DNA of 64,000 nucleotides. It comes from Candidatus Omnitrophota bacterium. Lineage in GTDB: Bacteria; Omnitrophota; Omnitrophia; Omnitrophales; Aquincolibacteriaceae. The stretch lies in assembly GCA_043803685.1 (NCBI GenBank), contig JAZDJU010000103.1:1-64000 (forward strand), written 5' to 3'. Made by a program: the position numbers and the translations under genes. Under the pieces are notes generated by a model. That model ran no database searches. It was not told where the DNA came from and was given only the letters and a program-made list of their open reading frames with translations. This document shows, one piece after another, positions 1 through 64,000 of this stretch (position 1 is the stretch's first letter; each line of letters starts with the position of its first letter).

Positions 1-381
1 GAGCGCCACGACCAGCGCGAAGAGATCGTGTTGGGCCGGTGGGACTCGATCTTTCAAGGCCGGAGTGCGAAGGATCGAGAGCGTGAGTCGAAAGGTCACC
101 CAAGACGCCAGGACATGGATGATGAGGTTCAGGATGTGAAAGCTCCATGTCTGGAAACCCGCGAAATAGATATTAAAGACAAAACTGAGATGGGTGAGGA
201 AACGAGGGGGGTGGTAGCGCCATAGCCTTTCAAGATTGAGAGGGTAGAGGGCGCGATTTTCCAGGATGGACGGAACATCGTCGAACTGGAAAACGCCGGT
301 GAAAGTATTCGCGTAAGCGCCGACCCCGAAGAGCAGGATCAGGAGGAAGCAGGTGCGTGCGGATAGAGATTTTAATTCCAT
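1..381 (-). CDS. TMTC-like GT-C (protein O-mannosyltransferase-like) membrane protein, N-terminal part; runs off the window start
   Basis: Manual translation from ATG at 381 (MELKSLSARTCFLLILLFGVGAYANTFTGVFQFDDVPSILEN...) is open to position 1 and is a close paralog of 397..2118; FDD motif present. Confidence 0.8.
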   Translation of the reverse strand, partial: MELKSLSARTCFLLILLFGVGAYANTFTGVFQFDDVPSILENRALYPLNLERLWRYHPPRFLTHLSFVFNIYFAGFQTWSFHILNLIIHVLASWVTFRLTLSILRTPALKDRVPPAQHDLFALVVAL

Positions 382-396
382 AGAGCGACGATGATC

Positions 397-2118
397 CTAG
401 AGCCCCTCGATCTCCACAAAATTTCCGATGAGGGGTTTGTGATTTTTTTTCTTTTTCAGATATTCCATCATGACGGCTGTTGCTTTTTGTTGATTTCCCC
501 TTTGAACATAATACAGAGCCAAGGCCGTATAGCCGCTCTTGGACAAGGGTGCCATTTCGATCGCTTTTCGAAAAGACGCGACCGCGACCTCTTCCTCCCC
601 GGTCGCGAGATCAGCGTTTCCTGATCTGACAATGGAATCAATGCTTTGAGCGAAACGCGGTTCTGTTTCGGCCAAAGAGGAGGCTTGCTTCTGGTAATAA
701 GTGCCTGCCTGGGTATTGCCGAGCTGAAAGTAAGCGGTGGCCATATTGCCAAGAAGGGTGGCCGAATAGGACCCTGTCTGGAGCGCTTTGTTGAAGTAGA
801 GAAGCGCGGTAGGGATGTCATTCTTTTCTCTTGCATAAGCTAGCCCAAGGGAACAATAACCGCGCCATTTGCGCGGAGATCTTTTGATGACATCTTGCCA
901 CAAAGTGAACGGATCTTTCCACACCTCGTTTCGGGCATAGGTCATTCCTGAAAAAATGAGAATGATGGGCAGGGAGACAGCGATGAATATTTTGACAGAT
1001 CTTGTCAGGGTCCAGAGCAGGGATGTCAGGAAAAGAGCGAACCCGAACATGGGAAGATAAAGCCGGTGTTCGAAGATCACGTCGTGCAGGGGGATGATCG
1101 ATGACTCGACGCTTAGCGTGAGAAAGAACCACAGGATCCCGAAGGTCAGGAGCCTGTTTTTTTTAAAGAGGATCAAGGCCAGGAGCAGGACGCTCAGGAG
1201 CAGCGAAAAAGCCGCCCATGTTTCGAGGTTCCCCCAACCCGAGGATAAAGGATAATCGTAATCCAGACATTGATTGACCGGAAAAAAAAGAAGTCGCAAA
1301 TAGGTCCTTATGACACGGAACTGTGTCAGGAGATAATCCCACCGGGAGATGTCCTGGGTCCAGCTGGGGAGGATGTTCATGGCCCCGCCGATGCGCTCAA
1401 ATATATGTTTGTTTATTAGAAATAGCCCAGGGATAATCGCGAGAAATGCGGCGAAGGGAGACCACCGGAGAAGTTTTTTGCCGAGAGATCTCAGGTCGGA
1501 GGGTGGGAAAAAACACAATTCTGTGAGCAAGATCGCGAACGGGAGCGAGAGGCTGATCTCTTTGGTAAGCATGGCGGCGACCATCAGGAGACAGACACTT
1601 GTGTAATGACGTACGTTCTCAAGCCGCGCTTTAAGATACACCAGAAGGGTCGCCAGGTAGAAGAGCGTTGCCAAGGAAGTCAAACGCTGGGTGATATAGG
1701 TGACGGCCTGGGTTTGTACGGGATGCATTGCAAAGACCAACGCAACGACCAGAGCGAAGAGCTCCCGTTTCGAACTTGGGATGTGGTCCTTCAGGTCTGG
1801 GGTCTCGAGGATCGATCGAGTGAATTTAAAGGCGATGATCGAGGTGAAGATGTGGATCAGGAGATTCAAGAGGTGAAAGCTCCAGGTTTCAAAACCTGCC
1901 ACATAGATATTAAAAGCAAAGCTGAGATGGGTCAAAAAACGAGTGGGTAATTCGTGCCAGATCCTCCCGAGGTTCAGAGGGTACAGAGCGTGATTGGACA
2001 GGATGCTGACAACGTCATCGAACTGGAAGGCGCTGAAGAGGGTGTTGGAATAGGCCGTGATCCCGAAGAGCAGGATCAAGAGGGAACAGGCGCGTGCGGA
2101 CAGCGGTTTTGGGTCCAT
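397..2118 (-). CDS. TMTC-like GT-C membrane protein with C-terminal TPRs
   Basis: FQFDD, HPVQTQAVTYITQR, LTKE, EHRLYLP and RNEVWKD motifs; many TM helices; TPR-like tail. Confidence 0.8.
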   Translation of the reverse strand: MDPKPLSARACSLLILLFGITAYSNTLFSAFQFDDVVSILSNHALYPLNLGRIWHELPTRFLTHLSFAFNIYVAGFETWSFHLLNLLIHIFTSIIAFKFTRSILETPDLKDHIPSSKRELFALVVALVFAMHPVQTQAVTYITQRLTSLATLFYLATLLVYLKARLENVRHYTSVCLLMVAAMLTKEISLSLPFAILLTELCFFPPSDLRSLGKKLLRWSPFAAFLAIIPGLFLINKHIFERIGGAMNILPSWTQDISRWDYLLTQFRVIRTYLRLLFFPVNQCLDYDYPLSSGWGNLETWAAFSLLLSVLLLALILFKKNRLLTFGILWFFLTLSVESSIIPLHDVIFEHRLYLPMFGFALFLTSLLWTLTRSVKIFIAVSLPIILIFSGMTYARNEVWKDPFTLWQDVIKRSPRKWRGYCSLGLAYAREKNDIPTALLYFNKALQTGSYSATLLGNMATAYFQLGNTQAGTYYQKQASSLAETEPRFAQSIDSIVRSGNADLATGEEEVAVASFRKAIEMAPLSKSGYTALALYYVQRGNQQKATAVMMEYLKKKKNHKPLIGNFVEIEGL

Positions 2119-2348
2119 AAGGTTCCATGGGTAAACGACGAGAGCGCATTATGTTCGATTTGAAGCCGATGCGCAAGGCAGTATTCAAAAAACAAATGAA
2201 AAATCGCGGGCGAAAGGAATTTGTTCGGTGAGGCTCGGTGTCAGAGCTTCGGGGCTAGCGCCGCTCTTTCGAGAACTGAACATGATCAGCTCCCAAAGGA
2301 GAAAGGTTCTTCGAAGACGCATTCAGGAGGAAGAATAAAGAGTGGGCG

Positions 2349-4232
2349 TTATTTCAGAGGTTGAGTTAAATGAGCTTGCGCTGCGGCAAGATTGATTTTA
2401 GTGGAATTGCTTTTTGGTTCGAGTTCCAGGGCCGCTTGAAAAGCCAGCGCGGCATTTCTGTGATCTTTAAGATTCATAAAGGTCATCCCCAGCCCTGTTC
2501 GAGCGCGAGCCTGTTTTGGATCTAAGGCGACGGCTTCCTGAAATAGTTTCAGGGCTTTATTATTTTCTTTCCATGTGAGATAGATAAATCCGATATCGCA
2601 ACGGAGCGATGCCTCCTGTTGAGGTTTCCGCTCCCTTTGGTACTCAGGGTTCGCTTCGATCGCGAGAGCCTTTTCGAAGTAGGGTAGCGCTTTGGCGGCT
2701 TGGCCCTGCATGAGAAAAATGTCTGCCATAGAACGATAGAAGGAGATTTTACCGATGGGTCTCACTAGTTCGATAGCCTTCTCATAGGACTCTAAAGCCT
2801 TTCCGTAGTCACGGATTTTTCGGTAATAATCGCCCAAACATATGTGAGCATGGGCATAGTCGGGTTTCAGGCGGATGCTTTTTTGAAACAAAAAAATGGT
2901 TTGAGTGGGCGAGCAGGCGGGAGTGTCGGCGCATAACTCTCCCAGATGAAGGTAGGTGAACGAGGACTTAGCGTTTTGAAGCAGGGCTTGAGTCCAAAGC
3001 GTCATGTCATCCCTGTAGTTCAGTGTAAGACGAAAACTAAAGAGCGAGAGATAAACGGTCAAGAGAGTGACGACCCCGGCGATGCTCTTTTTAAAAAAAG
3101 AAGAGGGTGTCCACGGTTTTTGAGCCCAACGGCTTCGGATCTTTGAAAAAATAAGAAGCAGGCTTAAACAAAACAATAACAGGACTGAGGGGATGGCGAG
3201 ATAGGTGAAGTGATCGGCGACATAAGAAAAACGATACCAGGCGAAGTCGATGAATCCCAGCACCGCAAAGAGCGAGAGGGCGTAAAAACAAAGAAGCGCG
3301 AAAAGTCCGCGTCCGAGGGAACGGCGTTTCCAGAACAATAGGAGATAGAGAACCATGACCCCCGCGGGATACAGCCAGTCGACGATGTGGTTTCCATTTA
3401 CGTGCCACTTGGGATAAACGGTCATAAAGGATTGGGGAAACAGGATCTGTTGAATATAGAAGAAGAAGATCCGTCCGGCCAGCAGCATTTTATGAACAGC
3501 ATCGAGGGAGGGCTGGGGGATATCCAGCGCGACGTCGTAAATATTCAAAAGGTGAAGATGGAAGAAGGCGATGACTCCCCCTGTCAGGAAAAAGGGCGTG
3601 GCGGTAAGGAAATCACGTTTGCGGAGGGTGTCTTGCTTCCACCATCCGTAGAGGAGGGGGACGAACGCAAAGCAAATGGCGATCGATTTGCTCAAAAGTG
3701 CCGCGATGAAAAAGAAAAGCGTTCTTGCGTAGGTCTTTTTTTTAGGGGCGGCATCAAAATCGAGAAAAGAATGAAATGCCAGCAGAAGGAAAAAGAAACA
3801 CAACAGGGTCTTTTGCTCGGAGATCCAGGCGACCGTTTCCACCTGGATCGGATGGATCATGAATAGCAGGGCCACGATGCCGGCGAGTCGAGGGACGTTT
3901 TCCCGCAGTAGCGCGAAAAGAAGTAAGGTGTTCAATGTGTGGAGCGTCAGACTTATCACATGGTAACCCCAAGGGTGGAGTCCCCACAGTTTATGTTCAA
4001 GCCAAATGACGGAAGAAGTGACCGGATAATACTCTGCGATCGTGGGATGGAACCAAATGTTCTTAAGCCCCGTCCAGGAGAGGATCAGCTGGTTTTTCCA
4101 GACGTAGCTGTGATCATCCCAGACGAAACCATTGCCCAAGGAATGTCCATAGATGAAAATTCCGAGCGCTAGGGTGATCAAGACCCAGAACAGTTCTTTG
4201 GGCGAGAGCTTTTCGTTCAAGAGGTCTCCCAA
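2349..4232 (-). CDS. TMTC-like GT-C membrane protein with TPR repeats
   Basis: [25 protein letters not shown] and ADHFTYL motifs; several C-terminal TPRs. Confidence 0.8.
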
Positions 4233-4294
4233 TGGCGGAAAGGGAAGAATTTTTAGTTGCGAAATTGAAATCGAATCTTATACTAAGCGAACTT

Positions 4295-5710
4295 ATGGCA
4301 CAAACATTATTTGAAAAGTTATGGAATTCGCACGTCGTAAAGACGTTCCCGGACGGGACGACGCTTCTTTATATCGATCGGCAACTGGTCCACGAGGTGA
4401 CGAGCCCGCAGGCATTTGAAGGTCTTCGTCTTTCCGGAAGGAGAGTCCGTCATCCCGAGCTGACCTTTGCCACGATGGACCACAACGTGCCGACCGATCG
4501 TGATCGTTTCAATATTAAAGATCCCATTGCCAAGGCGTCGCTTGAAGCGCTCAGCCGCAATTGCAAGGAATTTGGGGTGACCCTTTACGATCTTCATAGC
4601 GACAAGCAGGGCGTGGTGCACATTGTCGGGCCGGAGCTTGGGATCACGTTGCCCGGGACGACCATTGTTTGCGGGGACTCCCACACGGCGACCCACGGGG
4701 CTTTTGGCGCGCTTTCGTTCGGCATCGGGACTTCCGAGGTGGAGCATGTGCTGGCCACTCAATGTCTCTTACAGAAAAAGCCAAAAACTTTCAGAGTTGA
4801 ATTTACGGGAAAAGTGAAAGAACCTGTTTCCGCGAAGGACATGGTCCTTAAGCTGATCGGAATGATCGGGACAGCCGGCGCCACGGGATGCGCGATCGAA
4901 TATTGCGGTGAAGCGATCCAGGCTCTTTCCATGGAAGGACGTATGACCATTTGCAACATGACGATCGAGGCGGGCGCGCGTGCAGGAATGATCGCGCCGG
5001 ATGAGGTCACCTTCAATTACATCGCCGCGGGGAATCGCCCGTATGCGCCGAAAGGGAAAGATCTTGAAACGGCCAAGGCTTACTGGAAAACCCTTTTTTC
5101 GGACCCTGGAGCGAAATTCGATAAAGAACTCGTGATTGATGCGTCGAAGATTGCGCCGCAGGTCACCTGGGGAACCAGTCCCGGGATGGTCGCGGATGTG
5201 GACGGGTGCGTGCCGGAGCCGGACAAGGTTCCGGGCTACAGCCGGTCGGATGTTGAGCAATCTTTGAAATATATGGGGCTCAAACCCGGGATGCGGATCA
5301 CCGACATCAAGATCGATACGGTTTTTATCGGAAGTTGCACGAATGGTCGTATCGAGGATCTTCGTGTCGCGGCAAAATACCTTCAAGGTCACAAGGTCGC
5401 TTCGAATGTTCGCGTGCTCGTGGTGCCCGGTTCTCAGAAGGTTAAAAAGCAGGCCGAGGCTGAAGGTCTCGACAAGATCTTTTTGGCGGCAGGATGCGAA
5501 TGGCGTGAGGCGGGATGCAGCATGTGTCTCGCCATGAATCCGGATCAGTTGAAGCCTCAGGAACGTTGCGTCTCGACCTCCAACCGTAATTTTGAGGGGC
5601 GCCAGGGAAAAGACGGGCGCACCCATCTCGTTGGCGCGGAAATGGCGGCTGCGGCCGCTGTGGCGGGCCACTTTGTGGATGTTCGAAAGTGGCCAGGGGG
5701 TTTGTCGTGA
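4295..5710 (+). CDS. leuC: 3-isopropylmalate dehydratase large subunit
   Basis: [10 protein letters not shown] start; [31 protein letters not shown] and [10 protein letters not shown] motifs. Confidence 0.97.
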
Positions 5711-6348
5711 AAGCATTCGAGAATTTCAGAGGGGTGATGTTGCCGCTCGATCGCGCCAATGTCGATACCGACGCGATCATTCCGAAACAATTCCTGAAGT
5801 CCATCGCGCGGACAGGTTTTGGGGAGTCCCTTTTTTATGATTGGCGGTATCTTCCCGGAGGAAAGGGCAATCCTGAATTCATTTTAAATCGGGAGGAGTA
5901 TCAGAACGCGACGATCCTGGTGGCGCGGAATAATTTTGGCTGTGGTTCCAGTCGTGAGCATGCCGTGTGGGCAATCTGTCAGCAGGGTTTCCGGGCGGTT
6001 ATTGCGCCGTGGTCCGGGGAAGGAGCGGGCCGGATTCCCGGGTTTGCGGATATTTTTAGAAACAACAGTGTGAAGAACGGTCTTTTGCTTCTGGAGCTTT
6101 CTGAAGCGGAAGTCGAAACGATCTTTCAAGAGGCCGGTAAGAACCCCGGTTTTGAGGCGACTATTCATTTAGTCGATCAAACGGTGACATTGCACGCTTC
6201 CCGGGAAATTTGTTTTCATTTTGAGATCGATCCTTCCGTCAAAGAACGATTCCTTCTGGGTCTTGACGATATCGGTATTACCCTCAAAGAGGGGAAGGCC
6301 ATCGGCGATTTCGAGATGAGGCATAATTCACAACTTCCTCACGCATAG
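5707..6348 (+). CDS. leuD: 3-isopropylmalate dehydratase small subunit
   Basis: [24 protein letters not shown] and FADIFRNN motifs; GTG start overlaps the leuC stop. Confidence 0.95.
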
Positions 6349-6495
6349 TTGAATCCCGCCTGCTTTTCCTTTCGACTTAAAGAGGTTTCTTCCATTCTCA
6401 TCAAGAAAAACCTTGGGCGAGCCGAAAATCGAATGTAATATACTGCGGACAGTCTGAGCGTGCGCTCTTTTTGAGCGCATGGGACTATTTATTAC

Positions 6496-8376
6496 GTGAG
6501 GGGTGATCCTATGGCAATACCTGGTAACAAAAAGGTCGCGATTCCCAACCTGCTCAGGGGGCCTATCCCTGATCCAGCCTCACGGAAAGAAGGAGTTCCC
6601 TTCCATAATCTTTTTAATTTTTCCAGAGTGCGCACTCCGGGCAAAAGTATTACGGGTGTCCTGGAAAAACCGGTTCTCAAGGATTCTCGTCAGGAGGTTC
6701 CCAAAGCGGATCCTGCGATTGTCAGGAGCTGGGTCGCCATGGAAGAAAAGATCGTGCACGACCACAAGGCCGCTCCTATCCCGAAAATTCAAGAAAAAAA
6801 GGGCGCGGTGATTCGCCCGAATGTTCCCGGAGCTGTCTCTTCGAAACAGGTCGCGCCGGCGCATGGTTTTTTTAATTTTTTTAAAAAACAGATTCCGGGT
6901 AACGATATTCCGGAGGTTTTGAGCCGACCTGCCGTCAGTAGTCCTCAGCTCAAGGTTGCCAAACCGGATCTCAAGGCCGTTACGAGTTGGGTCGCCATGG
7001 AAGAAAAGATCGTGCACGATCACAAGGTTGGTTCTATCCCGAAAATTCAAGAAAAAAAGGGCGCGGTTGTTCGACCGGATGATCCCGGAGCTGTCTCTTC
7101 GAAACAGGTCGCCGCGGCGCCTAGTTTTTTTAATTTTTCAAAAAAACAGGTTCCGGGTAACGATGTCTCGAAGGTTCTGAGCCGACCCCCCGTCAGTAGT
7201 CCTCAGCCCAAGGTTGCCAAACCGGATCTCAAGGCCGTTGCGAGTTGGGTCGCCATGGAAGAAAAGATGGTGCAGGCCCCCAGGATCGGTCACGATCAAA
7301 AACAGGATGAAAAAAAGCTCCAAAAGATCAAGATCGTCAGGCCCCAAGTCCAACGCACTTCGGCTTCCGCGACGTCTAAGGGAAAAGCGGCTTTCGAGGG
7401 GCTTTTTAGTTTTCTGAGATCTCAGCCTTCACGTGAGAACCCCTCAAATATTTCAAAGGACTCCAGCGAAGGCGTTACGAAAAGTCCTCTATCGGATGTG
7501 TCCCAAGTGAATGTTGCCGCTGTCAAAAAATGGGTTGCTTCGGAGGAAGCAGTCGTTCATGGCTACAAGGAGCAAAAGACATTGCTGCCGAAGGACGCGG
7601 ATCTCTCGTCCAGGGTTCCTCAAAAACAGGTTGTCTCTATGCCTGAAAGCCTTAAAACCCAGACGACCGTTCGATTGGCTCATGGAGTTCTCAGCGCCAA
7701 AGAGCCTGTTAGCGATGAGGGAATAGCTCTCGGCGGGCTGCGGAAATTTTTGTGGGTGTTGGGATGGCTTGTCGCGGGAACGCTCGTGTTTCTCTATGCC
7801 CAAGCAATTTTTTTGAGCCATCAAGCTGACCAGAAAAATGCGCGGCTTGAAAAGGAGAATAAACAGCTCGAACAGTCTTATGGCGCACTGAAGAGTGTCT
7901 CGGATGATCAGGCCGCGGAGATGATATGGCTGCGTAGCCAGCTTCAAGACATGACGTGGGAATTAAAAGACGCCCGGTCCGAGATGGTTACTTTACGGAA
8001 TACCGTCCGAACTAAGGATGAGATTGTGCAGGCTCTCAAGGCCCAAACTCAGGCTCTCGAGATGATCCTTTCTCAGCAAAGAGCGGCCGTTCTTCCGGCT
8101 GTGGCCGATGTCCCGCGCGAACGCTATTCTGCGAGGGATGCTTCGGTGGTTCGCGGGTTAGTCTCTACGATCAACGATCAACAAGGTTTTGTCGTGATCA
8201 ATTTAGGTTCTTCTCAAGGTGTTCACTCCGGGCAGTGGGTCATGATCGCCAGGTCTGAAAAAGAGCTAGCGGTCGGGCGCATCGACCGTGTCTATCCGAC
8301 CATGTCCGTGGCGAAGCTTCGCGATAAGAAAATGTTCCAGGTGATCCGTGAAGGCGATAGCGTTTATTTCTCGTAA
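6496..8376 (+). CDS. Bitopic membrane protein: N-terminal 86-aa repeats, one TM, coiled coil, C-terminal FlgT_C-like beta domain
   Basis: Three SWVAMEEK motifs at 258-bp spacing; TM LWVLGWLVAGTLVFLYA; C-terminal FVVINLGSSQGV...VGRIDRVYPTMSVA. Confidence 0.6.
   Translation: MRGDPMAIPGNKKVAIPNLLRGPIPDPASRKEGVPFHNLFNFSRVRTPGKSITGVLEKPVLKDSRQEVPKADPAIVRSWVAMEEKIVHDHKAAPIPKIQEKKGAVIRPNVPGAVSSKQVAPAHGFFNFFKKQIPGNDIPEVLSRPAVSSPQLKVAKPDLKAVTSWVAMEEKIVHDHKVGSIPKIQEKKGAVVRPDDPGAVSSKQVAAAPSFFNFSKKQVPGNDVSKVLSRPPVSSPQPKVAKPDLKAVASWVAMEEKMVQAPRIGHDQKQDEKKLQKIKIVRPQVQRTSASATSKGKAAFEGLFSFLRSQPSRENPSNISKDSSEGVTKSPLSDVSQVNVAAVKKWVASEEAVVHGYKEQKTLLPKDADLSSRVPQKQVVSMPESLKTQTTVRLAHGVLSAKEPVSDEGIALGGLRKFLWVLGWLVAGTLVFLYAQAIFLSHQADQKNARLEKENKQLEQSYGALKSVSDDQAAEMIWLRSQLQDMTWELKDARSEMVTLRNTVRTKDEIVQALKAQTQALEMILSQQRAAVLPAVADVPRERYSARDASVVRGLVSTINDQQGFVVINLGSSQGVHSGQWVMIARSEKELAVGRIDRVYPTMSVAKLRDKKMFQVIREGDSVYFS
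6727..7270 (+). repeat. Intragenic 258-bp tandem repeat
   Basis: TGGGTCGCCATGGAAGAAAAGAT at 6730, 6988 and 7246; the intervening units are near-identical. Confidence 0.9.
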
Positions 8377-8477
8377 AGCCCGATCCGTTGTTTGAATGTT
8401 TCAAGCATGACTTGAATAGCACTGACCTCCCATAGAAGATTCATGGAAGTCAGGTGGAATTTTACCTTAGGGGAATC

Positions 8478-10013
8478 ATGGCGAAGGGCATTGGAGTCTA
8501 CATCGGTCGTAATGAAGTGATGGCTGTTTCTGCGATCCGGACAGGGACGGGGCCCCAGATCCAAGCCTTTGCGATAGAACCCTTTACTTCTGATGGTCCT
8601 CAGGAGTCGTCCGTAGGTAAGGAATTATCACGACTGAAAAAAATGAGCCCCGAAGCGCGTGCTATTCTGAAAGCGCTCGAGAAGATCCAGGCTCCTCATG
8701 CTTATGTCAACGTTGCGGTGAGTCCTTTGCAGGTCGTGACGAGGCATTTTATTATGCCGTCGGTCCCTAAAAAAGATGAGCCTGGCGTCGTGAGCAGCGA
8801 AGCCACCCGCTACATCCCTTTCAAGATCTCCGAATTATCGATGGATTATAGTGCGCGCTTGACCCACAAAAACATCACTTCGGTTACGGTTACCGCGATC
8901 CGCAACGAGGTTCTCGATGCTTATCTGGAAGATCTTCGTTCGGTGTCCGCAAAAGTGCTTGTGATAGAGCCGGTTTATAATGCTGTGGCTCGAGCTTTTT
9001 CGGCTCTTAAGATGGGGAGCAAGGCCCAAGGCCACGGATTCGTGGTGCTCCAGTCCAACGGTAATGTGAACGTGACTCTTACTTCCAAGGGGATCGTCTA
9101 TTTGTCCCGTGATTTTCTTCTGAGTGGAAAACTGGAAGAAGATAAAATGAGGTTTCACAGTGAACTCAAGGCCTCCATGGAGTATTTTTACAAGCTAACC
9201 GGAGGGGAGTCGATCGGACAGATCTTCCTGGCGGGATCGGGAGGCCTGAAGATCTGGGTCGAGCATCTGGAGCACGCGTTCAATTACACCATTCGTTTTG
9301 ATGTCGTGAATCTTCCCAAGGGGAAGGACTTGCCTGCAGAAGAAGAACTCCACGGATTGTTAGTGCCCTTCGGTTTGGCGATCCGGTCACTAGGCTATCG
9401 TTCTCCTCTCGGGGATGTTCAGTTGCTGCCTAAACAAGAACGCAGGTCTGATCCTGTCCAGCTTCTTGTTTTTCTTGCGATCGAGTGTTTTCTGGTCCTT
9501 GTTCTTTTTGCGGGGATACGCCTGGCTATCTTTCAGCCGTATTTAATGCGTTTGGAGAACCAAAAAAACTCGATCCTGGGACCTCTGGACCAGGAATTTC
9601 CGGCCTATGCTTCCCGCACGACAGACGATCTTACCTCGGAGAAAGTTCAATTGGGCTCGAAGTTGGCGCAGTTGAACGGTTTCCTTGAGAAGCGGTCGGC
9701 TTCAGTCACAGCTTTTATGAAGGCGCTTGGACAGGGGCTGCCGCAATCGATCTCGCTGGACTACGTTGCGCTTGAGGATGGAACTGAAGGTGAAGCATCG
9801 GAAGTCAAAAAAGGCAAGAAGCGGTTGAATTTGAGGGGGATCTGCTATCTTGGCAATGCTGAAAAAGAAACAGAGACCGTCACTACATGGATCAAGGCAC
9901 TTAGTGGGAAGAAGATCATGGAAGAGTTTTTCGCAGAGATGAAGATCGAAGAGATCAAGCGGGAAAAATATCAAAATCGGGACATCACGCGCTTTCGGGC
10001 GCTAGGGGAATAA
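8478..10013 (+). CDS. PilM-PilN-like fusion (GspL-like alignment subunit)
   Basis: N-terminal PilM actin-like features (EATRYIPF, IFLAGSGG, GLAIR), VQLLP linker, one TM, periplasmic PilN-like domain; first gene before pilO. Confidence 0.7.
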   Translation: MAKGIGVYIGRNEVMAVSAIRTGTGPQIQAFAIEPFTSDGPQESSVGKELSRLKKMSPEARAILKALEKIQAPHAYVNVAVSPLQVVTRHFIMPSVPKKDEPGVVSSEATRYIPFKISELSMDYSARLTHKNITSVTVTAIRNEVLDAYLEDLRSVSAKVLVIEPVYNAVARAFSALKMGSKAQGHGFVVLQSNGNVNVTLTSKGIVYLSRDFLLSGKLEEDKMRFHSELKASMEYFYKLTGGESIGQIFLAGSGGLKIWVEHLEHAFNYTIRFDVVNLPKGKDLPAEEELHGLLVPFGLAIRSLGYRSPLGDVQLLPKQERRSDPVQLLVFLAIECFLVLVLFAGIRLAIFQPYLMRLENQKNSILGPLDQEFPAYASRTTDDLTSEKVQLGSKLAQLNGFLEKRSASVTAFMKALGQGLPQSISLDYVALEDGTEGEASEVKKGKKRLNLRGICYLGNAEKETETVTTWIKALSGKKIMEEFFAEMKIEEIKREKYQNRDITRFRALGE

Positions 10014-10026
10014 CGGAGTCGAACCT

Positions 10027-10572
10027 ATGCAAGCCATCAAGCTCCATGAACAGCATAAGGAATGGGCCATTAAGGTCGCGGTCGTGGTTGCGGCGATGGT
10101 GTTTTTTTATGCGGTCGTGGTTGCCCCTGTTTTTAAGAATGTGGTCGTGATGCGACAAGGTGTTGACGATGCCAAAAAACGCGCCGAATTCTATAAAGAG
10201 CTGCAGAGCCTGAGTCAGGAGATCCTGGAGAAGGAGGCTGCTTTAGCGACGATCACGGAGCGGTCCCAGATCCTTGGGCGGGTCTCGGATATCGCGGAAA
10301 AAAGCAAGGTTCGTATAGCCACCCTGACCCCTCGGACGGAGCCCAACGAAGGGTATGTCCGTTTGAGGATGGAAATGGCCGGCCAAGGCTCCTTTTTTTC
10401 CTTGTTAAAATTCTTGCAGGGGATTGAGAAGACCAAGCCTGCGCTCAGGGTCAGAGAGGTCTCGACACTGGTGCCTCCTTCCTCTTCCACGATGGAAGAT
10501 CAAAATATGTTGCATCTTCAGTTGGGATTTGAAACGCTTCTCCGACAGAACGTTAAGAGAAAAAATGCTTAA
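10027..10572 (+). CDS. pilO: PilO/GspM-like protein
   Basis: N-terminal TM, coiled coil, GSFFSLLKFLQGIEK motif; operon position. Confidence 0.7.
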   Translation: MQAIKLHEQHKEWAIKVAVVVAAMVFFYAVVVAPVFKNVVVMRQGVDDAKKRAEFYKELQSLSQEILEKEAALATITERSQILGRVSDIAEKSKVRIATLTPRTEPNEGYVRLRMEMAGQGSFFSLLKFLQGIEKTKPALRVREVSTLVPPSSSTMEDQNMLHLQLGFETLLRQNVKRKNA

Positions 10573-11197
10573 AACGAGCCGATTTCTTTCCGGATTTTTT
10601 TTGCTCATATTGGGAGTTTCGCCCGTTGCGTTTTGCGCTTCGGACCCCCTAGCAAGTGGGACTTCCCCGACGAAGGCCGCGGGGACGTCTCAGGCTCCAG
10701 CTCCGGCTCTCACGGAGCCCGTTTCGGGTATTGATACGGCTATTCAGAAGGCCCAGGAGGAGGTTCGGGATCCCTTTGCGATTACAGCGGAAACCAAGGC
10801 CGCTGTAACAGCCGCTCCTGTGACATCCGCCGCGCTGGCCGCGCCAGTCGTTACGGTGTTGTTGGAAGGTATTGGTTTTGGGAACAAGGATGCTTACGCT
10901 CTTATCGGAGGAGATGTCTATTTTGTCGGCGACGACAAAAATGGAATAAAATTAGTTGAAGTTCGCAGAAGGGAAGTCGATGTACTAGTGAACGGTGGAT
11001 TGATGACAGTGTCGCTGTTTCCTAAGGAGGAGCTTCAAAAGATCAGGGATCGCGCCGACAAAAAAGCGGCTACAATGAATGCTCTTCAGGGACAGCCCGT
11101 GGAGGGCGTGCCGTCTTTTGTGGCTCCCGGGGACGAAGCCTCCTCTCAAACGTCGACGCCTTTACCCAGGTTGGAAGGAGATACATTGCCAACATGA
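10565..11197 (+). CDS. PilP/GspC-like exported protein
   Basis: Signal peptide from ATG 10565; RDPF motif and LEGIG...ALIGG...VGD; lies between pilO and the secretin. Confidence 0.6.
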   Translation: MLKTSRFLSGFFLLILGVSPVAFCASDPLASGTSPTKAAGTSQAPAPALTEPVSGIDTAIQKAQEEVRDPFAITAETKAAVTAAPVTSAALAAPVVTVLLEGIGFGNKDAYALIGGDVYFVGDDKNGIKLVEVRRREVDVLVNGGLMTVSLFPKEELQKIRDRADKKAATMNALQGQPVEGVPSFVAPGDEASSQTSTPLPRLEGDTLPT

Positions 11198-12963
11198 AAA
11201 AAAACAACCGGTTTCTCAGAGACAGATTTTTCTTATTTTTTTTGCTTTGTGTGGGGCTTTCTTTCCCGGTCATCGCTGCGGAAAATACAGCGGAGGAAAC
11301 TCCCGCCGCGAATTTGTCGGCTTTTCCGGTTGAAGAAGAAGTCATGCCGGATTTCGTTCCCGTGGCGCCGGCGCCCAAGGCTGAAAGAACGGCGGAAGGG
11401 GCGTACTATCTGGATTTCAAAGGCGCATCGCTTATCAATGTATTGAATATTCTTTCCAATTTAAGCGGGATCAGTTTTATCGCGGGGATGGAAGTGTCCG
11501 ACAGGAAGGTCAGTATGACCTTGGACAATGTGGCGCTTGAGGATGTCTTGCAGGCGCTGGATTACGGATGCAATGTGAGCTATGACTTCATTCCCGGAAG
11601 GAATATTTATCTTTTTAGGGCCAAATCGGACGCTCCGGATAAGCCCACTTTGCTAACGCGTGTTTTCAAACTTTATTATATAAGAGTTACGGCACTTCTT
11701 GAGATCGATGGGGGGTCTTCAGGCGGTTCCGGAGGTACCGGCGGTCTTCAGACATTGGGCGCTCCGACGGCTGCGAATACGGAGTCGTCTTCGTCGCTTC
11801 TCAAAGCCGTTGAAAAGATCCTTTCTGATCGAGGAAAGGTTTCCGTGGATGACCGCTCCAACAGTCTCATCGTGACGGATTCGGAAGACCGGCTCAAGAT
11901 GATCGAATCCGCGATCACACAGCTTGACCGTCCCTTGGAGCAAGTGCTCATTAATGTGATCCTGGTCGAGACCAAAGATGACCTCACGCGCGACCTTGGG
12001 ATAAAATGGAATGCGACTGGAACACTTACTGGTGCAATTCAAGAAACCCAGTGGCCCTTCCGGACAAGTGCGCCTCTCACTAGCGGAACTAAGGATTTCC
12101 TTGGCAATATTGGGAATACGCTCAAAGATACCGCCAAGCAATTTAACCCCACTATTGCTTCGGGCGCCATACCCGATGATGGGATAGGGACCAGGGATTT
12201 TTCAGGTTTCACAGTTACGATCCAAGCCTTAGAAGCGGCTGGCAGGGTTAAAGTGCTTGCGAAACCCAAGATCCTGGCGCTAGATAATCAGCCCGCATTG
12301 ATCAAGATCTCGACGCAGCAGGCGATTGGCAGTGCGTTGACTACCAATAATACAGGTGTTGGAGACACCAACTCGACTGAACGTTATGAAGTTGGAACCA
12401 TTCTGCGCGTGACGCCCCTCATCAATACGGGGGGGCGTATTACATTAACCCTCGAGCCGTCCTTTGCGACAGTAGCTCTTTCTGCGATCCAAGTGAGTAC
12501 TACTGGGCAAACGGGAGACCCAACGACCCGGACGGCCCGGACCACTTTGATGGTCAATGACGGACAAACGATCGCTTTGGGTGGCATGCTATTTAGCAAC
12601 CAAGCCAATACAGATCAGAAAGTTCCGTTCTTCGGGAACATCCCTGTGATCGGCAAGGCTCTTTTTACATGGAATGAAAAAACGATCAAAGACCAGGAGT
12701 TGGTCCTTTTTGTAACGCCTTACATTATTTCCGATCCCTCCATGCTAGAAGAGCCGAAGCCTCCCGCGCACAAGTTGGATTTCGATAAGGAAATGGCGCC
12801 TTTCTGGAAAGTGAAGGACAAACAGTGGTATAAAGAGATCAAGGACGGCCCAGAACCCAAAACGGACTTCGAGGGTTTTTTCAATGTCCGGAAAAAATTG
12901 ATCGATTCGACACTGAGCAATCTAGATCAGGGTGCGAACATCTCCGGCTCGACCCAATCCTAA
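11194..12963 (+). CDS. pilQ: Secretin (PilQ/GspD family)
   Basis: DDRSNSLIVTD, QVLINVILVE, KPKILALDNQPALI, GQTIALGG, KVPFFGNIPVIG and LVLFVTPYII motifs. Confidence 0.9.
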   Translation: MKKNNRFLRDRFFLFFLLCVGLSFPVIAAENTAEETPAANLSAFPVEEEVMPDFVPVAPAPKAERTAEGAYYLDFKGASLINVLNILSNLSGISFIAGMEVSDRKVSMTLDNVALEDVLQALDYGCNVSYDFIPGRNIYLFRAKSDAPDKPTLLTRVFKLYYIRVTALLEIDGGSSGGSGGTGGLQTLGAPTAANTESSSSLLKAVEKILSDRGKVSVDDRSNSLIVTDSEDRLKMIESAITQLDRPLEQVLINVILVETKDDLTRDLGIKWNATGTLTGAIQETQWPFRTSAPLTSGTKDFLGNIGNTLKDTAKQFNPTIASGAIPDDGIGTRDFSGFTVTIQALEAAGRVKVLAKPKILALDNQPALIKISTQQAIGSALTTNNTGVGDTNSTERYEVGTILRVTPLINTGGRITLTLEPSFATVALSAIQVSTTGQTGDPTTRTARTTLMVNDGQTIALGGMLFSNQANTDQKVPFFGNIPVIGKALFTWNEKTIKDQELVLFVTPYIISDPSMLEEPKPPAHKLDFDKEMAPFWKVKDKQWYKEIKDGPEPKTDFEGFFNVRKKLIDSTLSNLDQGANISGSTQS

Positions 12964-12986
12964 GATAAGGGGTTAGACGAAAAAGT

Positions 12987-14678
12987 ATGGGTGTCAATGC
13001 CTTATTGGGTGAGATCCTGGTTCAGCGGAGGCTCATCTCGCCCGAGCAGTTGAACCAGGCGCTTACCAAGCAAAAGGAAAACAAAGAAGCGCTCGGCCAG
13101 GTCATGATCCAGTTGGGCTTTCTGGACGAGGCCCAGCTCCGAATGGTGCTTTCCGAGCAACTCGGCGTTTCCTTCCTTTCTCCTGATCAGTTAAAGCCCC
13201 GCATGGATCAGCGTCTCAAGGAATGTATTCCGACAGAATTCGCACTCACCCATCTCGTGCTTCCCCTGGATCGTAGCGGACAAGTGCTGAAGGTGGCGGT
13301 GGCCAAGATCCACGATATTATTTTCCTGGATAATCTCCGGAAGATCACGGGATACGACATTTTGACGGTCCTTGCGACTGAAAGCGAACTGAAGCGGGCC
13401 ATTGTGGCGTATTACGGAAGCACAGATATGCAGGAAGTTATTTCCTCCTCAGAGGTCGATAGCGTTACCCAGGATTATATCCAGGAGGATGACCACAAGG
13501 TCGATCTCGAAACCACCCTTTCGGAGGCCGAAAAGGCACCGGTGGTGAAGCTCGTGGATGTGATGATCCGTAAGGCCCTTGAAGACCGGGCAAGTGATAT
13601 TCACATTGAGCCAGGCCAAAACAAGATCAGTATCCGTTATCGCATCGATGGTCTTCTGTATGAACTACCTCCGCCACCGAAGGAACTTCATAACGCCCTT
13701 GTTTCCCGCATCAAGATCCTTTCCAAGATGGATATTGCCGAAAAACGCATTCCACAGGACGGCTCGTTCGCCCTTCAATTCAAAGGACATAAGGTGGATA
13801 TGCGCGTATCGACCCTCCCCGTGGTCTTCGGAGAAAAGGTCGTCATGCGTATTTTGGATAAACGGATGGACCTTCTAGATATGGCCGCACTGGGTTTGGA
13901 GCCGGATCAGCTCGCGCATTTCGAGAAGGCGCTTATGCGCCCCTACGGATTGATCTTTCTGACCGGACCGACGGGATGCGGTAAAAGCACGACACTTTAC
14001 GCGGCCCTGAACAAACGGCTTTCTCCCGAGATCAATATCGTCACCATTGAAGATCCGGTGGAGTATCAGATCGAAGGGATCAATCAGGTCCAGGTCAAAC
14101 CGGACATTGGATTGACCTTCGCGTCGGCGCTACGCGCTTTTCTTCGTCAAGATCCGGACGTGATCCTAGTGGGGGAGGTTCGCGATCTTGAGACAGCCGA
14201 GATCTGTATTCGCGCTTCGCTGACCGGCCATTTAGTGCTTTCCTCTTTGCACACCAATGACGCCATCTCGGCCGTGACCCGTCTTATCGATATCGGGATC
14301 CAGCCGTATCTGGTTTCCGGAAGCGTGGGGTTGGTGGCGGCTCAGCGGTTGATCCGGGTGCTATGCCCGCATTGCAAAGAACCGTACAAGCCTGATTCGA
14401 AGATCCGGGATGATTACGGGATCCGCGCCGATGTCCTTTACAAAGCGACGGGCTGTCCCAAGTGCCGGAAGATCGGTTATTGGGGACGCATGGCCATCTA
14501 CGAAGTTTTTCTGGTCGACGAAGATGTGAGACGTCTCATTACCCGGGACGTGGATCTTGACAAACTTAGAGCGCTTCAGAAAGAGAAGAAATACGAAGTG
14601 CTTCTTCAGAACGGGATCAGAAAGGTGGAACGAGGTTTGACTACCTTGGAAGAAGTGTTGAGTGTGGCCTATGAGTGA
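12987..14678 (+). CDS. pilB: Type IV pilus/T2SS assembly ATPase (PilB/GspE)
   Basis: MshEN-like LLGEILV N-terminus; ASDIHIEP, GPTGCGKST, LRQDPDVILVGEVRD, TGHLVLSSLHTN; CxxC/CxxC zinc motif. Confidence 0.95.
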   Translation: MGVNALLGEILVQRRLISPEQLNQALTKQKENKEALGQVMIQLGFLDEAQLRMVLSEQLGVSFLSPDQLKPRMDQRLKECIPTEFALTHLVLPLDRSGQVLKVAVAKIHDIIFLDNLRKITGYDILTVLATESELKRAIVAYYGSTDMQEVISSSEVDSVTQDYIQEDDHKVDLETTLSEAEKAPVVKLVDVMIRKALEDRASDIHIEPGQNKISIRYRIDGLLYELPPPPKELHNALVSRIKILSKMDIAEKRIPQDGSFALQFKGHKVDMRVSTLPVVFGEKVVMRILDKRMDLLDMAALGLEPDQLAHFEKALMRPYGLIFLTGPTGCGKSTTLYAALNKRLSPEINIVTIEDPVEYQIEGINQVQVKPDIGLTFASALRAFLRQDPDVILVGEVRDLETAEICIRASLTGHLVLSSLHTNDAISAVTRLIDIGIQPYLVSGSVGLVAAQRLIRVLCPHCKEPYKPDSKIRDDYGIRADVLYKATGCPKCRKIGYWGRMAIYEVFLVDEDVRRLITRDVDLDKLRALQKEKKYEVLLQNGIRKVERGLTTLEEVLSVAYE

Positions 14679-16005
14679 GCCTGTCGCGGGGTCCCCGCCC
14701 CCGTCTCCCGTCACGCCGAGCAAACTGCCGGATCCGGAAGTTCTCTTTAATTGCAGCGTTCGTTTGCGTGATGCTCCGACCCAGATCAAGGTTCTGACTT
14801 TGGAGGCTACAACACGGGACGCCGCCATTCAAAAACTGCTTGCTCAGGGATACATGGTGATCGATGTCCAGGAACATGGAAAGAAAAGGGGTCTTGGAGG
14901 CCTTTTTTCCAACAAGACTTCATTGTCCGAGAAGTCGGGGGACAGAGCTGTTCCTGCGTTCCTGGAAGGTGTGTCAAGCCGGGAAACCATTTTTTTGGGG
15001 ATCCAGCTTGCCACGCTTCTTAAGTCCGGGATCCCTCTCGTGAGAAGTCTTGATATTATCCAACGGGGGCTTGGTAACAAATACTTTCAAAAGGTGCTCC
15101 GGCATGTTCGCAAGAGGATCACGGAGGGGAGTACTTTGAGCCACGCCCTTCGATATTACCCTAAGGTTTTTACTTGGATCTGGGTGAACCTTGTGGAGGT
15201 CGGGGAAGCCACAGGAAAACTTCCGGAATGTCTCGAAGAGATCGCTCACTATCAAGAGGCCACGGCGCGGCTGAAGAGCAAGGTTATCACCGCTTTTTTT
15301 TATCCCGGCATATTGACCGTTGCCGTGGTCAGCGCTCTTTCATTTCTTTTGCTTTTTATTGTTCCTAAATTCGCAGCCATCTTTGTGGCTCAGAAGTTGG
15401 CGCTTCCGGTTTTGACCCAGATCGTGATCGCCGCAAGCAACGTTCTAAGGTATCATTTTCTTTGGTTGGCGGGATCGATCACCGCGACCACGATCGTTCT
15501 GATCTACATGGGGCGAGTGCCTTCGATCAAGATGGCGTATGACAAAATCGCCTTGGAAATGCCGGTTTTTGGAAAAATGTCGATCGAAGTGGCCGTGACC
15601 CGTTTTTCGCGTTCCATGGGAACGCTTTTACGCGCGGGAGTTCAGATCCTTCAGGCGCTTGAGATCGCAGGGCGACTTTTGAATAATGTTTATCTTGAAG
15701 AGGGCATCAAGCGCGTGGTCACTCAGGTCCGGAGCGGTCAAGGTCTGGGCGTTCAGTTGGAAGCCAGGAAAATATTTCCGGTTTTCATGACACAGCTTAT
15801 CTCGGTCGGAGAAGAGAGCGGGCAGTTGGACCGTTTTTTGGACCTTTTGTCCAATTTCTATGAAGAACAGGTGGATGCTTTTCTGGCTCGCTTGACGACT
15901 CTTCTGGAGCCTCTTCTTTTGGTTTTCATGGGGGGGGTCATTGGGGTGATCGTTGTTTCCATGTTTCTGCCTATTGTTGAGTTGTCCATGCATGCAGGGA
16001 CTTGA
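14671..16005 (+). CDS. pilC: Platform protein PilC/GspF
   Basis: QLATLLKSGIPL, VGEATGKL, VGEESGQL and LEPLLL...SMFLPI motifs. Confidence 0.92.
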   Translation: MSEPVAGSPPPSPVTPSKLPDPEVLFNCSVRLRDAPTQIKVLTLEATTRDAAIQKLLAQGYMVIDVQEHGKKRGLGGLFSNKTSLSEKSGDRAVPAFLEGVSSRETIFLGIQLATLLKSGIPLVRSLDIIQRGLGNKYFQKVLRHVRKRITEGSTLSHALRYYPKVFTWIWVNLVEVGEATGKLPECLEEIAHYQEATARLKSKVITAFFYPGILTVAVVSALSFLLLFIVPKFAAIFVAQKLALPVLTQIVIAASNVLRYHFLWLAGSITATTIVLIYMGRVPSIKMAYDKIALEMPVFGKMSIEVAVTRFSRSMGTLLRAGVQILQALEIAGRLLNNVYLEEGIKRVVTQVRSGQGLGVQLEARKIFPVFMTQLISVGEESGQLDRFLDLLSNFYEEQVDAFLARLTTLLEPLLLVFMGGVIGVIVVSMFLPIVELSMHAGT

Positions 16006-16090
16006 AAGAAGGTTCTGGCTAAAGCTAGAAGGGTTTCGGGTCATTAGCGGCTTTCGAGTCTTATATCAAAGCTCTAAAGAGGCCGTTAAC

Positions 16091-16119
16091 TTGACAGGAG
16101 TTGATATTACGGTTAAAGT
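16091..16119 (+). promoter_or_regulatory. Putative sigma70 promoter upstream of the pilin cluster
   Basis: TTGACA-17 bp-TAAAGT. Confidence 0.5.
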
Positions 16120-16522
16120 TTTACTATAAGATGACCGAAAAACACAAAGAGGGCTAGATTATTAAAAATCGTCAAGGTTTGATCATATTTGGTTGTGTTT
16201 TGGTTCTGGCTATTTTTGTTTGTACTCGTTCAGTATCGTGTTGTCGGCAAAAAATTGAGCGCGTAAGAGGCTCAGTTCGCACGACCCAGATCCTTCCTCT
16301 GCATGATACCCATCAATGTGGAGATTTAATTCATGTGAATCTTTCTTATGGCCACGAGAGTACGCCGAGGTCGCATCAAGGTTACCTCCCTTTCCTGGGT
16401 GAGACTTTGGAATTTTCGGGTGCTTGGTTGAAACCTGAGTTTTCATTATTGATTTAGCGGATCTTGTTTTTGGAGTTTTTTGAAAAAGAATTATTCAATG
16501 ATTGAACAGTTAAGGAGGAAAT

Positions 16523-16957
16523 ATGAAATTGTGGGAGCAGGCGGTGAAGGGAAAGGAGCGAAAAGGTTTTACGCTTATAGAGGTCTTGATCGTGGTTGTG
16601 ATCATCGGCGTGTTGGCCGCTTTAGTCATTCCACGATTTGTATCAGCTCCGGAAAAGGCCATCGTTGCTGAGGCGAGTCAAATGTTGGGTTCGATGATTC
16701 GAGCGCAAAATGCCCGCATTGACACTGGTGCAGGATTTATTACTAATGCTGCCCCGCTTAATGCAACCGCTTGGACAGCTCTCGGGATGGTCGCGCCGAC
16801 CACGAGTAAATTCACGTACGCATGTTCTTCACCGTCATGTACGGCCACACGAACCGTCACGGTTTTGAGCGTGGCGTCGTTCAATGCTACGACTAATGCG
16901 TGGGGTTGTACTGGTAATTACACCACGTTAGCGAACGGTGGCTGCACGGTAGCTTAA
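16523..16957 (+). CDS. Type IV pilin 1
   Basis: G|FTLIEVLIVVVIIGVLAA prepilin cleavage/N-methylation motif; AGGAGG RBS; four Cys. Confidence 0.92.
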   Translation: MKLWEQAVKGKERKGFTLIEVLIVVVIIGVLAALVIPRFVSAPEKAIVAEASQMLGSMIRAQNARIDTGAGFITNAAPLNATAWTALGMVAPTTSKFTYACSSPSCTATRTVTVLSVASFNATTNAWGCTGNYTTLANGGCTVA

Positions 16958-17036
16958 TGGATTTGAAGTGGACGGATTTTTTTGTGAACTAGCAATGAAG
17001 AGGGATCGTTTAACTAACAAAAAGGGGGGGGGCAGT

Positions 17037-17453
17037 ATGAAAGCATTACGATGGGACAGGGGTTTTACGCTTATAGAGGTCTTGATCGTGGTCGTGATCA
17101 TCGGCGTGTTGGCAGCCTTGGTCATTCCGCGATTTGTGTCAGCTCCGGAAAAGGCCATTGTGGCTGAAGCAGATCAGATGCTTGGGTCGATGATCCGCGC
17201 ACAGCAAGCAATTATGGACGGTGGTGGAGCCTTTGTTACTAATGCTGCCCCGTTTAATGCAACCGCTTGGACAGCTCTCGGGATGGTCGCGCCGAGCGCG
17301 AGTAAATTTACGTACGCATGTTCTTCACCGTCATGTACGGCCACACGAACCGTCACGGTTTTGAGTACGGCGTCGTTCAATGCTACGTCTAATGCGTGGG
17401 GTTGTACTGGTAATTACACCACGTTAGCGAACGGTGGTTGCACGGTAGCTTAA
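17037..17453 (+). CDS. Type IV pilin 2, near-identical paralog of pilin 1
   Basis: MKALRWDRG|FTLIEV...; mature protein almost identical to 16523..16957. Confidence 0.92.
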   Translation: MKALRWDRGFTLIEVLIVVVIIGVLAALVIPRFVSAPEKAIVAEADQMLGSMIRAQQAIMDGGGAFVTNAAPFNATAWTALGMVAPSASKFTYACSSPSCTATRTVTVLSTASFNATSNAWGCTGNYTTLANGGCTVA

Positions 17454-17461
17454 TGATCACT

Positions 17462-17500
17462 CGGACGGAAGAAATGCTTTTTCGTCCGTAGGGTTTTTTT
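17462..17500 (+). terminator. Putative intrinsic terminator after pilin 2
   Basis: CGGACGGAAGA...TTTTTCGTCCG stem followed shortly by a T run. Confidence 0.55.
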
Positions 17501-17578
17501 GTTCTTTGAAGTGCGTTGTTTCTGATTCAGCTCGAAGGTGGTTGAACGAACCCCTTCTGTGGGGTGGGAACCCTCCCG

Positions 17579-17623
17579 AAAGAGGGGGCAGCCTGATCGA
17601 AGGATCAGGTTGCCCTCTTTTTT
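17579..17623 (+). terminator. Strong hairpin/terminator immediately upstream of pilin 3
   Basis: AAAGAGGGGGCAGCCTGATC-GAAG-GATCAGGTTGCCCTCTTTTTT. Confidence 0.6.
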
Positions 17624-17653
17624 AAAAGTCTTTTACGTTCAAAAGAGGATGTT

Positions 17654-18040
17654 ATGGCGAGAGATAAAAAGGGATTCACGCTCATCGAGGTTCTGATGGT
17701 CGTAGCCATTATCGGGGTTCTCGCAGCGCTTGTGATCCCACGGTACATGGGACAGGGCGAGCGCGGTTATGTGGCGGAAGCGGCGGCCATGCTTTCTGCC
17801 CTTCGACAGGGTGAGGTGGCTTACAGCCTTGAAAATAGTGCGGCGTATACTGCTACCACGTCTGCGTTGGATGTGGATATCTCTCCCTCGACGAAGTTCA
17901 CTTATTCTGTTACCACGGCATCCTCCCTTGTCACCGCTACACGGGCCGGAGGCGGCACTACGTATAGCGGTACCACGATCACCTTAGGGATCGATACGGG
18001 GACGTGGGGCGGAACGCATCCTTTCAAGCCTAATAATTGA
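17654..18040 (+). CDS. Type IV pilin 3 (divergent, PilE-like)
   Basis: KG|FTLIEVLMVVAIIGVLAA; Thr/Ser-rich. Confidence 0.9.
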   Translation: MARDKKGFTLIEVLMVVAIIGVLAALVIPRYMGQGERGYVAEAAAMLSALRQGEVAYSLENSAAYTATTSALDVDISPSTKFTYSVTTASSLVTATRAGGGTTYSGTTITLGIDTGTWGGTHPFKPNN

Positions 18041-18075
18041 TGTCTTTTTTGGATATCTTTAAAGAGAACGAGTGA

Positions 18076-18846
18076 GTGATGTCTCCACGCTCTGTCTTGG
18101 TCCTTGAAAAAGGCGGAGCTCGATGGGTGGCCTTCCTGAAGGATTATTTATGCGATACTCCGGTGGTCCTTGCGTCTACTGGGGATGCTTCTCAAGCCGC
18201 GAGTCTTTTTGATCGATCTCTCCCGAATGTTCTTTTTTCCGAGGCTTCCTTTTTAAATAAGTCCTTTCTCCAAAAGATCAATGTTCGTAAAAACACTGAT
18301 CCCGCGTTCCGTTTTTTTCTCACAGGTGAGGTTTCGCCGATCTCTAAGGATTTTTCTCCGGATGCTGTTTTCCCGGCGCCACCGAATTCCACGGATCTCG
18401 ACCGTCGCTTCATCGAAGCGCTACCGCTACCGGAGATTTTGAAGATCCTTGTTGTCGATGATGAGGAAGAGATCGGCGTCATGGTGCGGGACTATTTTGA
18501 AGGGCGAAAAGCCCCCGCTTTCTCCGTTTCATGCGCCATGAACGGAAAGGAAGCGCTCGAGGCGGTCAAACGCGAACGTCCAGACGTGATCATCCTGGAT
18601 ATCAAGATGCCTGTGATGGATGGTCGGGAGTTTTACGCGAAACTCAAAGCCTCAAACCTGGAGGTCCCGGTGATCGTTTTTTTTGATTCGGTTTCCGGCG
18701 AAGAACTTGCGGAGATGCGCCGGTACGGGAGTCCTGCCGTGATCGAAAAAGGCTTCAAGGGCAGTTCGCTTTCAGCGATGTTGCTTTTGGTAAAGAAACT
18801 CGCGTATTTTTCGCCGGTCACCGGGATTCAGGATCCGAAGATCTAG
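18076..18846 (+). CDS. Response regulator: degenerate N-terminal receiver-like domain plus C-terminal receiver
   Basis: KILVVDDEE, IILDIKMPVMDG, IEKG. Confidence 0.75.
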   Translation: MMSPRSVLVLEKGGARWVAFLKDYLCDTPVVLASTGDASQAASLFDRSLPNVLFSEASFLNKSFLQKINVRKNTDPAFRFFLTGEVSPISKDFSPDAVFPAPPNSTDLDRRFIEALPLPEILKILVVDDEEEIGVMVRDYFEGRKAPAFSVSCAMNGKEALEAVKRERPDVIILDIKMPVMDGREFYAKLKASNLEVPVIVFFDSVSGEELAEMRRYGSPAVIEKGFKGSSLSAMLLLVKKLAYFSPVTGIQDPKI

Positions 18847-18851
18847 ATGAG

Positions 18852-20822
18852 ATGAAAAGAATGATGTCTCGTCGTTTCTGGCGGTTGTTCCTGCTCTGGG
18901 GCGTTCTGCTTTTTCCTGTTTTCTCTCCTGCTTTCGCGCAAGAATCTGGCGGCGACTCTGATGTGTTCCTGGAAGAGGTCCAGCAAAGCGCGTTTCGTTA
19001 CTTCGCGGAGCAATACCATCCGTACACCGGGCTTGTGCGTGACAGCGCCCCCAATCAGCCTGGAGCCACGAGTAACGCGCCGGCAACCATTGCAGGGGTC
19101 GGGTTCGCGCTGACGGGCTATCCGGTGGCGGTGGAACGCGGCTGGATGGGGCGCGATTCAGCGCGCGCGCTTACGACGAGGACCCTGGAATATTTTCTCG
19201 ATCATGCCCCCCAGCACAAAGGATTTTTCTATCATTTTTTGAATTTCGAGACCGGCGAACGAGTGAATCAATCCGAGCTTTCGCCGATCGATACGGCGCT
19301 CTTTTTGGCCGGCGCTCTTTTTGCCGCCGAGTATTACGATGATCCGAAGATCCGGGACCTTGTCCAGAAGATCTATGACCGGGTGGATTTCCCTTGGATG
19401 CTCAACAAGGGGAAGAGCTTTGCGCTCTCCTGGAGCCCCGAAACGGGTTTTAATAAAGCTCGGTGGGATCACTTTGACGAGTCTCTCCTGCTTTATGCCT
19501 TGGCGATCGGTTCACCGGCTCATCCTGTTCCGGCAGAAACTTGGCGTGGGATTCTGCGGCCGGTCGGGAGTTACCGGGATCATCGATTGATCCAGATGCC
19601 GCCGCTTTTTACGCATCAGTACCCGCACATCTGGCTGGATCTTCGGGGGCAGAACGACGGCTTCGCGGACTATTTTGAGAATTCTGTGAATGCTTCGCGC
19701 GCGAACCGGGCTTTTTGCATCGATCAGGCCTCAAAGTTCGCGGGCTACGGCACCGACCTCTGGGGGCTCTCGGCATCCGAGGGTCCTTCGGGTTATCGCG
19801 CTTACGGCGCCCCTCCGGGCTGGAGCGTTTTTCATGACGGCACAATCGCGCCCACCGCTTGTGGCAGTTCGATCGTGTTCACCCCCAAGGAATCCATCGC
19901 TTGTCTGGAGAATATCCGGACCTATTACAGCGATACCATGTGGGGCCCTTACGGTTTCTCCGATGCCATGAACGTAGGCAAAGCCTGGTTCAGTGACAAG
20001 GTTCTGGCGATCGATCAGGGACCGCTTCTTCTCATGATCGAAAATTACAGGACCGGATTGATATGGAAGTACATGTCTCAGAGCGCGCCGATCCGTACAG
20101 CTCTCGAAAAAATGGGGTTCCGGAAAGGGTCCCTCCCGCTTCCATGGCCGAACCCGCCGGTGTACCGGGCGTCTTATGTTCCGTCCGGTATGCGGGTGGA
20201 TGGGTTTCTTAAGGACTGGCCTCCCGGAGGAGCGATCGTGATGACTCCGGAGGTGAACAAGGATTCCGGGGATCTCAGCGGTACCGCAGGGTTTAAGACC
20301 ACAGTTCGCTTCGCGTGGGATCATGAGAACCTCTATTTTGTCGTGAAGGTGAATGATCCGGATGTGATCGTGAAAAGGACCGGGAAACAGATCTGGCGCG
20401 ACGATCTATTCGAGCTCTATGTGGATCCTGCAGGGGACGGGCTTTTTTGGAATGATCCCGTGGATTTCCAGCTTGGTTTTAGACCCGGGCGTGAGAACCG
20501 TGAGCTTGCGGTTTGGTCCTGGTTCCAGGGAGGCGAGGATCCCCGGGAGATGAAAAAGGTTTTCGCGGAAAGTTATACCGACGAAAAAGGCTACATTATC
20601 GAAGGGGCGATTCGTTGGGATTTCTTGGGAATAACCCCGGAGCCTGGCAGGGAGGTGCGGCTGAGTCCCGCTATTCACGAGATCGATCGTAAGGGGGGAG
20701 AAGGAAAACTGGTCTGGTTTTTACGTAACGAAGAAAAACATCAGCGCTTTGTCCTTGGAAGAGTTATCTTGGCTGAAGAAAAGGAGATCCGAAATGCCGA
20801 TGCCGCGCCGAGCAAGGTCTGA
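18852..20822 (+). CDS. Exported glycoamylase-family (GH144-like, beta-1,2-glucanase-type) enzyme with a C-terminal CBM9/DOMON-like domain
   Basis: Signal peptide; TGLVRD, GFFYHF, SPIDTALF, PLFTHQYPH, WGLSASEG, YGFSDA and IDQGP motifs; C-terminal DGFLKDW...WDHENLYF..V.D...D..ELY.D. Confidence 0.8.
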   Translation: MKRMMSRRFWRLFLLWGVLLFPVFSPAFAQESGGDSDVFLEEVQQSAFRYFAEQYHPYTGLVRDSAPNQPGATSNAPATIAGVGFALTGYPVAVERGWMGRDSARALTTRTLEYFLDHAPQHKGFFYHFLNFETGERVNQSELSPIDTALFLAGALFAAEYYDDPKIRDLVQKIYDRVDFPWMLNKGKSFALSWSPETGFNKARWDHFDESLLLYALAIGSPAHPVPAETWRGILRPVGSYRDHRLIQMPPLFTHQYPHIWLDLRGQNDGFADYFENSVNASRANRAFCIDQASKFAGYGTDLWGLSASEGPSGYRAYGAPPGWSVFHDGTIAPTACGSSIVFTPKESIACLENIRTYYSDTMWGPYGFSDAMNVGKAWFSDKVLAIDQGPLLLMIENYRTGLIWKYMSQSAPIRTALEKMGFRKGSLPLPWPNPPVYRASYVPSGMRVDGFLKDWPPGGAIVMTPEVNKDSGDLSGTAGFKTTVRFAWDHENLYFVVKVNDPDVIVKRTGKQIWRDDLFELYVDPAGDGLFWNDPVDFQLGFRPGRENRELAVWSWFQGGEDPREMKKVFAESYTDEKGYIIEGAIRWDFLGITPEPGREVRLSPAIHEIDRKGGEGKLVWFLRNEEKHQRFVLGRVILAEEKEIRNADAAPSKV

Positions 20823-21417
20823 AAAAAGAAAAATATCCGCACCGCCGCTTGAGATAGGATCTCTCGTCCGGGGTTTGCGTCAAGAAAGGGGTTTGAGCGG
20901 AGTCGAGCTTTGTCGTCGCGGGAAAGGGATCGATCCCAAGACGCTTACGGCGCTTGAAAAAGGACGGATCCGGAATCCCTCGATGATCACTCTGGAAGCG
21001 CTCGCGAAGGGTTTTGGCATGAGCGTAAGCGACCTTTTCCGGAAGGCCGAGATCGAGCAACGGGATCATTTATTTTTGGGCTCTTCCAAGGGGTTCTGTA
21101 AGGTCGATCTTTCGTCCCGGGGGATCCAGCTGATCTCTTTTACCCCGCTCATGGAGGGACTTTTTTGCGGGAAGATGATCCTGGAAGGGCAAAAGCAATT
21201 CGATGAAACGCTTTTTGGGGGAGACGTTTGCGGTACTTTTTTTATCATGACGCTGATCGGACAGGTCGGGGGTCAGGTCGAAGGTCGCAAGGTAGTCCTC
21301 AAGGAGGGCGAGAATCTGTATCTTTACGGTGGAATGAAGTTTTGTTTGGGGAATGCCCTTCAGCGAAATTCCACATTGCTTTTGGTGACGGCGCCCTCGT
21401 GTCTGAAAGCGCACTGA
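20794..21417 (+). CDS. XRE-family HTH regulator with cupin domain
   Basis: LRQERGLS...LEKGRIRNPSMITLEALAKGF HTH; C-terminal cupin-like LKEGENLY. Confidence 0.8.
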   Translation: MPMPRRARSEKRKISAPPLEIGSLVRGLRQERGLSGVELCRRGKGIDPKTLTALEKGRIRNPSMITLEALAKGFGMSVSDLFRKAEIEQRDHLFLGSSKGFCKVDLSSRGIQLISFTPLMEGLFCGKMILEGQKQFDETLFGGDVCGTFFIMTLIGQVGGQVEGRKVVLKEGENLYLYGGMKFCLGNALQRNSTLLLVTAPSCLKAH

Positions 21418-21734
21418 GAAATTTGAAAGGCAAAGCCTTCATTTCCCCTGAGCACAAGGAGAGCTCTGAAGAAACGTTTTTGTCTTTTTAGGGGAAAACA
21501 TCCGAGGAACAGAACGATCTCTTACGGCGCTCAAGTGTCAGGTTAACAAAAGAACTTCTTTGCCGATAAATGAAGAGCTGTCCCAGTTTCGTTGGGCATG
21601 CGAAACGGTCCGGGGTCATCCTAATGGAAGCAGGGATGCCGTCGGGGTGTTCTTGCCAGTCGTTAGGCAGTAATTATTTATTGAACAAGGACGGTGGATT
21701 TTTCACTTAACCGTGGTAAAATGCCGCCACTACA

Positions 21735-23738
21735 ATGGTTATGAAAAAAACAACTTTTTCTCTTTCAGTGTTTCTTCTCGCCCTGGCTATGGGTGTGCCT
21801 CTTTCTTGGGGACAAGCCGCGGAAAGTTCAGTTCCCTCGGTCGGTATTTCAACAGTCTCTGAGGACAGAGCTGTTTCGAGCCCTGGGACTCAAAAGGCAT
21901 CGTGGTGGAAGCGCGTGGTATCCTCAGTTACGGGACGTGATCAGCATTCCCAGGTTTCAAGACCTAATGTCCAACCGGTTGCTCCCATAGTGACTTCGAT
22001 CAAGCCGGCTCCAGTGTCCGTTCAAGTGGAAGAACCTGTTGCCGCGCGTAAAGATGCTCCGAGCGCGAAGATCGAGATCGCAGCCGGGAAAGAACAGAAA
22101 AAAAAGGACAAGCGCCAAAAGAGCGATGACAAGGCTCGCGCCGAAGCGTTGGAGGAAGCCGTTGCACAGCAGGTGGAAGTGCTTCGGGCTGCGCGCGCGA
22201 AAGAGATGCCTTATTTAGACAAAGTTTATATTCAGACCAGTATTACGCCGTTTCATATTCAGCAAAAAGAGGAGTTTCTGGAAGGTGGAACCAAAGGTCT
22301 TCAGGACCTTATCGTTCGTGCGCAATCCGTTCATACCCAGGCCAAAGCCGCGCATGAAAATATCGCGCTCTATAACCGCCGCTCGCTTCTCGCCTTGAGG
22401 AAACTTTTTCCGGAAGCAACGTTCAATTTTAATGATCGTGAGGGTGTGCTGAACGGAAATCCCTTCGCGGGAGATGATTGGCACGTCACGCTCCGTCAAC
22501 CGATCTTTAACGGCGGGGTTCTTTGGAATACGTTCCTGCAGGAAAAATCCAATCTAGAGGCTGCCAAAAAACAATACGATAAGACGACGGCGGATCTCGT
22601 GTTCGATCTTTCGCGGGCTTATTTTGAATACCAGCGGGCCTTGCAGACTGCCGAGGAGCATCGTGCGGGAGTCGATAAAATGAAGCGTTTTGCGGAAATG
22701 TCCGAGGAAAAGTTTAATCAAAAACTTATTTCCGAGATCGAACGTTTAAATGTGGAATCCCTTTACAGCCAGATGCTCTTTGACCTTGAATCCGCGAATC
22801 AGGAGCTTGAGATCGCAAAGCTGGATCTTCAAAAATATCTGGACCTTTCCGTCAACGACCAGATCGCGCTTGCCAAGATCTACGATCTGGAGGATGTGGT
22901 TCAGGGACAGGCGATCCCCGCGGGGAGCGCGGCGGGGACGAAGACGCTTCCTGCCGTTTTTAAGGGCGAGCAAAAGGCGCCGGAACTTTCAAAGTTGATC
23001 GATCTTTCGTACGAACATCGGGCGGAACTTCAAGTGGAGGCGGCCAAACTCCAGGTGATGCGACTTGGGGAAAGGATCCGTTGGGGCGAGTTCCTGCCGA
23101 AGGCCAACTTGACCTATCAGTTCGGGGCGTTGGGCGAAGCGTATCTGAATCCGGGAGTTGCCTACGGCGGCAATTACAACGGAAAGAATGAACCCATCCT
23201 GAAAAAGGAATGGCAGCTCATGCTTGAAATGAATTGGAATGTCGGCGGGAACAAAGTGAATTATACTTTTAGCCGGGATCAAAAAGCGCCGTCCATTACG
23301 CAATTCGATCAGGCTTCCGGGTCCATGCTCCGGAAGAACGGCATGAGCTTTGGCGTTTTGGACGGGCTGGACGCTTTTGTGAACGTAAAACAGGCCGAGG
23401 TGGATAAGCTGAACCAGGTCGTGGAATTAGAGAAGGCCGAAAAGCAGGTGCTGCAGGATGTCAAGCAGGCCTATTATGATTATCAGAAATCCGTGATCCA
23501 GGTGAATTCGACGGTCAAACGTTTGGAGTATCGCAAGCGTTTGCGCGAATACGCGGAACACCGGTTGAGCAAAAAAGAAGTCGAGCTTTCCGAATATCTT
23601 CAGGCGGAGTCCGATCTCGTGCGTGAAAGAGCGGAGCTCCACAAAGCTCTCAAAGATTATTTTTCGGCGAAAGCGGCGCTGAATCATGCCGTGGGGATCC
23701 AGAATTTCTTCAGCATGGATAATCCTCAAAAGAAGTAG
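21735..23738 (+). CDS. TolC-family outer membrane protein with long N-terminal extension
   Basis: LRQPIFNGG, RAYFEY, EFLP and VKQAYY motifs; upstream of MFP and RND genes. Confidence 0.82.
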   Translation: MVMKKTTFSLSVFLLALAMGVPLSWGQAAESSVPSVGISTVSEDRAVSSPGTQKASWWKRVVSSVTGRDQHSQVSRPNVQPVAPIVTSIKPAPVSVQVEEPVAARKDAPSAKIEIAAGKEQKKKDKRQKSDDKARAEALEEAVAQQVEVLRAARAKEMPYLDKVYIQTSITPFHIQQKEEFLEGGTKGLQDLIVRAQSVHTQAKAAHENIALYNRRSLLALRKLFPEATFNFNDREGVLNGNPFAGDDWHVTLRQPIFNGGVLWNTFLQEKSNLEAAKKQYDKTTADLVFDLSRAYFEYQRALQTAEEHRAGVDKMKRFAEMSEEKFNQKLISEIERLNVESLYSQMLFDLESANQELEIAKLDLQKYLDLSVNDQIALAKIYDLEDVVQGQAIPAGSAAGTKTLPAVFKGEQKAPELSKLIDLSYEHRAELQVEAAKLQVMRLGERIRWGEFLPKANLTYQFGALGEAYLNPGVAYGGNYNGKNEPILKKEWQLMLEMNWNVGGNKVNYTFSRDQKAPSITQFDQASGSMLRKNGMSFGVLDGLDAFVNVKQAEVDKLNQVVELEKAEKQVLQDVKQAYYDYQKSVIQVNSTVKRLEYRKRLREYAEHRLSKKEVELSEYLQAESDLVRERAELHKALKDYFSAKAALNHAVGIQNFFSMDNPQKK

Positions 23739-23839
23739 GATACCGTTCCGGTGCCGATATATTCAGACGTGACCGCGACGAGAGTTGCTCTTGGAGCGAC
23801 AAAAGTTTCTTCATAGCAGGACTTTAATTGGAGTTTAAA

Positions 23840-25309
23840 ATGAATATAAGAAACGAAGAGAATCCCGAAAATCAGAAGCCGTCATTCCAGATCAAGGCCC
23901 CCGCTCCAGAAGGACGCGTCCCGAGTCCGTTCAAGGCGCCGGTGAAGCTGCCATTCCGGGTTCCCGAGAAAATAAAAGATCTTTGGTTTTCCCATCCCAA
24001 AGCACGGTGGGTCGTCATCGTGATCGTCGTAGGGGTCCTTTTGTTGGCGGTGAAGATGTTTTCGGGGAAGGCTAAGCCGGAAAAAATGTCTTTGAGCGAA
24101 ACGATGAAACAGCAGCAACAAGCCGCCAAAGACGCGCCGGTGGCGGTCAAAGGGTTTAAGGTGGGCCGGTTCAACTATGAGGATTCCATGAACGTTCTCG
24201 GAACCATCAAGGGGTCCATGGAGCTGAAGCTCAGTTTTGAGATCCCCGGTGTGATCAGTTCGATCAATTATAAGGAGGGGGAGCGTTATGAAGAAGGCGC
24301 TCTTCTCGTCTCTCTCAAACAGGATGACATTCTTCTGAGGCTGAAGCGGGCCCAGGCGGCCTTCAACAAGGCGGAGTCCCAGGCCAAAGTTACGGAGAAC
24401 GAAGTCGGCGAGAACGAAAAGCTTTTGAAGATGGGAGCGATCCCGCCGTCGACGGTGGAGAAAAAGAAATTGGAGATGGATGCCGCGAAATACGAGGCCG
24501 AGGCCCAGCGCCTTGAAATGAAAGCCAATGAGGCCATGCTCGAAAAGTCCAATCTTTACGCGCCGTCCTCCGGGATGTTGGGGGATCTGAATGTTGAGGA
24601 AGGAGAGAATGTCAGCCAGAGCACGTTGATCGGGACCCACATCAACACAGAGTTTGTTTACGCCGAGTTCGGGATCGTCGAGCGCGATGTCCAGAAGATC
24701 ACGCTGGGGCAGAAGGCCAAGGTTTTTGTGGACGCCTATCCGGACAAGACCTTTGAAGGAGTGATCGAAAACATTGCGCCCCAGATCTCGGGGACAAGCC
24801 GCACTTCCACGGCGAAGGTTCGCATTGAAAATCCGGAAGGACTTTTGATGCCGGGGATGTTTGCTCGCGTTCGCATCATGCTTTACAGCAAGAAAGATGC
24901 CCTGGTAGTGCCGACGGATGCGATCCAGGGGGGAGAGGGCGAAAAATTCGTTTTCATTATCAAGTTGCCCGAAGGATCTCCTTCCAAAGTCATCCAGCCC
25001 AAAGTCGCGGATGCGGCCATGGGGGGAGGTCTGGGTGCCATGGCAGCTTTGAGCTCCGGGGCCAAGGTGCCGGAAAAGACTGCGAAGGCCGAAAAAGGTG
25101 CCGGCAAGACGGTGTCCGAGAAAGAAACTTCGAAGATCGAGGAAGGTGTTGCCGAGAAGCGTCCGGTGACCGTGGGGTATACCCGCACCGACTATTCGCA
25201 GATCGACGCGGGCCTTACGGAAGGAGAGATCGTAGTCATGACCGGGTTCGAGAGACTGGAGGATGGAAAGAAGATCCGTTTGATCGAAACCCAAGAAGCC
25301 GAGCTTTAG
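23840..25309 (+). CDS. RND periplasmic adaptor (MFP)
   Basis: TM anchor; APSSG, VDAYPDKTFEG, NPEGLLMPGMF, VVPTDAI and GLTEGE motifs. Confidence 0.9.
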   Translation: MNIRNEENPENQKPSFQIKAPAPEGRVPSPFKAPVKLPFRVPEKIKDLWFSHPKARWVVIVIVVGVLLLAVKMFSGKAKPEKMSLSETMKQQQQAAKDAPVAVKGFKVGRFNYEDSMNVLGTIKGSMELKLSFEIPGVISSINYKEGERYEEGALLVSLKQDDILLRLKRAQAAFNKAESQAKVTENEVGENEKLLKMGAIPPSTVEKKKLEMDAAKYEAEAQRLEMKANEAMLEKSNLYAPSSGMLGDLNVEEGENVSQSTLIGTHINTEFVYAEFGIVERDVQKITLGQKAKVFVDAYPDKTFEGVIENIAPQISGTSRTSTAKVRIENPEGLLMPGMFARVRIMLYSKKDALVVPTDAIQGGEGEKFVFIIKLPEGSPSKVIQPKVADAAMGGGLGAMAALSSGAKVPEKTAKAEKGAGKTVSEKETSKIEEGVAEKRPVTVGYTRTDYSQIDAGLTEGEIVVMTGFERLEDGKKIRLIETQEAEL

Positions 25310-25354
25310 CTCTATGCGGATGAACGAAAGTCTCCGCAGAATGATGCCTTCCCG

Positions 25355-28300
25355 ATGAGTCTCCCCGAATTCGCCATCAAGAAAAAAGTCACGATCTACA
25401 TGTTCACGCTCGGGCTGATCCTCCTGGGCGTTCTTGCGTTCAAGCGTCTTCCTCAGGACCTTTTTCCGCCGATCACGTTCCCGCAGGTCACGATCGTCAC
25501 TGATTATTCGAATGCGGCACCCGAGGAGATCGAAACACTCATCACGCGCGTCGTCGAAGAAGCGATCGGGTCGGTGGCGGGACTCAAGCGCATTGAATCC
25601 GTTTCGCGTGAGGGCCGCAGCACCATCATGGCTTCCTTCAATTGGGGGCAGGATATTGATTTCGCGGCCCTGGCCATCCGCGAAAAGGTCGATCTCATCA
25701 AGGAACGGCTTCCCAAAGAGGCCGAGGATCCGGTGGTTCTGAAATTCGATCCGCTCGCCCGTCCGATCCTTCTGCTTTCTGTCACCGCTCCGGACCTTGC
25801 TCCCGTGCGTATGAAACTTCTGACCGAAAAAATGGTCAAAGACCGTCTTGAAAAAGTGGAGGGGGTTGCTTCGGTTAGCCTTTCGGGAGGCGTGAACCGT
25901 GAGATCCTGGTGGAGATCGACCAGCCGCGTCTTCAGGCAAACCATCTTTCGCTTCTGGAGGTTGTCAATTCGCTCGATGAAGCCAATGTGTCCTATCCGG
26001 CCGGGAGCATCAAGAAAGGTCTTTATGAATATTTGATCCGGACAGTCGGGGATTTCCGCTCGCCTGCCGAGATCGGATTCGCGGTGGTCGGGGTAGACAA
26101 CGTGGAAAAGCTCCGGCGCGAAGATGTGAGTTTTGTCGAACGCGATACGAGCGAAGGCCCTCGCCAGACGATCGAAAGATCACGGGGAGAAGTTGAAAAG
26201 CAGATGCTTGAGAAGCGTCTGGTGACCGTCAAGGATATCGGGTCTGTGGTGGACGGACTCGCGGACAAGACCAGTATTTCCCGCTATAACGGGGCGCAGA
26301 ATATTTCCGTGGCGATCCAGAAGCAATCGAACGCGAACACGATCCAGGTCGTGAACCAACTTCGCAAGGAGCTGAAGTTCCTCGAAGAAGACCTGAATTC
26401 ACGCGGGCTTCAGGTCAAGATCATTTATGACCACTCCATTTTTATCCGCAACACGATCGAGAACCTGGCTCATGAAGCTATGCAGGGCGGCATTTTGGCC
26501 CTGATCACGCTTTACATCTACCTTCGCGCGATCGCCATGTCCGTCCTGGTGGTCGTGTCGCTCCCCCTGACCATTCTGGGCGTGTTCTTCCTGATGGGCA
26601 TGGCGCATGTCACGGTGAACATCATGTCCCTCGGAGGGCTCGCGATCGCCATCGGCATGATCACGGATACCAGTATCGTGGTGTTGGAGAACGTGTTCCG
26701 CAAACGCCAGGAGGGCGCCGACGCGGAGCGTGGAGCGATCGACGGCGCTACCGAGGTCGTGTGGCCCGTGGTGTCTTCCAACCTGACCACGATCGCCGTT
26801 TTTTTCCCGCTGATCGTATTTGTGCCGGGCGTTGCGGGACAGATCTTCAAGGATCTTGCCTGGGCGATCATTTTTTCCCAGATCATTTCGACCTTTGTTC
26901 CGCTGACCCTGATCGCGCTCCTTTCCACTTACGTGACGGTCAATCAGCAGGAATACAAGCCCATCAGCCTTACGGGTGATCTGGACAAAAAGATCATGGC
27001 GATGCCCACGAGTGGGGAACAGAATCGTTTTATGATCGGGATCCTGCTTACGGCGTTCCTAGTGCTTTCCTCGACCTTTCTGATCGTGCCGACGATCGAT
27101 CGTGAGGTCCTGCCCAAGGTGGACCAGGGGCAGTTCTACGTGAAGGTCGACATGCCGCTCGGGACGCGGCTCAATGTCACGGATGACGTTTGCAAGCGCT
27201 TGGAGGAAGTGTTGCGTTCGGAAGATGCCGTTCAGGATATTTCCGTTGCGATCGGAAGTGAAAAAACAAGCCGCGGCGAGATCAAGATCGAGACCCTCCG
27301 GCCTTCTCAGGCGCTCATTCTGGTGACGCTCGACAAGGAAAGGAAAAAGCCTTCGGCGAAGATCGTCGCTTCTCTTAAAGAGAAGATCGCGGCGATCAAT
27401 TTCGAGAAGGATGATGCGAAGGTCGAGTTCGTGCTCCAGGAGAGCGAATTCTCCGTGGGCGCCGGGAGTATCAAGCCGATCTTGATCGAAGCGAAGGGCT
27501 ATGATTTTAAGGCCATGGAAGCTCTTGTGATGCGGCTCAAGGAGCGTCTGGGCGCGATCCCCGGGATCATCAATATTCAGGATGACATTGGGGAGAAAAC
27601 GCCCGAAACAAAACTGCAGATCAATAAAAAACGGGCGGCGCTTTATGGGGTTTCCGCGATGGACATTTCGCTCACGGCGAAGGCGGCCATTGAAGGCGTG
27701 GTGGCAACCCAGTATCGCGAGGCCGGCCGGGAGATCGACGTGCGGGTCCGGTTAAGCGATAAAGACAAAGAAAATATCAGCAACCTCGGGACGCTCCTCC
27801 TCTATTCCAAGGTGCTGGACATTCACGTCCCTTTGAAAGAGATCGCCCAGGTCGATCGCGGGGAAGGGCCGAGCGAGATACGGCGCATGGACCAGGAACG
27901 CACCGTGACCATTTCGGCCGAGATCAGCAAGTCCCGCCAGGACAAGGATGTGCTCTCCGATGTTCAGAAGTTCCTTTCGAGCCTGAAGGTTCCCGACGAT
28001 ATTCCTCAGGATTTCCAGGTCCGGCTTTCCGGTAAGGCCAAGGAGATCAAAGAGAATTTCGGAGGCGTCATTTTCGCGTTCGCGCTTGCCATTATGCTCG
28101 TCTATATGATCATGGCCGCCCAGTTCGAGTCGTTCCTGCAGCCTTTGATCATCATGGTGACGGTGCCGCTTTCTTTCGGGGGCGCGCTCATCGCCTTGAA
28201 GGTGACCGGAAATTCTTTCAACGTGATCTCGCTTTTGGGTCTGGTGCTTCTGGGAGGCGTGGTCGTGGGGAACGGGATCGTGCTGATGGAGTACATCAAT

Positions 28301-28612
28301 CAGCTCCGTTCGGAAGGCAAGGAAATGGTGGCCGCCGTGTGGGAATCTGTGCGCACAAGAACGCGGCCCGTGCTGATGTCGTCCACCACCACCATCATGG
28401 GCATGCTTCCGATCGCTCTCGGGCTGGGGGAAGGCGGCGGGCTCTTGGCGCCTCTTGCCGTGACGGCCATGGGCGGTCTTTTCTCTTCCACGGTGCTGAC
28501 TCTGATCGTGCTTCCGTGTTTTTATATCATCGTGAACCGGGCCATGGAGAAATACCTCGGTTATGAAGAAGAGATCGTCGAAGAAGGTCCCCCAACTCCC
28601 CCCTTGGTCTGA
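25355..28612 (+). CDS. RND transporter permease subunit (AcrB-like) 1
   Basis: 1085 aa; APEEIETLIT, NIMSLGGL, QFESFLQPLII and RTRPVLM motifs. Confidence 0.92.
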   Translation: MSLPEFAIKKKVTIYMFTLGLILLGVLAFKRLPQDLFPPITFPQVTIVTDYSNAAPEEIETLITRVVEEAIGSVAGLKRIESVSREGRSTIMASFNWGQDIDFAALAIREKVDLIKERLPKEAEDPVVLKFDPLARPILLLSVTAPDLAPVRMKLLTEKMVKDRLEKVEGVASVSLSGGVNREILVEIDQPRLQANHLSLLEVVNSLDEANVSYPAGSIKKGLYEYLIRTVGDFRSPAEIGFAVVGVDNVEKLRREDVSFVERDTSEGPRQTIERSRGEVEKQMLEKRLVTVKDIGSVVDGLADKTSISRYNGAQNISVAIQKQSNANTIQVVNQLRKELKFLEEDLNSRGLQVKIIYDHSIFIRNTIENLAHEAMQGGILALITLYIYLRAIAMSVLVVVSLPLTILGVFFLMGMAHVTVNIMSLGGLAIAIGMITDTSIVVLENVFRKRQEGADAERGAIDGATEVVWPVVSSNLTTIAVFFPLIVFVPGVAGQIFKDLAWAIIFSQIISTFVPLTLIALLSTYVTVNQQEYKPISLTGDLDKKIMAMPTSGEQNRFMIGILLTAFLVLSSTFLIVPTIDREVLPKVDQGQFYVKVDMPLGTRLNVTDDVCKRLEEVLRSEDAVQDISVAIGSEKTSRGEIKIETLRPSQALILVTLDKERKKPSAKIVASLKEKIAAINFEKDDAKVEFVLQESEFSVGAGSIKPILIEAKGYDFKAMEALVMRLKERLGAIPGIINIQDDIGEKTPETKLQINKKRAALYGVSAMDISLTAKAAIEGVVATQYREAGREIDVRVRLSDKDKENISNLGTLLLYSKVLDIHVPLKEIAQVDRGEGPSEIRRMDQERTVTISAEISKSRQDKDVLSDVQKFLSSLKVPDDIPQDFQVRLSGKAKEIKENFGGVIFAFALAIMLVYMIMAAQFESFLQPLIIMVTVPLSFGGALIALKVTGNSFNVISLLGLVLLGGVVVGNGIVLMEYINQLRSEGKEMVAAVWESVRTRTRPVLMSSTTTIMGMLPIALGLGEGGGLLAPLAVTAMGGLFSSTVLTLIVLPCFYIIVNRAMEKYLGYEEEIVEEGPPTPPLV

Positions 28613-28614
28613 TC

Positions 28615-31600
28615 ATGGGACTCCCTAGTTTTTCGCTGAAACGTCCTGTTTTTACCGCCATCCTTTTTGCCGGGGTCATGGTGATCGGCATTATCTCCCT
28701 CATGCGTCTGAAGGTCGAACTCTACCAAGGACAAAGCCAAGGGATCATCTCGATCGTGGTGCGCGCCCGCGGCGGATTGCCTTCCCAAGATGTCGAAAAG
28801 ATGATCACCAAGCCCATCGAAGAAGCCATTGGGACCGTGAGCCACATGAAGAGCCTCTATTCCAGTTCGCGCGAGGCGGAGTCCCGCGTCACGATGGAGT
28901 TCGATGCCGGGACCGACATGAAGTTTGCCGCGCTCGAGGTCCGTGAAAAATTCGCGCGCGTGAAGCCGATCCTTCCCAAGGAGATTGAAAAACCCGTGAT
29001 CGCCAATTACGACGACGCGCAGGCGGCCATCATGGTGTTCGCGGTGACTTCCGAGAGCATGGCGCCGGAAGAGATCCGTGAGATGGTGGATATCAAGCTC
29101 AAGCCTGTCATCAGCCGTGTCGACGGGGTCGCGAGCGTGGAAGTTTACGGAGGGAGGGAGCGCAAGATCCTGGTGGAACTGGATCGCGACAAGATGGTGG
29201 CCTACAACATCTCGATCGAGCGAGTGATGGACGTGCTCGGGCAGAGCAACATCAACCTTCTTGCCGGGAACGTCGAGACCGGGAAATTCGAATACGCGGT
29301 CCGGAGCATGGGCTCTTTCCTTACGGTGGACGAGGTCGGGGATATTGGCGTCAAGGCGACCCGCCAAGGGTCCATTATTCCGCTGAAGGAGATCGGAACC
29401 ATCAAGGACTCCTATCTTGAGGCCACGGACCAGGCGCGCCTCAATCTGGAGCAGAACGTCACGGTTTATGTCAAAAAATCGAGCATGGCCAATACCCTGG
29501 ATGTCGCGAAGGATCTCAATAGGGTTCTGGACATGTTCGAGGTGGAGAATAAGGAGCACGTCAAGATCGTGCTCGTGAATGACCGGGCGGAGACCATCGC
29601 GCGCGCGATCGACGACGTGAAGGGAGCCCTTTACCTGGGACTGGTCCTGACGATGGGCGTTATTTATATTTTTATCCGCAACTGGATCCTGGCGGCCATC
29701 ATTTTGGTCGTGATCCCGTGCTCCCTGATCGTGACCTTTGTTTTCATGGCGGCCTTTGGCATCAGCATCAATGTCATGACCTTGAGCGGGTTGTCGCTTG
29801 CGATCGGTATCCTGGTCGACACGGCGGTCGTGATCATGGAGAATATCTTCTCCAAAAAGGAGAAAGGTTTCGACGACATGCAGGCCATCCGGGAAGGGAG
29901 CGAAGAGGTCTGGCTTCCGCTCTTGACGTCCCTTTTGACGATGCTCGTGGTGTTCATGCCGATCGTTTTTATCGACAAGACGGTTCAGCTGACGTACGGC
30001 GGCTTCGCTTTCACGATCAGCATCTCTCTTATCGCATCCTTTTTTTCGGCCCTCATGCTGATCCCGATGCTGATCCACCGGTTCGGGACTGCGGCGCTAA
30101 ACGCTCATGGCAAGAATACCGCGAGTGCCTTTATGGAAAAGGCGCGCAGCAAATATGTGAACGCTATTCGCTGGTGCATTACCTGGCGGTGGAAGGTGGT
30201 GCCAGCTGTTTTTGGAGTATGTTTCTTTGCGATCTTCATGCTGGTGCGTACGCCGATCGACTGGCCGTCTTCTTTTGAAGAGAACGAATTTGCGGTCATC
30301 ACCTTTCCGTTGGCGGGCGCGCGCCTGGAATCGAACGATGAGGCCATGAAAAAACTGGAAGAGATCCTCTCGAAGATCCCGGACATCACTCTTTTTTCGA
30401 CGACGGTCTCCAAAGACGACCTCCGGCTCTTTGTCCGGTTGAAACCCGCCCGCAAGCGCCAGTACTCCAAGGATGAGATCATGAAGATCATCGACGAGCA
30501 AGGGAACGCCGCGGTCAAGGAGATCCACAGCGATTACAGCCTGATCGTCGACGAAGGGGCCGGCTCTTCCGAGCAGAAAAAACTCGTGGTGAATCTTTAT
30601 GGCCAGGATGGGGACGAGCTTGAAAAACTTGCCAAGGAATTCGCGAACCGGATGTCCAAGGTGGATGGTTTGACCAATCTTGTCATGACGGACCTTCGTA
30701 AACGTCCGGAGTACTCACTCGTCGTGGATAAGGGAAAATCCGCCATGTACGGGCTGAGCGTCAAAACGGTCGCCGACAGCATGCATGCCCAGGTCCGGGG
30801 AATGAGGCCCACAAAATTCCATGAGCTCTCCAAAGGGGAAGAGATCGAGACCATCACGCGTCTTCAGGCCATTTACCGGCAAAAGCTCGATGACCTGGGG
30901 CAGGTTTATATCCAGACCCAAGAGTCCCGGCAGATCCCGCTAAGCGAGATCGCGAATTTTCATCCTTCGACCGGTCCGCAAACCATTGATCGCAAGGACA
31001 AACACCGTTATGTGTTCGTCAAGGGGGACGTGAAACGGCCGATAGAAAAGATAGCGGTGGATGTCAAAAAGGTCCTGAAGGACGTGAAGCTTCCGGACGA
31101 TTATTACTGGCGGTTCGGCGGCGGATACGAAGAGCTCATGGAAAGCAAATCCCAGTTGGCGGTCGCTCTCCTGATCACGGTCTTTCTGGTCTATATGGTC
31201 ATGGCCTGTCTTTTTGAAAATTACCTTTATCCGTTCCTGATCATGATCAAGATATTGCTTAATTTTATCGGAATCTGGATCGCGTTGGCGATCACGCATA
31301 AGCCGCTCAGTACCCAGGTCTTTATCGGGATGATCATGCTTGCGGGATATTCGGTGAACGCGGCGATCCTTTTGGTGGATCACGCCCTCCATCTTCCCGA
31401 GGATCAAAGCAAAATGGAGCGTTTTATCCAGGCAGGGGTGGACCGGTTGCGTCCGATCCTGATGACTGCTATTGCCGCCATCCTGGGTTTTGTGCCGATG
31501 GCGATGAGCTTTGGACAGGCGAGCGATCTTTGGTCCCCCTTGGCGGTGACGATCATCGGGGGATTGGTCAGCTCCACGATCTTGATCCTTTTTGTCCTTC

Positions 31601-31704
31601 CGGCTCTTGTCGTGATCACCGACGACATTCGGGAGATGATGAAAGTCTTTTTTTGGGGCGTATCGAGCAAGATGCGTACCATGCCTGCGAATCGAACAGT
31701 CTAG
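28615..31704 (+). CDS. RND transporter permease subunit (AcrB-like) 2
   Basis: 1029 aa; TKPIEEA, NVMTLSGL, RLRPILMT and PLAVTIIGGL motifs. Confidence 0.92.
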   Translation: MGLPSFSLKRPVFTAILFAGVMVIGIISLMRLKVELYQGQSQGIISIVVRARGGLPSQDVEKMITKPIEEAIGTVSHMKSLYSSSREAESRVTMEFDAGTDMKFAALEVREKFARVKPILPKEIEKPVIANYDDAQAAIMVFAVTSESMAPEEIREMVDIKLKPVISRVDGVASVEVYGGRERKILVELDRDKMVAYNISIERVMDVLGQSNINLLAGNVETGKFEYAVRSMGSFLTVDEVGDIGVKATRQGSIIPLKEIGTIKDSYLEATDQARLNLEQNVTVYVKKSSMANTLDVAKDLNRVLDMFEVENKEHVKIVLVNDRAETIARAIDDVKGALYLGLVLTMGVIYIFIRNWILAAIILVVIPCSLIVTFVFMAAFGISINVMTLSGLSLAIGILVDTAVVIMENIFSKKEKGFDDMQAIREGSEEVWLPLLTSLLTMLVVFMPIVFIDKTVQLTYGGFAFTISISLIASFFSALMLIPMLIHRFGTAALNAHGKNTASAFMEKARSKYVNAIRWCITWRWKVVPAVFGVCFFAIFMLVRTPIDWPSSFEENEFAVITFPLAGARLESNDEAMKKLEEILSKIPDITLFSTTVSKDDLRLFVRLKPARKRQYSKDEIMKIIDEQGNAAVKEIHSDYSLIVDEGAGSSEQKKLVVNLYGQDGDELEKLAKEFANRMSKVDGLTNLVMTDLRKRPEYSLVVDKGKSAMYGLSVKTVADSMHAQVRGMRPTKFHELSKGEEIETITRLQAIYRQKLDDLGQVYIQTQESRQIPLSEIANFHPSTGPQTIDRKDKHRYVFVKGDVKRPIEKIAVDVKKVLKDVKLPDDYYWRFGGGYEELMESKSQLAVALLITVFLVYMVMACLFENYLYPFLIMIKILLNFIGIWIALAITHKPLSTQVFIGMIMLAGYSVNAAILLVDHALHLPEDQSKMERFIQAGVDRLRPILMTAIAAILGFVPMAMSFGQASDLWSPLAVTIIGGLVSSTILILFVLPALVVITDDIREMMKVFFWGVSSKMRTMPANRTV

Positions 31705-31776
31705 AGTTATCAGCTATTAATTTAACAAACAACATCACTGCCGTTCCTTGTGAGGGGCGGACAAAGGAGATATCTT

Positions 31777-32376
31777 ATGGAAACGAAGGCGAACGTGGTG
31801 GCCAAGCCCATAACACATAATCGCGCCTATAAACGCCAGGCGAAAAATCTCTTCATCCACCGGCCGATGCAGCGGGAGTTCTCGTTCATGCTGATCGCCC
31901 TTTTCATGGTGGCTTCGGCGGCGGTGGCCTGGGTCATTCACCAGACCATTCGCGATGCGGCTTTCGGGGGGGCCTTCACTTTTGGGAAGATCAATCCCTC
32001 GGAGATCCTCTATGACGTGAGTTATTCGATCATTATTCGCGTCACTCTGGTGCTGGTTCTGACGCTTGTGATCATCGGGGCTTACGGCGTTGTTTTTCTC
32101 CACCGGGTCGCCGGTCCTGTTTTTCGTTTTCGCCAGACCTTGCTTCGGGTCAATCGCGGGGAGATGCCTCAGGATATCAAGCTTCGCGAGGGGGACTTCT
32201 TTCATGACATGGCTCATGATATTAATATTATCCTGAAACGCTTTCGCACAGAGCAGGAAAAGATCTCCGAACTCAAAATGAAAATGAGCGATCTTCAGAA
32301 AATCCCTCAGACGGATGACGTTCGAAACAAGACTGAGGAAATGAAAGAAGTCATCGATTCTCTCTCGAAGATCTGA
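31777..32376 (+). CDS. Small 2-TM membrane protein with HAMP-like segment
   Basis: Two TMs, then HRVAGPVFRF...LREGD..DMA..IN; AAGGAG RBS. Confidence 0.65.
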   Translation: METKANVVAKPITHNRAYKRQAKNLFIHRPMQREFSFMLIALFMVASAAVAWVIHQTIRDAAFGGAFTFGKINPSEILYDVSYSIIIRVTLVLVLTLVIIGAYGVVFLHRVAGPVFRFRQTLLRVNRGEMPQDIKLREGDFFHDMAHDINIILKRFRTEQEKISELKMKMSDLQKIPQTDDVRNKTEEMKEVIDSLSKI

Positions 32377-32597
32377 CGGAGGGTGCTGCAAACTGTGGCG
32401 CTGTAAGGGATTGCCCTTTTTAAGGCCGTGATCTTCCTGGGTGTTTTAAACAAATCCTTCCGAAGTTTCCATTTATGAAAAAATTTTAATGAGGCGAATT
32501 TTATTTTTTGAGCCTCTTGTCTTTAGCTTTTTAAAAGAGTATACTTCGTTTCGACCCTCGCCAATCAGTATCATTTCACGAAAGGAGTAACACGAAA

Positions 32598-33203
32598 ATG
32601 AAGAAGTTTAACATCAGTTTAGCGTTGACGCTCGTTGCGTTGATGGTGTGTGCTTTTGGAGTGGTTGCGTACGCGGCTCCCGCAGCGAATGAGCTTGTGA
32701 TCGCGGATTTTGACACCGGAGATAAGCCCAATAACATCGGGGGCGACTTCGGCGCTTGGGACAAGGATCCGAACGACGAGACCCAGGGAACCCAGATGTC
32801 CTTCGATACGGACGACAGCCGGGGCGATGCTTCCGGCTATTCGTGCCGTCTTGATTACGACGTGGATTCTCCGAATCCGGCTTACAATGGTTTCTGGATG
32901 AAGTTGAATGGCGAGGATGCAACGGCTTACAACACCCTGACTTTCTACGTGAAGGGTGATGCCAAGCTGGGTTACACGAAGCGTTTCAAGATCGAGCTCA
33001 AGGACATGACGAACAAGCCTTCCGCTTATATCGTGAGCGGCGTCACGGACAAGTGGCAGAAGATCTCGATCCCGTTCGAAAAGTTCCGTCGTATCGAGAA
33101 CTGGAACTCTCTGAACGAGCTCGTGTTCGTTTTCGACGATATCAACTCCAGCCCGAAGACCGGCGGAATCTTGCTCGACCAGATCACCTTCGCGAAGGAA
33201 TAA
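32598..33203 (+). CDS. Exported CBM11/CIA30-like carbohydrate-binding protein
   Basis: Signal peptide; IADFD, YNTLTFYVKG, IELKD, WQKISIPF and LDQITF (galactose-binding-like fold motifs). Confidence 0.7.
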   Translation: MKKFNISLALTLVALMVCAFGVVAYAAPAANELVIADFDTGDKPNNIGGDFGAWDKDPNDETQGTQMSFDTDDSRGDASGYSCRLDYDVDSPNPAYNGFWMKLNGEDATAYNTLTFYVKGDAKLGYTKRFKIELKDMTNKPSAYIVSGVTDKWQKISIPFEKFRRIENWNSLNELVFVFDDINSSPKTGGILLDQITFAKE

Positions 33204-33232
33204 TCGCGAAGTTCTGAGTAGCAGTTGTCAGG

Positions 33233-33270
33233 AAACAGCCCCGCTTGAAAAAGCGGGGCTGTTTTTTTTT
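33233..33270 (+). terminator. Intrinsic terminator between convergent genes
   Basis: AAACAGCCCCGCTT-GAAA-AAGCGGGGCTGTTT followed by further Ts. Confidence 0.85.
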
Positions 33271-33333
33271 GTCTTGGTTCGTTTGCTCTCTTGAGGAGGG
33301 CTATGAAGCAATAAGTGCAGGCAGAGCGGGACG

Positions 33334-34611
33334 TTAAGACGGTCTTTCCAGAATGAGGGCGGTGCCTTGGCCGCCTCCCACGCAAGCTGAAACAAGTCCC
33401 CGGCGCAGTCCGCGCCGCTTCATTTCCTTCAGGCAGGTGAGGATGAGTCGCGCGCCGCTGGTTCCGACCGGGTGACCGAGGGCGATCGCGCCGCCGTTCA
33501 CGTTCAAACGATCCGCCGGGATCTCGCCCACAGGACGGCCTGAAGGGAAGTGTTTTTGGGCGAATTGGGGGCACGCCAGCGCCCGGAGACATGCCAGGAC
33601 CTGGGCCGCGAACGCTTCGTTGATCTCGAACAGGTCGATATCCTTAAGCGTCATGGAATTTCTTCTCAAGAGCTGCTCGATCGCGAATACGGGACCGAGC
33701 CCCATGCGCGCTGGTTCCAGGCCCACGGAAATGTAGTCACCCAAGGTCCCGAGGACTTCGTAATCCTGGGCTTTGGCTTTTTCCTCGGACATCAAAAGGA
33801 GCGCGCAAGCGCCGTCGGTGATCTGTGAGGCATTGCCGGCTGTGATGGTTCCATTTTTGAAGAGCGGCTTGAGTTTTGCGAGAGCTTCGAAGGACTGATC
33901 TTCGCGGACACCGTTATCATCGCGGACACGGGTGGGGTGACCGGAAGGGCTGAAAACATCCAGGGTCTCCGCGCGCAGTTTCTCCCGCGCAGCTGTCGCG
34001 CGCCGGTGGCTCTCGAGGGCGAACCGGTCCTGCTCTTCGCGCGTAATGCCGAAGTCCTTGGCGAGGGTCTCAGCCGTTTGCCCCATGTTCATACCGCATA
34101 CCGGATCGGTCAGTCCCAGCAGGAGGGAGGAAACAGGCGCGAAATGGCCCGGTCGCATGTGCGCCAGGATCGCGAGTTTCTTCCAGAAAGTCTTCGACTT
34201 GGAAAGCTTCAGAAAAAGTGTCGCGGTCTCTTTTTTGAAAAGCATCGGCATGTTCGACATGGATTCGGTGCCCCCGGCGACCACGATCTCGTCCACGCCA
34301 CATTGGATCTTCTCTGCCGCGCTCGTGATCGCTTCAAATCCCGAAGCGCAGTTGCGGCTCACGGTGCAGGCCCGTTTGTCATGGGGAAGACCGGCCAGAA
34401 GGCTGATCACACGTGCTACGTTCGCCGCTTCCGCGGGCTGTCCGACGCATCCCATCACCACTTCGTCGACTAAGGGGCTGTCGAGGCCGGTCCTTTTCAG
34501 GAGTTCGGTAACGCACAGGGCGCCGAGCTGTTGGGCGGGGATGTTATCAAAAGCACTCCAGGCTTTCACAAAAGGCGTCCGGACGCCGTCCACGATCGCG
34601 ATCTTTTTCAT
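33334..34611 (-). CDS. Thiolase (acetyl-CoA C-acyltransferase, FadI/FadA-like)
   Basis: RTPF, NCASG, GGTESMS, NEAFA, GHPVGTSG and CVGGGQG motifs. Confidence 0.93.
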   Translation of the reverse strand: MKKIAIVDGVRTPFVKAWSAFDNIPAQQLGALCVTELLKRTGLDSPLVDEVVMGCVGQPAEAANVARVISLLAGLPHDKRACTVSRNCASGFEAITSAAEKIQCGVDEIVVAGGTESMSNMPMLFKKETATLFLKLSKSKTFWKKLAILAHMRPGHFAPVSSLLLGLTDPVCGMNMGQTAETLAKDFGITREEQDRFALESHRRATAAREKLRAETLDVFSPSGHPTRVRDDNGVREDQSFEALAKLKPLFKNGTITAGNASQITDGACALLLMSEEKAKAQDYEVLGTLGDYISVGLEPARMGLGPVFAIEQLLRRNSMTLKDIDLFEINEAFAAQVLACLRALACPQFAQKHFPSGRPVGEIPADRLNVNGGAIALGHPVGTSGARLILTCLKEMKRRGLRRGLVSACVGGGQGTALILERPS

Positions 34612-34802
34612 CAGTTGCTCCTCTAGTACTGTTCCCACTGAATAACGGCATTTCCCCACGAATTATAATCCACGAGCGAGTGAGAAACTCGTTTTTTCTC
34701 TGGGAAAAATGCCGCGACCGGGATATCCCGGCGAAATGGGGTTGGGAGTTAAAAGAGGCCGTTTTCGGCCGATAATCCTACAGAGTTTTAACCCGGAGGG
34801 GT

Positions 34803-36374
34803 TTGATGGAAAAGCATGATGGCATTTATACCGTAAGCGCGAGCCGTGTATTGCCCGCCAAGCGATGGCAGGTCCTGCGCCTCCTCACGCGCGTTCAGGA
34901 ATTCCCGAAGTTCATGCCCAATGTCAAAGAGTGCCATGTCCTCAGCCACACCCGCGTCAAGGTCGTGACGGCGTGGAAGGTGGAGATGGGTCACATTCCG
35001 ATCTCCTGGAAGGAAGAAGAGATCTTCGATTTTCACCATTTCATCATCCATTTCAAAGCAGTGGAAGGGGATCTTGAGGTCTTCGAAGGGGAATGGCATC
35101 TCACGGAGCATCCGAGCGGCGGGACCGAGGTCCGGATCGATGCGCGGGTGTGTCTCGGGATCCCGCTCCTTGAAACGATCATCGGCGGGGTCCTGGCGGA
35201 CCGCGTGAAAAAGAATTTTGAAGCCATGCTCCTGGCCTTTGACGGCCTCTTGACCGAACGCCGTTATCAAAAGATCGGCGACCGGCGCGTGAGTGACGTC
35301 CGCGGCTTTGGGGTGATCGGCCATCCCTACAACATGAACCATCTGATCAAATATTTCCAGTCGTTCAAACCCGACATGAAAGTCCCGTCCGAGGAGTTCC
35401 TGGCGAAGGTGTTCGACCTCGTGCCCTCCTACGTTTCCTACGATGTGAAGGAATTTCGCGGCTCAAGCGGCAAAACGACCCGCGGCGCGTTCATCGCCTG
35501 CAACATTATTCCCGACCTTCTCGCCAAAGATATGCAGAAGGGCGTGATGAAGGTTGTGGAATCCTGTAAAGTGGCGGAGAAGCTTGGCCTCGGCATCGTG
35601 GCACTCGGAGGTTTCACTTCGATCGCCGGCGAAACATACGGGGAGGAGTTCAGGAAATTGATCCACGTTCCGGTCACGACGGGAAATACCCTGACCGCGG
35701 CACTAGCCATCGAAGGTGTTCTGAAAGCCGCGCGTCTCCGGGAGTTGGATCTTTCGAGGTCCAAGGTCACAGTGATCGGCGGGGCGGGGGATATCGGCAG
35801 CGCTTGTGCTCGGGCTTTGGTAGACAAGGTGAGCGACATCGTCATCACAAGCCGGAGCGTTGAGAACCTGGAGCATATGCGGAAATCGCTCGCGATGTTC
35901 GGAAAGGCGAAGTTCCACGGCATTCATGACAATAACGAAGCTGTCCGTGACGCGGATATCGTGATCGCGGCGGCGAGCGTCTCCCGTTCGATCCTCGATA
36001 TCGCGAGTTTCAAACCCGGTGCCATTATTTGCGACATTGGATACCCCAAGAACATCTCTTACCGGGAATGCGACCGCCAGGACATCCTGATCTTTTCGGG
36101 AGGGATCTGTTCTCTGCCGCAGGAATTCAACGCGGGATTCGATATCGGTCTGCCGTCCTCGAAAGTTCTCTACGGCTGCTTTTCGGAGGCGATCGTCCTG
36201 GCGCTCGAGGAACGGTACGTGAACTATTCGTGGGGGAAGGGGAACATCACCCAGGAGAAAATGGCGGAGATCCTCGACCTTGCCCGGAAAAACGGATTTG
36301 AGCTCGCTCCCTTTTTCTGGGGCCGCCGCCTCGTGACCGACGAAGAAGTGAAGGCGATCAAAATCAAGACATGA
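34803..36374 (+). CDS. SRPBCC/START domain fused to long-chain acyl-ACP reductase (AAR)-like domain
   Basis: N-terminal ~150 aa cyclase-like (FPKFMPNVKEC, GDLEVFEGEW). C-terminal motifs match cyanobacterial AAR: FGVIGH, ALGGFTSI, TTGNT, GGAGDIGSA, DIGYPKN, GCFSEA, NYSWGKGNIT.EKM. Confidence 0.8.
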   Translation: MMEKHDGIYTVSASRVLPAKRWQVLRLLTRVQEFPKFMPNVKECHVLSHTRVKVVTAWKVEMGHIPISWKEEEIFDFHHFIIHFKAVEGDLEVFEGEWHLTEHPSGGTEVRIDARVCLGIPLLETIIGGVLADRVKKNFEAMLLAFDGLLTERRYQKIGDRRVSDVRGFGVIGHPYNMNHLIKYFQSFKPDMKVPSEEFLAKVFDLVPSYVSYDVKEFRGSSGKTTRGAFIACNIIPDLLAKDMQKGVMKVVESCKVAEKLGLGIVALGGFTSIAGETYGEEFRKLIHVPVTTGNTLTAALAIEGVLKAARLRELDLSRSKVTVIGGAGDIGSACARALVDKVSDIVITSRSVENLEHMRKSLAMFGKAKFHGIHDNNEAVRDADIVIAAASVSRSILDIASFKPGAIICDIGYPKNISYRECDRQDILIFSGGICSLPQEFNAGFDIGLPSSKVLYGCFSEAIVLALEERYVNYSWGKGNITQEKMAEILDLARKNGFELAPFFWGRRLVTDEEVKAIKIKT

Positions 36375-36668
36375 GACTGCAGACCGCTACCAAACCCCAA
36401 TGGTTTGTTACGACTTCGGCAGGAACTCGATGTTCCTTTCCGAGTCGAGACCACAGACCGAGGACACCTGAAAAAAGGCTGTCATTGCGACCTTGCGATT
36501 GTCTTGCGGTAGCAAGACGCAAGGGAAGCAATCTCGTTTCTGAAGCGAAAGATTGCCGCAGTCGTCCGCCACGAATCTCGGCGGACTCCTTCGCAATGAC
36601 GGCGGTTATTAACTCCTCAACGATTGACGAGAACGCTTCGAGTCTCCGGTCTTCGGTCTTCGGTCTCC
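36374..36668. repeat. Composite repeat: inverted heptamer arms (AGACCNC / GNGGTCT), 71-bp hairpin cassette and GTCATTGCG...CGCAATGAC palindrome
   Basis: 36380..36450 matches 50711..50781 (59/71 by manual alignment); 36481..36600 is related to 39117..39208 and 43610..43701. Confidence 0.75.
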
Positions 36669-36678
36669 ACGGGGTTTT

Positions 36679-38904
36679 ATGCCTCAATTAACCCGTGCGT
36701 TTCAATTCAACTGGTATGCCGTACCTGTCTTCGCTGTCGGGATCCTGATGTTCCTGATCGCGCTCTTTATTTTTCTTCAGAACAGGCGCTCCCGCGTCAA
36801 TTTCTCGTTCTTCCTGATCGGGATCTGCGGCCTTTTCTGGTTCCTGGGCGTTGCCGGAACTTATGCCGCGAGCACTCCGGCGTTCGCGCTGGCCTTCTAC
36901 CGGACTGTGACGTTCCTCGGGGTCGCCTTGATCGCGCCCTGCACCCATTATTTTTCCGCGACGTGGCTTGGGCTTTTTGACAAACAAAAAGTCGCGATCC
37001 GGACCGGTTTTTTCTTCGGTGCGGCCTTTTACATCGTGGGCCTTTTTTCTCCGCTCAGTTTTCCGGGCGTCTATCATTACTTCTGGGGTTTTTATCCCAT
37101 CTACGGGCCCCTGAATTACTATTTCTTCGGATTCTTCTTTCTCGTGCTCTTTTGCGCCTTCTATAACTTCTTCAGCGCGCTTTTCAGAGAGCCGAAGGGC
37201 GTGCGCCATACCCAGATCGGGCTGATCACCCTCGGCTTCCTGGTTTCCTTCATGGGCTCGTTCGATTATGTGCCCAAGCTCCTTTACTATTCCGTCTATC
37301 CGATGGGGTTCCTCTGTGTGTTCTTCTGGATCCTGGTCGTGGCGTACGCGATCATCCGCTACAAGGCGATGGATATCGAGACCGTGATCCATAAGACACT
37401 GATGTGGCTGGCTACGATGGTTGCGGCGGTCATTCCTTTCGGAATTCTGGTGTACTGGGCCCAGCACTTTCGGGGGCCGTCGTCCCCTTGGGGTTGCACG
37501 CTCGATAGCGTTATGGTGGCCATTACCTTTTATTTTTATTTCCGGTCCCTGAAGCCCCGGCTCGATCATTTATTCCAGCGTCAGCGGAAGAACCTGCTCG
37601 CGATCATGACGCAGTTCTCGCGGGAGCTTGTGCTCCTGAAGAACCTCCGCGATCTTTTGCAGAGTTTTGCCCGCATGTGTCGCCGCCAGCTCTATGTGCG
37701 CCGCCTCTCGGTCTTCCTGCTGGATGACAAGAACGATGAATACGTTCCGGCCATCGCGAAGGGGCTGCGGAACCTTAAACCCATTCGCAAAGACCATCCG
37801 TTCCTTGTCTGGCTTGAGAAAGAGGACGCGGTCGTGATGGGGAACCTTGTCAGCACCCACCCGGAGGTCGAAGCGTTCAAGGGCGAGGTTGAGGAATTCT
37901 TCCGTGCGACGCAGGGAATGGTCGCGGTGCCGCTGGTGCTGGGAGGGAAACTCATCGGAGTGGTGAGCCTCGGCCGGAAGGCGAACTTGAAGCCCTATCG
38001 TTCCGGGGAAGTCCAGTTCCTCACCGAGCTCAAGATCCCGGTGACGATCGCGTTCTCGAATTCCATGCAGTATGAAAATATCAGCGAGCTTTACACCCAG
38101 GTCCGGGGGATGAGCGAGGAACTCAAGCGCTGGAACGTGGAGCTGGAGAAGCGCGTGGAAGACCGGACGCGGGAACTTGTGAGGACGCAGGAGCAGTTGA
38201 TCCAGGCGGAAAAACTGGCGACTTTGGGAACGCTTGCCGGTGGCGTGGCGCACGAGATCAATAATCCGCTTACGGCGGTATTGACGAACGCGCAGATCCT
38301 CAAGATGACCGCCGACTCCGATACCAAAGAGTCGCTGGACCTGATCGAGGAAGGCGCGAAGCGCTGCCAGGGGATCGTGCAGAAGCTCATGAAATACGCC
38401 CGGAAGACCGCGGAAGAGGCGCCTCACAAGGACGTCGATCTTCGCGAGATCGTGAAGGGGACTTGCTCGCTTCTCGGGTTCCAGTTCCAGCAGGAGAGTA
38501 TTGAGGTCGAGATGAAGCTCGGGGCTGTTCCTCCCGTGAAAGGGATCGCGGGGGAGCTCGATCAAGTCCTCACGAACCTTCTCGTGAACGCCCGCGATGC
38601 CATATTAGCTACAAAAAAAGACGGTCCCTCCGGTCCCAAAGCGCCGAAGGGCAGGATCATCGTTGAGACGCGCGAAGTCTCCGGGGCTGTCGAGCTTGTG
38701 GTGACGGACAACGGCATCGGCATTCCCAAAGAGAACCAGAAAAAGATCTTCGATCCCTTCTTCACCACCAAGGACGTCGGCTCCGGCACCGGCCTTGGTC
38801 TCTCCATTACCTTCGGCATCCTCAAGCGCCACAGCGCCACCATCTCCGTCGCCTCCGAACCTGGGAAGGGAGCAACCTTCGTGGTTAACTTCCCCAAGAA
38901 GTAG
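36679..38904 (+). CDS. Sensor histidine kinase 1: HisKA_7TM-like N-terminus, GAF, HisKA, HATPase
   Basis: Many N-terminal TMs; VPLVLGGKLIGVVSLG (GAF), AHEINNPL, NLLVNA, DNGIG, FFTTK, GTGLGL. Confidence 0.9.
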   Translation: MPQLTRAFQFNWYAVPVFAVGILMFLIALFIFLQNRRSRVNFSFFLIGICGLFWFLGVAGTYAASTPAFALAFYRTVTFLGVALIAPCTHYFSATWLGLFDKQKVAIRTGFFFGAAFYIVGLFSPLSFPGVYHYFWGFYPIYGPLNYYFFGFFFLVLFCAFYNFFSALFREPKGVRHTQIGLITLGFLVSFMGSFDYVPKLLYYSVYPMGFLCVFFWILVVAYAIIRYKAMDIETVIHKTLMWLATMVAAVIPFGILVYWAQHFRGPSSPWGCTLDSVMVAITFYFYFRSLKPRLDHLFQRQRKNLLAIMTQFSRELVLLKNLRDLLQSFARMCRRQLYVRRLSVFLLDDKNDEYVPAIAKGLRNLKPIRKDHPFLVWLEKEDAVVMGNLVSTHPEVEAFKGEVEEFFRATQGMVAVPLVLGGKLIGVVSLGRKANLKPYRSGEVQFLTELKIPVTIAFSNSMQYENISELYTQVRGMSEELKRWNVELEKRVEDRTRELVRTQEQLIQAEKLATLGTLAGGVAHEINNPLTAVLTNAQILKMTADSDTKESLDLIEEGAKRCQGIVQKLMKYARKTAEEAPHKDVDLREIVKGTCSLLGFQFQQESIEVEMKLGAVPPVKGIAGELDQVLTNLLVNARDAILATKKDGPSGPKAPKGRIIVETREVSGAVELVVTDNGIGIPKENQKKIFDPFFTTKDVGSGTGLGLSITFGILKRHSATISVASEPGKGATFVVNFPKK

Positions 38905-38929
38905 CAAGGTATGTCGTAAAATTCTGCCC

Positions 38930-39506
38930 GATCGTGAATGCGTGCCAGGCGGTCAAGCCCAATTCTCCTTCAGATGATTCAAAAGTTAATTGGACTAGCC
39001 CTGGCAACCTTCGATCAAAAGAAAATGGAGGCCAGGACAAGGAAGGCGGTAAGACAGGGGAGATTGTAATAACAGCAACAACGGGAGCCACGAGCCACGG
39101 GACACGTGCCTCGTCTGTCATTGCGAAGGAGTCCGCCGAAGATTTTGGCGGACGACTGCGGCAATCTCAAGACAAGATTGCTTTGTCGTCTTCGCGACTC
39201 GCAATGACGGATGCTAGGTCGAGCCAAGGGACATGTGATGAGGCTTTTTAAAATTCACGTGGCACGTGGCTCGAGGAACGTGTCCCGGTTGTTATCACTA
39301 TCCAGGACACCGGCCCCGGGATTCCCGCCGACAAACTCAAAGACGTCTTCCGTCCTTTTTACACGACCAAAGCCGAAGGCACAGGTCTCGGCCTTTATAT
39401 TACCCAGCAACTCGTCGAAAAGATCCGTGGCCGGATCGAAGTCCATTCCGAGGTTGGCGTCGGCACAACATTCACGGTTTCTTTGTCGGGATCTCTAAGA
39501 CCCTAA
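38930..39506 (+). pseudogene. Orphan HATPase fragment; duplicate of the 3' end of kinase 42323..44002 with an internal TAA
   Basis: 38930..39480 aligns without gaps to 43423..43973; TTA changed to TAA at 39249; no sensor or HisKA part. Confidence 0.88.
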
Positions 39507-39541
39507 GCGGGGGCGTAGAAAAAGCCCAATACGACATACTA

Positions 39542-39563
39542 TATTGTATTATTTAATACAATA
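39542..39563. promoter_or_regulatory. Perfect AT-rich inverted repeat (operator-like)
   Basis: TATTGTATTA-TT-TAATACAATA. Confidence 0.45.
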
Positions 39564-39619
39564 AGATGTATGAATAAATACATTAATATGTATATAAAAA
39601 CGCATCTAATATTGACTTT

Positions 39620-40003
39620 TTGGCGTTTTCGGGGTATCAACAGGCGACGCAATACGGATGGAAGCGGGAGGGGGAAGCGATTCTCTTCGATCTTTATCCC
39701 GGCAAGCGCGTTTATACTACCAAACTTTTGTCGTCTCCGCTGGATCGCGGGAGATGCCGGAAATGGAACGAGTGGAAAAAGATCTTCGTGGGAATTTTGA
39801 ACCCGGAAGATCTTGTGACCTCCAAAATGTTCCGGGGCACAGAAACCGACATTCAGGATTGCCTGTTGCTTTTTGCGAAGGAAAAGATCGATCTGGAAAA
39901 GTTTAAAAAGCGTTACCGGGAAACAGCCCAATACGAGATTAGCGAGGCTAAGGTTTTGAAGAATCTCGAAATCTTGCTTAAGCGGCTTGGAGAGGAAAAA
40001 TAA
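39620..40003 (+). CDS. Probable 5'-truncated nucleotidyltransferase-like (DUF6036-like) protein
   Basis: LNPEDLVTSKMFRGTETDIQD resembles the C-terminal DL..SK..R...D..D motif of this group; N-terminal GG/DxD part not seen. Confidence 0.45.
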   Translation: MAFSGYQQATQYGWKREGEAILFDLYPGKRVYTTKLLSSPLDRGRCRKWNEWKKIFVGILNPEDLVTSKMFRGTETDIQDCLLLFAKEKIDLEKFKKRYRETAQYEISEAKVLKNLEILLKRLGEEK

Positions 40004-40698
40004 TGAAGAAAGCCAACAAAGGTGCATTGCTGGATCAGCTGACTCGCTACGGTTATGTCCTGTCGGCGCCGCAGGATTCTATGAATCCAGAAGAGGTCCT
40101 TAAGGCGCTTCTCGATCAGGAGGATATGAGATTACTCGAGGGATTTCCTGTGGTTCTTGCCCATGCGCTTTCGGGTCACGGAACTCTTCAGTGGGAGGAC
40201 AAAAAATGGTCTCCCGGGAAAGAACTTTTCTCTAAAGTCAAAGAGCGCTGGACTGTTTTAATGGGGTTGAGCCTTCTTTTGTTCCGTCTTTTCGGATTGC
40301 CCAAGCCACTTGAAGATCGCGCCTATCAACTTCTCAAGAAAAGTCCTGACGGAGAAAAAGTCCTCGGAGGTCTCGAAAAGGATTTTTCTGGCTCCGGTGA
40401 AGTCCTGGCTGCGGGGATGAGATTTTCGGCGGAACGACTCAAAAATAGTTTTCGGAATTATGTTTTATTGCAAGACCAGGAGGGGGGGCTGCAGGAACAG
40501 AAAGATTCTCTTGAATTCGAACTGCGCCTTTCCGAGCTCTTTACGCCCCGGCAGAAGGAGTTGCTCGCCAAGCGACTTGACCGGAAACCGTTCTCCAAAA
40601 CCGAACGGGAATATTATTACCGGGTGGTGAAAAAAAGGCTGAAAGCGCTTGCGGACGAGCGGGTCTACCAGATGGCCCGCAAGCTCGTTTTTTCATAG
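40003..40698 (+). CDS. Hypothetical protein with C-terminal HTH-like segment
   Basis: Coupled to the upstream ORF (TAATG); LFTPRQKELL...EYYYRVVKKRL. Confidence 0.55.
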   Translation: MKKANKGALLDQLTRYGYVLSAPQDSMNPEEVLKALLDQEDMRLLEGFPVVLAHALSGHGTLQWEDKKWSPGKELFSKVKERWTVLMGLSLLLFRLFGLPKPLEDRAYQLLKKSPDGEKVLGGLEKDFSGSGEVLAAGMRFSAERLKNSFRNYVLLQDQEGGLQEQKDSLEFELRLSELFTPRQKELLAKRLDRKPFSKTEREYYYRVVKKRLKALADERVYQMARKLVFS

Positions 40699-40778
40699 TT
40701 GCGGGTTTGGCGTAGGGTGGGGTATTGACGGGAAGCTAATGCTATGATAACCTTGGTTATGATAACGGAGGTTACTAT

Positions 40779-42104
40779 ATGAAATTTTATGACAGAGAAG
40801 AGGAGCTGGCGGAGCTGGAAAAGCTCCTGGGACAGACGGCAAAGAGCTCGCACATGGCGGTTTTGACCGGGAGGAGGCGGGTCGGCAAGACACTTCTTTC
40901 CCTGGAATTTGTCAAAAACAAAAAGTATCTGTATTTCTTCGTATCCAAGAAATCGGAGACACTCCTGTGCGAGGAATATGCAGGGGAGATCCGACGCCTC
41001 TTCCCGGATGCGGCTATTGCGGACGGGATACGTTCTTTCAAGGATCTTTTTCATCTACTGCTCGTGCTTGCCCGTGATGAATCCTTCACAGTGATCATCG
41101 ACGAATTCCAGGAGTTTACCCATATCAATCCTGCGGTTTATTCCGAGATCCAGAAACTATGGGATCTTAACAAGACCCAAAGCCGGTTGAATCTGATCTG
41201 CGTTGGCTCGGTCTATTCTCTCATGCACAAGATCTTTGAAGGCGCTAAGGAGCCGCTGTTCAACCGCGCGGACCGGATCTTGACGCTTAAGCCGTTCCCC
41301 CTCAAGGTTCTGGCTCAGGTCTTGTGTGATTACAAGGCCGAAAATACCCGGCTTCTTTTCGATTATTATCTTTTTACGGGAGGCAGTCCGAAGTACATCG
41401 ATCTTCTCGTCGAAAACAAAGCATTTTCCGTAAAAGAGATCCTGGATCTTATGATCGCCGCGGACTCGCCGTTCATCAACGAGGGAAAGAATCTCTTGAT
41501 CGAGGAATTCGGCAAGGAATATGGCACCTATTTCTCCATTCTCGAAATGATCGCTTCCGGAAAAACAGGCCGCTCCGAGATCGAATCGATCCTGGAAACG
41601 AATGTCGGCGGTTATCTGGACCGGCTGGAGAAGGATTATGCGGTCATCGAGAGGCGAAAACCCGTTAACGCGAAACAGAATTCGAAGACGCAAAAATATG
41701 TGATCACAGATAACTTCCTGAATTTCTGGTTCCGGTTCGTTTATCGCAACCGTTCCGCTATCGAAACCGGGAATTTCAAATACATCAAAGACGAGATCCT
41801 CTGGAATTATTCGACCTATTCGGGAAAGATCCTTGAACGATTCTACAGGGCTCTTTTTGCCGAAACAGGCCGTTACAATCGCATCGGTTCTTATTGGGAC
41901 AGGAGTCATCAGAATGAAGTCGACCTCGTGGCCATCAACGATATGAAAAAAGAAATGGTCGTGGCCGAGGTGAAGTTGAACCCCAAGAAGATTAATATCG
42001 AGGACTTGAAACGCAGGGCTTCGCGTCTTCTGCCGGACTTTGTGAAATATAAAGTGGAATGGCTTGCCCTCAGCCTCGAAAATATTGGGGATTTTCTCCG
42101 GTAG
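40779..42104 (+). CDS. Archaeal-type AAA ATPase with C-terminal DUF234 (PD-(D/E)XK-like) domain
   Basis: FYDREEEL, GRRRVGKT (Walker A), IIDEFQ (Walker B), DNFLNFWFRF, EVDLVA...EVK. Confidence 0.88.
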   Translation: MKFYDREEELAELEKLLGQTAKSSHMAVLTGRRRVGKTLLSLEFVKNKKYLYFFVSKKSETLLCEEYAGEIRRLFPDAAIADGIRSFKDLFHLLLVLARDESFTVIIDEFQEFTHINPAVYSEIQKLWDLNKTQSRLNLICVGSVYSLMHKIFEGAKEPLFNRADRILTLKPFPLKVLAQVLCDYKAENTRLLFDYYLFTGGSPKYIDLLVENKAFSVKEILDLMIAADSPFINEGKNLLIEEFGKEYGTYFSILEMIASGKTGRSEIESILETNVGGYLDRLEKDYAVIERRKPVNAKQNSKTQKYVITDNFLNFWFRFVYRNRSAIETGNFKYIKDEILWNYSTYSGKILERFYRALFAETGRYNRIGSYWDRSHQNEVDLVAINDMKKEMVVAEVKLNPKKINIEDLKRRASRLLPDFVKYKVEWLALSLENIGDFLR

Positions 42105-42322
42105 TGTGAGTCGCGAAGATATTTTTTATACCATGAAATTCTAACTCGACCTATAGAAATTTCATGGCAAATAGAGCAAGGCCGCGTCTTAATCGATATA
42201 TAGTTTGTGGTATAGTTTTGCCTGGTTTGTGGCAAAACTATATAGGCACCGATTGGGCGTATTTGGGGCAGGGCAAGCCACATCGACGTGATCGCGGCGG
42301 AAAGGAGAGGAGGCCTTAAGAC

Positions 42323-44002
42323 GTGAATCCTTATAACTTTTCTATCCTGTGTTTTGGGTTTTGTGCTGTTTTTCTGGGTTTATTAGTCTGGCTAAAGCGT
42401 CAAGATTTGTTGGGCCAAAAATATTTCGTTTTTTCTTTAACATGCGCTGCGTTTTCTTTGCCTTTCGCCAATAACTTCAATTTAAGTACCTCTCATGCTT
42501 CAGCTCTTCTGACAAGTCGCCTGGCGAATGGCTTCGCAATTTTTATTCCGGTGACATGGTATGATTTCGCGTTAGTTTTTATCGGCAAACAAAAAGAAAG
42601 AAAAACGCTCATCCGATTTTTGTATTTTTTTTCACTAGTTCTCTTTTGTTTTATCTTTTCAGAAAAATATGTGACCGATGTTAAGTGGATATCTGGCTTT
42701 TATTCCGCAGTTGCCGGTCCTCTGCATTATTTTTTCTCCTCTCTTTTCTTTACAGTCGTGCCCTTAAGTTTTTTCGAGCTTCTTCGCGGAATGAAAACAG
42801 CTCGTCATCAGGAACAGCAAAACATTAAATGGGTAGCGATTTTTGTTGGCTTGTCATTTTTAGGAGGTAGCTTCACCTTAGTGCCTGCCTATGGGATAGC
42901 CTTTCCCCAGTATGGATTATTTTTGATGCCCATTTACCCCTTTGCTTTGGCGTATTTTATGATCAAACAAAAACTCTTCGACGTAGAAGAGCTCGCGCAG
43001 GCGGCGCACAGGGACAAGCTGACGGCGATAGGGGTGCTGGCGGCGAGCATCAACCACGAGGTGAAGAACCCACTCTTTATCATCAAAGGTCTCGCGGAAA
43101 GTTGTCTCGATCGGCAGAAAGAGGGGATATTTCCGACGAAAGAAAAGGCGCTTGAGAGCGCTAATGACGCCATGAAGCGAAGCGTCGAGCAGGCGGACCG
43201 GGCGATGGATATCATCAAGCGGTTGTCGCTTTTCGCCAAAGCCGGGATCGACAGTGAGATCAAATTCGAGCCGGTGAATGTCGCGCAAGTGATCGAGGAT
43301 GTCCTGCCACTCGTTCGTTACGAGCTTGCCGCGCACGGCATTGCCCTCTCGCGTGATATTCCTCCCAATCTTCCCGATGTCTCCGCCGACCGCCGCTATC
43401 TGGAGGAGATCCTGTTTAATCTGATCGTGAATGCATGCCAGGCGATCAAGCCCAATTCTCCTTCAGATGATTCAAAGGTTAATTGGACTAGCCCTGGCAA
43501 CCTTCGATCAAAAGAAAATGGAGGCCAGGACAAGGAAGGCGGCTTGTCTGGGGAGATTGTAATAACAGCAACAACGGGAGCCACGAGCCACGGGACACGT
43601 GCCTCGTCTGTCATTGCGAAGGAGTCCGCCGAAGATTTTGGCGGACGACTGCGGCAATCTAAAAACGAGATTGCTTCGTCGTCTTCGCGACTCGCAATGA
43701 CGGATGCTAAGTTGGGCCAAGGGACAGGTAATGAGGCTTTTTTAAATTCACGTGGCACGAGGCTCGTGGAACGTGTCCCGGTTGTGATCACTATCCAGGA
43801 CACCGGCCCCGGGATTCCCGCCGACAAGCTGAAGGACGTCTTCCGTCCCTTTTATACGACCAAAGCCGAAGGTACGGGTCTCGGGCTTTATATCACCCAG
43901 CAACTCGTCGAAAAGATCCGTGGCCGGATCGACGTCCACTCCGAGATCGGTGTAGGGACAACCTTTACGGTTCTTTTACCAGTAGGGGGACAGTCCCTTT
44001 AA
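42323..44002 (+). CDS. Sensor histidine kinase 2: HisKA_7TM-like N-terminus; HATPase with in-frame repeat insertions
   Basis: About 7 TMs; NHEVKNPL, NLIVNA, DTGPG, FYTTK, GTGLGL; roughly 90 extra aa between the N and G1 boxes. Confidence 0.88.
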   Translation: MNPYNFSILCFGFCAVFLGLLVWLKRQDLLGQKYFVFSLTCAAFSLPFANNFNLSTSHASALLTSRLANGFAIFIPVTWYDFALVFIGKQKERKTLIRFLYFFSLVLFCFIFSEKYVTDVKWISGFYSAVAGPLHYFFSSLFFTVVPLSFFELLRGMKTARHQEQQNIKWVAIFVGLSFLGGSFTLVPAYGIAFPQYGLFLMPIYPFALAYFMIKQKLFDVEELAQAAHRDKLTAIGVLAASINHEVKNPLFIIKGLAESCLDRQKEGIFPTKEKALESANDAMKRSVEQADRAMDIIKRLSLFAKAGIDSEIKFEPVNVAQVIEDVLPLVRYELAAHGIALSRDIPPNLPDVSADRRYLEEILFNLIVNACQAIKPNSPSDDSKVNWTSPGNLRSKENGGQDKEGGLSGEIVITATTGATSHGTRASSVIAKESAEDFGGRLRQSKNEIASSSSRLAMTDAKLGQGTGNEAFLNSRGTRLVERVPVVITIQDTGPGIPADKLKDVFRPFYTTKAEGTGLGLYITQQLVEKIRGRIDVHSEIGVGTTFTVLLPVGGQSL

Positions 44003-44024
44003 GTACTTCAGAGGGACTGTCCCC
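43986..44024. repeat. REP-like palindrome overlapping the kinase 2 stop codon
   Basis: GGGGACAGTCCCT...AGGGACTGTCCCC. Confidence 0.7.
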
Positions 44025-44071
44025 TTTATCTCAGGGGAAGTGGCAAACAGCACGAAGTGCGAGGCTAGACC

Positions 44072-45472
44072 ATGAACTATTACGGATTCAGTAGCTTGTT
44101 TAATGGAATCGTGGTTCTCACAGTAGGTTTTTATCTTTTATCCCGCCAAAGGCAAAACGGTCTTTACCAAAGTTTTGCGGTTTTTTCTGCCTGTGTAGGG
44201 CTGTGGTGTATTTTTTACTCGTTTTGGCAAGCTCAAACGAGCAAGGCTGAAGCTTTGATGTATATGCGGCTAGCCATGATTCCATGCTATCCCATCCCGT
44301 TTGCCTTCTTGTGGTTTGTGCTGACCTTGGTGGGTGTCAAAAAAAGGTGTTGGTGGTTGCCTGTGGTGATTGGGACGCCTCTTGTTTTCATGATATTTGG
44401 TTTTAGTCCATTTATGCTCGCAGACATGGTGCCCAAACTTAATTTTAAATTTTGGTCTGTTCCAGGCGCTTTAATGCATTTTTACGTTTTTTTGTTTTGC
44501 ATAGTTGTTTTATATAGTTATGGCGTTTTGATTCAAGGGTTTAAAAAAGCGAGTGGAATTCAAAAATGGCAGATTAAATGGGTGATGCTGTCTTTGCTGC
44601 CATCCTGGGTCGGAGGAGCAACGAATTGGTTTTTGTGGTACGACATCCCTATTCCACCGGTTGCTCATTTTTTTATCGGTGTTGGGTTTTTAATATTGGC
44701 ATATGCAATAGTAAGAAGCCGTCTTTTTGACGTTGATGCTTTGGCGGATTATGTCCAGGAAGCCAAGCTCTCGGCGCTGGGGATCATGGCAACCAGCATC
44801 AACCATGAGGTGCGGAATCCGCTCTTCGTGATCAGAGGGCTGGCAGAAACGTTGAGGGATCGACCGGACACGGCTCCCGAAAAGATCAAAGACATCGCTC
44901 AGCGGGCTATGGCGCAGGCAGACCGGGCGCTCGAGATCATCCGGAATTTTTCAGAATACGCCAAGCGGCAAAGTTCCAAGACCTTTGACAAGACGCCCCT
45001 CGATGTCCGTGAAATTCTCGATAGCATCGTACCTCTTGTAGCCAGCGAACTTGCTCTGGACCAGATCCGGTTGCAGGTGAATATCCCCGCGAAGACGATG
45101 GTTTGCGTCGACCGGCATTCTTTGGAGGAGATATTCATCAACCTTATTGTGAATGCTTGTCAGGCGATGCCTAACGGTGGAGAGATAGAAATAACAGCAG
45201 AAACGGGGGACAGGGGCCAGGGGACATGCGGACCTGTCGCACACCCGGGGTTGCGTGAAGTTCAACCCCGGGTGTTGATCAAGGTGATAGACACCGGCCC
45301 AGGCCTGGCCCAGGACCAATTGAGCAGGATCTTCGAACCTTTTTACACCACCAAAGCCTCCGGTACCGGTCTTGGTCTTTATGTGGTCAAGCAACTGGTG
45401 GGAAAGAATGGCGGCAAAATCAGCGTTGCATCCATTCCAGGTAAGGGCACGACGTTTACCATCACTTTATAA
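44072..45472 (+). CDS. Sensor histidine kinase 3: HisKA_7TM-like N-terminus, HisKA, HATPase
   Basis: About 7 TMs; NHEVRNPL, NLIVNA, DTGPG, GTGLGL; paralog of kinase 2. Confidence 0.88.
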   Translation: MNYYGFSSLFNGIVVLTVGFYLLSRQRQNGLYQSFAVFSACVGLWCIFYSFWQAQTSKAEALMYMRLAMIPCYPIPFAFLWFVLTLVGVKKRCWWLPVVIGTPLVFMIFGFSPFMLADMVPKLNFKFWSVPGALMHFYVFLFCIVVLYSYGVLIQGFKKASGIQKWQIKWVMLSLLPSWVGGATNWFLWYDIPIPPVAHFFIGVGFLILAYAIVRSRLFDVDALADYVQEAKLSALGIMATSINHEVRNPLFVIRGLAETLRDRPDTAPEKIKDIAQRAMAQADRALEIIRNFSEYAKRQSSKTFDKTPLDVREILDSIVPLVASELALDQIRLQVNIPAKTMVCVDRHSLEEIFINLIVNACQAMPNGGEIEITAETGDRGQGTCGPVAHPGLREVQPRVLIKVIDTGPGLAQDQLSRIFEPFYTTKASGTGLGLYVVKQLVGKNGGKISVASIPGKGTTFTITL

Positions 45473-45524
45473 CCCATTTCACACACCCGGCCTGCCTGCC
45501 GGAAGGCAGGTGTGTGAAATGGGT
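45472..45524. repeat. Nested palindrome
   Basis: ACCCATTTCACACACC...GGTGTGTGAAATGGGT enclosing CCTGCCTGCCGGAAGGCAGG. Confidence 0.75.
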
Positions 45525-45529
45525 GCAGC

Positions 45530-46594
45530 ATGAGGAGGAGCATGAAATCATTCTCCGTTACGACCTATGCAGCGCTTCGCAGAAAAGTCGAAGAGACGCT
45601 GCTTCGCGGCCAGAGAAAGATCGAAGAAGCAAAAGTCCTTACTTATTGGCAAACCGGACGCTACATCAATCAGCACGTCAAGGTTAACGGAGGAAGGGCG
45701 GAATACGGCGAACAAGTCATCCTGAGACTTTCCGAAGATCTCAAAGTCGGGGATGACCTGCTTTATCGTTGTTCGCGATTTGCCGCGCTTTTGCCGATTT
45801 CCGCCAGCTGGCGGAAATTAACCTGGTCACATTTGCGCGCTTTATGCCGTGTGTCTGATGACCGGAAGCGTCTGGAATTACTGGAACAAGCCGTGCGGAA
45901 CGAATGGCCTTCGGCCGTGCTTGAAACGAAGATCCGCAATCTGAATTGGGAGGTTCGCGCGGCAGCCCTGGAAGGCAAACCGCCGTCGCTTCCTCCCGTG
46001 CCCGCATTGGGCCCTTTTTACACCTACCAGGTGATCGCGCCCCAGACCGTGCATTCCTCCTCCAAACAGCTCCTTCTGGACCTTGGTTTTTCCTGCCGAC
46101 TTGAGATGGAAATTTTCCAGGGCACCCATTTCCCTGCGGGAACGATCCTAGAATCCAAAAGGCGTGACGAAGGGGAGAAGAGTGCTCCCAAGCACGCGCC
46201 GATCGTCCGGGGAAATTCTATTTTTAAACTTGTCAGATCGGGAGGAGGCAACGAAGCGCTCTACACGTACAAGGCTTTTGTGCAAAAGTTCATCGACGCA
46301 GACACCTTCCACGTGGAGTTCAGGTTGGGGTTCGGGCAGCTCCGCGAAGAAACCATCCGTTTAAAAGGAGTCGACTGCCCGGAGATCAATACGCCGGAGG
46401 GCAAGGCCGCCAAGCGTTTTGTCGAGCGCGAACTGGGGGGTTGTGAATTCATTACCGTCAAATCCACCCAGACCCGCAAAGAAAAATGGGGTCGTTACCT
46501 GGCCGACCTTTTTTACCAGGATAAAAGCGGAAAACTGATCTATTTGAATAATCTGCTACTCGAAAAAGGACACGCCGTTCGTGTCCGGGGCTAG
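45530..46594 (+). CDS. DUF1016 N-terminal-like domain fused to thermonuclease (SNase)-like domain
   Basis: YWQTGRYI, YGEQVI..LSEDL, LTWSHLRAL, EQA..NEW; C-terminal IDADT, IRLKGVDCPE, KWGRYLA, LN..LL..G.A. Confidence 0.75.
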   Translation: MRRSMKSFSVTTYAALRRKVEETLLRGQRKIEEAKVLTYWQTGRYINQHVKVNGGRAEYGEQVILRLSEDLKVGDDLLYRCSRFAALLPISASWRKLTWSHLRALCRVSDDRKRLELLEQAVRNEWPSAVLETKIRNLNWEVRAAALEGKPPSLPPVPALGPFYTYQVIAPQTVHSSSKQLLLDLGFSCRLEMEIFQGTHFPAGTILESKRRDEGEKSAPKHAPIVRGNSIFKLVRSGGGNEALYTYKAFVQKFIDADTFHVEFRLGFGQLREETIRLKGVDCPEINTPEGKAAKRFVERELGGCEFITVKSTQTRKEKWGRYLADLFYQDKSGKLIYLNNLLLEKGHAVRVRG

Positions 46595-46786
46595 CCAGCA
46601 CGAGATTTCCTTGGTTGGGAGGGTTGACGAAAATAGATTTCGGTGTCACCTTTCTACTAGTTATTCTCCGGAAAATAATTCTATTCTTGGCCTCAGTTCC
46701 TCTAAGGGAGAACCCCTGCTTGGTCGATACAAAAGCGTCGAATTTATCGTTTAAAATGCTTAAAACAACAAGGTTGTGGGTGTGAA

Positions 46787-48379
46787 ATGGCAAAAAAAAT
46801 TCTCATAATTGATGATGATCTTTTGATTTTAAAGAGTCTCACTAGTGTTTTTATTCGAGATGGATGGGATGTTGAGACCTGCCAAGATGGGGATGCTGCT
46901 TTAGGGAGAATCGCGAAAGAAATTTATCAGTGTGTTTTGCTTGATATCCGCATGCCAGGGCTTGATGGCACTCAGATAATGTCTAGCATGAGGGCGGCTG
47001 AGGCTAAACAGCCGGGGCGCAGGCAGCATGTTGTTGTAATGACAGGTTATGCGGATGAGAATGCGATTGTGCGCATTTTCGGATTAGGTGCAAGCGACTA
47101 TATCCAAAAACCATTTGATGTCCAGGAGTTGTTAAAAAAAGCTAACGCATGCCTCAATGCGGAAGAATTTATTAGTGGTTATGGTCGCGTTGAACAGGAG
47201 GGCGAAGCTGATGGAAAAACATTTAAAAAAATTCGTAAAAATTATGATTTTGCTAGTATTTTAAAAAAAGCAGAACTTCTAGAGAAAGAAATTAATGTTC
47301 GCCTTACTCATATCAGAGGTTGTACCTACAACACGGAATTTTGGAAGGGTAACATTGAGAACCCAATAGGGATTGCTCAGATTCCGCTGGGTTTGGTGGG
47401 GCCAATTGCGGTAAAGGGGAAACACGCGCAAGGTGAATTTTGGGTCCCTATGGCCACTACTGAAGGCGCTTTGACATTGACCTATGACTTAGGTTCACGA
47501 TTATTATCTATGGCTGGTCCAGTCGAGGCGGAGGTCATTTCGAAGGTGGTGCATATTTCACCAATGTTTCCCATTATTAGCGATGAAGACAAACGCGTGG
47601 CAGAGTTTATTGATAACCACTATGAGGAAATAAAAAAAGTAGCGGAAGCTGACAGCCATCATACAAAACTGCTCGGCATTGAAAGGCATCATATAAAAAA
47701 TCAATTTGTTTTAAAATTTAAATATGATACTGGAGATGCTCACGGCCTTAATATGATTAACCATGCGACTTTTTATGCTTGTAAATATATTCAGGCGAAA
47801 ACAGGAGCCGACTTTTATCATAGATCCCACTACAGCGGCGTCAAACATCATTCTTGGGTTAATGAAAATGAAGGGTATGGCCGAGTCGTGAAGGCTCGTG
47901 GCATTGTTTGCCAAAAGGCACTTGGCATGCTTGGGGTGAGCGCAAAAAAAATGAAGGACTTTTTTGACCGTTGCGTTCAATGCGGCACTGCCGCTGAAAT
48001 TAAATCGGTCAATGTCCATGCAGCCAATGGGTTGGCCGCAATTTTCATTGCTTGCGGTCAGGATGTGGCGGATTTAAGCAGCGCTCATACATGTGCAACT
48101 ACGGTTGAGATCGCCGGTGAAGGAAAGGATTTGCTTATCCAAGTCGAGCTGAAAAATTTGCTGATAGCGACCGTCGGTGGCGGCACCGGCCTCGGTACTC
48201 AGAGTGAATGCCTGAATATTATGGATTGTTTGGGTTCGGGTAAATCTGATAAGTTTGCAGAGATTATAGCGGCCATTGTTCTGGCGGGTGAATTTCCAAC
48301 TGCGGCCGCAGTGATTAATGAAACTTACGTCGACATTCATGATAAGTATGGTCGCAACAAATCTAAGATAGTAAAGTGA
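46787..48379 (+). CDS. Receiver domain fused to class I HMG-CoA reductase-like domain
   Basis: ILIIDDD, LLDIRMP, MTG and QKPF receiver motifs; IENPIG, PMATTEG, GDAHGLN, HAAN, ACGQD, TVGGGT and LAGE reductase motifs. Confidence 0.88.
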   Translation: MAKKILIIDDDLLILKSLTSVFIRDGWDVETCQDGDAALGRIAKEIYQCVLLDIRMPGLDGTQIMSSMRAAEAKQPGRRQHVVVMTGYADENAIVRIFGLGASDYIQKPFDVQELLKKANACLNAEEFISGYGRVEQEGEADGKTFKKIRKNYDFASILKKAELLEKEINVRLTHIRGCTYNTEFWKGNIENPIGIAQIPLGLVGPIAVKGKHAQGEFWVPMATTEGALTLTYDLGSRLLSMAGPVEAEVISKVVHISPMFPIISDEDKRVAEFIDNHYEEIKKVAEADSHHTKLLGIERHHIKNQFVLKFKYDTGDAHGLNMINHATFYACKYIQAKTGADFYHRSHYSGVKHHSWVNENEGYGRVVKARGIVCQKALGMLGVSAKKMKDFFDRCVQCGTAAEIKSVNVHAANGLAAIFIACGQDVADLSSAHTCATTVEIAGEGKDLLIQVELKNLLIATVGGGTGLGTQSECLNIMDCLGSGKSDKFAEIIAAIVLAGEFPTAAAVINETYVDIHDKYGRNKSKIVK

Positions 48380-50670
48380 ATCTCCTCTCCTTTTTCTTTC
48401 TACTGTCTTCTCTTGTTACATTCACATTGGGCATCTGGGTCGTCAGCGCAAATCCCAAGAATAGAATTTATCTTTCTTGGTTTCTTTTTTGTTCTAGTGT
48501 TGCTGTGTGGAGTTTTGGATTGGGCGTTCTTACGATAGCTCCGAATTTGGGCGTAGCGAGCTTTTTTTACTTCGTTCATTATTTTGGTGCAATCAATATC
48601 CCGGTTATGTTTTTGTGTTTCATACGTGTTTATTTTTTGCATGATGCTAAGCCTCAGAAATCACCAGATTTGATCATTGGCTGCATTTTAGCCGCTTTCC
48701 AAATAGCCGCGTTTTTTACTGGTCATCTCGTTGGCCCGCTGATGCCAAAGTGGCAGTTTAGGTACTATACAACGCCGAGTGTTTTGTATCCATTTTTCAT
48801 GGTGTATTTCTTTTTTTATGTGAATTATTGTTTTTTTCTGATGATTAGAGCCTTTCGACGAGATAAAGCTTTAAGGGAGAAACGGAATGTTTTCATTATT
48901 GTGGCAACAGCATGTGGATTCACTGGTGGCAGCACTGCTTTCTTTCTAGTTTACAACATTGATTTGCCGCCCTATGGAATTTATTGTTTTTTGCTTTTCC
49001 CCATCATTACTTCATACGCCATTATCAAACATGGTTTAATGGAAATCGAAGTAATTATCCGCAAGACAATTGTCTTCGCGGGGCTTTTTGGGGTGCTTAT
49101 GGCGGTTGTTGGTGGTGTTACAGCGCTAGCGCAGAGTTATGTTGGACAACTGGTCGGGATGGGGACAACAGCGCGACAGCTTCTTAGTATTCTTGTGGCG
49201 ATAGCCCTGTTTGACCCAACCCGCAAATTGCTAGTCAATCTCACGGACAAATTCCTCTTCCAGAAAAAATATGATTATCACAAGTTGCTGAAGGATGCGT
49301 CGCGGGGGATGTCGAATATCGAGAGCCTGGAGCATCTTCTGGGGCTGGTGGTGCACTTCATTACGATGAAGATGCGCGTGAAGAACGCGGCGGTGCTGAT
49401 GCGGGAGGGGGCAAGCGACCAGTACAAGCTCGTGTATCAGCGCGGGTTCGACAAGAAGTTCCTGACCATGACCCTCTATGAGAACGATCCTCTGATCCAT
49501 TATCTCGAGAGCCACAAAGAAGCGGTGGATATCGAGCGCATCAAGGAGCAGGTCGAGGCGGCGTCCTATCAGCGGGACAAAAGCGAGAAGGCTTACGATT
49601 ACGAAGCGATCCGGGAGCGGATGACTCAATTGCAGGCCAGCTGCTGCGTGCCGAGCTTTCTGGGGCGCGAGCTCCGGAACATCCTGATGCTGGGGGAAAA
49701 GAAATCCGGCGAGTATTATTCGAACGAGGACCTGAACCTGCTTTACACGCTGGCGCAGGAATCTTCCATCGCGATCGAGAACGCGCGGCTTTATGACGAG
49801 GCCCTTCGGAAGACCGACGAGCTGGAACATATCAACGATCAGCTCGAGCATTCCAAAGGGCTTCTGATGAAAGCCCTGCAGGAGGCCGAGGGCGCGAATA
49901 AGCAATTGCAGGACACCCAGGCCCAGCTCATTCACGAGCAGAAGATGGCGACCCTGGGACGGCTGGCGGCGTCGGTGGGGCATGAGGTGAATAACCCGCT
50001 TACGATCCTTTCCATGAACGTGTCGCGCGTGATCCTGAAACACCGGAAGAACCAGGACATGAAAGTGACGGAGATCCTGGACGTCTTCGACAAAATGGAA
50101 AAGAACATCGAGCGCATCAAGGCGGTGGTGAATACGCTGACCGGGCTTCTCAAGAAATCAGAGAAAGGGAAGTTCGAGCCCTTGTCGCTCAAGTTGATCC
50201 TGGAGGAGACCCTGCCGCTCGTGCAGTTCCAGACCTATCTCGACAATCTCTCCGGCACCGAGGTCGATTTTAATGTGCCCGGCAACGTGCCGCTCATTCG
50301 CGGCGACCTCGAGCGTCTGCAGGAAGTGTTTCTGAATCTCTTCATCAACGCTTACCATGCCATGGCCAGCAAGCGGCACCGCAAGATCGGGGTCCATGCC
50401 GAGATCGACCCGAGAGACCCGACCATGGTCGCGATCCATTTCAGGGACAACGGTTCGGGCATGAACGAAGAGACCGCGAAGAAGATCTTCAATTACGGGT
50501 TCACGACCAAGCCCCCCGGTAAAGGGTCCGGGCTCGGTCTTTACATGTGCAAGTACATCATCGAGCTGCACGGCGGAACGATCACCGTCGACAGTAAGCT
50601 CGGCGAGGGCACCACGTTCACTCTGACCCTCCCCGCGTATTCGGAGAAGATGGCGCTGAAAGCGCCGTGA
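48376..50670 (+). CDS. Sensor histidine kinase 4: HisKA_7TM-like N-terminus, GAF, HisKA, HATPase
   Basis: GTG start overlaps the upstream stop; LGEKKSGEYY..ED..L (GAF), GHEVNNPL, DNGSG, GSGLGL. Confidence 0.9.
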   Translation: MNLLSFFFLLSSLVTFTLGIWVVSANPKNRIYLSWFLFCSSVAVWSFGLGVLTIAPNLGVASFFYFVHYFGAINIPVMFLCFIRVYFLHDAKPQKSPDLIIGCILAAFQIAAFFTGHLVGPLMPKWQFRYYTTPSVLYPFFMVYFFFYVNYCFFLMIRAFRRDKALREKRNVFIIVATACGFTGGSTAFFLVYNIDLPPYGIYCFLLFPIITSYAIIKHGLMEIEVIIRKTIVFAGLFGVLMAVVGGVTALAQSYVGQLVGMGTTARQLLSILVAIALFDPTRKLLVNLTDKFLFQKKYDYHKLLKDASRGMSNIESLEHLLGLVVHFITMKMRVKNAAVLMREGASDQYKLVYQRGFDKKFLTMTLYENDPLIHYLESHKEAVDIERIKEQVEAASYQRDKSEKAYDYEAIRERMTQLQASCCVPSFLGRELRNILMLGEKKSGEYYSNEDLNLLYTLAQESSIAIENARLYDEALRKTDELEHINDQLEHSKGLLMKALQEAEGANKQLQDTQAQLIHEQKMATLGRLAASVGHEVNNPLTILSMNVSRVILKHRKNQDMKVTEILDVFDKMEKNIERIKAVVNTLTGLLKKSEKGKFEPLSLKLILEETLPLVQFQTYLDNLSGTEVDFNVPGNVPLIRGDLERLQEVFLNLFINAYHAMASKRHRKIGVHAEIDPRDPTMVAIHFRDNGSGMNEETAKKIFNYGFTTKPPGKGSGLGLYMCKYIIELHGGTITVDSKLGEGTTFTLTLPAYSEKMALKAP

Positions 50671-50809
50671 GACGGGAAGCAAGAGGCAGGAGGCAAGAGA
50701 CAAGAGACAACAGACTGCCACCAAACCTCAATGGTTTGGTGCGACTTCGGCATGGACTGTACATTCCTGTCCGAGTCGAGACGGCAGACCACAGACCGGA
50801 GACAACAGA

Positions 50810-51181
50810 TTGAGAGACTTTAAGAAGATCAAGGTCTATCAGAAGGCAGAAGCGCTTATTCTGGTCATCTATAAGCTGACGAAAGATTTTCCCAAAGAAG
50901 AGATTTTTGGTTTAACGTCGCAGCTTCGTCGGGCTGTCGTTTCAGTCGCCTGTAATATCGCGGAAGGGTCGAGTAGACAACATCTCAAGGACTATATGCA
51001 TTTTTTATACATTGCACGAGGTTCGTTAGCGGAAGTAAAATGTCTCGTCGGCGTTTCTAGCGAATTGGGTTATGTTGCAAAAGCTGATCATTCTCAGATT
51101 GAAGCTTTATTGGAAGAGGCTTCAAAAATGCTTTATGGACTGATCAAGTCGGTCAAAGAGGAAATAGGAGAGAGGCTGTAG
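50810..51181 (+). CDS. Four-helix-bundle protein (23S rRNA IVP / bAvd-like family)
   Basis: FPKEEIFGLTSQLRRAVVSVACNIAEG, FLYIARGSLAE. Confidence 0.92.
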   Translation: MRDFKKIKVYQKAEALILVIYKLTKDFPKEEIFGLTSQLRRAVVSVACNIAEGSSRQHLKDYMHFLYIARGSLAEVKCLVGVSSELGYVAKADHSQIEALLEEASKMLYGLIKSVKEEIGERL

Positions 51182-51210
51182 TCTGTGGTCTTCGGTCTGC
51201 AGTCTTATTT

Positions 51211-51570
51211 ATGAAAAAGAAGATTCTCATTGTGGATGACGAGGCGGGGATCGTTCAGGAGATCAAGGAATTCCTGGAGGAGGAGGGCTATGAGGTCCAT
51301 ATGGCGGACTCGGCCAAGGCGGGGATCTTGCTCGTCGAGGAGATCCATCCGGACGTGATCCTGATCGACGTGAAACTGCCGGATGCTTCCGGGACCGAGG
51401 TGCTTCGCTTCTGCAAGGAAAAGTCTCCCAAGACCAAGACCATCATGGTGACGGGGTACGTGGACCAGCACTTGATCGACGAGGCGGAATCGATCGGCCG
51501 GGATTCCTTTCTCCAGAAACCTTTTAATCTTGAAGAGATATTGAAGGAAATCGAACGCCTGACGGCCTAA
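51211..51570 (+). CDS. Single-domain response regulator
   Basis: ILIVDDE, LIDVKLP, VTG, QKPF. Confidence 0.9.
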   Translation: MKKKILIVDDEAGIVQEIKEFLEEEGYEVHMADSAKAGILLVEEIHPDVILIDVKLPDASGTEVLRFCKEKSPKTKTIMVTGYVDQHLIDEAESIGRDSFLQKPFNLEEILKEIERLTA

Positions 51571-51675
51571 AAGCTTATAGCCGATAGACCCTAGCCAATA
51601 GCAAAAGCTTTAGCTATAGGCTATGAGCTAGAGTCTATAGGCCAGAACAAAGCTATGGGCTAAAGTCTAGAGTCT
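51571..51675. repeat. Inverted array of ~7-nt TAGC/GCTA units
   Basis: TATAGCC GATAGAC CCTAGCC AATAGC ... GCTATAG GCTATGA GCTAGAG TCTATAG ... GCTATGG GCTAAAG TCTAGAG. Confidence 0.65.
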
Positions 51676-51681
51676 CATACA

Positions 51682-52218
51682 ATGAATTTTATAAAAACTG
51701 AAATTGAAGGTGTGATCGTAGTCGAGCCGAAGGTCTTTAATGACCCGCGCGGTTTTTTCTACGAAAGCTACCGCAAGAAACTCTTCGTCGAGAACGGTAT
51801 CAAGGACGATTTTGTCCAGGACAACGTCAGCTCTTCCGCCAAAGGCGTGCTCCGGGGATTGCATTATCAGGTCGCGCCGCGCGCGCAGGCCAAGCTCATG
51901 CGAGTGCTTCGCGGGTCGGTCTACGATGTGGCGGTGGACATTCGCTCTCGCTCCAAAACGTTCGGGAAATTCTTCTCGATCACGCTTTCCGCCGAGAACC
52001 GCAAGATGCTCTATATCCCCAAAGGCTTTGCCCACGGGTTCTGCGTGCTGGAGGAGGGAACGGAATTCATGTACAAGGTCTCGGATTATTACGCGCCCGA
52101 TCACGAGCGGGGGATCCTCTGGTCGGACCCCGATCTTGCTATTCCGTGGCCCAAGCTCGACCGGGCGTTCCTTCTTTCGGATAAAGATAAGAAGTATCCG
52201 AATTTAAAAGACATATAA
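51682..52218 (+). CDS. rfbC: dTDP-4-dehydrorhamnose 3,5-epimerase
   Basis: DPRGFFYE, FVQDNVSSS, GVLRGLHYQ, DVAVDIR, GFAHGF. Confidence 0.95.
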   Translation: MNFIKTEIEGVIVVEPKVFNDPRGFFYESYRKKLFVENGIKDDFVQDNVSSSAKGVLRGLHYQVAPRAQAKLMRVLRGSVYDVAVDIRSRSKTFGKFFSITLSAENRKMLYIPKGFAHGFCVLEEGTEFMYKVSDYYAPDHERGILWSDPDLAIPWPKLDRAFLLSDKDKKYPNLKDI

Positions 52219-52221
52219 ATA

Positions 52222-52320
52222 AAGTGTCACAGTATCATCGCTCACTTCGTTCGCTGGTATCAAAGTATCATTTTTGACACTTAGACACGTTGATACACTG
52301 ACACTATTTTCTCTGACACC
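52222..52320. repeat. Inverted octamer array (AGTGTCA/AGTATCA ... TGACAC/TGATAC), copy 1
   Basis: Core 52231..52270 matches 55688..55727 at 38/40. Confidence 0.8.
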
Positions 52321-52332
52321 GAAAGAAGTTCG

Positions 52333-52824
52333 ATGAAAAAATACATCTACGGAACTATTTTTGTCGCGATGCTTGCAGGCGTGGCGGTCTTTTTTTTCAG
52401 GCCGCCGTCGACTGTGAATCCTGCCTCTCAAACGGTCCTTGAGCTTACGTTCCGTTTTCCGGAAGGCTATGAATGGACGCCGGAAGCGCCGTTTTCGATG
52501 ACCTGGCAGGCTGAGGCTCCAATATCCTCGGCACGCTCGCGGGGCTCGGACGCCCCGTCGTCGCAGTTCGAGGATCCCGAGGGAAAGCTTTCTGACGTCG
52601 TTCTCGATAAGAATTTCAATCCGCTCGTTTCTCCTTATCCGCTCAGGTTTTCTCCGAAGTTGGGTTCCGCGGCCGTGGTTTTGAACGCGCACCTCTACTA
52701 TTGTGATAAAGCCACGAGGATGTGTTTCCAGGATAAGTTCAAGACCCGCATCCCGCTTGTCGCCGGAAGTCCCTCTCCCATTTCGTATGTTTGGGAGATT
52801 ACACCGAAACAGACTGCAGACTGA
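52333..52824 (+). CDS. Exported/membrane-anchored hypothetical protein (beta-rich, YYC...MC motif)
   Basis: N-terminal hydrophobic segment; PEGYEWTPEAPF; LYYCDKATRMC. Confidence 0.55.
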   Translation: MKKYIYGTIFVAMLAGVAVFFFRPPSTVNPASQTVLELTFRFPEGYEWTPEAPFSMTWQAEAPISSARSRGSDAPSSQFEDPEGKLSDVVLDKNFNPLVSPYPLRFSPKLGSAAVVLNAHLYYCDKATRMCFQDKFKTRIPLVAGSPSPISYVWEITPKQTAD

Positions 52825-52899
52825 AGACTAAAAGCGAGCCACGAGCCATGTTCCACGGGCCACGTGGTGCGTGGATCTTGGAACGTGGCACGGGATTTT

Positions 52900-53118
52900 A
52901 TGAAACTCACCATCAAAGTAAAAACGAACGCCAAAGAAAATGCCGTCCAGGAAATGCCGGGAGGAGAGCTCCGGGTCCTGGTGAAGGCGCCGCCTCAGGA
53001 AGGGCGCGCGAACGAAGCTGTGATCGAGGCGCTGGCCGCGCATTTCAAGGTCCCGAAAAGCCGCGTCGCGATCGTGGGCGGGTTTAAGAGTAAAACGAAG
53101 ATTGTACAGATCGGGTAA
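52900..53118 (+). CDS. DUF167/YggU family protein
   Basis: VKAPPQEGRANEAVIEALAAHF.VPKS.V.IV.G..SKTK. Confidence 0.9.
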   Translation: MKLTIKVKTNAKENAVQEMPGGELRVLVKAPPQEGRANEAVIEALAAHFKVPKSRVAIVGGFKSKTKIVQIG

Positions 53119-53246
53119 AAAAACGGGGAACGGGTAACGATGAACGCCTGCGTTCCCCGAGGATCGTTCCCCGCGTAAGGTGAGCGGGTGTGTGGCCCTT
53201 TAAAAAACAAAATCCATTCTTTTCATGTTTAAGTTAGAATAAGATC

Positions 53247-55598
53247 ATGTTCCGTCAATTCGCAGAGTTCATCCATCATTTCCGGTGGCCGGTCCTGCTG
53301 GCCATGTTGATCAGTGTCTTCTTCTTCGGGATCGCGGTCTCGAAGCTCTCCGTCGATCCCTCCATGGAAACGCTCTTCATCAAGAAATCCCCCGAATACC
53401 AGTATTATCAACAGTACCGTATCAAATACGGCAGTGACCAGATGATCGCTGTCGCGATGTCGACCGAGAACCTTTTCACCCTCCCCAATCTCAAGACCCT
53501 GAAGAGCCTCACCGACGGCATTGCCAGTTATCCGCAGGTGGAGCGCGTGATCAGTCTCGCTAACGCGATGGACATCAAGCATAAGTTGCTCGGTGTGAAG
53601 ACGGTGCCGGCGCTCGAGGGGGTGTTCGAGGGCGAGCGGTCGATCGAGGACGCCAAAAAGGAAGTGCTCCGGAACGAACTTTACGTCAGCAATATCGTTT
53701 CGAAGGACGGGAAGATCGCCAACATCTTGGTCTATCTCAAGCCTGCCGAGAAGAACAGCGCCGCGGCCAATGGGGCGTTCATCAGCGCGCTCAAAGATTA
53801 TTTGAATGACTTTGAAAAGCCGGGCGTGAAATTTTACATGGCGGGCGCGCCCGTCGAGCAGTATGAGTTCATCGATCTGATCCACCGCGACCAGATGATC
53901 TTTGTCCCGGTGATCACCATCATTCTGATCCTGATGACGTGGCTGATCTACCGCAGTTTTGTCTGCATGGTCCTTTCCATGTCGATCGTCTTTACGACGC
54001 TTGTCTGGACGCTCGGGACGATCTCGCTTCTGGGCCAGGAGCTGAACCTGATGACGTCGCTTCTCGCGCCGGTGATCATGATCGTTTCGGTGATCAACTC
54101 CACTTACCTGATCAATCTGTTCTTTGAGGTCCGGCCACACCACAAGAGCTTGAAAGAGGCCGTGAGCGTGACACTCCAGCAGCTCGGGATGCCGTGCTTT
54201 CTGACGCATTTTACGGCAGTCCTGGGTTTTGGCTCCCTCGCACTTAGTCCAATTCCGGCCATTCAAAGTTTTGGGATCTACGCGGCGCTCGGGACTTTTT
54301 ATTCTTACATTGTCGAGCTCGTGATGACGGCGGTGCTTCTGCCGATCCTGCCGTATCGAGCGGTGGATCCGAACGCCACGAATGAATCGCACTTTTTTAA
54401 CCGGGTTCTGCTGGGGTTCCTCGAAAAACTGGAGTTCCGCTGGAAGTGGTGGATCCTGATCGTGACGGGGCTCGTGATGGTGCTTTCGTTCCAGGGCGCC
54501 CAGAAGCTTGAGGTCGATACGAATATCGTGAAGCAGATGAAGCCGACCCTGCCGCTCGCGATCGCGACGAAATTCATCGACGAGCATTTGACCGGCGTTT
54601 ACTCGCTCGGGTTCGTGTTCCGCCGCAAGGACGGGGAGAGCCTTGTGGACGCGAAGACGCTGAATCTTCTGGACCAGTTCAAGACCTATCTGGAGACCGA
54701 GCCCGGGATCGCGAAGGTCAATAGCATCACGACGCTCATTAAAAAGATCAATGAGGCGCGGGAGGACGATCCCAACGCCTACCGGATCCCGAAGAGTCCC
54801 ACGATGCTCGGTCTCTATTTCAAGGGGTTGACCCAGTCTAAAGACCCGGAGCTTTGGAAACTGGTGTCGCATGATTTTAAAGAGGTGCGCATGGAGGCGC
54901 GCATGCGGGCGATCGGAACGACGCGTGGAGCGCTTTTGGAGGAACGGGTGCGGGAATATCTTCAGGATCACATGAGCGAATTTTTTGAATACAAACTGAC
55001 GGGGAATGTGGTGCTCTTGGGCAAGATCGCGAAGAGTCTTGTCGCGGAGCAGACCCAGAGTTTCGCCTTTGCTTTCATTTCGATTCTGATCGTGATCATC
55101 CTGATCTTCCGGTCGATCCCGCTTGGGCTTTTGGCCGCGATCCCGAATCTTATTCCGATCCTCGCGGTGTACGGGATCATGGGCTTCGCGGGGATCGAGC
55201 TTTCGACGGCGACGGCGATGATCGCGAGCATTGTGTTGGGGCTTGTGGTGGACGCTTCGATCCAGTTCCTTTACCGGTTCCGCAAGGAATTCCAGCACCG
55301 TTCTCATTACATCCAGTCCCTCCACCACACGTATCGTAATATGGGCCAGTCGATGGTCGTGTCGACCCTGATCCTTTGCATGGGGTTCGCCTCAAGTGTG
55401 TGCGCGAGCTTCCGGATCACCGTGCATTTCGGGGTGCTGACGAGTCTGACGATCTTTCTGGCGCTCATTTGCTCGCTTCTGGTCATGCCGGCGATCCTGA
55501 TCATGATGAAGCCGTTTGGTCCCCAGCGTCTTTTCAAACGCAAGGTCGCGGAGCACGATCCTTTGTACAAGTCGCAGGATTCCGGGAAGTCGGTTTGA
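53247..55598 (+). CDS. MMPL-family RND lipid transporter
   Basis: Two repeats of TM + soluble domain + 5 TMs; TAVLGFGSL, NLIPI, GLVVDASI, LCMGF. Confidence 0.85.
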   Translation: MFRQFAEFIHHFRWPVLLAMLISVFFFGIAVSKLSVDPSMETLFIKKSPEYQYYQQYRIKYGSDQMIAVAMSTENLFTLPNLKTLKSLTDGIASYPQVERVISLANAMDIKHKLLGVKTVPALEGVFEGERSIEDAKKEVLRNELYVSNIVSKDGKIANILVYLKPAEKNSAAANGAFISALKDYLNDFEKPGVKFYMAGAPVEQYEFIDLIHRDQMIFVPVITIILILMTWLIYRSFVCMVLSMSIVFTTLVWTLGTISLLGQELNLMTSLLAPVIMIVSVINSTYLINLFFEVRPHHKSLKEAVSVTLQQLGMPCFLTHFTAVLGFGSLALSPIPAIQSFGIYAALGTFYSYIVELVMTAVLLPILPYRAVDPNATNESHFFNRVLLGFLEKLEFRWKWWILIVTGLVMVLSFQGAQKLEVDTNIVKQMKPTLPLAIATKFIDEHLTGVYSLGFVFRRKDGESLVDAKTLNLLDQFKTYLETEPGIAKVNSITTLIKKINEAREDDPNAYRIPKSPTMLGLYFKGLTQSKDPELWKLVSHDFKEVRMEARMRAIGTTRGALLEERVREYLQDHMSEFFEYKLTGNVVLLGKIAKSLVAEQTQSFAFAFISILIVIILIFRSIPLGLLAAIPNLIPILAVYGIMGFAGIELSTATAMIASIVLGLVVDASIQFLYRFRKEFQHRSHYIQSLHHTYRNMGQSMVVSTLILCMGFASSVCASFRITVHFGVLTSLTIFLALICSLLVMPAILIMMKPFGPQRLFKRKVAEHDPLYKSQDSGKSV

Positions 55599-55609
55599 GA
55601 GAATAAATA

Positions 55610-55770
55610 AGTGTCACGGTGTTACAGTGTCACAGTATCAAAGTATCAGAGTGTCAGGAAAAATAGTGTCAGGAAAGAGAGTGTCAAAGTATCATCGCTC
55701 ACTTCGTTCGCTAGTATCAAAGTGTCAAGGCCTTGGCTCTGATACCCTGATACATTGATACGCTGACACT
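55610..55770. repeat. Inverted octamer array, copy 2
   Basis: GTGTCA/GTATCA units at 8-nt spacing, then TGATAC/TGACAC units. Confidence 0.8.
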
Positions 55771-55782
55771 GAAGAAAGATTA

Positions 55783-57270
55783 ATGAAAAAATATATCTAT
55801 GCCATGATTCTTGTTGTCGGTGCTGGTTTGGCCTTTTCCGGCTGCGCGAGTCATTTTCAAACGGTTTCTGTGGTGGGTTCCTCGAAATGTGCCACCGGGG
55901 GGAAGATCGATGAGGGGGCCGTCGGCACCATCCGGATCGTGAAGTCGATGCCTCGGAAGGTTGTCGCGGGAAAGCCTCTCGAATACACGATCACGGCAAC
56001 GAATCTTTGCGAATGCACGCTCGCAGGTGTCGTGATCACGGAGAAATTCTCAGGGGCGATCGAAGCGAAGAGCACTTTGCCGGCTGCCAAGGTTACGGCG
56101 GAAGGGGTCGAGTGGGAGGCCGGTTCGCTGAAGTCCCGCGAAAGAAAGACGCTTACGGTCACAGGGATCGCGAAGGTCTCGGGGGCTTTTGAGACGGTGA
56201 CGGAGGCGGTCTACAACCTGGTGCCTTGCAACGAAGCTAAAGCGGCTTTGCCCCGTTTGAAGATCGTTTTGGAAGCTCCGGACAAGGCTGTGCTCTGCGA
56301 TACGATCCCGGTCAAGTGGACGATCACCAATCAGGGGACCGCTCGCGCGAAGAACGTGACGGTCTCTCAGGATCTCCCGAAGGGGATCGAGACGGCGGAT
56401 CACAAGATCTTGTTCACGGAGCTTCTCGGGGATCTTGCGGGCGGCGCTTCCCGTTCTTTGATCGTGGAATTGAAGGCCCAGAAAGCCGGTCGCTACGTGC
56501 ACACGGCCAGCGTTGCCACCGTAGATGGTTTTTCCGCGGTCTCTTCTCCTGTGACGACGGAGGTGTTGGAGCCTTCACTGAAAGTGGGGATCGAAGGACC
56601 TGAGAAGGTGCTTGTGGGCAAGAACGCGGATTATAAGGTGAGCGTTCAGAGCACCGGGAATACGGATGCGACCGGGACGATGGTTGTGGCGGCGCTTCCT
56701 CCTCAGATGCAATTCGTGTCAGCCTCAAACGGTGGCAAGGTTTCCGGGAAGTCGATCGTCTGGGATGTTGGAAAGCTGGGCGTTGGTAAACAGATCTTTC
56801 TCAGCGCGACGCTGAAAGCGATCAAGGCGGGAACGAGCGAGAGTGTTGTGTCCGGAAAAGGGGCGTGTTGCAAGGAAGCCTCTGCGAAGTTGAAGACGGA
56901 AGTGACCGGTATTCCGGCGATCCGGCTCGAGGTCACGGATACCGAGGATCCCATTCAGGTCGGGGGTACGGAAAAATTCCTCGTGGTCGTGACCAACCAG
57001 GGGTCGGCTTCGGACAAGAACATTGTTGTAAAAGTGAGCTTTGAGGAACATTTTGATTACGTGGGCGCGACCGGTCCCACGCAGGGAAAGTCTGAAAGTG
57101 GCAAATCCGTGGAGTTCGCGCCGCTGGGAAGTCTTGAGCCGGGTCAGAAAGTGACCTGGGAAGTGAAAGCCAAGGCCGTGAGCGAAGGCGACCATCTCGT
57201 GAACGTCGGGATAACGTGTGAGTCGATCCGTCGCCCCGCCCAGGAAACCGAAGTCACCCGGATCTATTGA
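55783..57270 (+). CDS. DUF11-repeat lipoprotein, chlamydial OmcB-like
   Basis: Lipobox FSGC; repeated Y.I..TN.G..A..V motifs; EVTDTEDPIQVG...VTNQGSA. Confidence 0.75.
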   Translation: MKKYIYAMILVVGAGLAFSGCASHFQTVSVVGSSKCATGGKIDEGAVGTIRIVKSMPRKVVAGKPLEYTITATNLCECTLAGVVITEKFSGAIEAKSTLPAAKVTAEGVEWEAGSLKSRERKTLTVTGIAKVSGAFETVTEAVYNLVPCNEAKAALPRLKIVLEAPDKAVLCDTIPVKWTITNQGTARAKNVTVSQDLPKGIETADHKILFTELLGDLAGGASRSLIVELKAQKAGRYVHTASVATVDGFSAVSSPVTTEVLEPSLKVGIEGPEKVLVGKNADYKVSVQSTGNTDATGTMVVAALPPQMQFVSASNGGKVSGKSIVWDVGKLGVGKQIFLSATLKAIKAGTSESVVSGKGACCKEASAKLKTEVTGIPAIRLEVTDTEDPIQVGGTEKFLVVVTNQGSASDKNIVVKVSFEEHFDYVGATGPTQGKSESGKSVEFAPLGSLEPGQKVTWEVKAKAVSEGDHLVNVGITCESIRRPAQETEVTRIY

Positions 57271-57327
57271 TCCAACGTTTTTTCGTTTCCCAGTTTTTTA
57301 ACAGCGTCTAAAAAAGGAGGAATAGAT

Positions 57328-57501
57328 ATGAAAACGCTTCTGGGGTTAGTGGTTTTAATTTTGGATATTATTGCCCTTGTGGATTGCCTTAAAAGCGACG
57401 CGTCCACGGGGAAGAAGCTTCTCTGGATCCTTTTGATCCTGTTTCTGCCGGTCGTCGGCATGATCCTCTATTTTCTCTTGGGGAAGAAGAAAACGGCGTA
57501 A
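57328..57501 (+). CDS. Small PLDc_N-like 2-TM protein (57 aa; not in the ORF track)
   Basis: AGGAGG RBS; MKTLLGLVVLILDIIALVDCLKSDASTGKKLLWILLILFLPVVGMILYFLLGKKKTA. Confidence 0.85.
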   Translation: MKTLLGLVVLILDIIALVDCLKSDASTGKKLLWILLILFLPVVGMILYFLLGKKKTA

Positions 57502-57517
57502 GATCGATTGAAGGCCG

Positions 57518-57549
57518 AAAGGCCCGGTCTTCTGGACCGGGCCTTTTTT
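57518..57549 (+). terminator. Intrinsic terminator
   Basis: AAAGGCCCGGTC-TTCTG-GACCGGGCCTTTTTT. Confidence 0.8.
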
Positions 57550-57833
57550 ATTTTTCGGGTTGCTTTATTTTTCCGGTTCTTTCTAGTACAATGTCGCCCC
57601 TTGCTCCCTGGGTCTTGATGGATCATGGAAGGTTGACCGGGATCGCACGGATTATGTTTCGCTGCCCTGGTCTTAATAGAGCATCAAAGGTTGACCAGGA
57701 CTGCTTGAAAACCTCGATTGGATTTTTGAAGTGTTTTTTTCTGCGCGGGTGTAGCTTCCGCCTCCGCGAAATAGCGGAGGACGGATCCGTCCTGAAGCTC
57801 GGCTTCAGGCGGACAGGGGTTGTTAAGAGTTTT

Positions 57834-57871
57834 GCTGGTGTAGCTCAGGGGTAGAGCAGCTGTTTTGTAAA
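57834..57871 (+). tRNA. tRNA-Thr(TGT) 5' half only, cut just after the anticodon loop (att-site remnant)
   Basis: GCTGGTG TA GCTC AGGGGTA GAGC A GCTGT TTTGTAA A; no 3' anticodon strand, T-arm or acceptor 3' strand follows. Confidence 0.8.
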
Positions 57872-58018
57872 ATTCCATGGAAGATTTGAATTTTTTAGTA
57901 ATTAGAGCGTAATACTATCAAGCAGATAGCGTTACGCTTTTTTTGTGTCTGATACCCTTTGGATAATTTGGCGTCGATTTGACCCGATTTAGACACCAGC
58001 GAGACACCAGATTATTTT

Positions 58019-59077
58019 TTAACCTCTCCGAAGCGATACCTCTTCGCCCGAATGAGTAATCGAATCAGCGGTTAGCGGAGTATTGGCTTCCCCGTTCTTA
58101 ACGAGCAGGGCAACGGCTTTACTTTTATGGCTCTGTGATAGGTGGGCGTATCGAAGCGTCATGGCGAGGCTTTTATGTCCCATCAGTTCTCGGATAGTAT
58201 TCAAATCGACTCCCTCCATCGCTAGATAAGAAGCGAAGGAATGTCTCAAATCGTGAAAATGAAAATTTGTTATCTTCGCTTTCGTTAAAGCGGTATTAAA
58301 CGACTTTCGGAAATTATACGGAAAGCCTTCCTTGTTATGAAAAACATAGGGAGTATCAGCGGATTTTTCAAGCTCCACTAAAATACTCCGAACACGCTCA
58401 TTCATCGGAAGATGTTTCTTCTCATTATTTTTGGTGCGGGTAATAGTGATGATGTTCGTCGTAAAATCCACGTCCTCCCATTTGAGATTTTGAATCTCAC
58501 CTTTACGCATCCCCGTATGAAGGGCTACTTCGACAACGGCTCGGATTCTAGGAGGACAATTCGCTAATAGGGCAGCTCTCTCGCCTTCGGTTAAATATCT
58601 CACTCTGGAATTATTCTCTTTAAAGAGCTTCACCCGCTTAACGGGGTTTTCGTTAGCCTTACCCCATTCGATGGCTCGGCTGAACATATATTTGAGACAG
58701 GCTACCTCTCTATTTACGGAACCTGCTGACACCTCATTTATTCTTACCTTTTTGTACCTCTCAATCAGTTCGGGAGTAATGGCGTAAAGGTACTTTTCCC
58801 CAAAGTGAGGTATCAAGCTCTTCAGGCTATTAGCATCACTCTTCCAAGACCGTTTATTAGGCTTTGCGTAATTTTCAATGTAGGTGGGAGCGAAGTCTTT
58901 GAATTTAATTTTTTCATCTTTTTTAATATCCAAGTACCGATTTTCAGCCAAAGCAATTTGAATTTTCTTTAAGGCGAGTTTAGCTAGCTTTCTACTTGGG
59001 CCGATTTTCTTGCGGTATCTCTGTCCCTGAACCCAGTAGTCAATATACCAACTACCCTTTTTTAAGAAAGTTGCCAT
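58019..59077 (-). CDS. Tyrosine recombinase / phage integrase
   Basis: TGMRKGEI, TKN, HDLRHSFAS, LMGHKS and TLRYAH catalytic motifs; N-terminal WYIDYW arm-binding-like segment. Confidence 0.95.
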   Translation of the reverse strand: MATFLKKGSWYIDYWVQGQRYRKKIGPSRKLAKLALKKIQIALAENRYLDIKKDEKIKFKDFAPTYIENYAKPNKRSWKSDANSLKSLIPHFGEKYLYAITPELIERYKKVRINEVSAGSVNREVACLKYMFSRAIEWGKANENPVKRVKLFKENNSRVRYLTEGERAALLANCPPRIRAVVEVALHTGMRKGEIQNLKWEDVDFTTNIITITRTKNNEKKHLPMNERVRSILVELEKSADTPYVFHNKEGFPYNFRKSFNTALTKAKITNFHFHDLRHSFASYLAMEGVDLNTIRELMGHKSLAMTLRYAHLSQSHKSKAVALLVKNGEANTPLTADSITHSGEEVSLRRG

Positions 59078-59544
59078 TGCTAAGCACCCTCGAGCCATTA
59101 ATAAGCAACATTGTTATCAAATGATGTATAATTATATCAAATATGCTAATAACGAATAGTATTATTCCAGCTTTTCTTGAGAAATAATCTAGGGGGATAC
59201 GCTTATAGGGAAATTAGGCCAGCATTTGACCTGCAATGCTCACTTGTCCGAAGATAAGCAACAGGGTAAGACTATCTAAAAAAGGCATCTGCGGGTCGTT
59301 TGCGAACGATATTAGAGGTTAATTCCTCTCGATAAGAGAAAGGAGGCTGAATAATCTCGTAAAGAATCAAAAAACCCTCAAAATAGGGGTATCAAAGTCG
59401 TCCTAGAGGGGATAAACGGGGTCAAATTTCGATTATTTTTCAAACCCGCTATCTCCCTATTACCTGACGAAAAGGTCTCGTTTTTGACCCCGATATAATC
59501 ACCATAGATAATATTTAAGGATAATATGAAGTTATGCCTCGAAT

Positions 59545-60462
59545 TTAAGGAAACCTTCCGTTCTTTAAAAAATATTTATATCTAGCGAAATTTTTATCTC
59601 CTTCCATAAGGCCATAATTTTCTTTCATGAACTTTAGAAGATAGAAATTAATACCCTTAGGAGAATCAACAAACTCATATTGAAAAGCTAGCAAGACAGC
59701 GTCAGGATAGCCGTCCTCTAATCTTTCTTTTTCAATGTAATGTTCTATTGTTTTTTCAACAGAATGATATTCTCCTCTAGAGACTAATTTCCCCATACGC
59801 TCTATGAATTCTCGGATATTATTTACACTCTTTGTAGTTTCATGATTATCCTGCGGCCTACTTTTAGGAGTAGGCCCGTCTGCTTTTACGTTTGTATTAT
59901 TAGACTGTATATCAGTCTTTATATCTTCCTTTATATAGAACTTTCTCTTCTTTCCATAACCCTTGTTGCAGTAAAGAATTACAAACTTTTCCATCTCTTT
60001 AGAATTACCGAATAAGTAATTTGCGTTACGATATCTGTCCTCTCCGCTACCGATACCGTCAAGACCGTTACTGATTCTGTAATTGAACATAGGAATTCCG
60101 TATCGGAACATATTGATAGAGTACATATGCTTATTTCCGTTTCGATTGTTTTTAAAAACTCTACCTTTCTTGATAAGCTTACTCATAGCTCTTGAAAGAT
60201 GCGAGTGCGCCACTCCCGTTGCTTCGGAAAAATCATTCAACCCTAGCCATGCTGTTATATCCTGGCCGAATCCAAAACTCCTCCTCGCTATGTAGGCTAA
60301 TATTTTTATCTCATTAAGCCTATACTCTCCAGATATTATTTCTTTGAGTAATCCGCTAGGGAAATATGTCCCCAAAACGACATCCCTGCCCTTTTTATCT
60401 TTACCCCAAGCCTGCCAAAGCCCAGAACCTTTATTTGGATCTGTTGGGATTATTTCCTTCAT
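59545..60462 (-). CDS. Replication initiator-like protein with lambda O-type N-terminal wHTH
   Basis: EIKILAYIARRSFGFGQDITAWLGLNDFSEATGV..SHLSRAMSKL resembles the Phage_rep_O N-terminus. Confidence 0.6.
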   Translation of the reverse strand: MKEIIPTDPNKGSGLWQAWGKDKKGRDVVLGTYFPSGLLKEIISGEYRLNEIKILAYIARRSFGFGQDITAWLGLNDFSEATGVAHSHLSRAMSKLIKKGRVFKNNRNGNKHMYSINMFRYGIPMFNYRISNGLDGIGSGEDRYRNANYLFGNSKEMEKFVILYCNKGYGKKRKFYIKEDIKTDIQSNNTNVKADGPTPKSRPQDNHETTKSVNNIREFIERMGKLVSRGEYHSVEKTIEHYIEKERLEDGYPDAVLLAFQYEFVDSPKGINFYLLKFMKENYGLMEGDKNFARYKYFLKNGRFP

Positions 60463-60539
60463 TGGATATTCTCCTAGCGGTTAGCATAACCATGGCTGTA
60501 GAACAACCAGCCCTTACTATTATCGAGGGTAGCAAAGTC

Positions 60540-60977
60540 TCACAGGAGATACTTTTTAGCAATCCACGTCATAGCCAATAATGTTCCATAAAATGGCCAT
60601 ATTGATAATGAAAGAAGCGAACAAGCAAAAGTCAAAAAACCATTGCCCGTAGGTTTTACGGCATACAAATCATCCGCTCTCAGCTTTCCTTTATGAAGTT
60701 TTTCTATAAAGGCGTTGTACGAATTACGAAGCAGTTTTTCTAATGCTAGATAGTACGCATCGAGAAAGAAAAAAAGGAATGTGGGAATCAAGGCGATATA
60801 TGCGTACTGAGGTTTTGCTTTGTCAGCTACTAAGACAAGGATTGCCGATACTATAGTAATAGCCCATCCTTTGCAGGAGTTGCTGTTTGATGCCATCCTC
60901 TGAATCACACTTTGAGTTATGCTCAAATGAGCCTGAACTGCTTGCGAATTTTCTTTAAATTCTTCATTCTCATTCAT
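60540..60977 (-). CDS. Small multi-TM protein, putative TIR-associated effector
   Basis: QSVIQRMASNS..CKGW, FFFLDAYYL..EK; three hydrophobic segments; 10 bp downstream of the TIR gene. Confidence 0.65.
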   Translation of the reverse strand: MNENEEFKENSQAVQAHLSITQSVIQRMASNSNSCKGWAITIVSAILVLVADKAKPQYAYIALIPTFLFFFLDAYYLALEKLLRNSYNAFIEKLHKGKLRADDLYAVKPTGNGFLTFACSLLSLSIWPFYGTLLAMTWIAKKYLL

Positions 60978-60987
60978 ATTTACCAGC

Positions 60988-61557
60988 CTAATATTTGTTT
61001 CTTATGTTAATTGCCTCATCGACCCAACTAGCCAGATTTAGCTGAATATTCTTATAAACATCAGTACTCGTATAGCCAGCAGGGTCATATGTGCGAACAA
61101 TATTGGAGAATGGCCCGTTATTGAAAGTAAACGACGAAAAGGGGTTAATCCCTTTGGGGGATTGGATTCCAGATGCGCTCTTAAGATTGTGGATGTGAAT
61201 CCCAACTATCCCTTTCTTTTCTTGCCATGATTTATTTATCTCATAATCAATCCATTTTCTTCCAGCGGTATTTGTACCAATAAGAACAATCGTGCAGGAC
61301 TTACCCTCTAGTTGATTATCAATCCACCGCTTTATTGCATCATCTCCACCTCTTTTCACTTCTTCCCAGTCATTGTCTGAAACGGGAGAATTACCTTCAA
61401 GCGCACCGATACTTCTTATTTGAGAAGCTCTCCAACAATCTGGTACGTAATGAAAACTGTAAAACACTCGCCGTTTTTTAATGGAATCGCTTAAAGCAGA
61501 ACCTAATATGGTTTGTCTTCCGATATTTCCGAATCGAAATGGCGACAAGCTAGACAT
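60988..61557 (-). CDS. TIR-domain protein (MTH538/DUF1863, ThsB-like)
   Basis: RRVFYSFHY..D.WRASQIR, DNDWEEVK, IKRWIDNQL, TIVLIG..TAGRKWIDYEI (catalytic Glu); GGAGG RBS. Confidence 0.9.
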   Translation of the reverse strand: MSSLSPFRFGNIGRQTILGSALSDSIKKRRVFYSFHYVPDCWRASQIRSIGALEGNSPVSDNDWEEVKRGGDDAIKRWIDNQLEGKSCTIVLIGTNTAGRKWIDYEINKSWQEKKGIVGIHIHNLKSASGIQSPKGINPFSSFTFNNGPFSNIVRTYDPAGYTSTDVYKNIQLNLASWVDEAINIRNKY

Positions 61558-61995
61558 AATTTATTCCTCCCTCTAAGGACGTTTGAGGAAGTATAGACCT
61601 CGTTTTAATTACATTCCAGAAAAAGGTTCTACGGACTCTCTTAGGCGAAAATCTTTAAAGTCTGAGACCATGAAGTGGCCTCGCTGACGGTCAGACTAGA
61701 AGCCCTTTTTGGGTGAAGAATAGACACCAAACCGACACCAATTGCCATTGCAGCAAATTCGCCCTAGAGATGAACCCCTGTAACCCACTCCAAGCAAACG
61801 GACTTACAGTGTTTTGGAAGATATTCAAATCTGAAAGGGCACCTGTTAAGTAGACAGATGTCCCGTCAAATCCTAAGGGGAGGGGTTGAATTTAGCTCGG
61901 AGGTAATTTAATACAAAAGGGATACTGACTGTAGCTAGCAATCGATTAAGCACCTCTATAATGCTATACACATATTTTTCATAAAGCCTAAATAT

Positions 61996-63012
61996 TTAGA
62001 GTTGCTGCAAGGAAAATTCTCTCATTATTAACAATTTAACTGTTTCCCTCAGCGAAGTAAAATACTGATCAACAGCAGGGACACCTCGTCCGCCATGTTT
62101 TGATACCATTTCCACATGAGCTTCCCTACATTTTGTAAATTTTTTTTGACCCTGATCACAAAAAACATGATTTTCAGGAAAACAGCCTCCATGGTGTCCC
62201 GCACAATTGCGGTGTCTATACCAAATCGGAATTTGCTCAGTAATATTTCCTTGCTCTAAACCATGCTTAAAAGATTCTTCCCCAAATCCCATCTCAGAAA
62301 AAGAACTTCGCAACAATTCAAATACGATTTGTTCCGCCTGATCTTCAATCTTCAGCTCCTTTCCAGCCGAACTCTTGATTACTACACCACTCCAATTTTT
62401 TCTTGGAGATCCTACGAAATTCTTACTCTTGGCTAATATCTCTAATAGATTCCAAAGTCGAAAATACGAAATTTCTAACTTCTCCTCTAATATAGCCTCC
62501 CTAAAAAGGGCTAAATATAGATCTAAGCTGGGATTTATCTTAATCTTCTCTAAAACCACCATCATCGATGCTACATCTTCCCCCGCAAGACCTCCCCCCA
62601 ATAAATTGCCCCTATAGCTCGGCAAAAGATACGGCTTATATTTAATTTCTTGCGTATCTAGATTTTTAATAACCGAAGCAATTATTTGTGGATAACCGCC
62701 ACGAAACAAAGAGAGCGTGCTATTCAGCTTTTCCACTTCGCTCTTCATTAATTGGTCTGCTTCATCTTCTGATTCAACATGTAATTTTTTAAAACATACA
62801 ACAAAAACAGGCTGTCCAGCTTTTGTTTGTTGTAGAATTATTTCCCTGTTAGTTAATGGACCCAACTGATTCAAAACAAGGAAATTGTGTATAAGATTAA
62901 GCTCGTCGTTCCATTCTAATCCTTCAAGAGGGTACAGTTCATACTGAGGAAATATGTAGGGTGCTGTGATTAAACAGTTTTTTACAAAAACTAATCCCAA
63001 TATATTTTTCAT
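61996..63012 (-). CDS. HEPN-like (MauJ/ApeA-type) protein
   Basis: YFRLWNLLEIL and RNCAGH (RxxxxH) motifs. Confidence 0.6.
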   Translation of the reverse strand: MKNILGLVFVKNCLITAPYIFPQYELYPLEGLEWNDELNLIHNFLVLNQLGPLTNREIILQQTKAGQPVFVVCFKKLHVESEDEADQLMKSEVEKLNSTLSLFRGGYPQIIASVIKNLDTQEIKYKPYLLPSYRGNLLGGGLAGEDVASMMVVLEKIKINPSLDLYLALFREAILEEKLEISYFRLWNLLEILAKSKNFVGSPRKNWSGVVIKSSAGKELKIEDQAEQIVFELLRSSFSEMGFGEESFKHGLEQGNITEQIPIWYRHRNCAGHHGGCFPENHVFCDQGQKKFTKCREAHVEMVSKHGGRGVPAVDQYFTSLRETVKLLIMREFSLQQL

Positions 63013-63018
63013 TTAATG

Positions 63019-63999
63019 TCACATTACCAAGTTACATTTTTTTAAAACCGCTGTTATGCCGCCCCACTTGTTAATAGCATAAGATAATCCAAGAATTTTT
63101 TGTCTTTGTATGTACTCCATGGTAAGACGCTTTTCGGATTTCTTTATAAGAGGAACGAGTTCTTTTTTAACATTCTCAAGAGTCCAATATTTTTTTGATC
63201 TATTCTCTGCTTTAAGATTAAATGTTGCCGCGACCCTATTTGTTCCTCCCCATTTATCAATGGCACTACTCAGATCACTTCGTTTTATTTTCCTCAAATA
63301 CTCGTAGGTCGGCATTTTCCCGATCTTCCGATAAATCGGGACGAGTTCCTTCTTCAAATTGTTAATGCTTTTCCAATACCCATGGGGTTTTCCATGTTTC
63401 TTTAATCCGAGTTTCTTTGCTACTTCATGTTGCCCACCCCATTTACGAATCGTATTAATCAAATCACTTCTTCCAAGCTCAAGTAAAGTTGAATTACTGG
63501 GCATCTTTTTTAACCCTTTAGATACCAGAAGAATTTCTCTTTCAACATTAAGCCACGTGTTCCAATATCCTTTGGGCTTAAAAGCGGATGCAAAGCCTAG
63601 CCTTTTGGCAATTGCTGATACGCCACCATTTTTTTGGAAGTACCTATTAACTCCTGAAAGCTTAAGTTTTTGTAATTCTACCTTGGTTGGCAATCGTTCA
63701 TATTTTTTGCATATTGGAAGTAACGCCTTCTTAACATTATCCCACTTCTCCCAATATCCAGGAGCTTTACGCCCCATTTCAAAACCTAATTGTTTTGAAA
63801 AGTTAGATAGACCGCCGTATCTATCAATTGCACCAGCTAGCTGACTTTTGGCTTTTTTTCGCAATTGTTCCCTGGTTGGCACTTTGCCTAGCTTTTCACA
63901 TATGGGTAATAACTCTTTTTTAACTCTGTCTAATGTCCAATAATTTCTTGGTTTGATTTTTAAAGAAAGTCCGAGCTTTCTAGCAACACTGCCATAGCC
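63019..63999 (-). CDS. Basic tandem-repeat protein (~60-aa helical repeats); 5' end lies beyond the window
   Basis: Frame open to the window end; repeated KP.GYW...NVKKELLPI..K...MPT...L......L...I.KWGG...VA..LG. Confidence 0.7.
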   Translation of the reverse strand, partial: GYGSVARKLGLSLKIKPRNYWTLDRVKKELLPICEKLGKVPTREQLRKKAKSQLAGAIDRYGGLSNFSKQLGFEMGRKAPGYWEKWDNVKKALLPICKKYERLPTKVELQKLKLSGVNRYFQKNGGVSAIAKRLGFASAFKPKGYWNTWLNVEREILLVSKGLKKMPSNSTLLELGRSDLINTIRKWGGQHEVAKKLGLKKHGKPHGYWKSINNLKKELVPIYRKIGKMPTYEYLRKIKRSDLSSAIDKWGGTNRVAATFNLKAENRSKKYWTLENVKKELVPLIKKSEKRLTMEYIQRQKILGLSYAINKWGGITAVLKKCNLVM

Positions 64000-64000
64000 C

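Follow-up and report, generated by a model that had tools for sequence, protein, structure and literature searches.

Why do four histidine kinases with seven-transmembrane (7TM) sensors lie together in one Omnitrophota locus, two of them behind unusual enzymes and two with none? The locus sits in a 64,000-nucleotide stretch of a Candidatus Omnitrophota genome (contig JAZDJU010000103.1), here called the window, and consists of two enzyme and sensor-kinase pairs plus two enzyme-less sensor kinases (Table 1). A first-pass annotation had described the four kinases as HisKA_7TM-like and had proposed that each upstream enzyme makes a lipophilic signal for the adjacent kinase.

Architecture of the locus and its sensors

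Each of the four clustered kinases, named here by start position, combines HisKA_7TM, HisKA and HATPase_c domains, and kinases 36679, 42323, 44072 and 48376 score 36.8, 37.3, 49.3 and 46.8 bits on PF16927, whose cut-off of 28.6 bits together with the other two domains defines membership. The H-, N-, G1- and G2-boxes are intact in all four. Four of the genome's six HisKA_7TM genes lie in this locus, which is more than chance, and such genes were found in 193 of the 251 Omnitrophota genomes sampled. The GAF domain of kinase 36679 exceeds the PF01590 cut-off and that of kinase 48376 scores 24.5 bits on GAF_3, slightly below the cut-off of 27, while a profile search found no GAF domain in the short kinases 42323 and 44072. 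No DNA-binding response regulator is present between 34803 and 51570, where only receiver-only or receiver-enzyme proteins occur; HTH-cupin genes come after the kinases' two sister loci elsewhere in the same genome. The window contains no tRNA genes, and promoter and terminator scans returned chance levels (18 vs 13.2 ± 3.5 and 30 vs 25.3 ± 5.6, respectively).

Table 1. Features of the 7TM kinase locus, in window coordinates.
Feature	Position	Strand	Remarks
START/SRPBCC domain fused to AAR/PigE-N-like NAD(P)H acyl-thioester reductase (slot-1 enzyme)	34803..36374	+	profile matches
Repeat-filled spacer	36367..36678		93-nt and 51-nt elements
Slot-1 long kinase, 7TM-(2 helices)-GAF-HisKA-HATPase	36679..38904	+	His525
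Broken 3' remnant of a fifth, short kinase	~38930..39500	+	frameshift and stop
Passengers: DUF6036 nucleotidyltransferase, unknown ORF, AAA/DUF234 ATPase	39620..42104	+	not conserved parts
Short enzyme-less kinase, 7TM-HisKA-HATPase	42323..44002	+	His245
Short enzyme-less kinase	44072..45472	+	His245
Passenger DUF1016-SNase gene	45530..46594	+	
Receiver fused to class-I HMG-CoA-reductase-fold enzyme (slot-2 enzyme)	46787..48379	+	receiver Asp53
Slot-2 long kinase, chimeric gene	48376..50670	+	His536
Exchanged cassette: receiver, enzyme, sensor half of kinase	46787..49279	+	fourfold-site GC
Passenger four-helix-bundle (23S_rRNA_IVP/bAvd-like) gene	50810..51181	+	
Single-domain receiver	51211..51570	+	Asp53

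Structure prediction gives the 7TM sensor a GPCR-like fold. For residues 1-237 the model has a pLDDT of 92, and its best structural match is the adhesion GPCR ADGRL3 (8JMT) with a Z score of 16.8, where helical bundles can attain Z of about 13 from arrangement alone, and an rmsd of 4.0 Å over 219 residues. Nearly all of the top 50 structural matches are GPCRs, at 5-12% identity, and a Foldseek search gave an E value of only 3e-3. The sensor has the 7TM topology in common with GPCRs but signals via a fused kinase and is therefore not classed as one. An ESM Atlas search returned matches only to HisKA_7TM clusters. Membership in the LuxN family was rejected, as the LuxN model covers the kinase core alone (511-754) and scores far under its cut-off. 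The accessible part of PMC13581589 notes GPCR-like 7TM histidine kinases and gives no ligand or synthase for them.

The lone receiver at 51211, the thiolase at 33334 and the MMPL gene at 53247 lie where they had first been placed, but the roles suggested for the latter two did not survive the comparison of loci. The thiolase is a singleton in 100 regions and lies near the START domain-reductase fusion (START-AAR) in 3 of 80 loci, and the MMPL gene, first read as a lipid exporter, is seen only in nine loci of one genus backbone, behind rmlC. Across the 100 regions no exporter was found to travel with the enzyme cassettes, while FadL, an outer-membrane fatty-acid channel, occurs in eight. Passenger genes pile up between the kinases in this survey.

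Enzymes upstream of the long kinases

An enzyme directly upstream is associated with long 7TM-GAF kinases. In this genome all four long kinases follow a small-molecule enzyme, compared with none of the two short HisKA_7TM kinases and none of 33 other kinases. Among relatives, 84 of 110 long kinases and none of 55 short ones do so, as do 50 of 56 long kinases in other orders, so that the original distinction between paired long and enzyme-less short kinases stands and extends further than first described. A listed enzyme is not directly upstream in 23 of 107 evaluable long kinases, a few of which are preceded instead by a different enzyme-like gene or a split receiver, and neither of the two distant 7TM-GAF kinases viewed on Nitrospirota plasmids has an annotated enzyme upstream. 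As anticipated, enzyme homologues recur beside 7TM kinases: START-AAR does so in 71 of 80 metagenome loci, the remaining nine having <2 kb of contig left.

The upstream slot of relatives is variable and holds more than 15 unrelated chemistries, including methyltransferases, ketosynthases, thioesterases, acyltransferase plus HAD, enoyl-CoA hydratase, aldehyde dehydrogenase, PLP enzymes and radical SAM enzymes. Thioester reduction, the activity first assigned to the paired enzymes, fits both window enzymes by fold but is consequently not the defining trait of the slot. The commonest variable-slot enzyme in relatives is a SAM methyltransferase, also found at a sister locus of this genome; a PDB search with its alignment gave one marginal match. 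Several slot enzymes belong to families holding known signal synthases, namely enoyl-CoA hydratases, PLP enzymes of the oxoamine-synthase type and SAM methyltransferases, which we take to correspond to RpfF, CqsA and PhcB, respectively. Some cassettes in other orders are multi-enzyme clusters with KS, ACP, SDR, nitroreductase and amine oxidase genes.

START-AAR, which probably starts at an ATG at 34806, 6 nt downstream of GGAGG, combines a Polyketide_cyc/START domain (residues 18-142) with an AAR/PigE-N-like reductase, as identified by profile search. It is clearly homologous to cyanobacterial acyl-ACP reductase (PDB 6JZQ, E = 1e-35) and the PigE N-terminal reductase domain (PDB 4PPM, E = 2e-25), sharing the NAD(P)H motif and a cysteine (Cys459) whose YGCF motif, invariant in 15 of 15 cases, lines up with FACF of 6JZQ at what is presumably the catalytic position of acyl-ACP reductase. 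In contrast to both, it carries a fused START domain, precedes a kinase and lies far under the two family cut-offs (159.7 vs an equivalog cut-off of 449.7 bits on TIGR04058, long-chain acyl-ACP reductase). A role in alkane synthesis was rejected, as the partner of that pathway, aldehyde-deformylating oxygenase (PF11266), was not found in the 91% complete genome.

The slot-2 enzyme scores 269 bits on PF00368 and matches class I HMG-CoA reductase structures (PDB 6HR7 and 8ECG, E = 3e-52). Its cofactor motifs are retained and E226, K353, D426 and H518, which we take to be the catalytic Glu, Lys, Asp and His of HMG-CoA reductase, are invariant in 6 of 6 cases. It departs from that family in its fused receiver, in the replacement of HMG-binding residues (DKK to VKH; TRAP to HISP, Arg to Ile), in its score on TIGR00533 (214 vs a cut-off of 442 bits) and in having no mevalonate context. 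A role in mevalonate synthesis was rejected because the genome encodes the MEP enzymes Dxr and IspG, while the HMG-CoA synthase C domain was not found at 91% completeness. Neither slot enzyme thus fits a textbook pathway. An HMGR-like gene of 55% identity occurs in Thiosymbion with no 7TM gene beside it.

The enzyme-before-kinase order holds for both pairs, and the reported GTGA overlap of the HMGR-fold gene with kinase 48376 is real (48376-48379). START-AAR and kinase 36679 are not immediately adjacent but separated by 304 nt with repeats; the 93-nt element has a second copy at 50698-50790 and the 51-nt palindromic element occurs six times in the genome.

Exchange of receiver, enzyme and sensor on a constant core

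Kinase 48376 is a chimera, as evidenced by a rise in synonymous GC from 0.40 to 0.81 at codon ~302, and joins a variable sensor of modelled GPCR-like fold (codons 1 to ~300) to a genus-constant GAF-HisKA-HATPase core. Fourfold-site GC is 0.42-0.46 across the cassette and 0.89 past the junction; receiver, enzyme and membrane sensor of this second pair form a single foreign-composition block. The same junction is found in 7 of 11 orthologues (change-point at codon 302-307), representing six enzyme classes, and slot 2 holds seven classes across the 11 genomes. Slot-2 kinases paired with different classes are 15-33% identical over residues 1-210 and 71-98% identical over residues 301-750, with an identical phosphotransfer helix in 11 of 11 genomes. 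The receiver at 51211 follows the kinase core, not the cassette, and is likely the output of the slot-2 kinase. Receivers also head 53 of 63 non-START-AAR cassettes, and Asp, Lys and Thr/Ser are retained in 48 of 48 cassette-head receivers compared. The gene for kinase 36679 shows no GC step and its sensor falls in a START-AAR-linked clade.

Sensor and enzyme co-vary, as the first-pass annotation had predicted. The nearest sensor relative shares the enzyme class in 70 of 76 cases, compared with 39 of 76 for GAF domains, 29 of 76 for kinase cores and a mean of 11 (maximum 23) in shuffles, where enzyme labels came from the same loci and related genomes are not independent. Enzyme labels change 15, 35 and 38 times on the 7TM, GAF and core trees, respectively. 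Among 18 methyltransferase cassettes the enzyme correlates with the sensor (rho 0.66) and not with the core (rho -0.16), while at START-AAR loci it tracks both equally (rho 0.80 each). Where START-AAR is 87-89% identical to that of the window, the sensor is 81-84% identical at three loci without an added tailoring gene but 35% identical at two loci with one, the core remaining 82-87% identical in both sets. Where START-AAR has drifted to 60-79%, again without a tailoring gene, sensor identity averages 77% (n = 7).

Sensor clades specific to an enzyme class turn up repeatedly, on different kinase cores and in different orders. Beyond this genome's own order, the enzyme class was predicted correctly from the sensor in only 19 of 33 cases and from the core in 10 of 31; sensor matches above 170 bits were correct in 17 of 17, but this cut-off was picked post hoc. 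HMGR-like enzymes of three other orders adjoin sensors outside the HMGR-linked clade. Some of the co-variation is explained by linkage alone, since the cassette is transferred as a single stretch of DNA and the upstream receiver tracks enzyme class no less well than the sensor (36 of 40 each).

The short kinases had been proposed to detect other strains' signals. Their variable, foreign-GC sensors on one conserved phosphotransfer helix fit this idea, but for 52 of 55 short-kinase sensors identity to enzyme-paired sensors does not exceed 36%, against a median best match of 65% among paired sensors within a class. The idea that short kinases copy the cognate sensors of neighbours is mostly rejected, with only 3 of 55 reaching 43-52% to an enzyme-paired sensor, and simple eavesdropping is not supported. 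The sensor part of kinase 42323 is low in GC, groups with short-kinase sensors alone and reaches at best 26% identity to an enzyme-paired sensor. This kinase also has a ~100-aa in-frame insert in its ATPase domain; the remnant at ~38930-39500 is 95% identical to the end of this gene over 300 nt. The sensor of kinase 44072, also low-GC and with a best match of 35%, belongs to a 13-member short clade nested inside a methyltransferase-linked clade (FastTree 97).

Proposed signalling, its alternatives and known systems

We consider it probable that the locus encodes swappable synthase-sensor cassettes on constant kinases and serves pherotype-like signalling, with a chemistry that we infer. Each enzyme would make a small signal derived from an acyl group, with the sensor encoded next to it as the predicted receptor, and relatives would possess different chemical dialects wired to one output. 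Each lineage likely has its own self-made, lipid-like putative signal and a matching receptor. Judging from fold and residues, START-AAR would use Cys459 in reducing acyl-ACP or acyl-CoA to an aldehyde, and the HMGR-fold enzyme may form an aldehyde or alcohol by reduction of an acyl-CoA other than HMG-CoA. The hydrophobic product would pass into the membrane, exit the cell and bind the predicted GPCR-like bundle, and the kinase would alter phosphorylation of single-domain receivers. The cassette-head receiver, here fused to the enzyme, could tune the enzyme post-translationally in a feedback loop. Recombination at a conserved motif just before GAF, where the observed junction lies, may swap receiver, enzyme and sensor together. 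Of the two slots, the conserved slot 1 would act as a shared channel and the variable slot 2 as a private one, while the short kinases may form a separate fast-turnover receptor array for outside molecules.

The enzymes could instead act within the cell, the kinase regulating a membrane-lipid-modifying enzyme via the receiver and sensing that enzyme's product in the membrane of the same cell, so that no signal passes between cells. Many slot enzymes are of lipid-tailoring types (PlsC plus HAD, ICMT/PEMT, B12 radical SAM), most non-START-AAR cassettes begin with a receiver and no exporter is linked, all compatible with such control. Interchange of seven unrelated chemistries at one slot above an identical phosphotransfer helix within one genus, and repeated imports at one junction, are not what a housekeeping lipid need would predict, and FadL lies near some cassettes; we regard this alternative as unlikely. 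Less likely still is a product acting as an antagonistic or host-manipulating effector, with the sensor providing autoinduction or a check on the cell's own output, in the manner of peptide-antibiotic clusters. Fast diversification and the multi-enzyme cassettes of other orders would suit conflict, as would the host dependence ascribed to Omnitrophota, but most cassettes comprise one to three enzymes with no immunity or export gene, and the predicted single-enzyme products are simple aldehydes, alcohols and esters.

Hitchhiking alone, in which neighbours at a recombination hotspot travel together uncoupled while the sensor responds to some unrelated cue from environment or host, would account for the block transfer visible in GC, the equal co-variation of the upstream receiver and the accumulation of passengers. 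It does not sit well with the asymmetry between long and short kinases, with class-specific sensor clades recurring on different cores and across orders, with sensors that persist through START-AAR drift but are replaced when a tailoring gene joins, or with the GTGA translational overlap, and appears the least probable of the three. A broader version of the cassette signalling that we favour is tentative and slightly less probable than not: Omnitrophota may share a phylum-wide chemical language in which GPCR-fold receptors each lie beside ligand-making enzymes, cassettes of the many slot chemistries recombine into a fixed kinase at one junction and enzyme-less arrays listen to hosts or neighbours. 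If so, these genomes would serve as a map that already matches ligands to the GPCR-fold proteins of prokaryotes, among them signals made by HMG-CoA-reductase and acyl-ACP-reductase folds that have been repurposed and are controlled directly by a receiver. Should the pairing be one of ligand and receptor, it would offer testable ligands for such sensors, new signal chemistries (e.g. HMGR-fold enzymes acting on substrates other than HMG-CoA), modular parts for sensor kinases and a way into kin or host recognition in an uncultivated phylum.

Features expected of quorum sensing are present in that a signal-type enzyme lies beside a putative receptor and the sensor co-varies with the synthase, a co-variation to which linkage may contribute. 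CqsA/CqsS, LqsA/LqsS, RpfF/RpfC and LuxM/LuxN are small-molecule kinase signalling systems, each to our knowledge with one fixed chemistry, and staphylococcal agr is analogous to the ComQXPA pherotype systems. Similar to CqsA-, LqsA-, RpfF- and LuxM-type systems, the cassettes place acyl-derived signal synthases beside membrane kinases, with PLP-type and enoyl-CoA-hydratase enzymes in the slot. In Ralstonia PhcB-PhcS-PhcR-PhcQ, a SAM methyltransferase producing a fatty-acid methyl ester signal lies beside a sensor kinase and receiver-type proteins (PMC6989110, accessible part). The methyltransferase slot of relatives and of the sister locus resembles it in enzyme type and gene neighbourhood, whereas the window has no methyltransferase and the accessible part of PMC6989110 does not describe chemistry swapping. 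CqsA, LuxI and PpyS homologues adjoin kinases in CPR genomes in a 2020 survey (PMC7567580); the terms 'Omnitroph', '7TM' and 'PhcB' are absent from its main text, and its Table S4 may list related CPR loci. We found no description of the cassette system in searches of the open-access literature or in the accessible part of PMC12419801.

The closest parallel is pherotype quorum sensing by Bacillus ComQXPA, in which, according to the accessible part of PMC4008528, the genes for signal synthesis immediately precede that of a membrane histidine kinase, close relatives are polymorphic, and a variable N-terminal membrane domain sits on a conserved cytoplasmic kinase domain, as also seen in slot 2. 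Among the slot genes scanned there is no ComQ-like isoprenyl transferase, those of the window being AAR- and HMGR-like, and no ComX-like peptide precursor (peptides of at least 60 aa). As far as that source describes ComQXPA, the present system differs in its HisKA_7TM sensor with GAF and receiver-only regulators, in its several channels and enzyme-less receptors per genome, and in swapping unrelated enzyme superfamilies, not alleles of one chemistry. Whereas variation in known pherotype systems stays within a single chemistry, the present system interchanges unrelated biosynthetic chemistries on one kinase, and the splice point is legible inside a gene.

Anatomy of the enzyme-kinase pairs

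Four intact HisKA_7TM kinases lie within 14 kb of the window, as the first-pass annotation had proposed; two are long and GAF-containing, the other two are short, and domain searches bore out the gene identities given there. The second long kinase overlaps the REC-HMGR gene (receiver plus HMGR-like enzyme) through GTGA as described, while START-AAR, said to directly precede the first, does lie upstream of it, at a spacing of 304 nt. The truncated 3' remainder of another short kinase, now broken, indicates that a fifth member has been lost. A profile search of the same genome identified two further HisKA_7TM kinases, one preceded by a receiver, FabF, an ACP-sized ORF and a short AAR-like gene, the other by a receiver and a SAM methyltransferase. 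Receivers and an HTH-cupin gene lie downstream of each. With the window's two pairs, these loci place an enzyme immediately upstream of all four long kinases of the genome, compared with 0/2 short kinases and 0/33 other kinases, the control using profiles made from cassette enzymes that matched 51 ORFs genome-wide. The six sensors share 19-31% pairwise identity.

Features of the window
Feature	Position	Strand	Content
Type II secretion / type IV pilus-like cluster	8454-17453	+	PilM, PilO-like, secretin, T2SSE, T2SSF, N-methyl pilin
Region after pilus-like cluster			receiver, glycoamylase-CBM9, HTH gene, two-AcrB RND pump at 21735-31704
START-AAR	34803-36374	+	slot 1 enzyme
93-nt element	36367-36459		after START-AAR stop
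Long kinase	36679-38904	+	slot 1
Broken short-kinase copy	~38930-39500		3' part
Segment within broken short-kinase copy	38930-39229
Passenger genes	39620-42104, 45530-46594, 50810-51181		nucleotidyltransferase, AAA ATPase, DUF1016-SNase, four-helix bundle
Short kinase 42323	42323-44002	+
In-frame insert	43423-43722		~100 aa, ATPase domain of kinase 42323
Short kinase 44072	44072-45472	+
REC-HMGR	46787-48379	+	slot 2 enzyme
Long kinase 48376	48376-50670	+	slot 2
93-nt element	50698-50790		after slot 2 kinase stop
Low-GC block (0.37-0.40)	58019-63882	-	integrase, phage replication protein O
Thoeris ThsB TIR-like gene	60988-61557		within low-GC block

The insert in kinase 42323 contains a 51-nt palindromic element present in 6 copies in the genome; short kinases of relatives vary widely in length. 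The 93-nt elements are 82% identical, with only two short partial matches elsewhere in the genome. Inter-kinase positions in relatives repeatedly carry AAA ATPases, HEPN/NTase pairs and GIY-YIG genes, and the regions of these relatives also identify the AcrB end of the RND pump as genus backbone upstream of slot 1. The low-GC block is likely a prophage or mobile element carrying a defence gene.

Enzyme repertoire upstream of 7TM kinases

HisKA_7TM is present in 55/61 genomes of the order and 193/251 of the phylum. For the order, 150 of 214 matches were listed and 97 regions were taken around 146 listed matches in other genomes; with three own loci these yielded 191 7TM ORFs, 177 after removal of matches below 170 residues and duplicates. 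Among the matches listed, an acyl- or lipid-type enzyme lies directly upstream of 84/110 long kinases (23 without, 3 at contig edges) and of 0/55 short kinases, in line with the variable upstream enzymes anticipated earlier. Slot enzymes among these matches comprise AAR-like proteins with or without START, SAM methyltransferase, ketosynthase plus ACP, hotdog thioesterases, ICMT, PlsC plus HAD, a long SDR fusion, HMGR-like, enoyl-CoA hydratase plus GDSL, YiiD plus HpaB, alpha/beta hydrolase, aldehyde dehydrogenase and PLP plus GNAT; a receiver heads 53/63 non-START-AAR cassettes versus 1/15 START-AAR cassettes. For other orders, 60 regions, mostly long open frames, were hand-picked from 150 listed of 537 matches and enzyme labels were assigned by hand. 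There, 50 of 56 long kinases are enzyme-preceded (4 not, 1 unassignable, 1 at an edge), and the matches listed add class III aminotransferase, flavin oxidase plus nitroreductase, B12 radical SAM, GMC oxidoreductase and AMP-ligase.

Enzyme homologues also neighbor 7TM kinases elsewhere, as predicted: 71 of 80 START-AAR metagenome loci, a set including near-duplicates, have one as the next gene (46) or within three (25), and the remaining nine have less than 2 kb of contig left. Close HMGR-like homologues have a 7TM kinase downstream in 5/5 cases, apparently loci already counted, and the closest named records are from Omnitrophota (67-88% identity over the HMGR-like domain). Among distant homologues (31-55%), 22 have no 7TM kinase downstream and one lacks contig room. 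Candidatus Thiosymbion oneisti (region L215:4683-5846) encodes a 55%-identical HMGR-like protein with the same altered substrate loop, flanked by a nucleotide-sugar dehydrogenase and pdxS/pdxT, without a 7TM kinase. A conserved Rhodobacterales-type cluster (L219-L237), unrelated to 7TM kinases, opens with a distant HMGR-like gene, after which come ORFs of ~300, ~830 and ~380 aa. Five regions (L033, L038, L042, L043, L113) form a subfamily in which a receiver precedes one or two long 7TM-GAF kinases without enzyme, the sensors grouping in clades of their own, and neither of two distant Nitrospirota 7TM-GAF kinases viewed has an annotated upstream enzyme.

START-AAR retains the AAR cofactor motif and a Cys at the catalytic position; as a true AAR it was rejected, scoring below the family cut-off, with no alkane partner found in the genome. 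The HMGR-like enzyme retains four catalytic residues and lacks HMG-binding ones, and its host genome contains MEP genes with no HMG-CoA synthase detected. These altered features and missing textbook partners suggest that both enzymes likely reduce other acyl-thioesters. Elsewhere, slot enzymes (HMGR-like, radical SAM, one unassigned domain) are fused to PilZ in L268 (called by eye from sequence), L302, L060 and L090, suggesting that c-di-GMP control may replace the receiver. L259 encodes START, AAR-like and class III aminotransferase proteins as a split PigE-like set, L056 an AAR-like and a PP-loop-like protein (called by eye), and L168 an in-frame fusion of an SDR enzyme with the kinase itself (1595 aa).

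Co-variation of sensor and enzyme and the swap junction

Among the matches listed, 80 labelled long kinases had all domains and 76 had another member of their own class. The nearest relative from another genome was of the same class for 70/76 sensors, 39/76 GAF domains and 29/76 cores (shuffled labels: 11, maximum 23), and FastTree trees required 15, 35 and 38 label changes, respectively; kin are not independent, so these figures are descriptions rather than probabilities. Sensor and enzyme co-vary, as expected. Linkage accounts for part of this, class also being tracked by the upstream receiver (36/40 among the matches listed) versus the downstream receiver (11/37). In methyltransferase cassettes, enzyme distance correlates with sensor distance (rho 0.66) versus -0.16 for the core, and in START-AAR loci equally with both (0.80). 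Among the hand-picked matches listed from other orders, class was predicted correctly by sensor in 19/33 and by core in 10/31 cases; sensor matches above 170 bits, a cut-off set afterwards, were correct in 17/17.

Slot 2 was traced in 11 genus genomes, 10 through the downstream rmlC gene and one added by hand, and holds seven cassette classes. Kinases of different classes share 15-33% identity in residues 1-210, 35-45% in 211-270, 72% in 271-300 and 71-98% beyond, with the phosphotransfer helix identical in 11/11. GC at the fourfold sites of the window's receiver, HMGR and sensor amounts to 0.42-0.46 versus 0.89 for the core, changing at codon 302 (289-304; ~position 49279). Seven of 11 orthologues, spanning six classes, change at codons 302-307; in the other four the step is weaker, earlier or absent. 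Slot 1 has no GC step and is conserved (12 genomes: sensor 73%, core 84%), and it can still swap its sensor. Where START-AAR is 87-89% identical, sensors are 81-84% identical without an inserted SDR-fusion gene (3 loci) and 35% with it (2 loci), cores remaining at 82-87%; at 60-79% START-AAR identity, sensors without the inserted gene share 77% (7 loci), against 32.5% with it (4 loci). The sensor tracks pathway content better than enzyme ancestry.

A candidate signalling system and its known counterparts

A structure model of the sensor (pLDDT 92, 148 sequences) shows seven helices with two additional ones, and its best structural matches are GPCRs (Z 16.8, rmsd 4.0 Å, 219 residues; Foldseek E 3e-3); GPCR-like 7TM kinases are already noted in PMC13581589. 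We favor a model in which the cassette enzyme would produce an acyl-derived signal made by the cell itself, which, once exported, would bind the GPCR-fold sensor of the same cassette. The constant kinase would address receiver-only outputs, the cassette receiver may feed back on the enzyme, and recombination would serve to change the signal dialect. The data establish the gene anatomy, the asymmetry between long and short kinases, the co-variation, the junction and the catalytic residues, and from these the products, their export and binding, the wiring and the purpose are inferred. The same parts could instead provide cell-autonomous lipid control, which we consider unlikely, or the enzyme product could be an effector coupled to autoinduction, which appears improbable. 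Hitchhiking of enzyme and sensor seems slightly less probable still as an explanation.

Short kinases look like a receptor array with a single output and fast turnover. The 17 genus members share one phosphotransfer motif (17/17), differing from both long types, while their sensors average 36% identity; in the two short kinases of the window the sensor half is low in GC, at 0.48 and 0.44 against 0.64. Among the matches listed, the best identity to any enzyme-paired sensor is at most 36% in 52/55 short kinases, compared with a median best match of 65% for paired sensors of one class. Outside molecules are plausible ligands; the earlier suggestion that these are signals of other strains is not supported for the slot signals of sister strains. 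In trees, kinase 44072 falls inside a methyltransferase-linked clade and kinase 42323 inside a short-only clade. As short kinases among the matches listed often directly precede a cassette receiver, they could also be its phosphodonor.

Our literature searches, which covered open-access main text, found no description of these enzyme-sensor cassettes. A 2020 survey reports CqsA, LuxI and PpyS homologues next to kinases in CPR genomes (PMC7567580). The cassettes work like ComQXPA pherotypes (PMC4008528) and Phc (PMC6989110), but by the tests run are members of neither. The enzyme-sensor cassette system is real, phylum-wide and polymorphic, and is probably a form of synthase-kinase signalling.

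Follow-up and report, generated by a model that had tools for sequence, protein, structure and literature searches.

The locus described here raises the question of what a reductase of the HMG-CoA-reductase (HMGR) fold does when it is fused to a receiver domain and its gene runs directly into that of a kinase with a seven-helix (7TM) sensor. It lies in a window of 64,000 nucleotides (the whole stretch of DNA that was analysed) from a Candidatus Omnitrophota bacterium (assembly GCA_043803685.1, contig JAZDJU010000103.1). An earlier sequence-only reading had proposed a phosphorylation-controlled reductase for a thioester other than HMG-CoA, possibly in a feedback loop with the overlapping kinase. 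Here we analysed the pocket residues, the relatives, the gene neighbours and the codon composition of this enzyme, and we discuss which thioester it may reduce and which protein may sense the product. The features are collected in Table 1.

Table 1. Positions of the reductase cassette and of related features in the window
Feature	Position	Strand	Basis
Receiver fused to HMGR-fold reductase, 530 aa	46787..48379	+	ORF, Pfam, alignment, model
Receiver domain, aa 5-119 (D9-D11, D53, T86, K108)	46799..47143	+	Pfam, homolog alignment
Class I HMGR fold, aa 160-523	47264..48355	+	Pfam, alignment, profile alignment
HisKA_7TM-GAF-HisKA-HATPase kinase, 764 aa, start overlapping the reductase stop	48376..50670	+	ORF, Pfam
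Seven-helix sensor domain, predicted GPCR-like bundle	48397..49047	+	Pfam, sensor tree, model
Low-GC block: receiver, reductase and sensor (GC3 0.39-0.41)	46787..49250	no strand	codon composition
Stand-alone receiver, downstream; presumed second candidate target of the kinase	51211..51570	+	Pfam
Cyclase fused to acyl-ACP-reductase/PigE-like reductase, leading a parallel cassette	34803..36374	+	domain search
HisKA_7TM-GAF kinase of the parallel cassette	36679..38904	+	Pfam, sensor tree

Fold, pocket and receiver of the fused reductase

It was confirmed that the gene joins an intact receiver (Pfam Response_reg, E 6.5e-25) to a class I HMGR fold (Pfam HMG-CoA_red, E 8.5e-80), with a poorly conserved linker of some 20 residues after the receiver, and that its stop overlaps the GTG start of the kinase gene at 48376. 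A promoter and terminator scan stayed at chance level. By sequence alignment the best solved relatives of the reductase part are class I enzymes, and superposition of the predicted model of residues 140-530 (pLDDT 91.9) gave a TM of 0.88 both to 6HR7 and to 1DQA. The protein shares with these two structures 26-32% identity, the catalytic residues and the C-terminal helix, in which the equivalents of H866 and R871 are found. It differs from class I HMGR in that the HMG contacts are replaced, the TIGR00533 score (214 bits) is below the cut-off of 441.8 and there are no partner pathway genes.

Residue mapping was done by pairwise alignments to 1DQ8 and 6HR7 together with a profile alignment. The human numbers R590, D690, K692, K735, N567 and R568 are our own assignments, in part counted from positions in PMC11948995. 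The numbers E559, S684, K691, D767, L862 and H866 were taken as they are printed in the parts of PMC11948995 used here. The catalytic E559, K691, D767 and H866 correspond to E226, K353, D426 and H518 of the fusion, in agreement with the sequence-only reading, and all four are present in 72-73 of 73 close relatives. A full alignment might have found the HMG-binding residues conserved; instead both alignment types place I257, R346, V352 and H354 at R590, S684, D690 and K692, as had been claimed, and the CoA-contact segment ASTNRG is likewise replaced by LTYDLG, with D at N567 and L at R568. Arg at the S684 position occurs in 73/73 close relatives. One change absent from the earlier list is Y514 at the L862 position (Tyr in 71/73). 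The earlier claim for the K735 region holds as regards replacement, but its exact register is ambiguous, because the pairwise alignment to the human enzyme gives D394 and the profile alignment C396, the earlier mapping having implied R395. The C396 column is Cys in 71/73 close relatives and A, S or G in FcrA-type proteins (described below). The R627 position is H291 and variable among relatives, and R871 is kept.

Decay of a pseudogene was considered and ruled out as the cause of the pocket changes, because the altered motifs recur in the best 120 of 2432 scored homologs (40-100% identity; 40-88% for the others) and because silent changes predominate, 173 of 390 codons being silently different from the closest relative and 52 residue-changing.

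The receiver motifs were described earlier as intact, and this is upheld by the homologs: D53 and K108 are kept in 32/32 fused homologs, and the acidic pocket and Thr/Ser set in 31-32 of 32. The fused receiver therefore looks phosphorylatable and under constraint, judging from these alignments. Its identity between homologs is mostly 33-51% against 60-71% for the enzyme, which means that the receiver diverges faster. Outside the family, the receiver is most closely related to receivers that lead other enzyme-7TM cassettes, in which fusions to ketosynthase, aldehyde dehydrogenase, acyltransferase or thioesterase domains also occur. At three loci (L103, L105 and L106) the reductase is unfused and a receiver gene of its own stands before it; the fusion thus argues for a functional link, but it may be positional. 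Putative tuning of the fused enzyme by phosphorylation of D53 is given a little less than an even chance.

Kinship to FcrA and the probable substrate

An HMGR fold with a remodelled, non-HMG pocket is already known from FcrA (Grossi et al. 2025; PMC11948995), which is described, in the parts of that paper used here, as a fatty acyl-CoA reductase that does not reduce HMG-CoA and that acts on fatty acyl-CoA of at least 14 carbons with NADPH as donor. The FcrA pocket, elongated so that chains of C14 or longer fit, is marked by bulk at L862, by a small side chain at K735 (the position is printed as Lys795 and is taken here as K735) and by a changed S684, which is Glu in N. pharaonis. The present protein resembles FcrA, as it is described in those parts, in the fold, the four catalytic residues, the bulky residue at L862 and the small residue at K735 (with the uncertain register), as well as in hosts without a mevalonate pathway and in its side of the tree. 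It differs in that S684 is Arg and not Glu, the third hallmark being absent, and in that FcrA has alkyl-carrier, ACP or ligase domains where this branch has a receiver or PilZ; no wax synthase was found with this branch, and its partner is a 7TM kinase. R590, D690, K692 and R568 are lost in this protein whereas FcrA-type proteins keep them (R568 in 96/98), and 15/98 of the FcrA-type proteins have no acid at the S684 position (Ser).

After 85% dereplication, 268 domains were sorted into 13 canonical, 98 FcrA-type, 10 other and three nested groups. All three nested groups are without R590 and mostly have Arg at the S684 position; D/E690 and K692 are kept in the group of 25, D690 is lost in the group of 49, and in the group of 73, which includes this protein, D690 is lost and His stands at K692, these residue counts being descriptive only because the groups were defined by the same positions. 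In a 65-row maximum-likelihood tree without class II outgroup, a split with SH-aLRT of 100 separates this branch and FcrA-like proteins from 10 canonical archaeal-type enzymes, and nested and sister positions to FcrA are not separated; the FcrA label itself is an assignment by PF25653 domain, motifs and wax-synthase neighbours, the experimentally tested FcrA sequences not being among the rows. The enzyme thus appears as a sensor-paired branch of class I HMGR proteins on the side of FcrA, undescribed in the literature searched, and the tree and models of the FcrA study (PMC11948995) may hold members of it.

The homolog hosts named include Omnitrophota, Elusimicrobia, Planctomycetes, Lentisphaeraceae and Ca. 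Thiosymbion. The N-termini across the family comprise none, a receiver, one or two PilZ domains, or receiver plus PilZ, with hotdog domains in deeper relatives. Relatives from soil Acidobacteria and Alphaproteobacteria were considered as members of the same system and rejected; they are treated as FcrA-type because R590 and the DKK motif are kept, wax synthase is nearby and a 7TM partner is absent. Other HMGR-fold fusions were also seen (P0133, P0134, P0140, P0160, P0167, P0170 and P0258), the fused partners being AfsA-type hotdog, thioesterase, ligase plus ACP, APH-type kinase, DUF3419, acyl-CoA-binding and pantoate-ligase domains.

The genome was searched for isoprenoid genes of both routes. 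DXR and IspG of the MEP pathway are present, and HMG-CoA synthase and mevalonate kinase were not found in the whole genome (91% complete), which extends the earlier statement that neither is in the window. Among 18 other carriers of the phylum (3 of them FcrA-type), IspG is present in 16 and mevalonate kinase is over the cut-off in one, G023; the search for HMG-CoA synthase covered the present genome only. In G023 a TAG stop interrupts the reductase (L069, G023:C28:6431-7599), and ketosynthase, ACP and acyl-ACP-reductase-like genes lie downstream of it. Two roles were rejected. A mevalonate pathway using the thiolase at 33334-34659 is set aside by the opposite strand, the distance of 12 kb and the failure to find synthase or kinase. 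A wax-ester role is set aside since wax synthase (WS/DGAT) was not found in this genome (91% complete), in the 18 other phylum carriers or in 3 carriers from other phyla; the same model matches in 2 FcrA-type genomes.

The pocket residues, the kinship to FcrA and a MEP genome in which mevalonate genes were not found argue for the earlier proposal of a non-HMG thioester, and we consider a substrate other than HMG-CoA very probable. HMG-CoA or a short dicarboxylic acyl-CoA would still be the substrate, giving a mevalonate-like acid or lactone, if R346 and H354, perhaps with R395, formed a relocated carboxylate site. Such a site would fit the invariance of R346, the basal members that keep D690 and K692, and the short pockets in 12/59 modelled FcrA-like enzymes (PMC11948995, parts used here). 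It is hard to reconcile with the loss of R590, D690 and K735, the bulky residue at L862, the lack of any HMG-CoA synthase found in the genome, and the rejection of HMG-CoA by FcrA, as reported in the same parts, though FcrA-type proteins keep R590, D690 and K692; we regard it as improbable.

Reduction of acyl-ACP or acyl-CoA by four electrons, through the HMGR/FcrA mechanism, is the probable chemistry. Within three genes of the reductase, an ACP or ketosynthase gene was seen in at least 9/52 loci among the neighbours scanned (L016, L024, L061, L070, L081, L099, L101, L102 and L108), and these neighbours, together with the loss of the N567 and R568 CoA contacts, would favour acyl-ACP. The conserved polar residues H256, R346, H348 and H354 suggest that the acyl chain may bear an oxygen function and be no plain alkyl chain. 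Several observations count against this reading: Arg at S684, of opposite charge to the Glu of FcrA, could bind a carboxylate, the register at K735 is ambiguous, neither ACP nor ketosynthase adjoins the window locus, and the carrier G023 has a mevalonate kinase over the cut-off.

Pairing with the seven-helix sensor

The loss of the HMG-holding residues and the probable co-transfer with the sensor together point to a fatty-acyl thioester that is likely reduced to a small lipid, the predicted cue of the kinase. The reading that we put at slightly better than even is an acyl-ACP/CoA reductase making a lipid signal for the paired sensor kinase. The HMGR-fold enzyme would reduce an acyl thioester (likely acyl-ACP) to a lipid alcohol, which the seven-helix domain of the next-door kinase would bind as a signal. 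Enzyme and sensor would be transferred jointly to a kinase core already in place, so that lineages would come to have signal dialects of their own.

The pairing was examined at 150 loci, of which 95% dereplication left 52 of this branch, 49 FcrA-type and 5 unclassified; 3 and 6 loci of the first two sets were too short to judge, giving denominators of 49 and 43. The 7TM profile was built from the kinases that these loci and the window encode, and Pfam HisKA_7TM confirms it in the named-genome set. A 7TM kinase gene lies at most 450 bp downstream in 43/49 judged loci of this branch (one assigned by hand for its overlapping start; in two an ACP gene intervenes), and in 2/49 ketosynthase and ACP genes come first and the kinase gene follows within 5 kb. 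FcrA-type loci have a 7TM partner in 0/43. The link of the reductase to its overlapping kinase, which the sequence-only reading had drawn from one locus, is therefore real, and the 7TM kinase partner is the feature that sets this branch apart from FcrA-type proteins. The remaining loci count against the signal-synthase reading: two (L010 and L012) have no 7TM partner and two have the enzyme beside a broken sensor, of which only 36-45 aa are left. The latter remnants (L005:11160-11336 and L052:580-735) follow the reductase and represent receptor loss with the enzyme kept; L052 is beside a transposase.

The codon composition divides the kinase in two. GC3 in the window is 0.41 for the receiver, 0.39 for the reductase and 0.40 for the 7TM domain, against 0.71 and 0.83 for the rest of the same kinase, and it climbs to 0.7-0.9 near codon 270-300 of kinase 48376. 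This is not a membrane-protein effect, because the 7TM domain of kinase 36679 has a GC3 of 0.73. At 22 loci with full kinases the mean GC of four-fold sites is 0.42 for the enzyme, 0.41 for the sensor and 0.58 for the core; in 18/22 the sensor value is nearer to that of the enzyme than to that of the core in the same kinase, and the core lies more than 0.1 above the enzyme in 13/22 and that far below it in none. The best 38 BLAST rows of the sensor are all reductase-linked, with identity up to 84%, against 22-30% to five paralogs in its own genome. The best matches of the kinase core reach 33-39% and are mixed with unlinked kinases, the contig of the closest relative ending before the core. 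In a tree of 145 sensors, a single group of 45 holds 41/43 reductase-linked sensors, and 42/43 have another reductase-linked sensor as nearest neighbour. The reductase label is explained by 3 changes on this tree, whereas shuffled labels take 29.3, a test that shows clustering and not co-evolution because kin share labels.

The sensor domain thus follows the enzyme both phylogenetically and in codon composition, and the kinase core does not; enzyme and sensor domain are adjacent and vary together, as in a synthase-receptor pair. Transfer between bacteria has likely carried the reductase along with the sensor portion of the adjacent kinase, although shared GC and trees mean co-transfer, which any operon can give. 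Since the travelling part is the sensor and not the phosphotransfer core, the supported link is from enzyme chemistry to sensor, and a dedicated loop with kinase 48376 is uncertain; signalling from this kinase to the fused receiver is plausible.

Closest to the earlier proposal is an output enzyme: the kinase would sense another cue, for example membrane state, and the receiver would switch on a supply of fatty alcohol for ether or envelope lipids. The receiver intact in 32/32 fusions and the PilZ fusions, which point to regulated activity, agree with such a role, as do the ether-lipid roles that the FcrA authors propose (PMC11948995, parts used here). The reductase nevertheless travels with the sensor and not with the core that sets phosphotransfer specificity, unrelated enzymes occupy the same slot (see below), and the gene is patchy, matches being found in 19/401 phylum genomes (3 FcrA-type, leaving 16 with this branch) and this branch in 2/19 other genomes of the genus; the output enzyme is therefore judged unlikely.

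Two further kinases of the window, 42323-44002 and 44072-45472, have HisKA_7TM sensors with no enzyme gene upstream. Their sensors have GC3 of 0.39 and 0.43 on cores of 0.62 and 0.63, and they are possibly listen-only receptors.

The sensor model (pLDDT 93.9) aligns to GPCR-type seven-helix bundles with a best Z of 16.4 over 215 residues and rmsd 5.4. As helical bundles reach a Z of about 14 by arrangement alone, and Foldseek gave no match below E 0.001 for this model, the alignment only says that a small ligand could fit. The HisKA_7TM profile matched no solved structure by sequence; among 107 sensors LuxN had no match and PrsK one weak match. No ligand for HisKA_7TM is described in the literature searched. 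With somewhat more confidence than for the signal-synthase reading as a whole, we predict that the product of the enzyme is the ligand of the seven-helix sensor.

A weak lead comes from residue 393 of the predicted pocket, which splits with the receptor subtype. All 11 enzymes paired with receptor subtype 1 have F there and all 9 paired with subtype 2 have T, C or N, and this is the sole column of 390 without overlap between the subtypes (closest group, post hoc). Three changes of subtype are placed on the enzyme tree, which leaves 2-3 independent pairs and p 0.5. Being three positions before K735, the residue is probably on the K735 helix face. Later cases agree (L092, G with subtype 2; L005, F with a remnant closest to subtype 1; L079, F, a close kin of a training row), and enlarging the comparison found no new independent locus.

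The co-inheritance and the residue-393 pattern would be explained equally well if the sensor read an external acyl compound, for example from a host or neighbour, and the enzyme reduced its activated form, sensor and enzyme then sharing specificity for the substrate and not the product. A FadL-type uptake gene stands beside 4 loci among the neighbours scanned (L010, L015, L018 and L062), as removal or conversion of such a signal would suggest. Against this, dedicated ACP and ketosynthase genes at several loci point to synthesis from scratch and no acyl-CoA ligase was seen among the scanned neighbours; we find signal removal more doubtful than the output enzyme and hardly above the relocated carboxylate site.

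Other cassettes, known parallels and significance

HisKA_7TM gave 519 matches, in 188/251 Omnitrophota genomes searched. The gene directly upstream was surveyed for 80 of the best 94 listed matches (4 were already counted as reductase-linked and 10 were mostly contig ends or tandem), with labels made by hand from Pfam and no background control. In 52/80 it is a small-molecule enzyme: 12 methyltransferases, 10 acyl-ACP-reductase-like, 5 flavin oxidoreductases, 4 ICMT-like, 3 aldehyde dehydrogenase-like, 3 radical SAM and others. The remaining 28 comprise 2 ambiguous enzymes, 9 kinases, 4 receivers, 3 other genes and 10 unknown or absent. Sensors group by enzyme in the sensor tree for several classes, the sensor of kinase 36679-38904 falling with other cyclase-reductase-linked sensors, and no grouping is seen for flavin oxidoreductases (0/5) or oxoamine synthases (0/2). 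Three more enzyme-7TM cassettes are present in this genome, with a cyclase-reductase (window 34803-38904), a ketosynthase and reductase (C98:88199-95348) and a methyltransferase (C63:3920-9389). The C98 and C63 cassettes share their flanks, with a receiver ahead and, from the kinase on, receiver, double receiver and an opposite-strand HTH-like gene.

This variety also bears on a non-catalytic role, in which the protein would bind a ligand and regulate the kinase by contact. The tight gene coupling and the signalling fusions could be read in that way. The four catalytic residues are however kept in nearly every close relative and many unrelated folds occupy the same slot, which makes contact regulation very improbable.

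The surrounding window has several other features. A repeat of about 100-300 bases (VIAKESAE...GGRLRQS in translation) is found between genes at 36371-36690 and at 38934-39251 and inside kinase 42323 (about 43450-43750), where it lies in frame within the ATPase domain, and a related short repeat is at 50698-50790. An MMPL/RND transporter with a sterol-sensing-like domain and host-like GC (53247-55598) lies 3 kb downstream of the cassette and was not seen as a conserved neighbour. A phage-type integrase and a replication-protein-O-like gene open a low-GC (0.36-0.42) region at 58019-64000, likely an integrated element. Between the kinase cassettes, 45530-46594 and 39620-42104 hold a DUF1016-nuclease gene, a nucleotidyltransferase pair and an archaeal-type ATPase, which are absent from the matching stretch of relative L002.

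In the lipid-derived quorum pairs CqsA/CqsS, PhcB/PhcS and RpfF/RpfC an acyl-thioester-using synthase is next to a membrane kinase. Similar enzyme classes fill the slot before other 7TM kinases, the difference being that the signal here is a presumed one. We know of no HMGR-fold synthase or HisKA_7TM receptor among such pairs, and no description of the sensor-paired system was met in the literature searched, which covered few subscription papers. In the Bacillus ComQXP pherotype locus (PMC4008528, parts used here), the cytoplasmic part of the kinase is conserved, while its N-terminal sensor varies along with the signal genes. The likeness is that signal-making genes and kinase sensor vary together; ComQXP however uses a peptide signal and unrelated proteins, and in the present case the signal is postulated and the cores are not conserved between genomes.

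A wider proposal would make this an undescribed cell-to-cell system of Omnitrophota and neighbouring uncultured phyla, in which an HMGR-fold synthase would make a lipid-alcohol signal, a GPCR-shaped HisKA_7TM would read it, enzyme and sensor would be swapped as a block onto kinase cores with residue 393 setting the dialect, and phosphorylation or c-di-GMP would gate the signal output at the enzyme itself. These parts taken jointly we hold to be rather unlikely.

Even if the signal idea fails, such proteins carry the annotation of HMG-CoA reductase and would give a false hint of a mevalonate pathway. If the idea is true, the enzyme would offer a first candidate for the ligand chemistry of HisKA_7TM sensors, would show the HMG-CoA-reductase fold in a third role besides mevalonate and wax alcohols, and would open a bench route into the signalling of an uncultured phylum.
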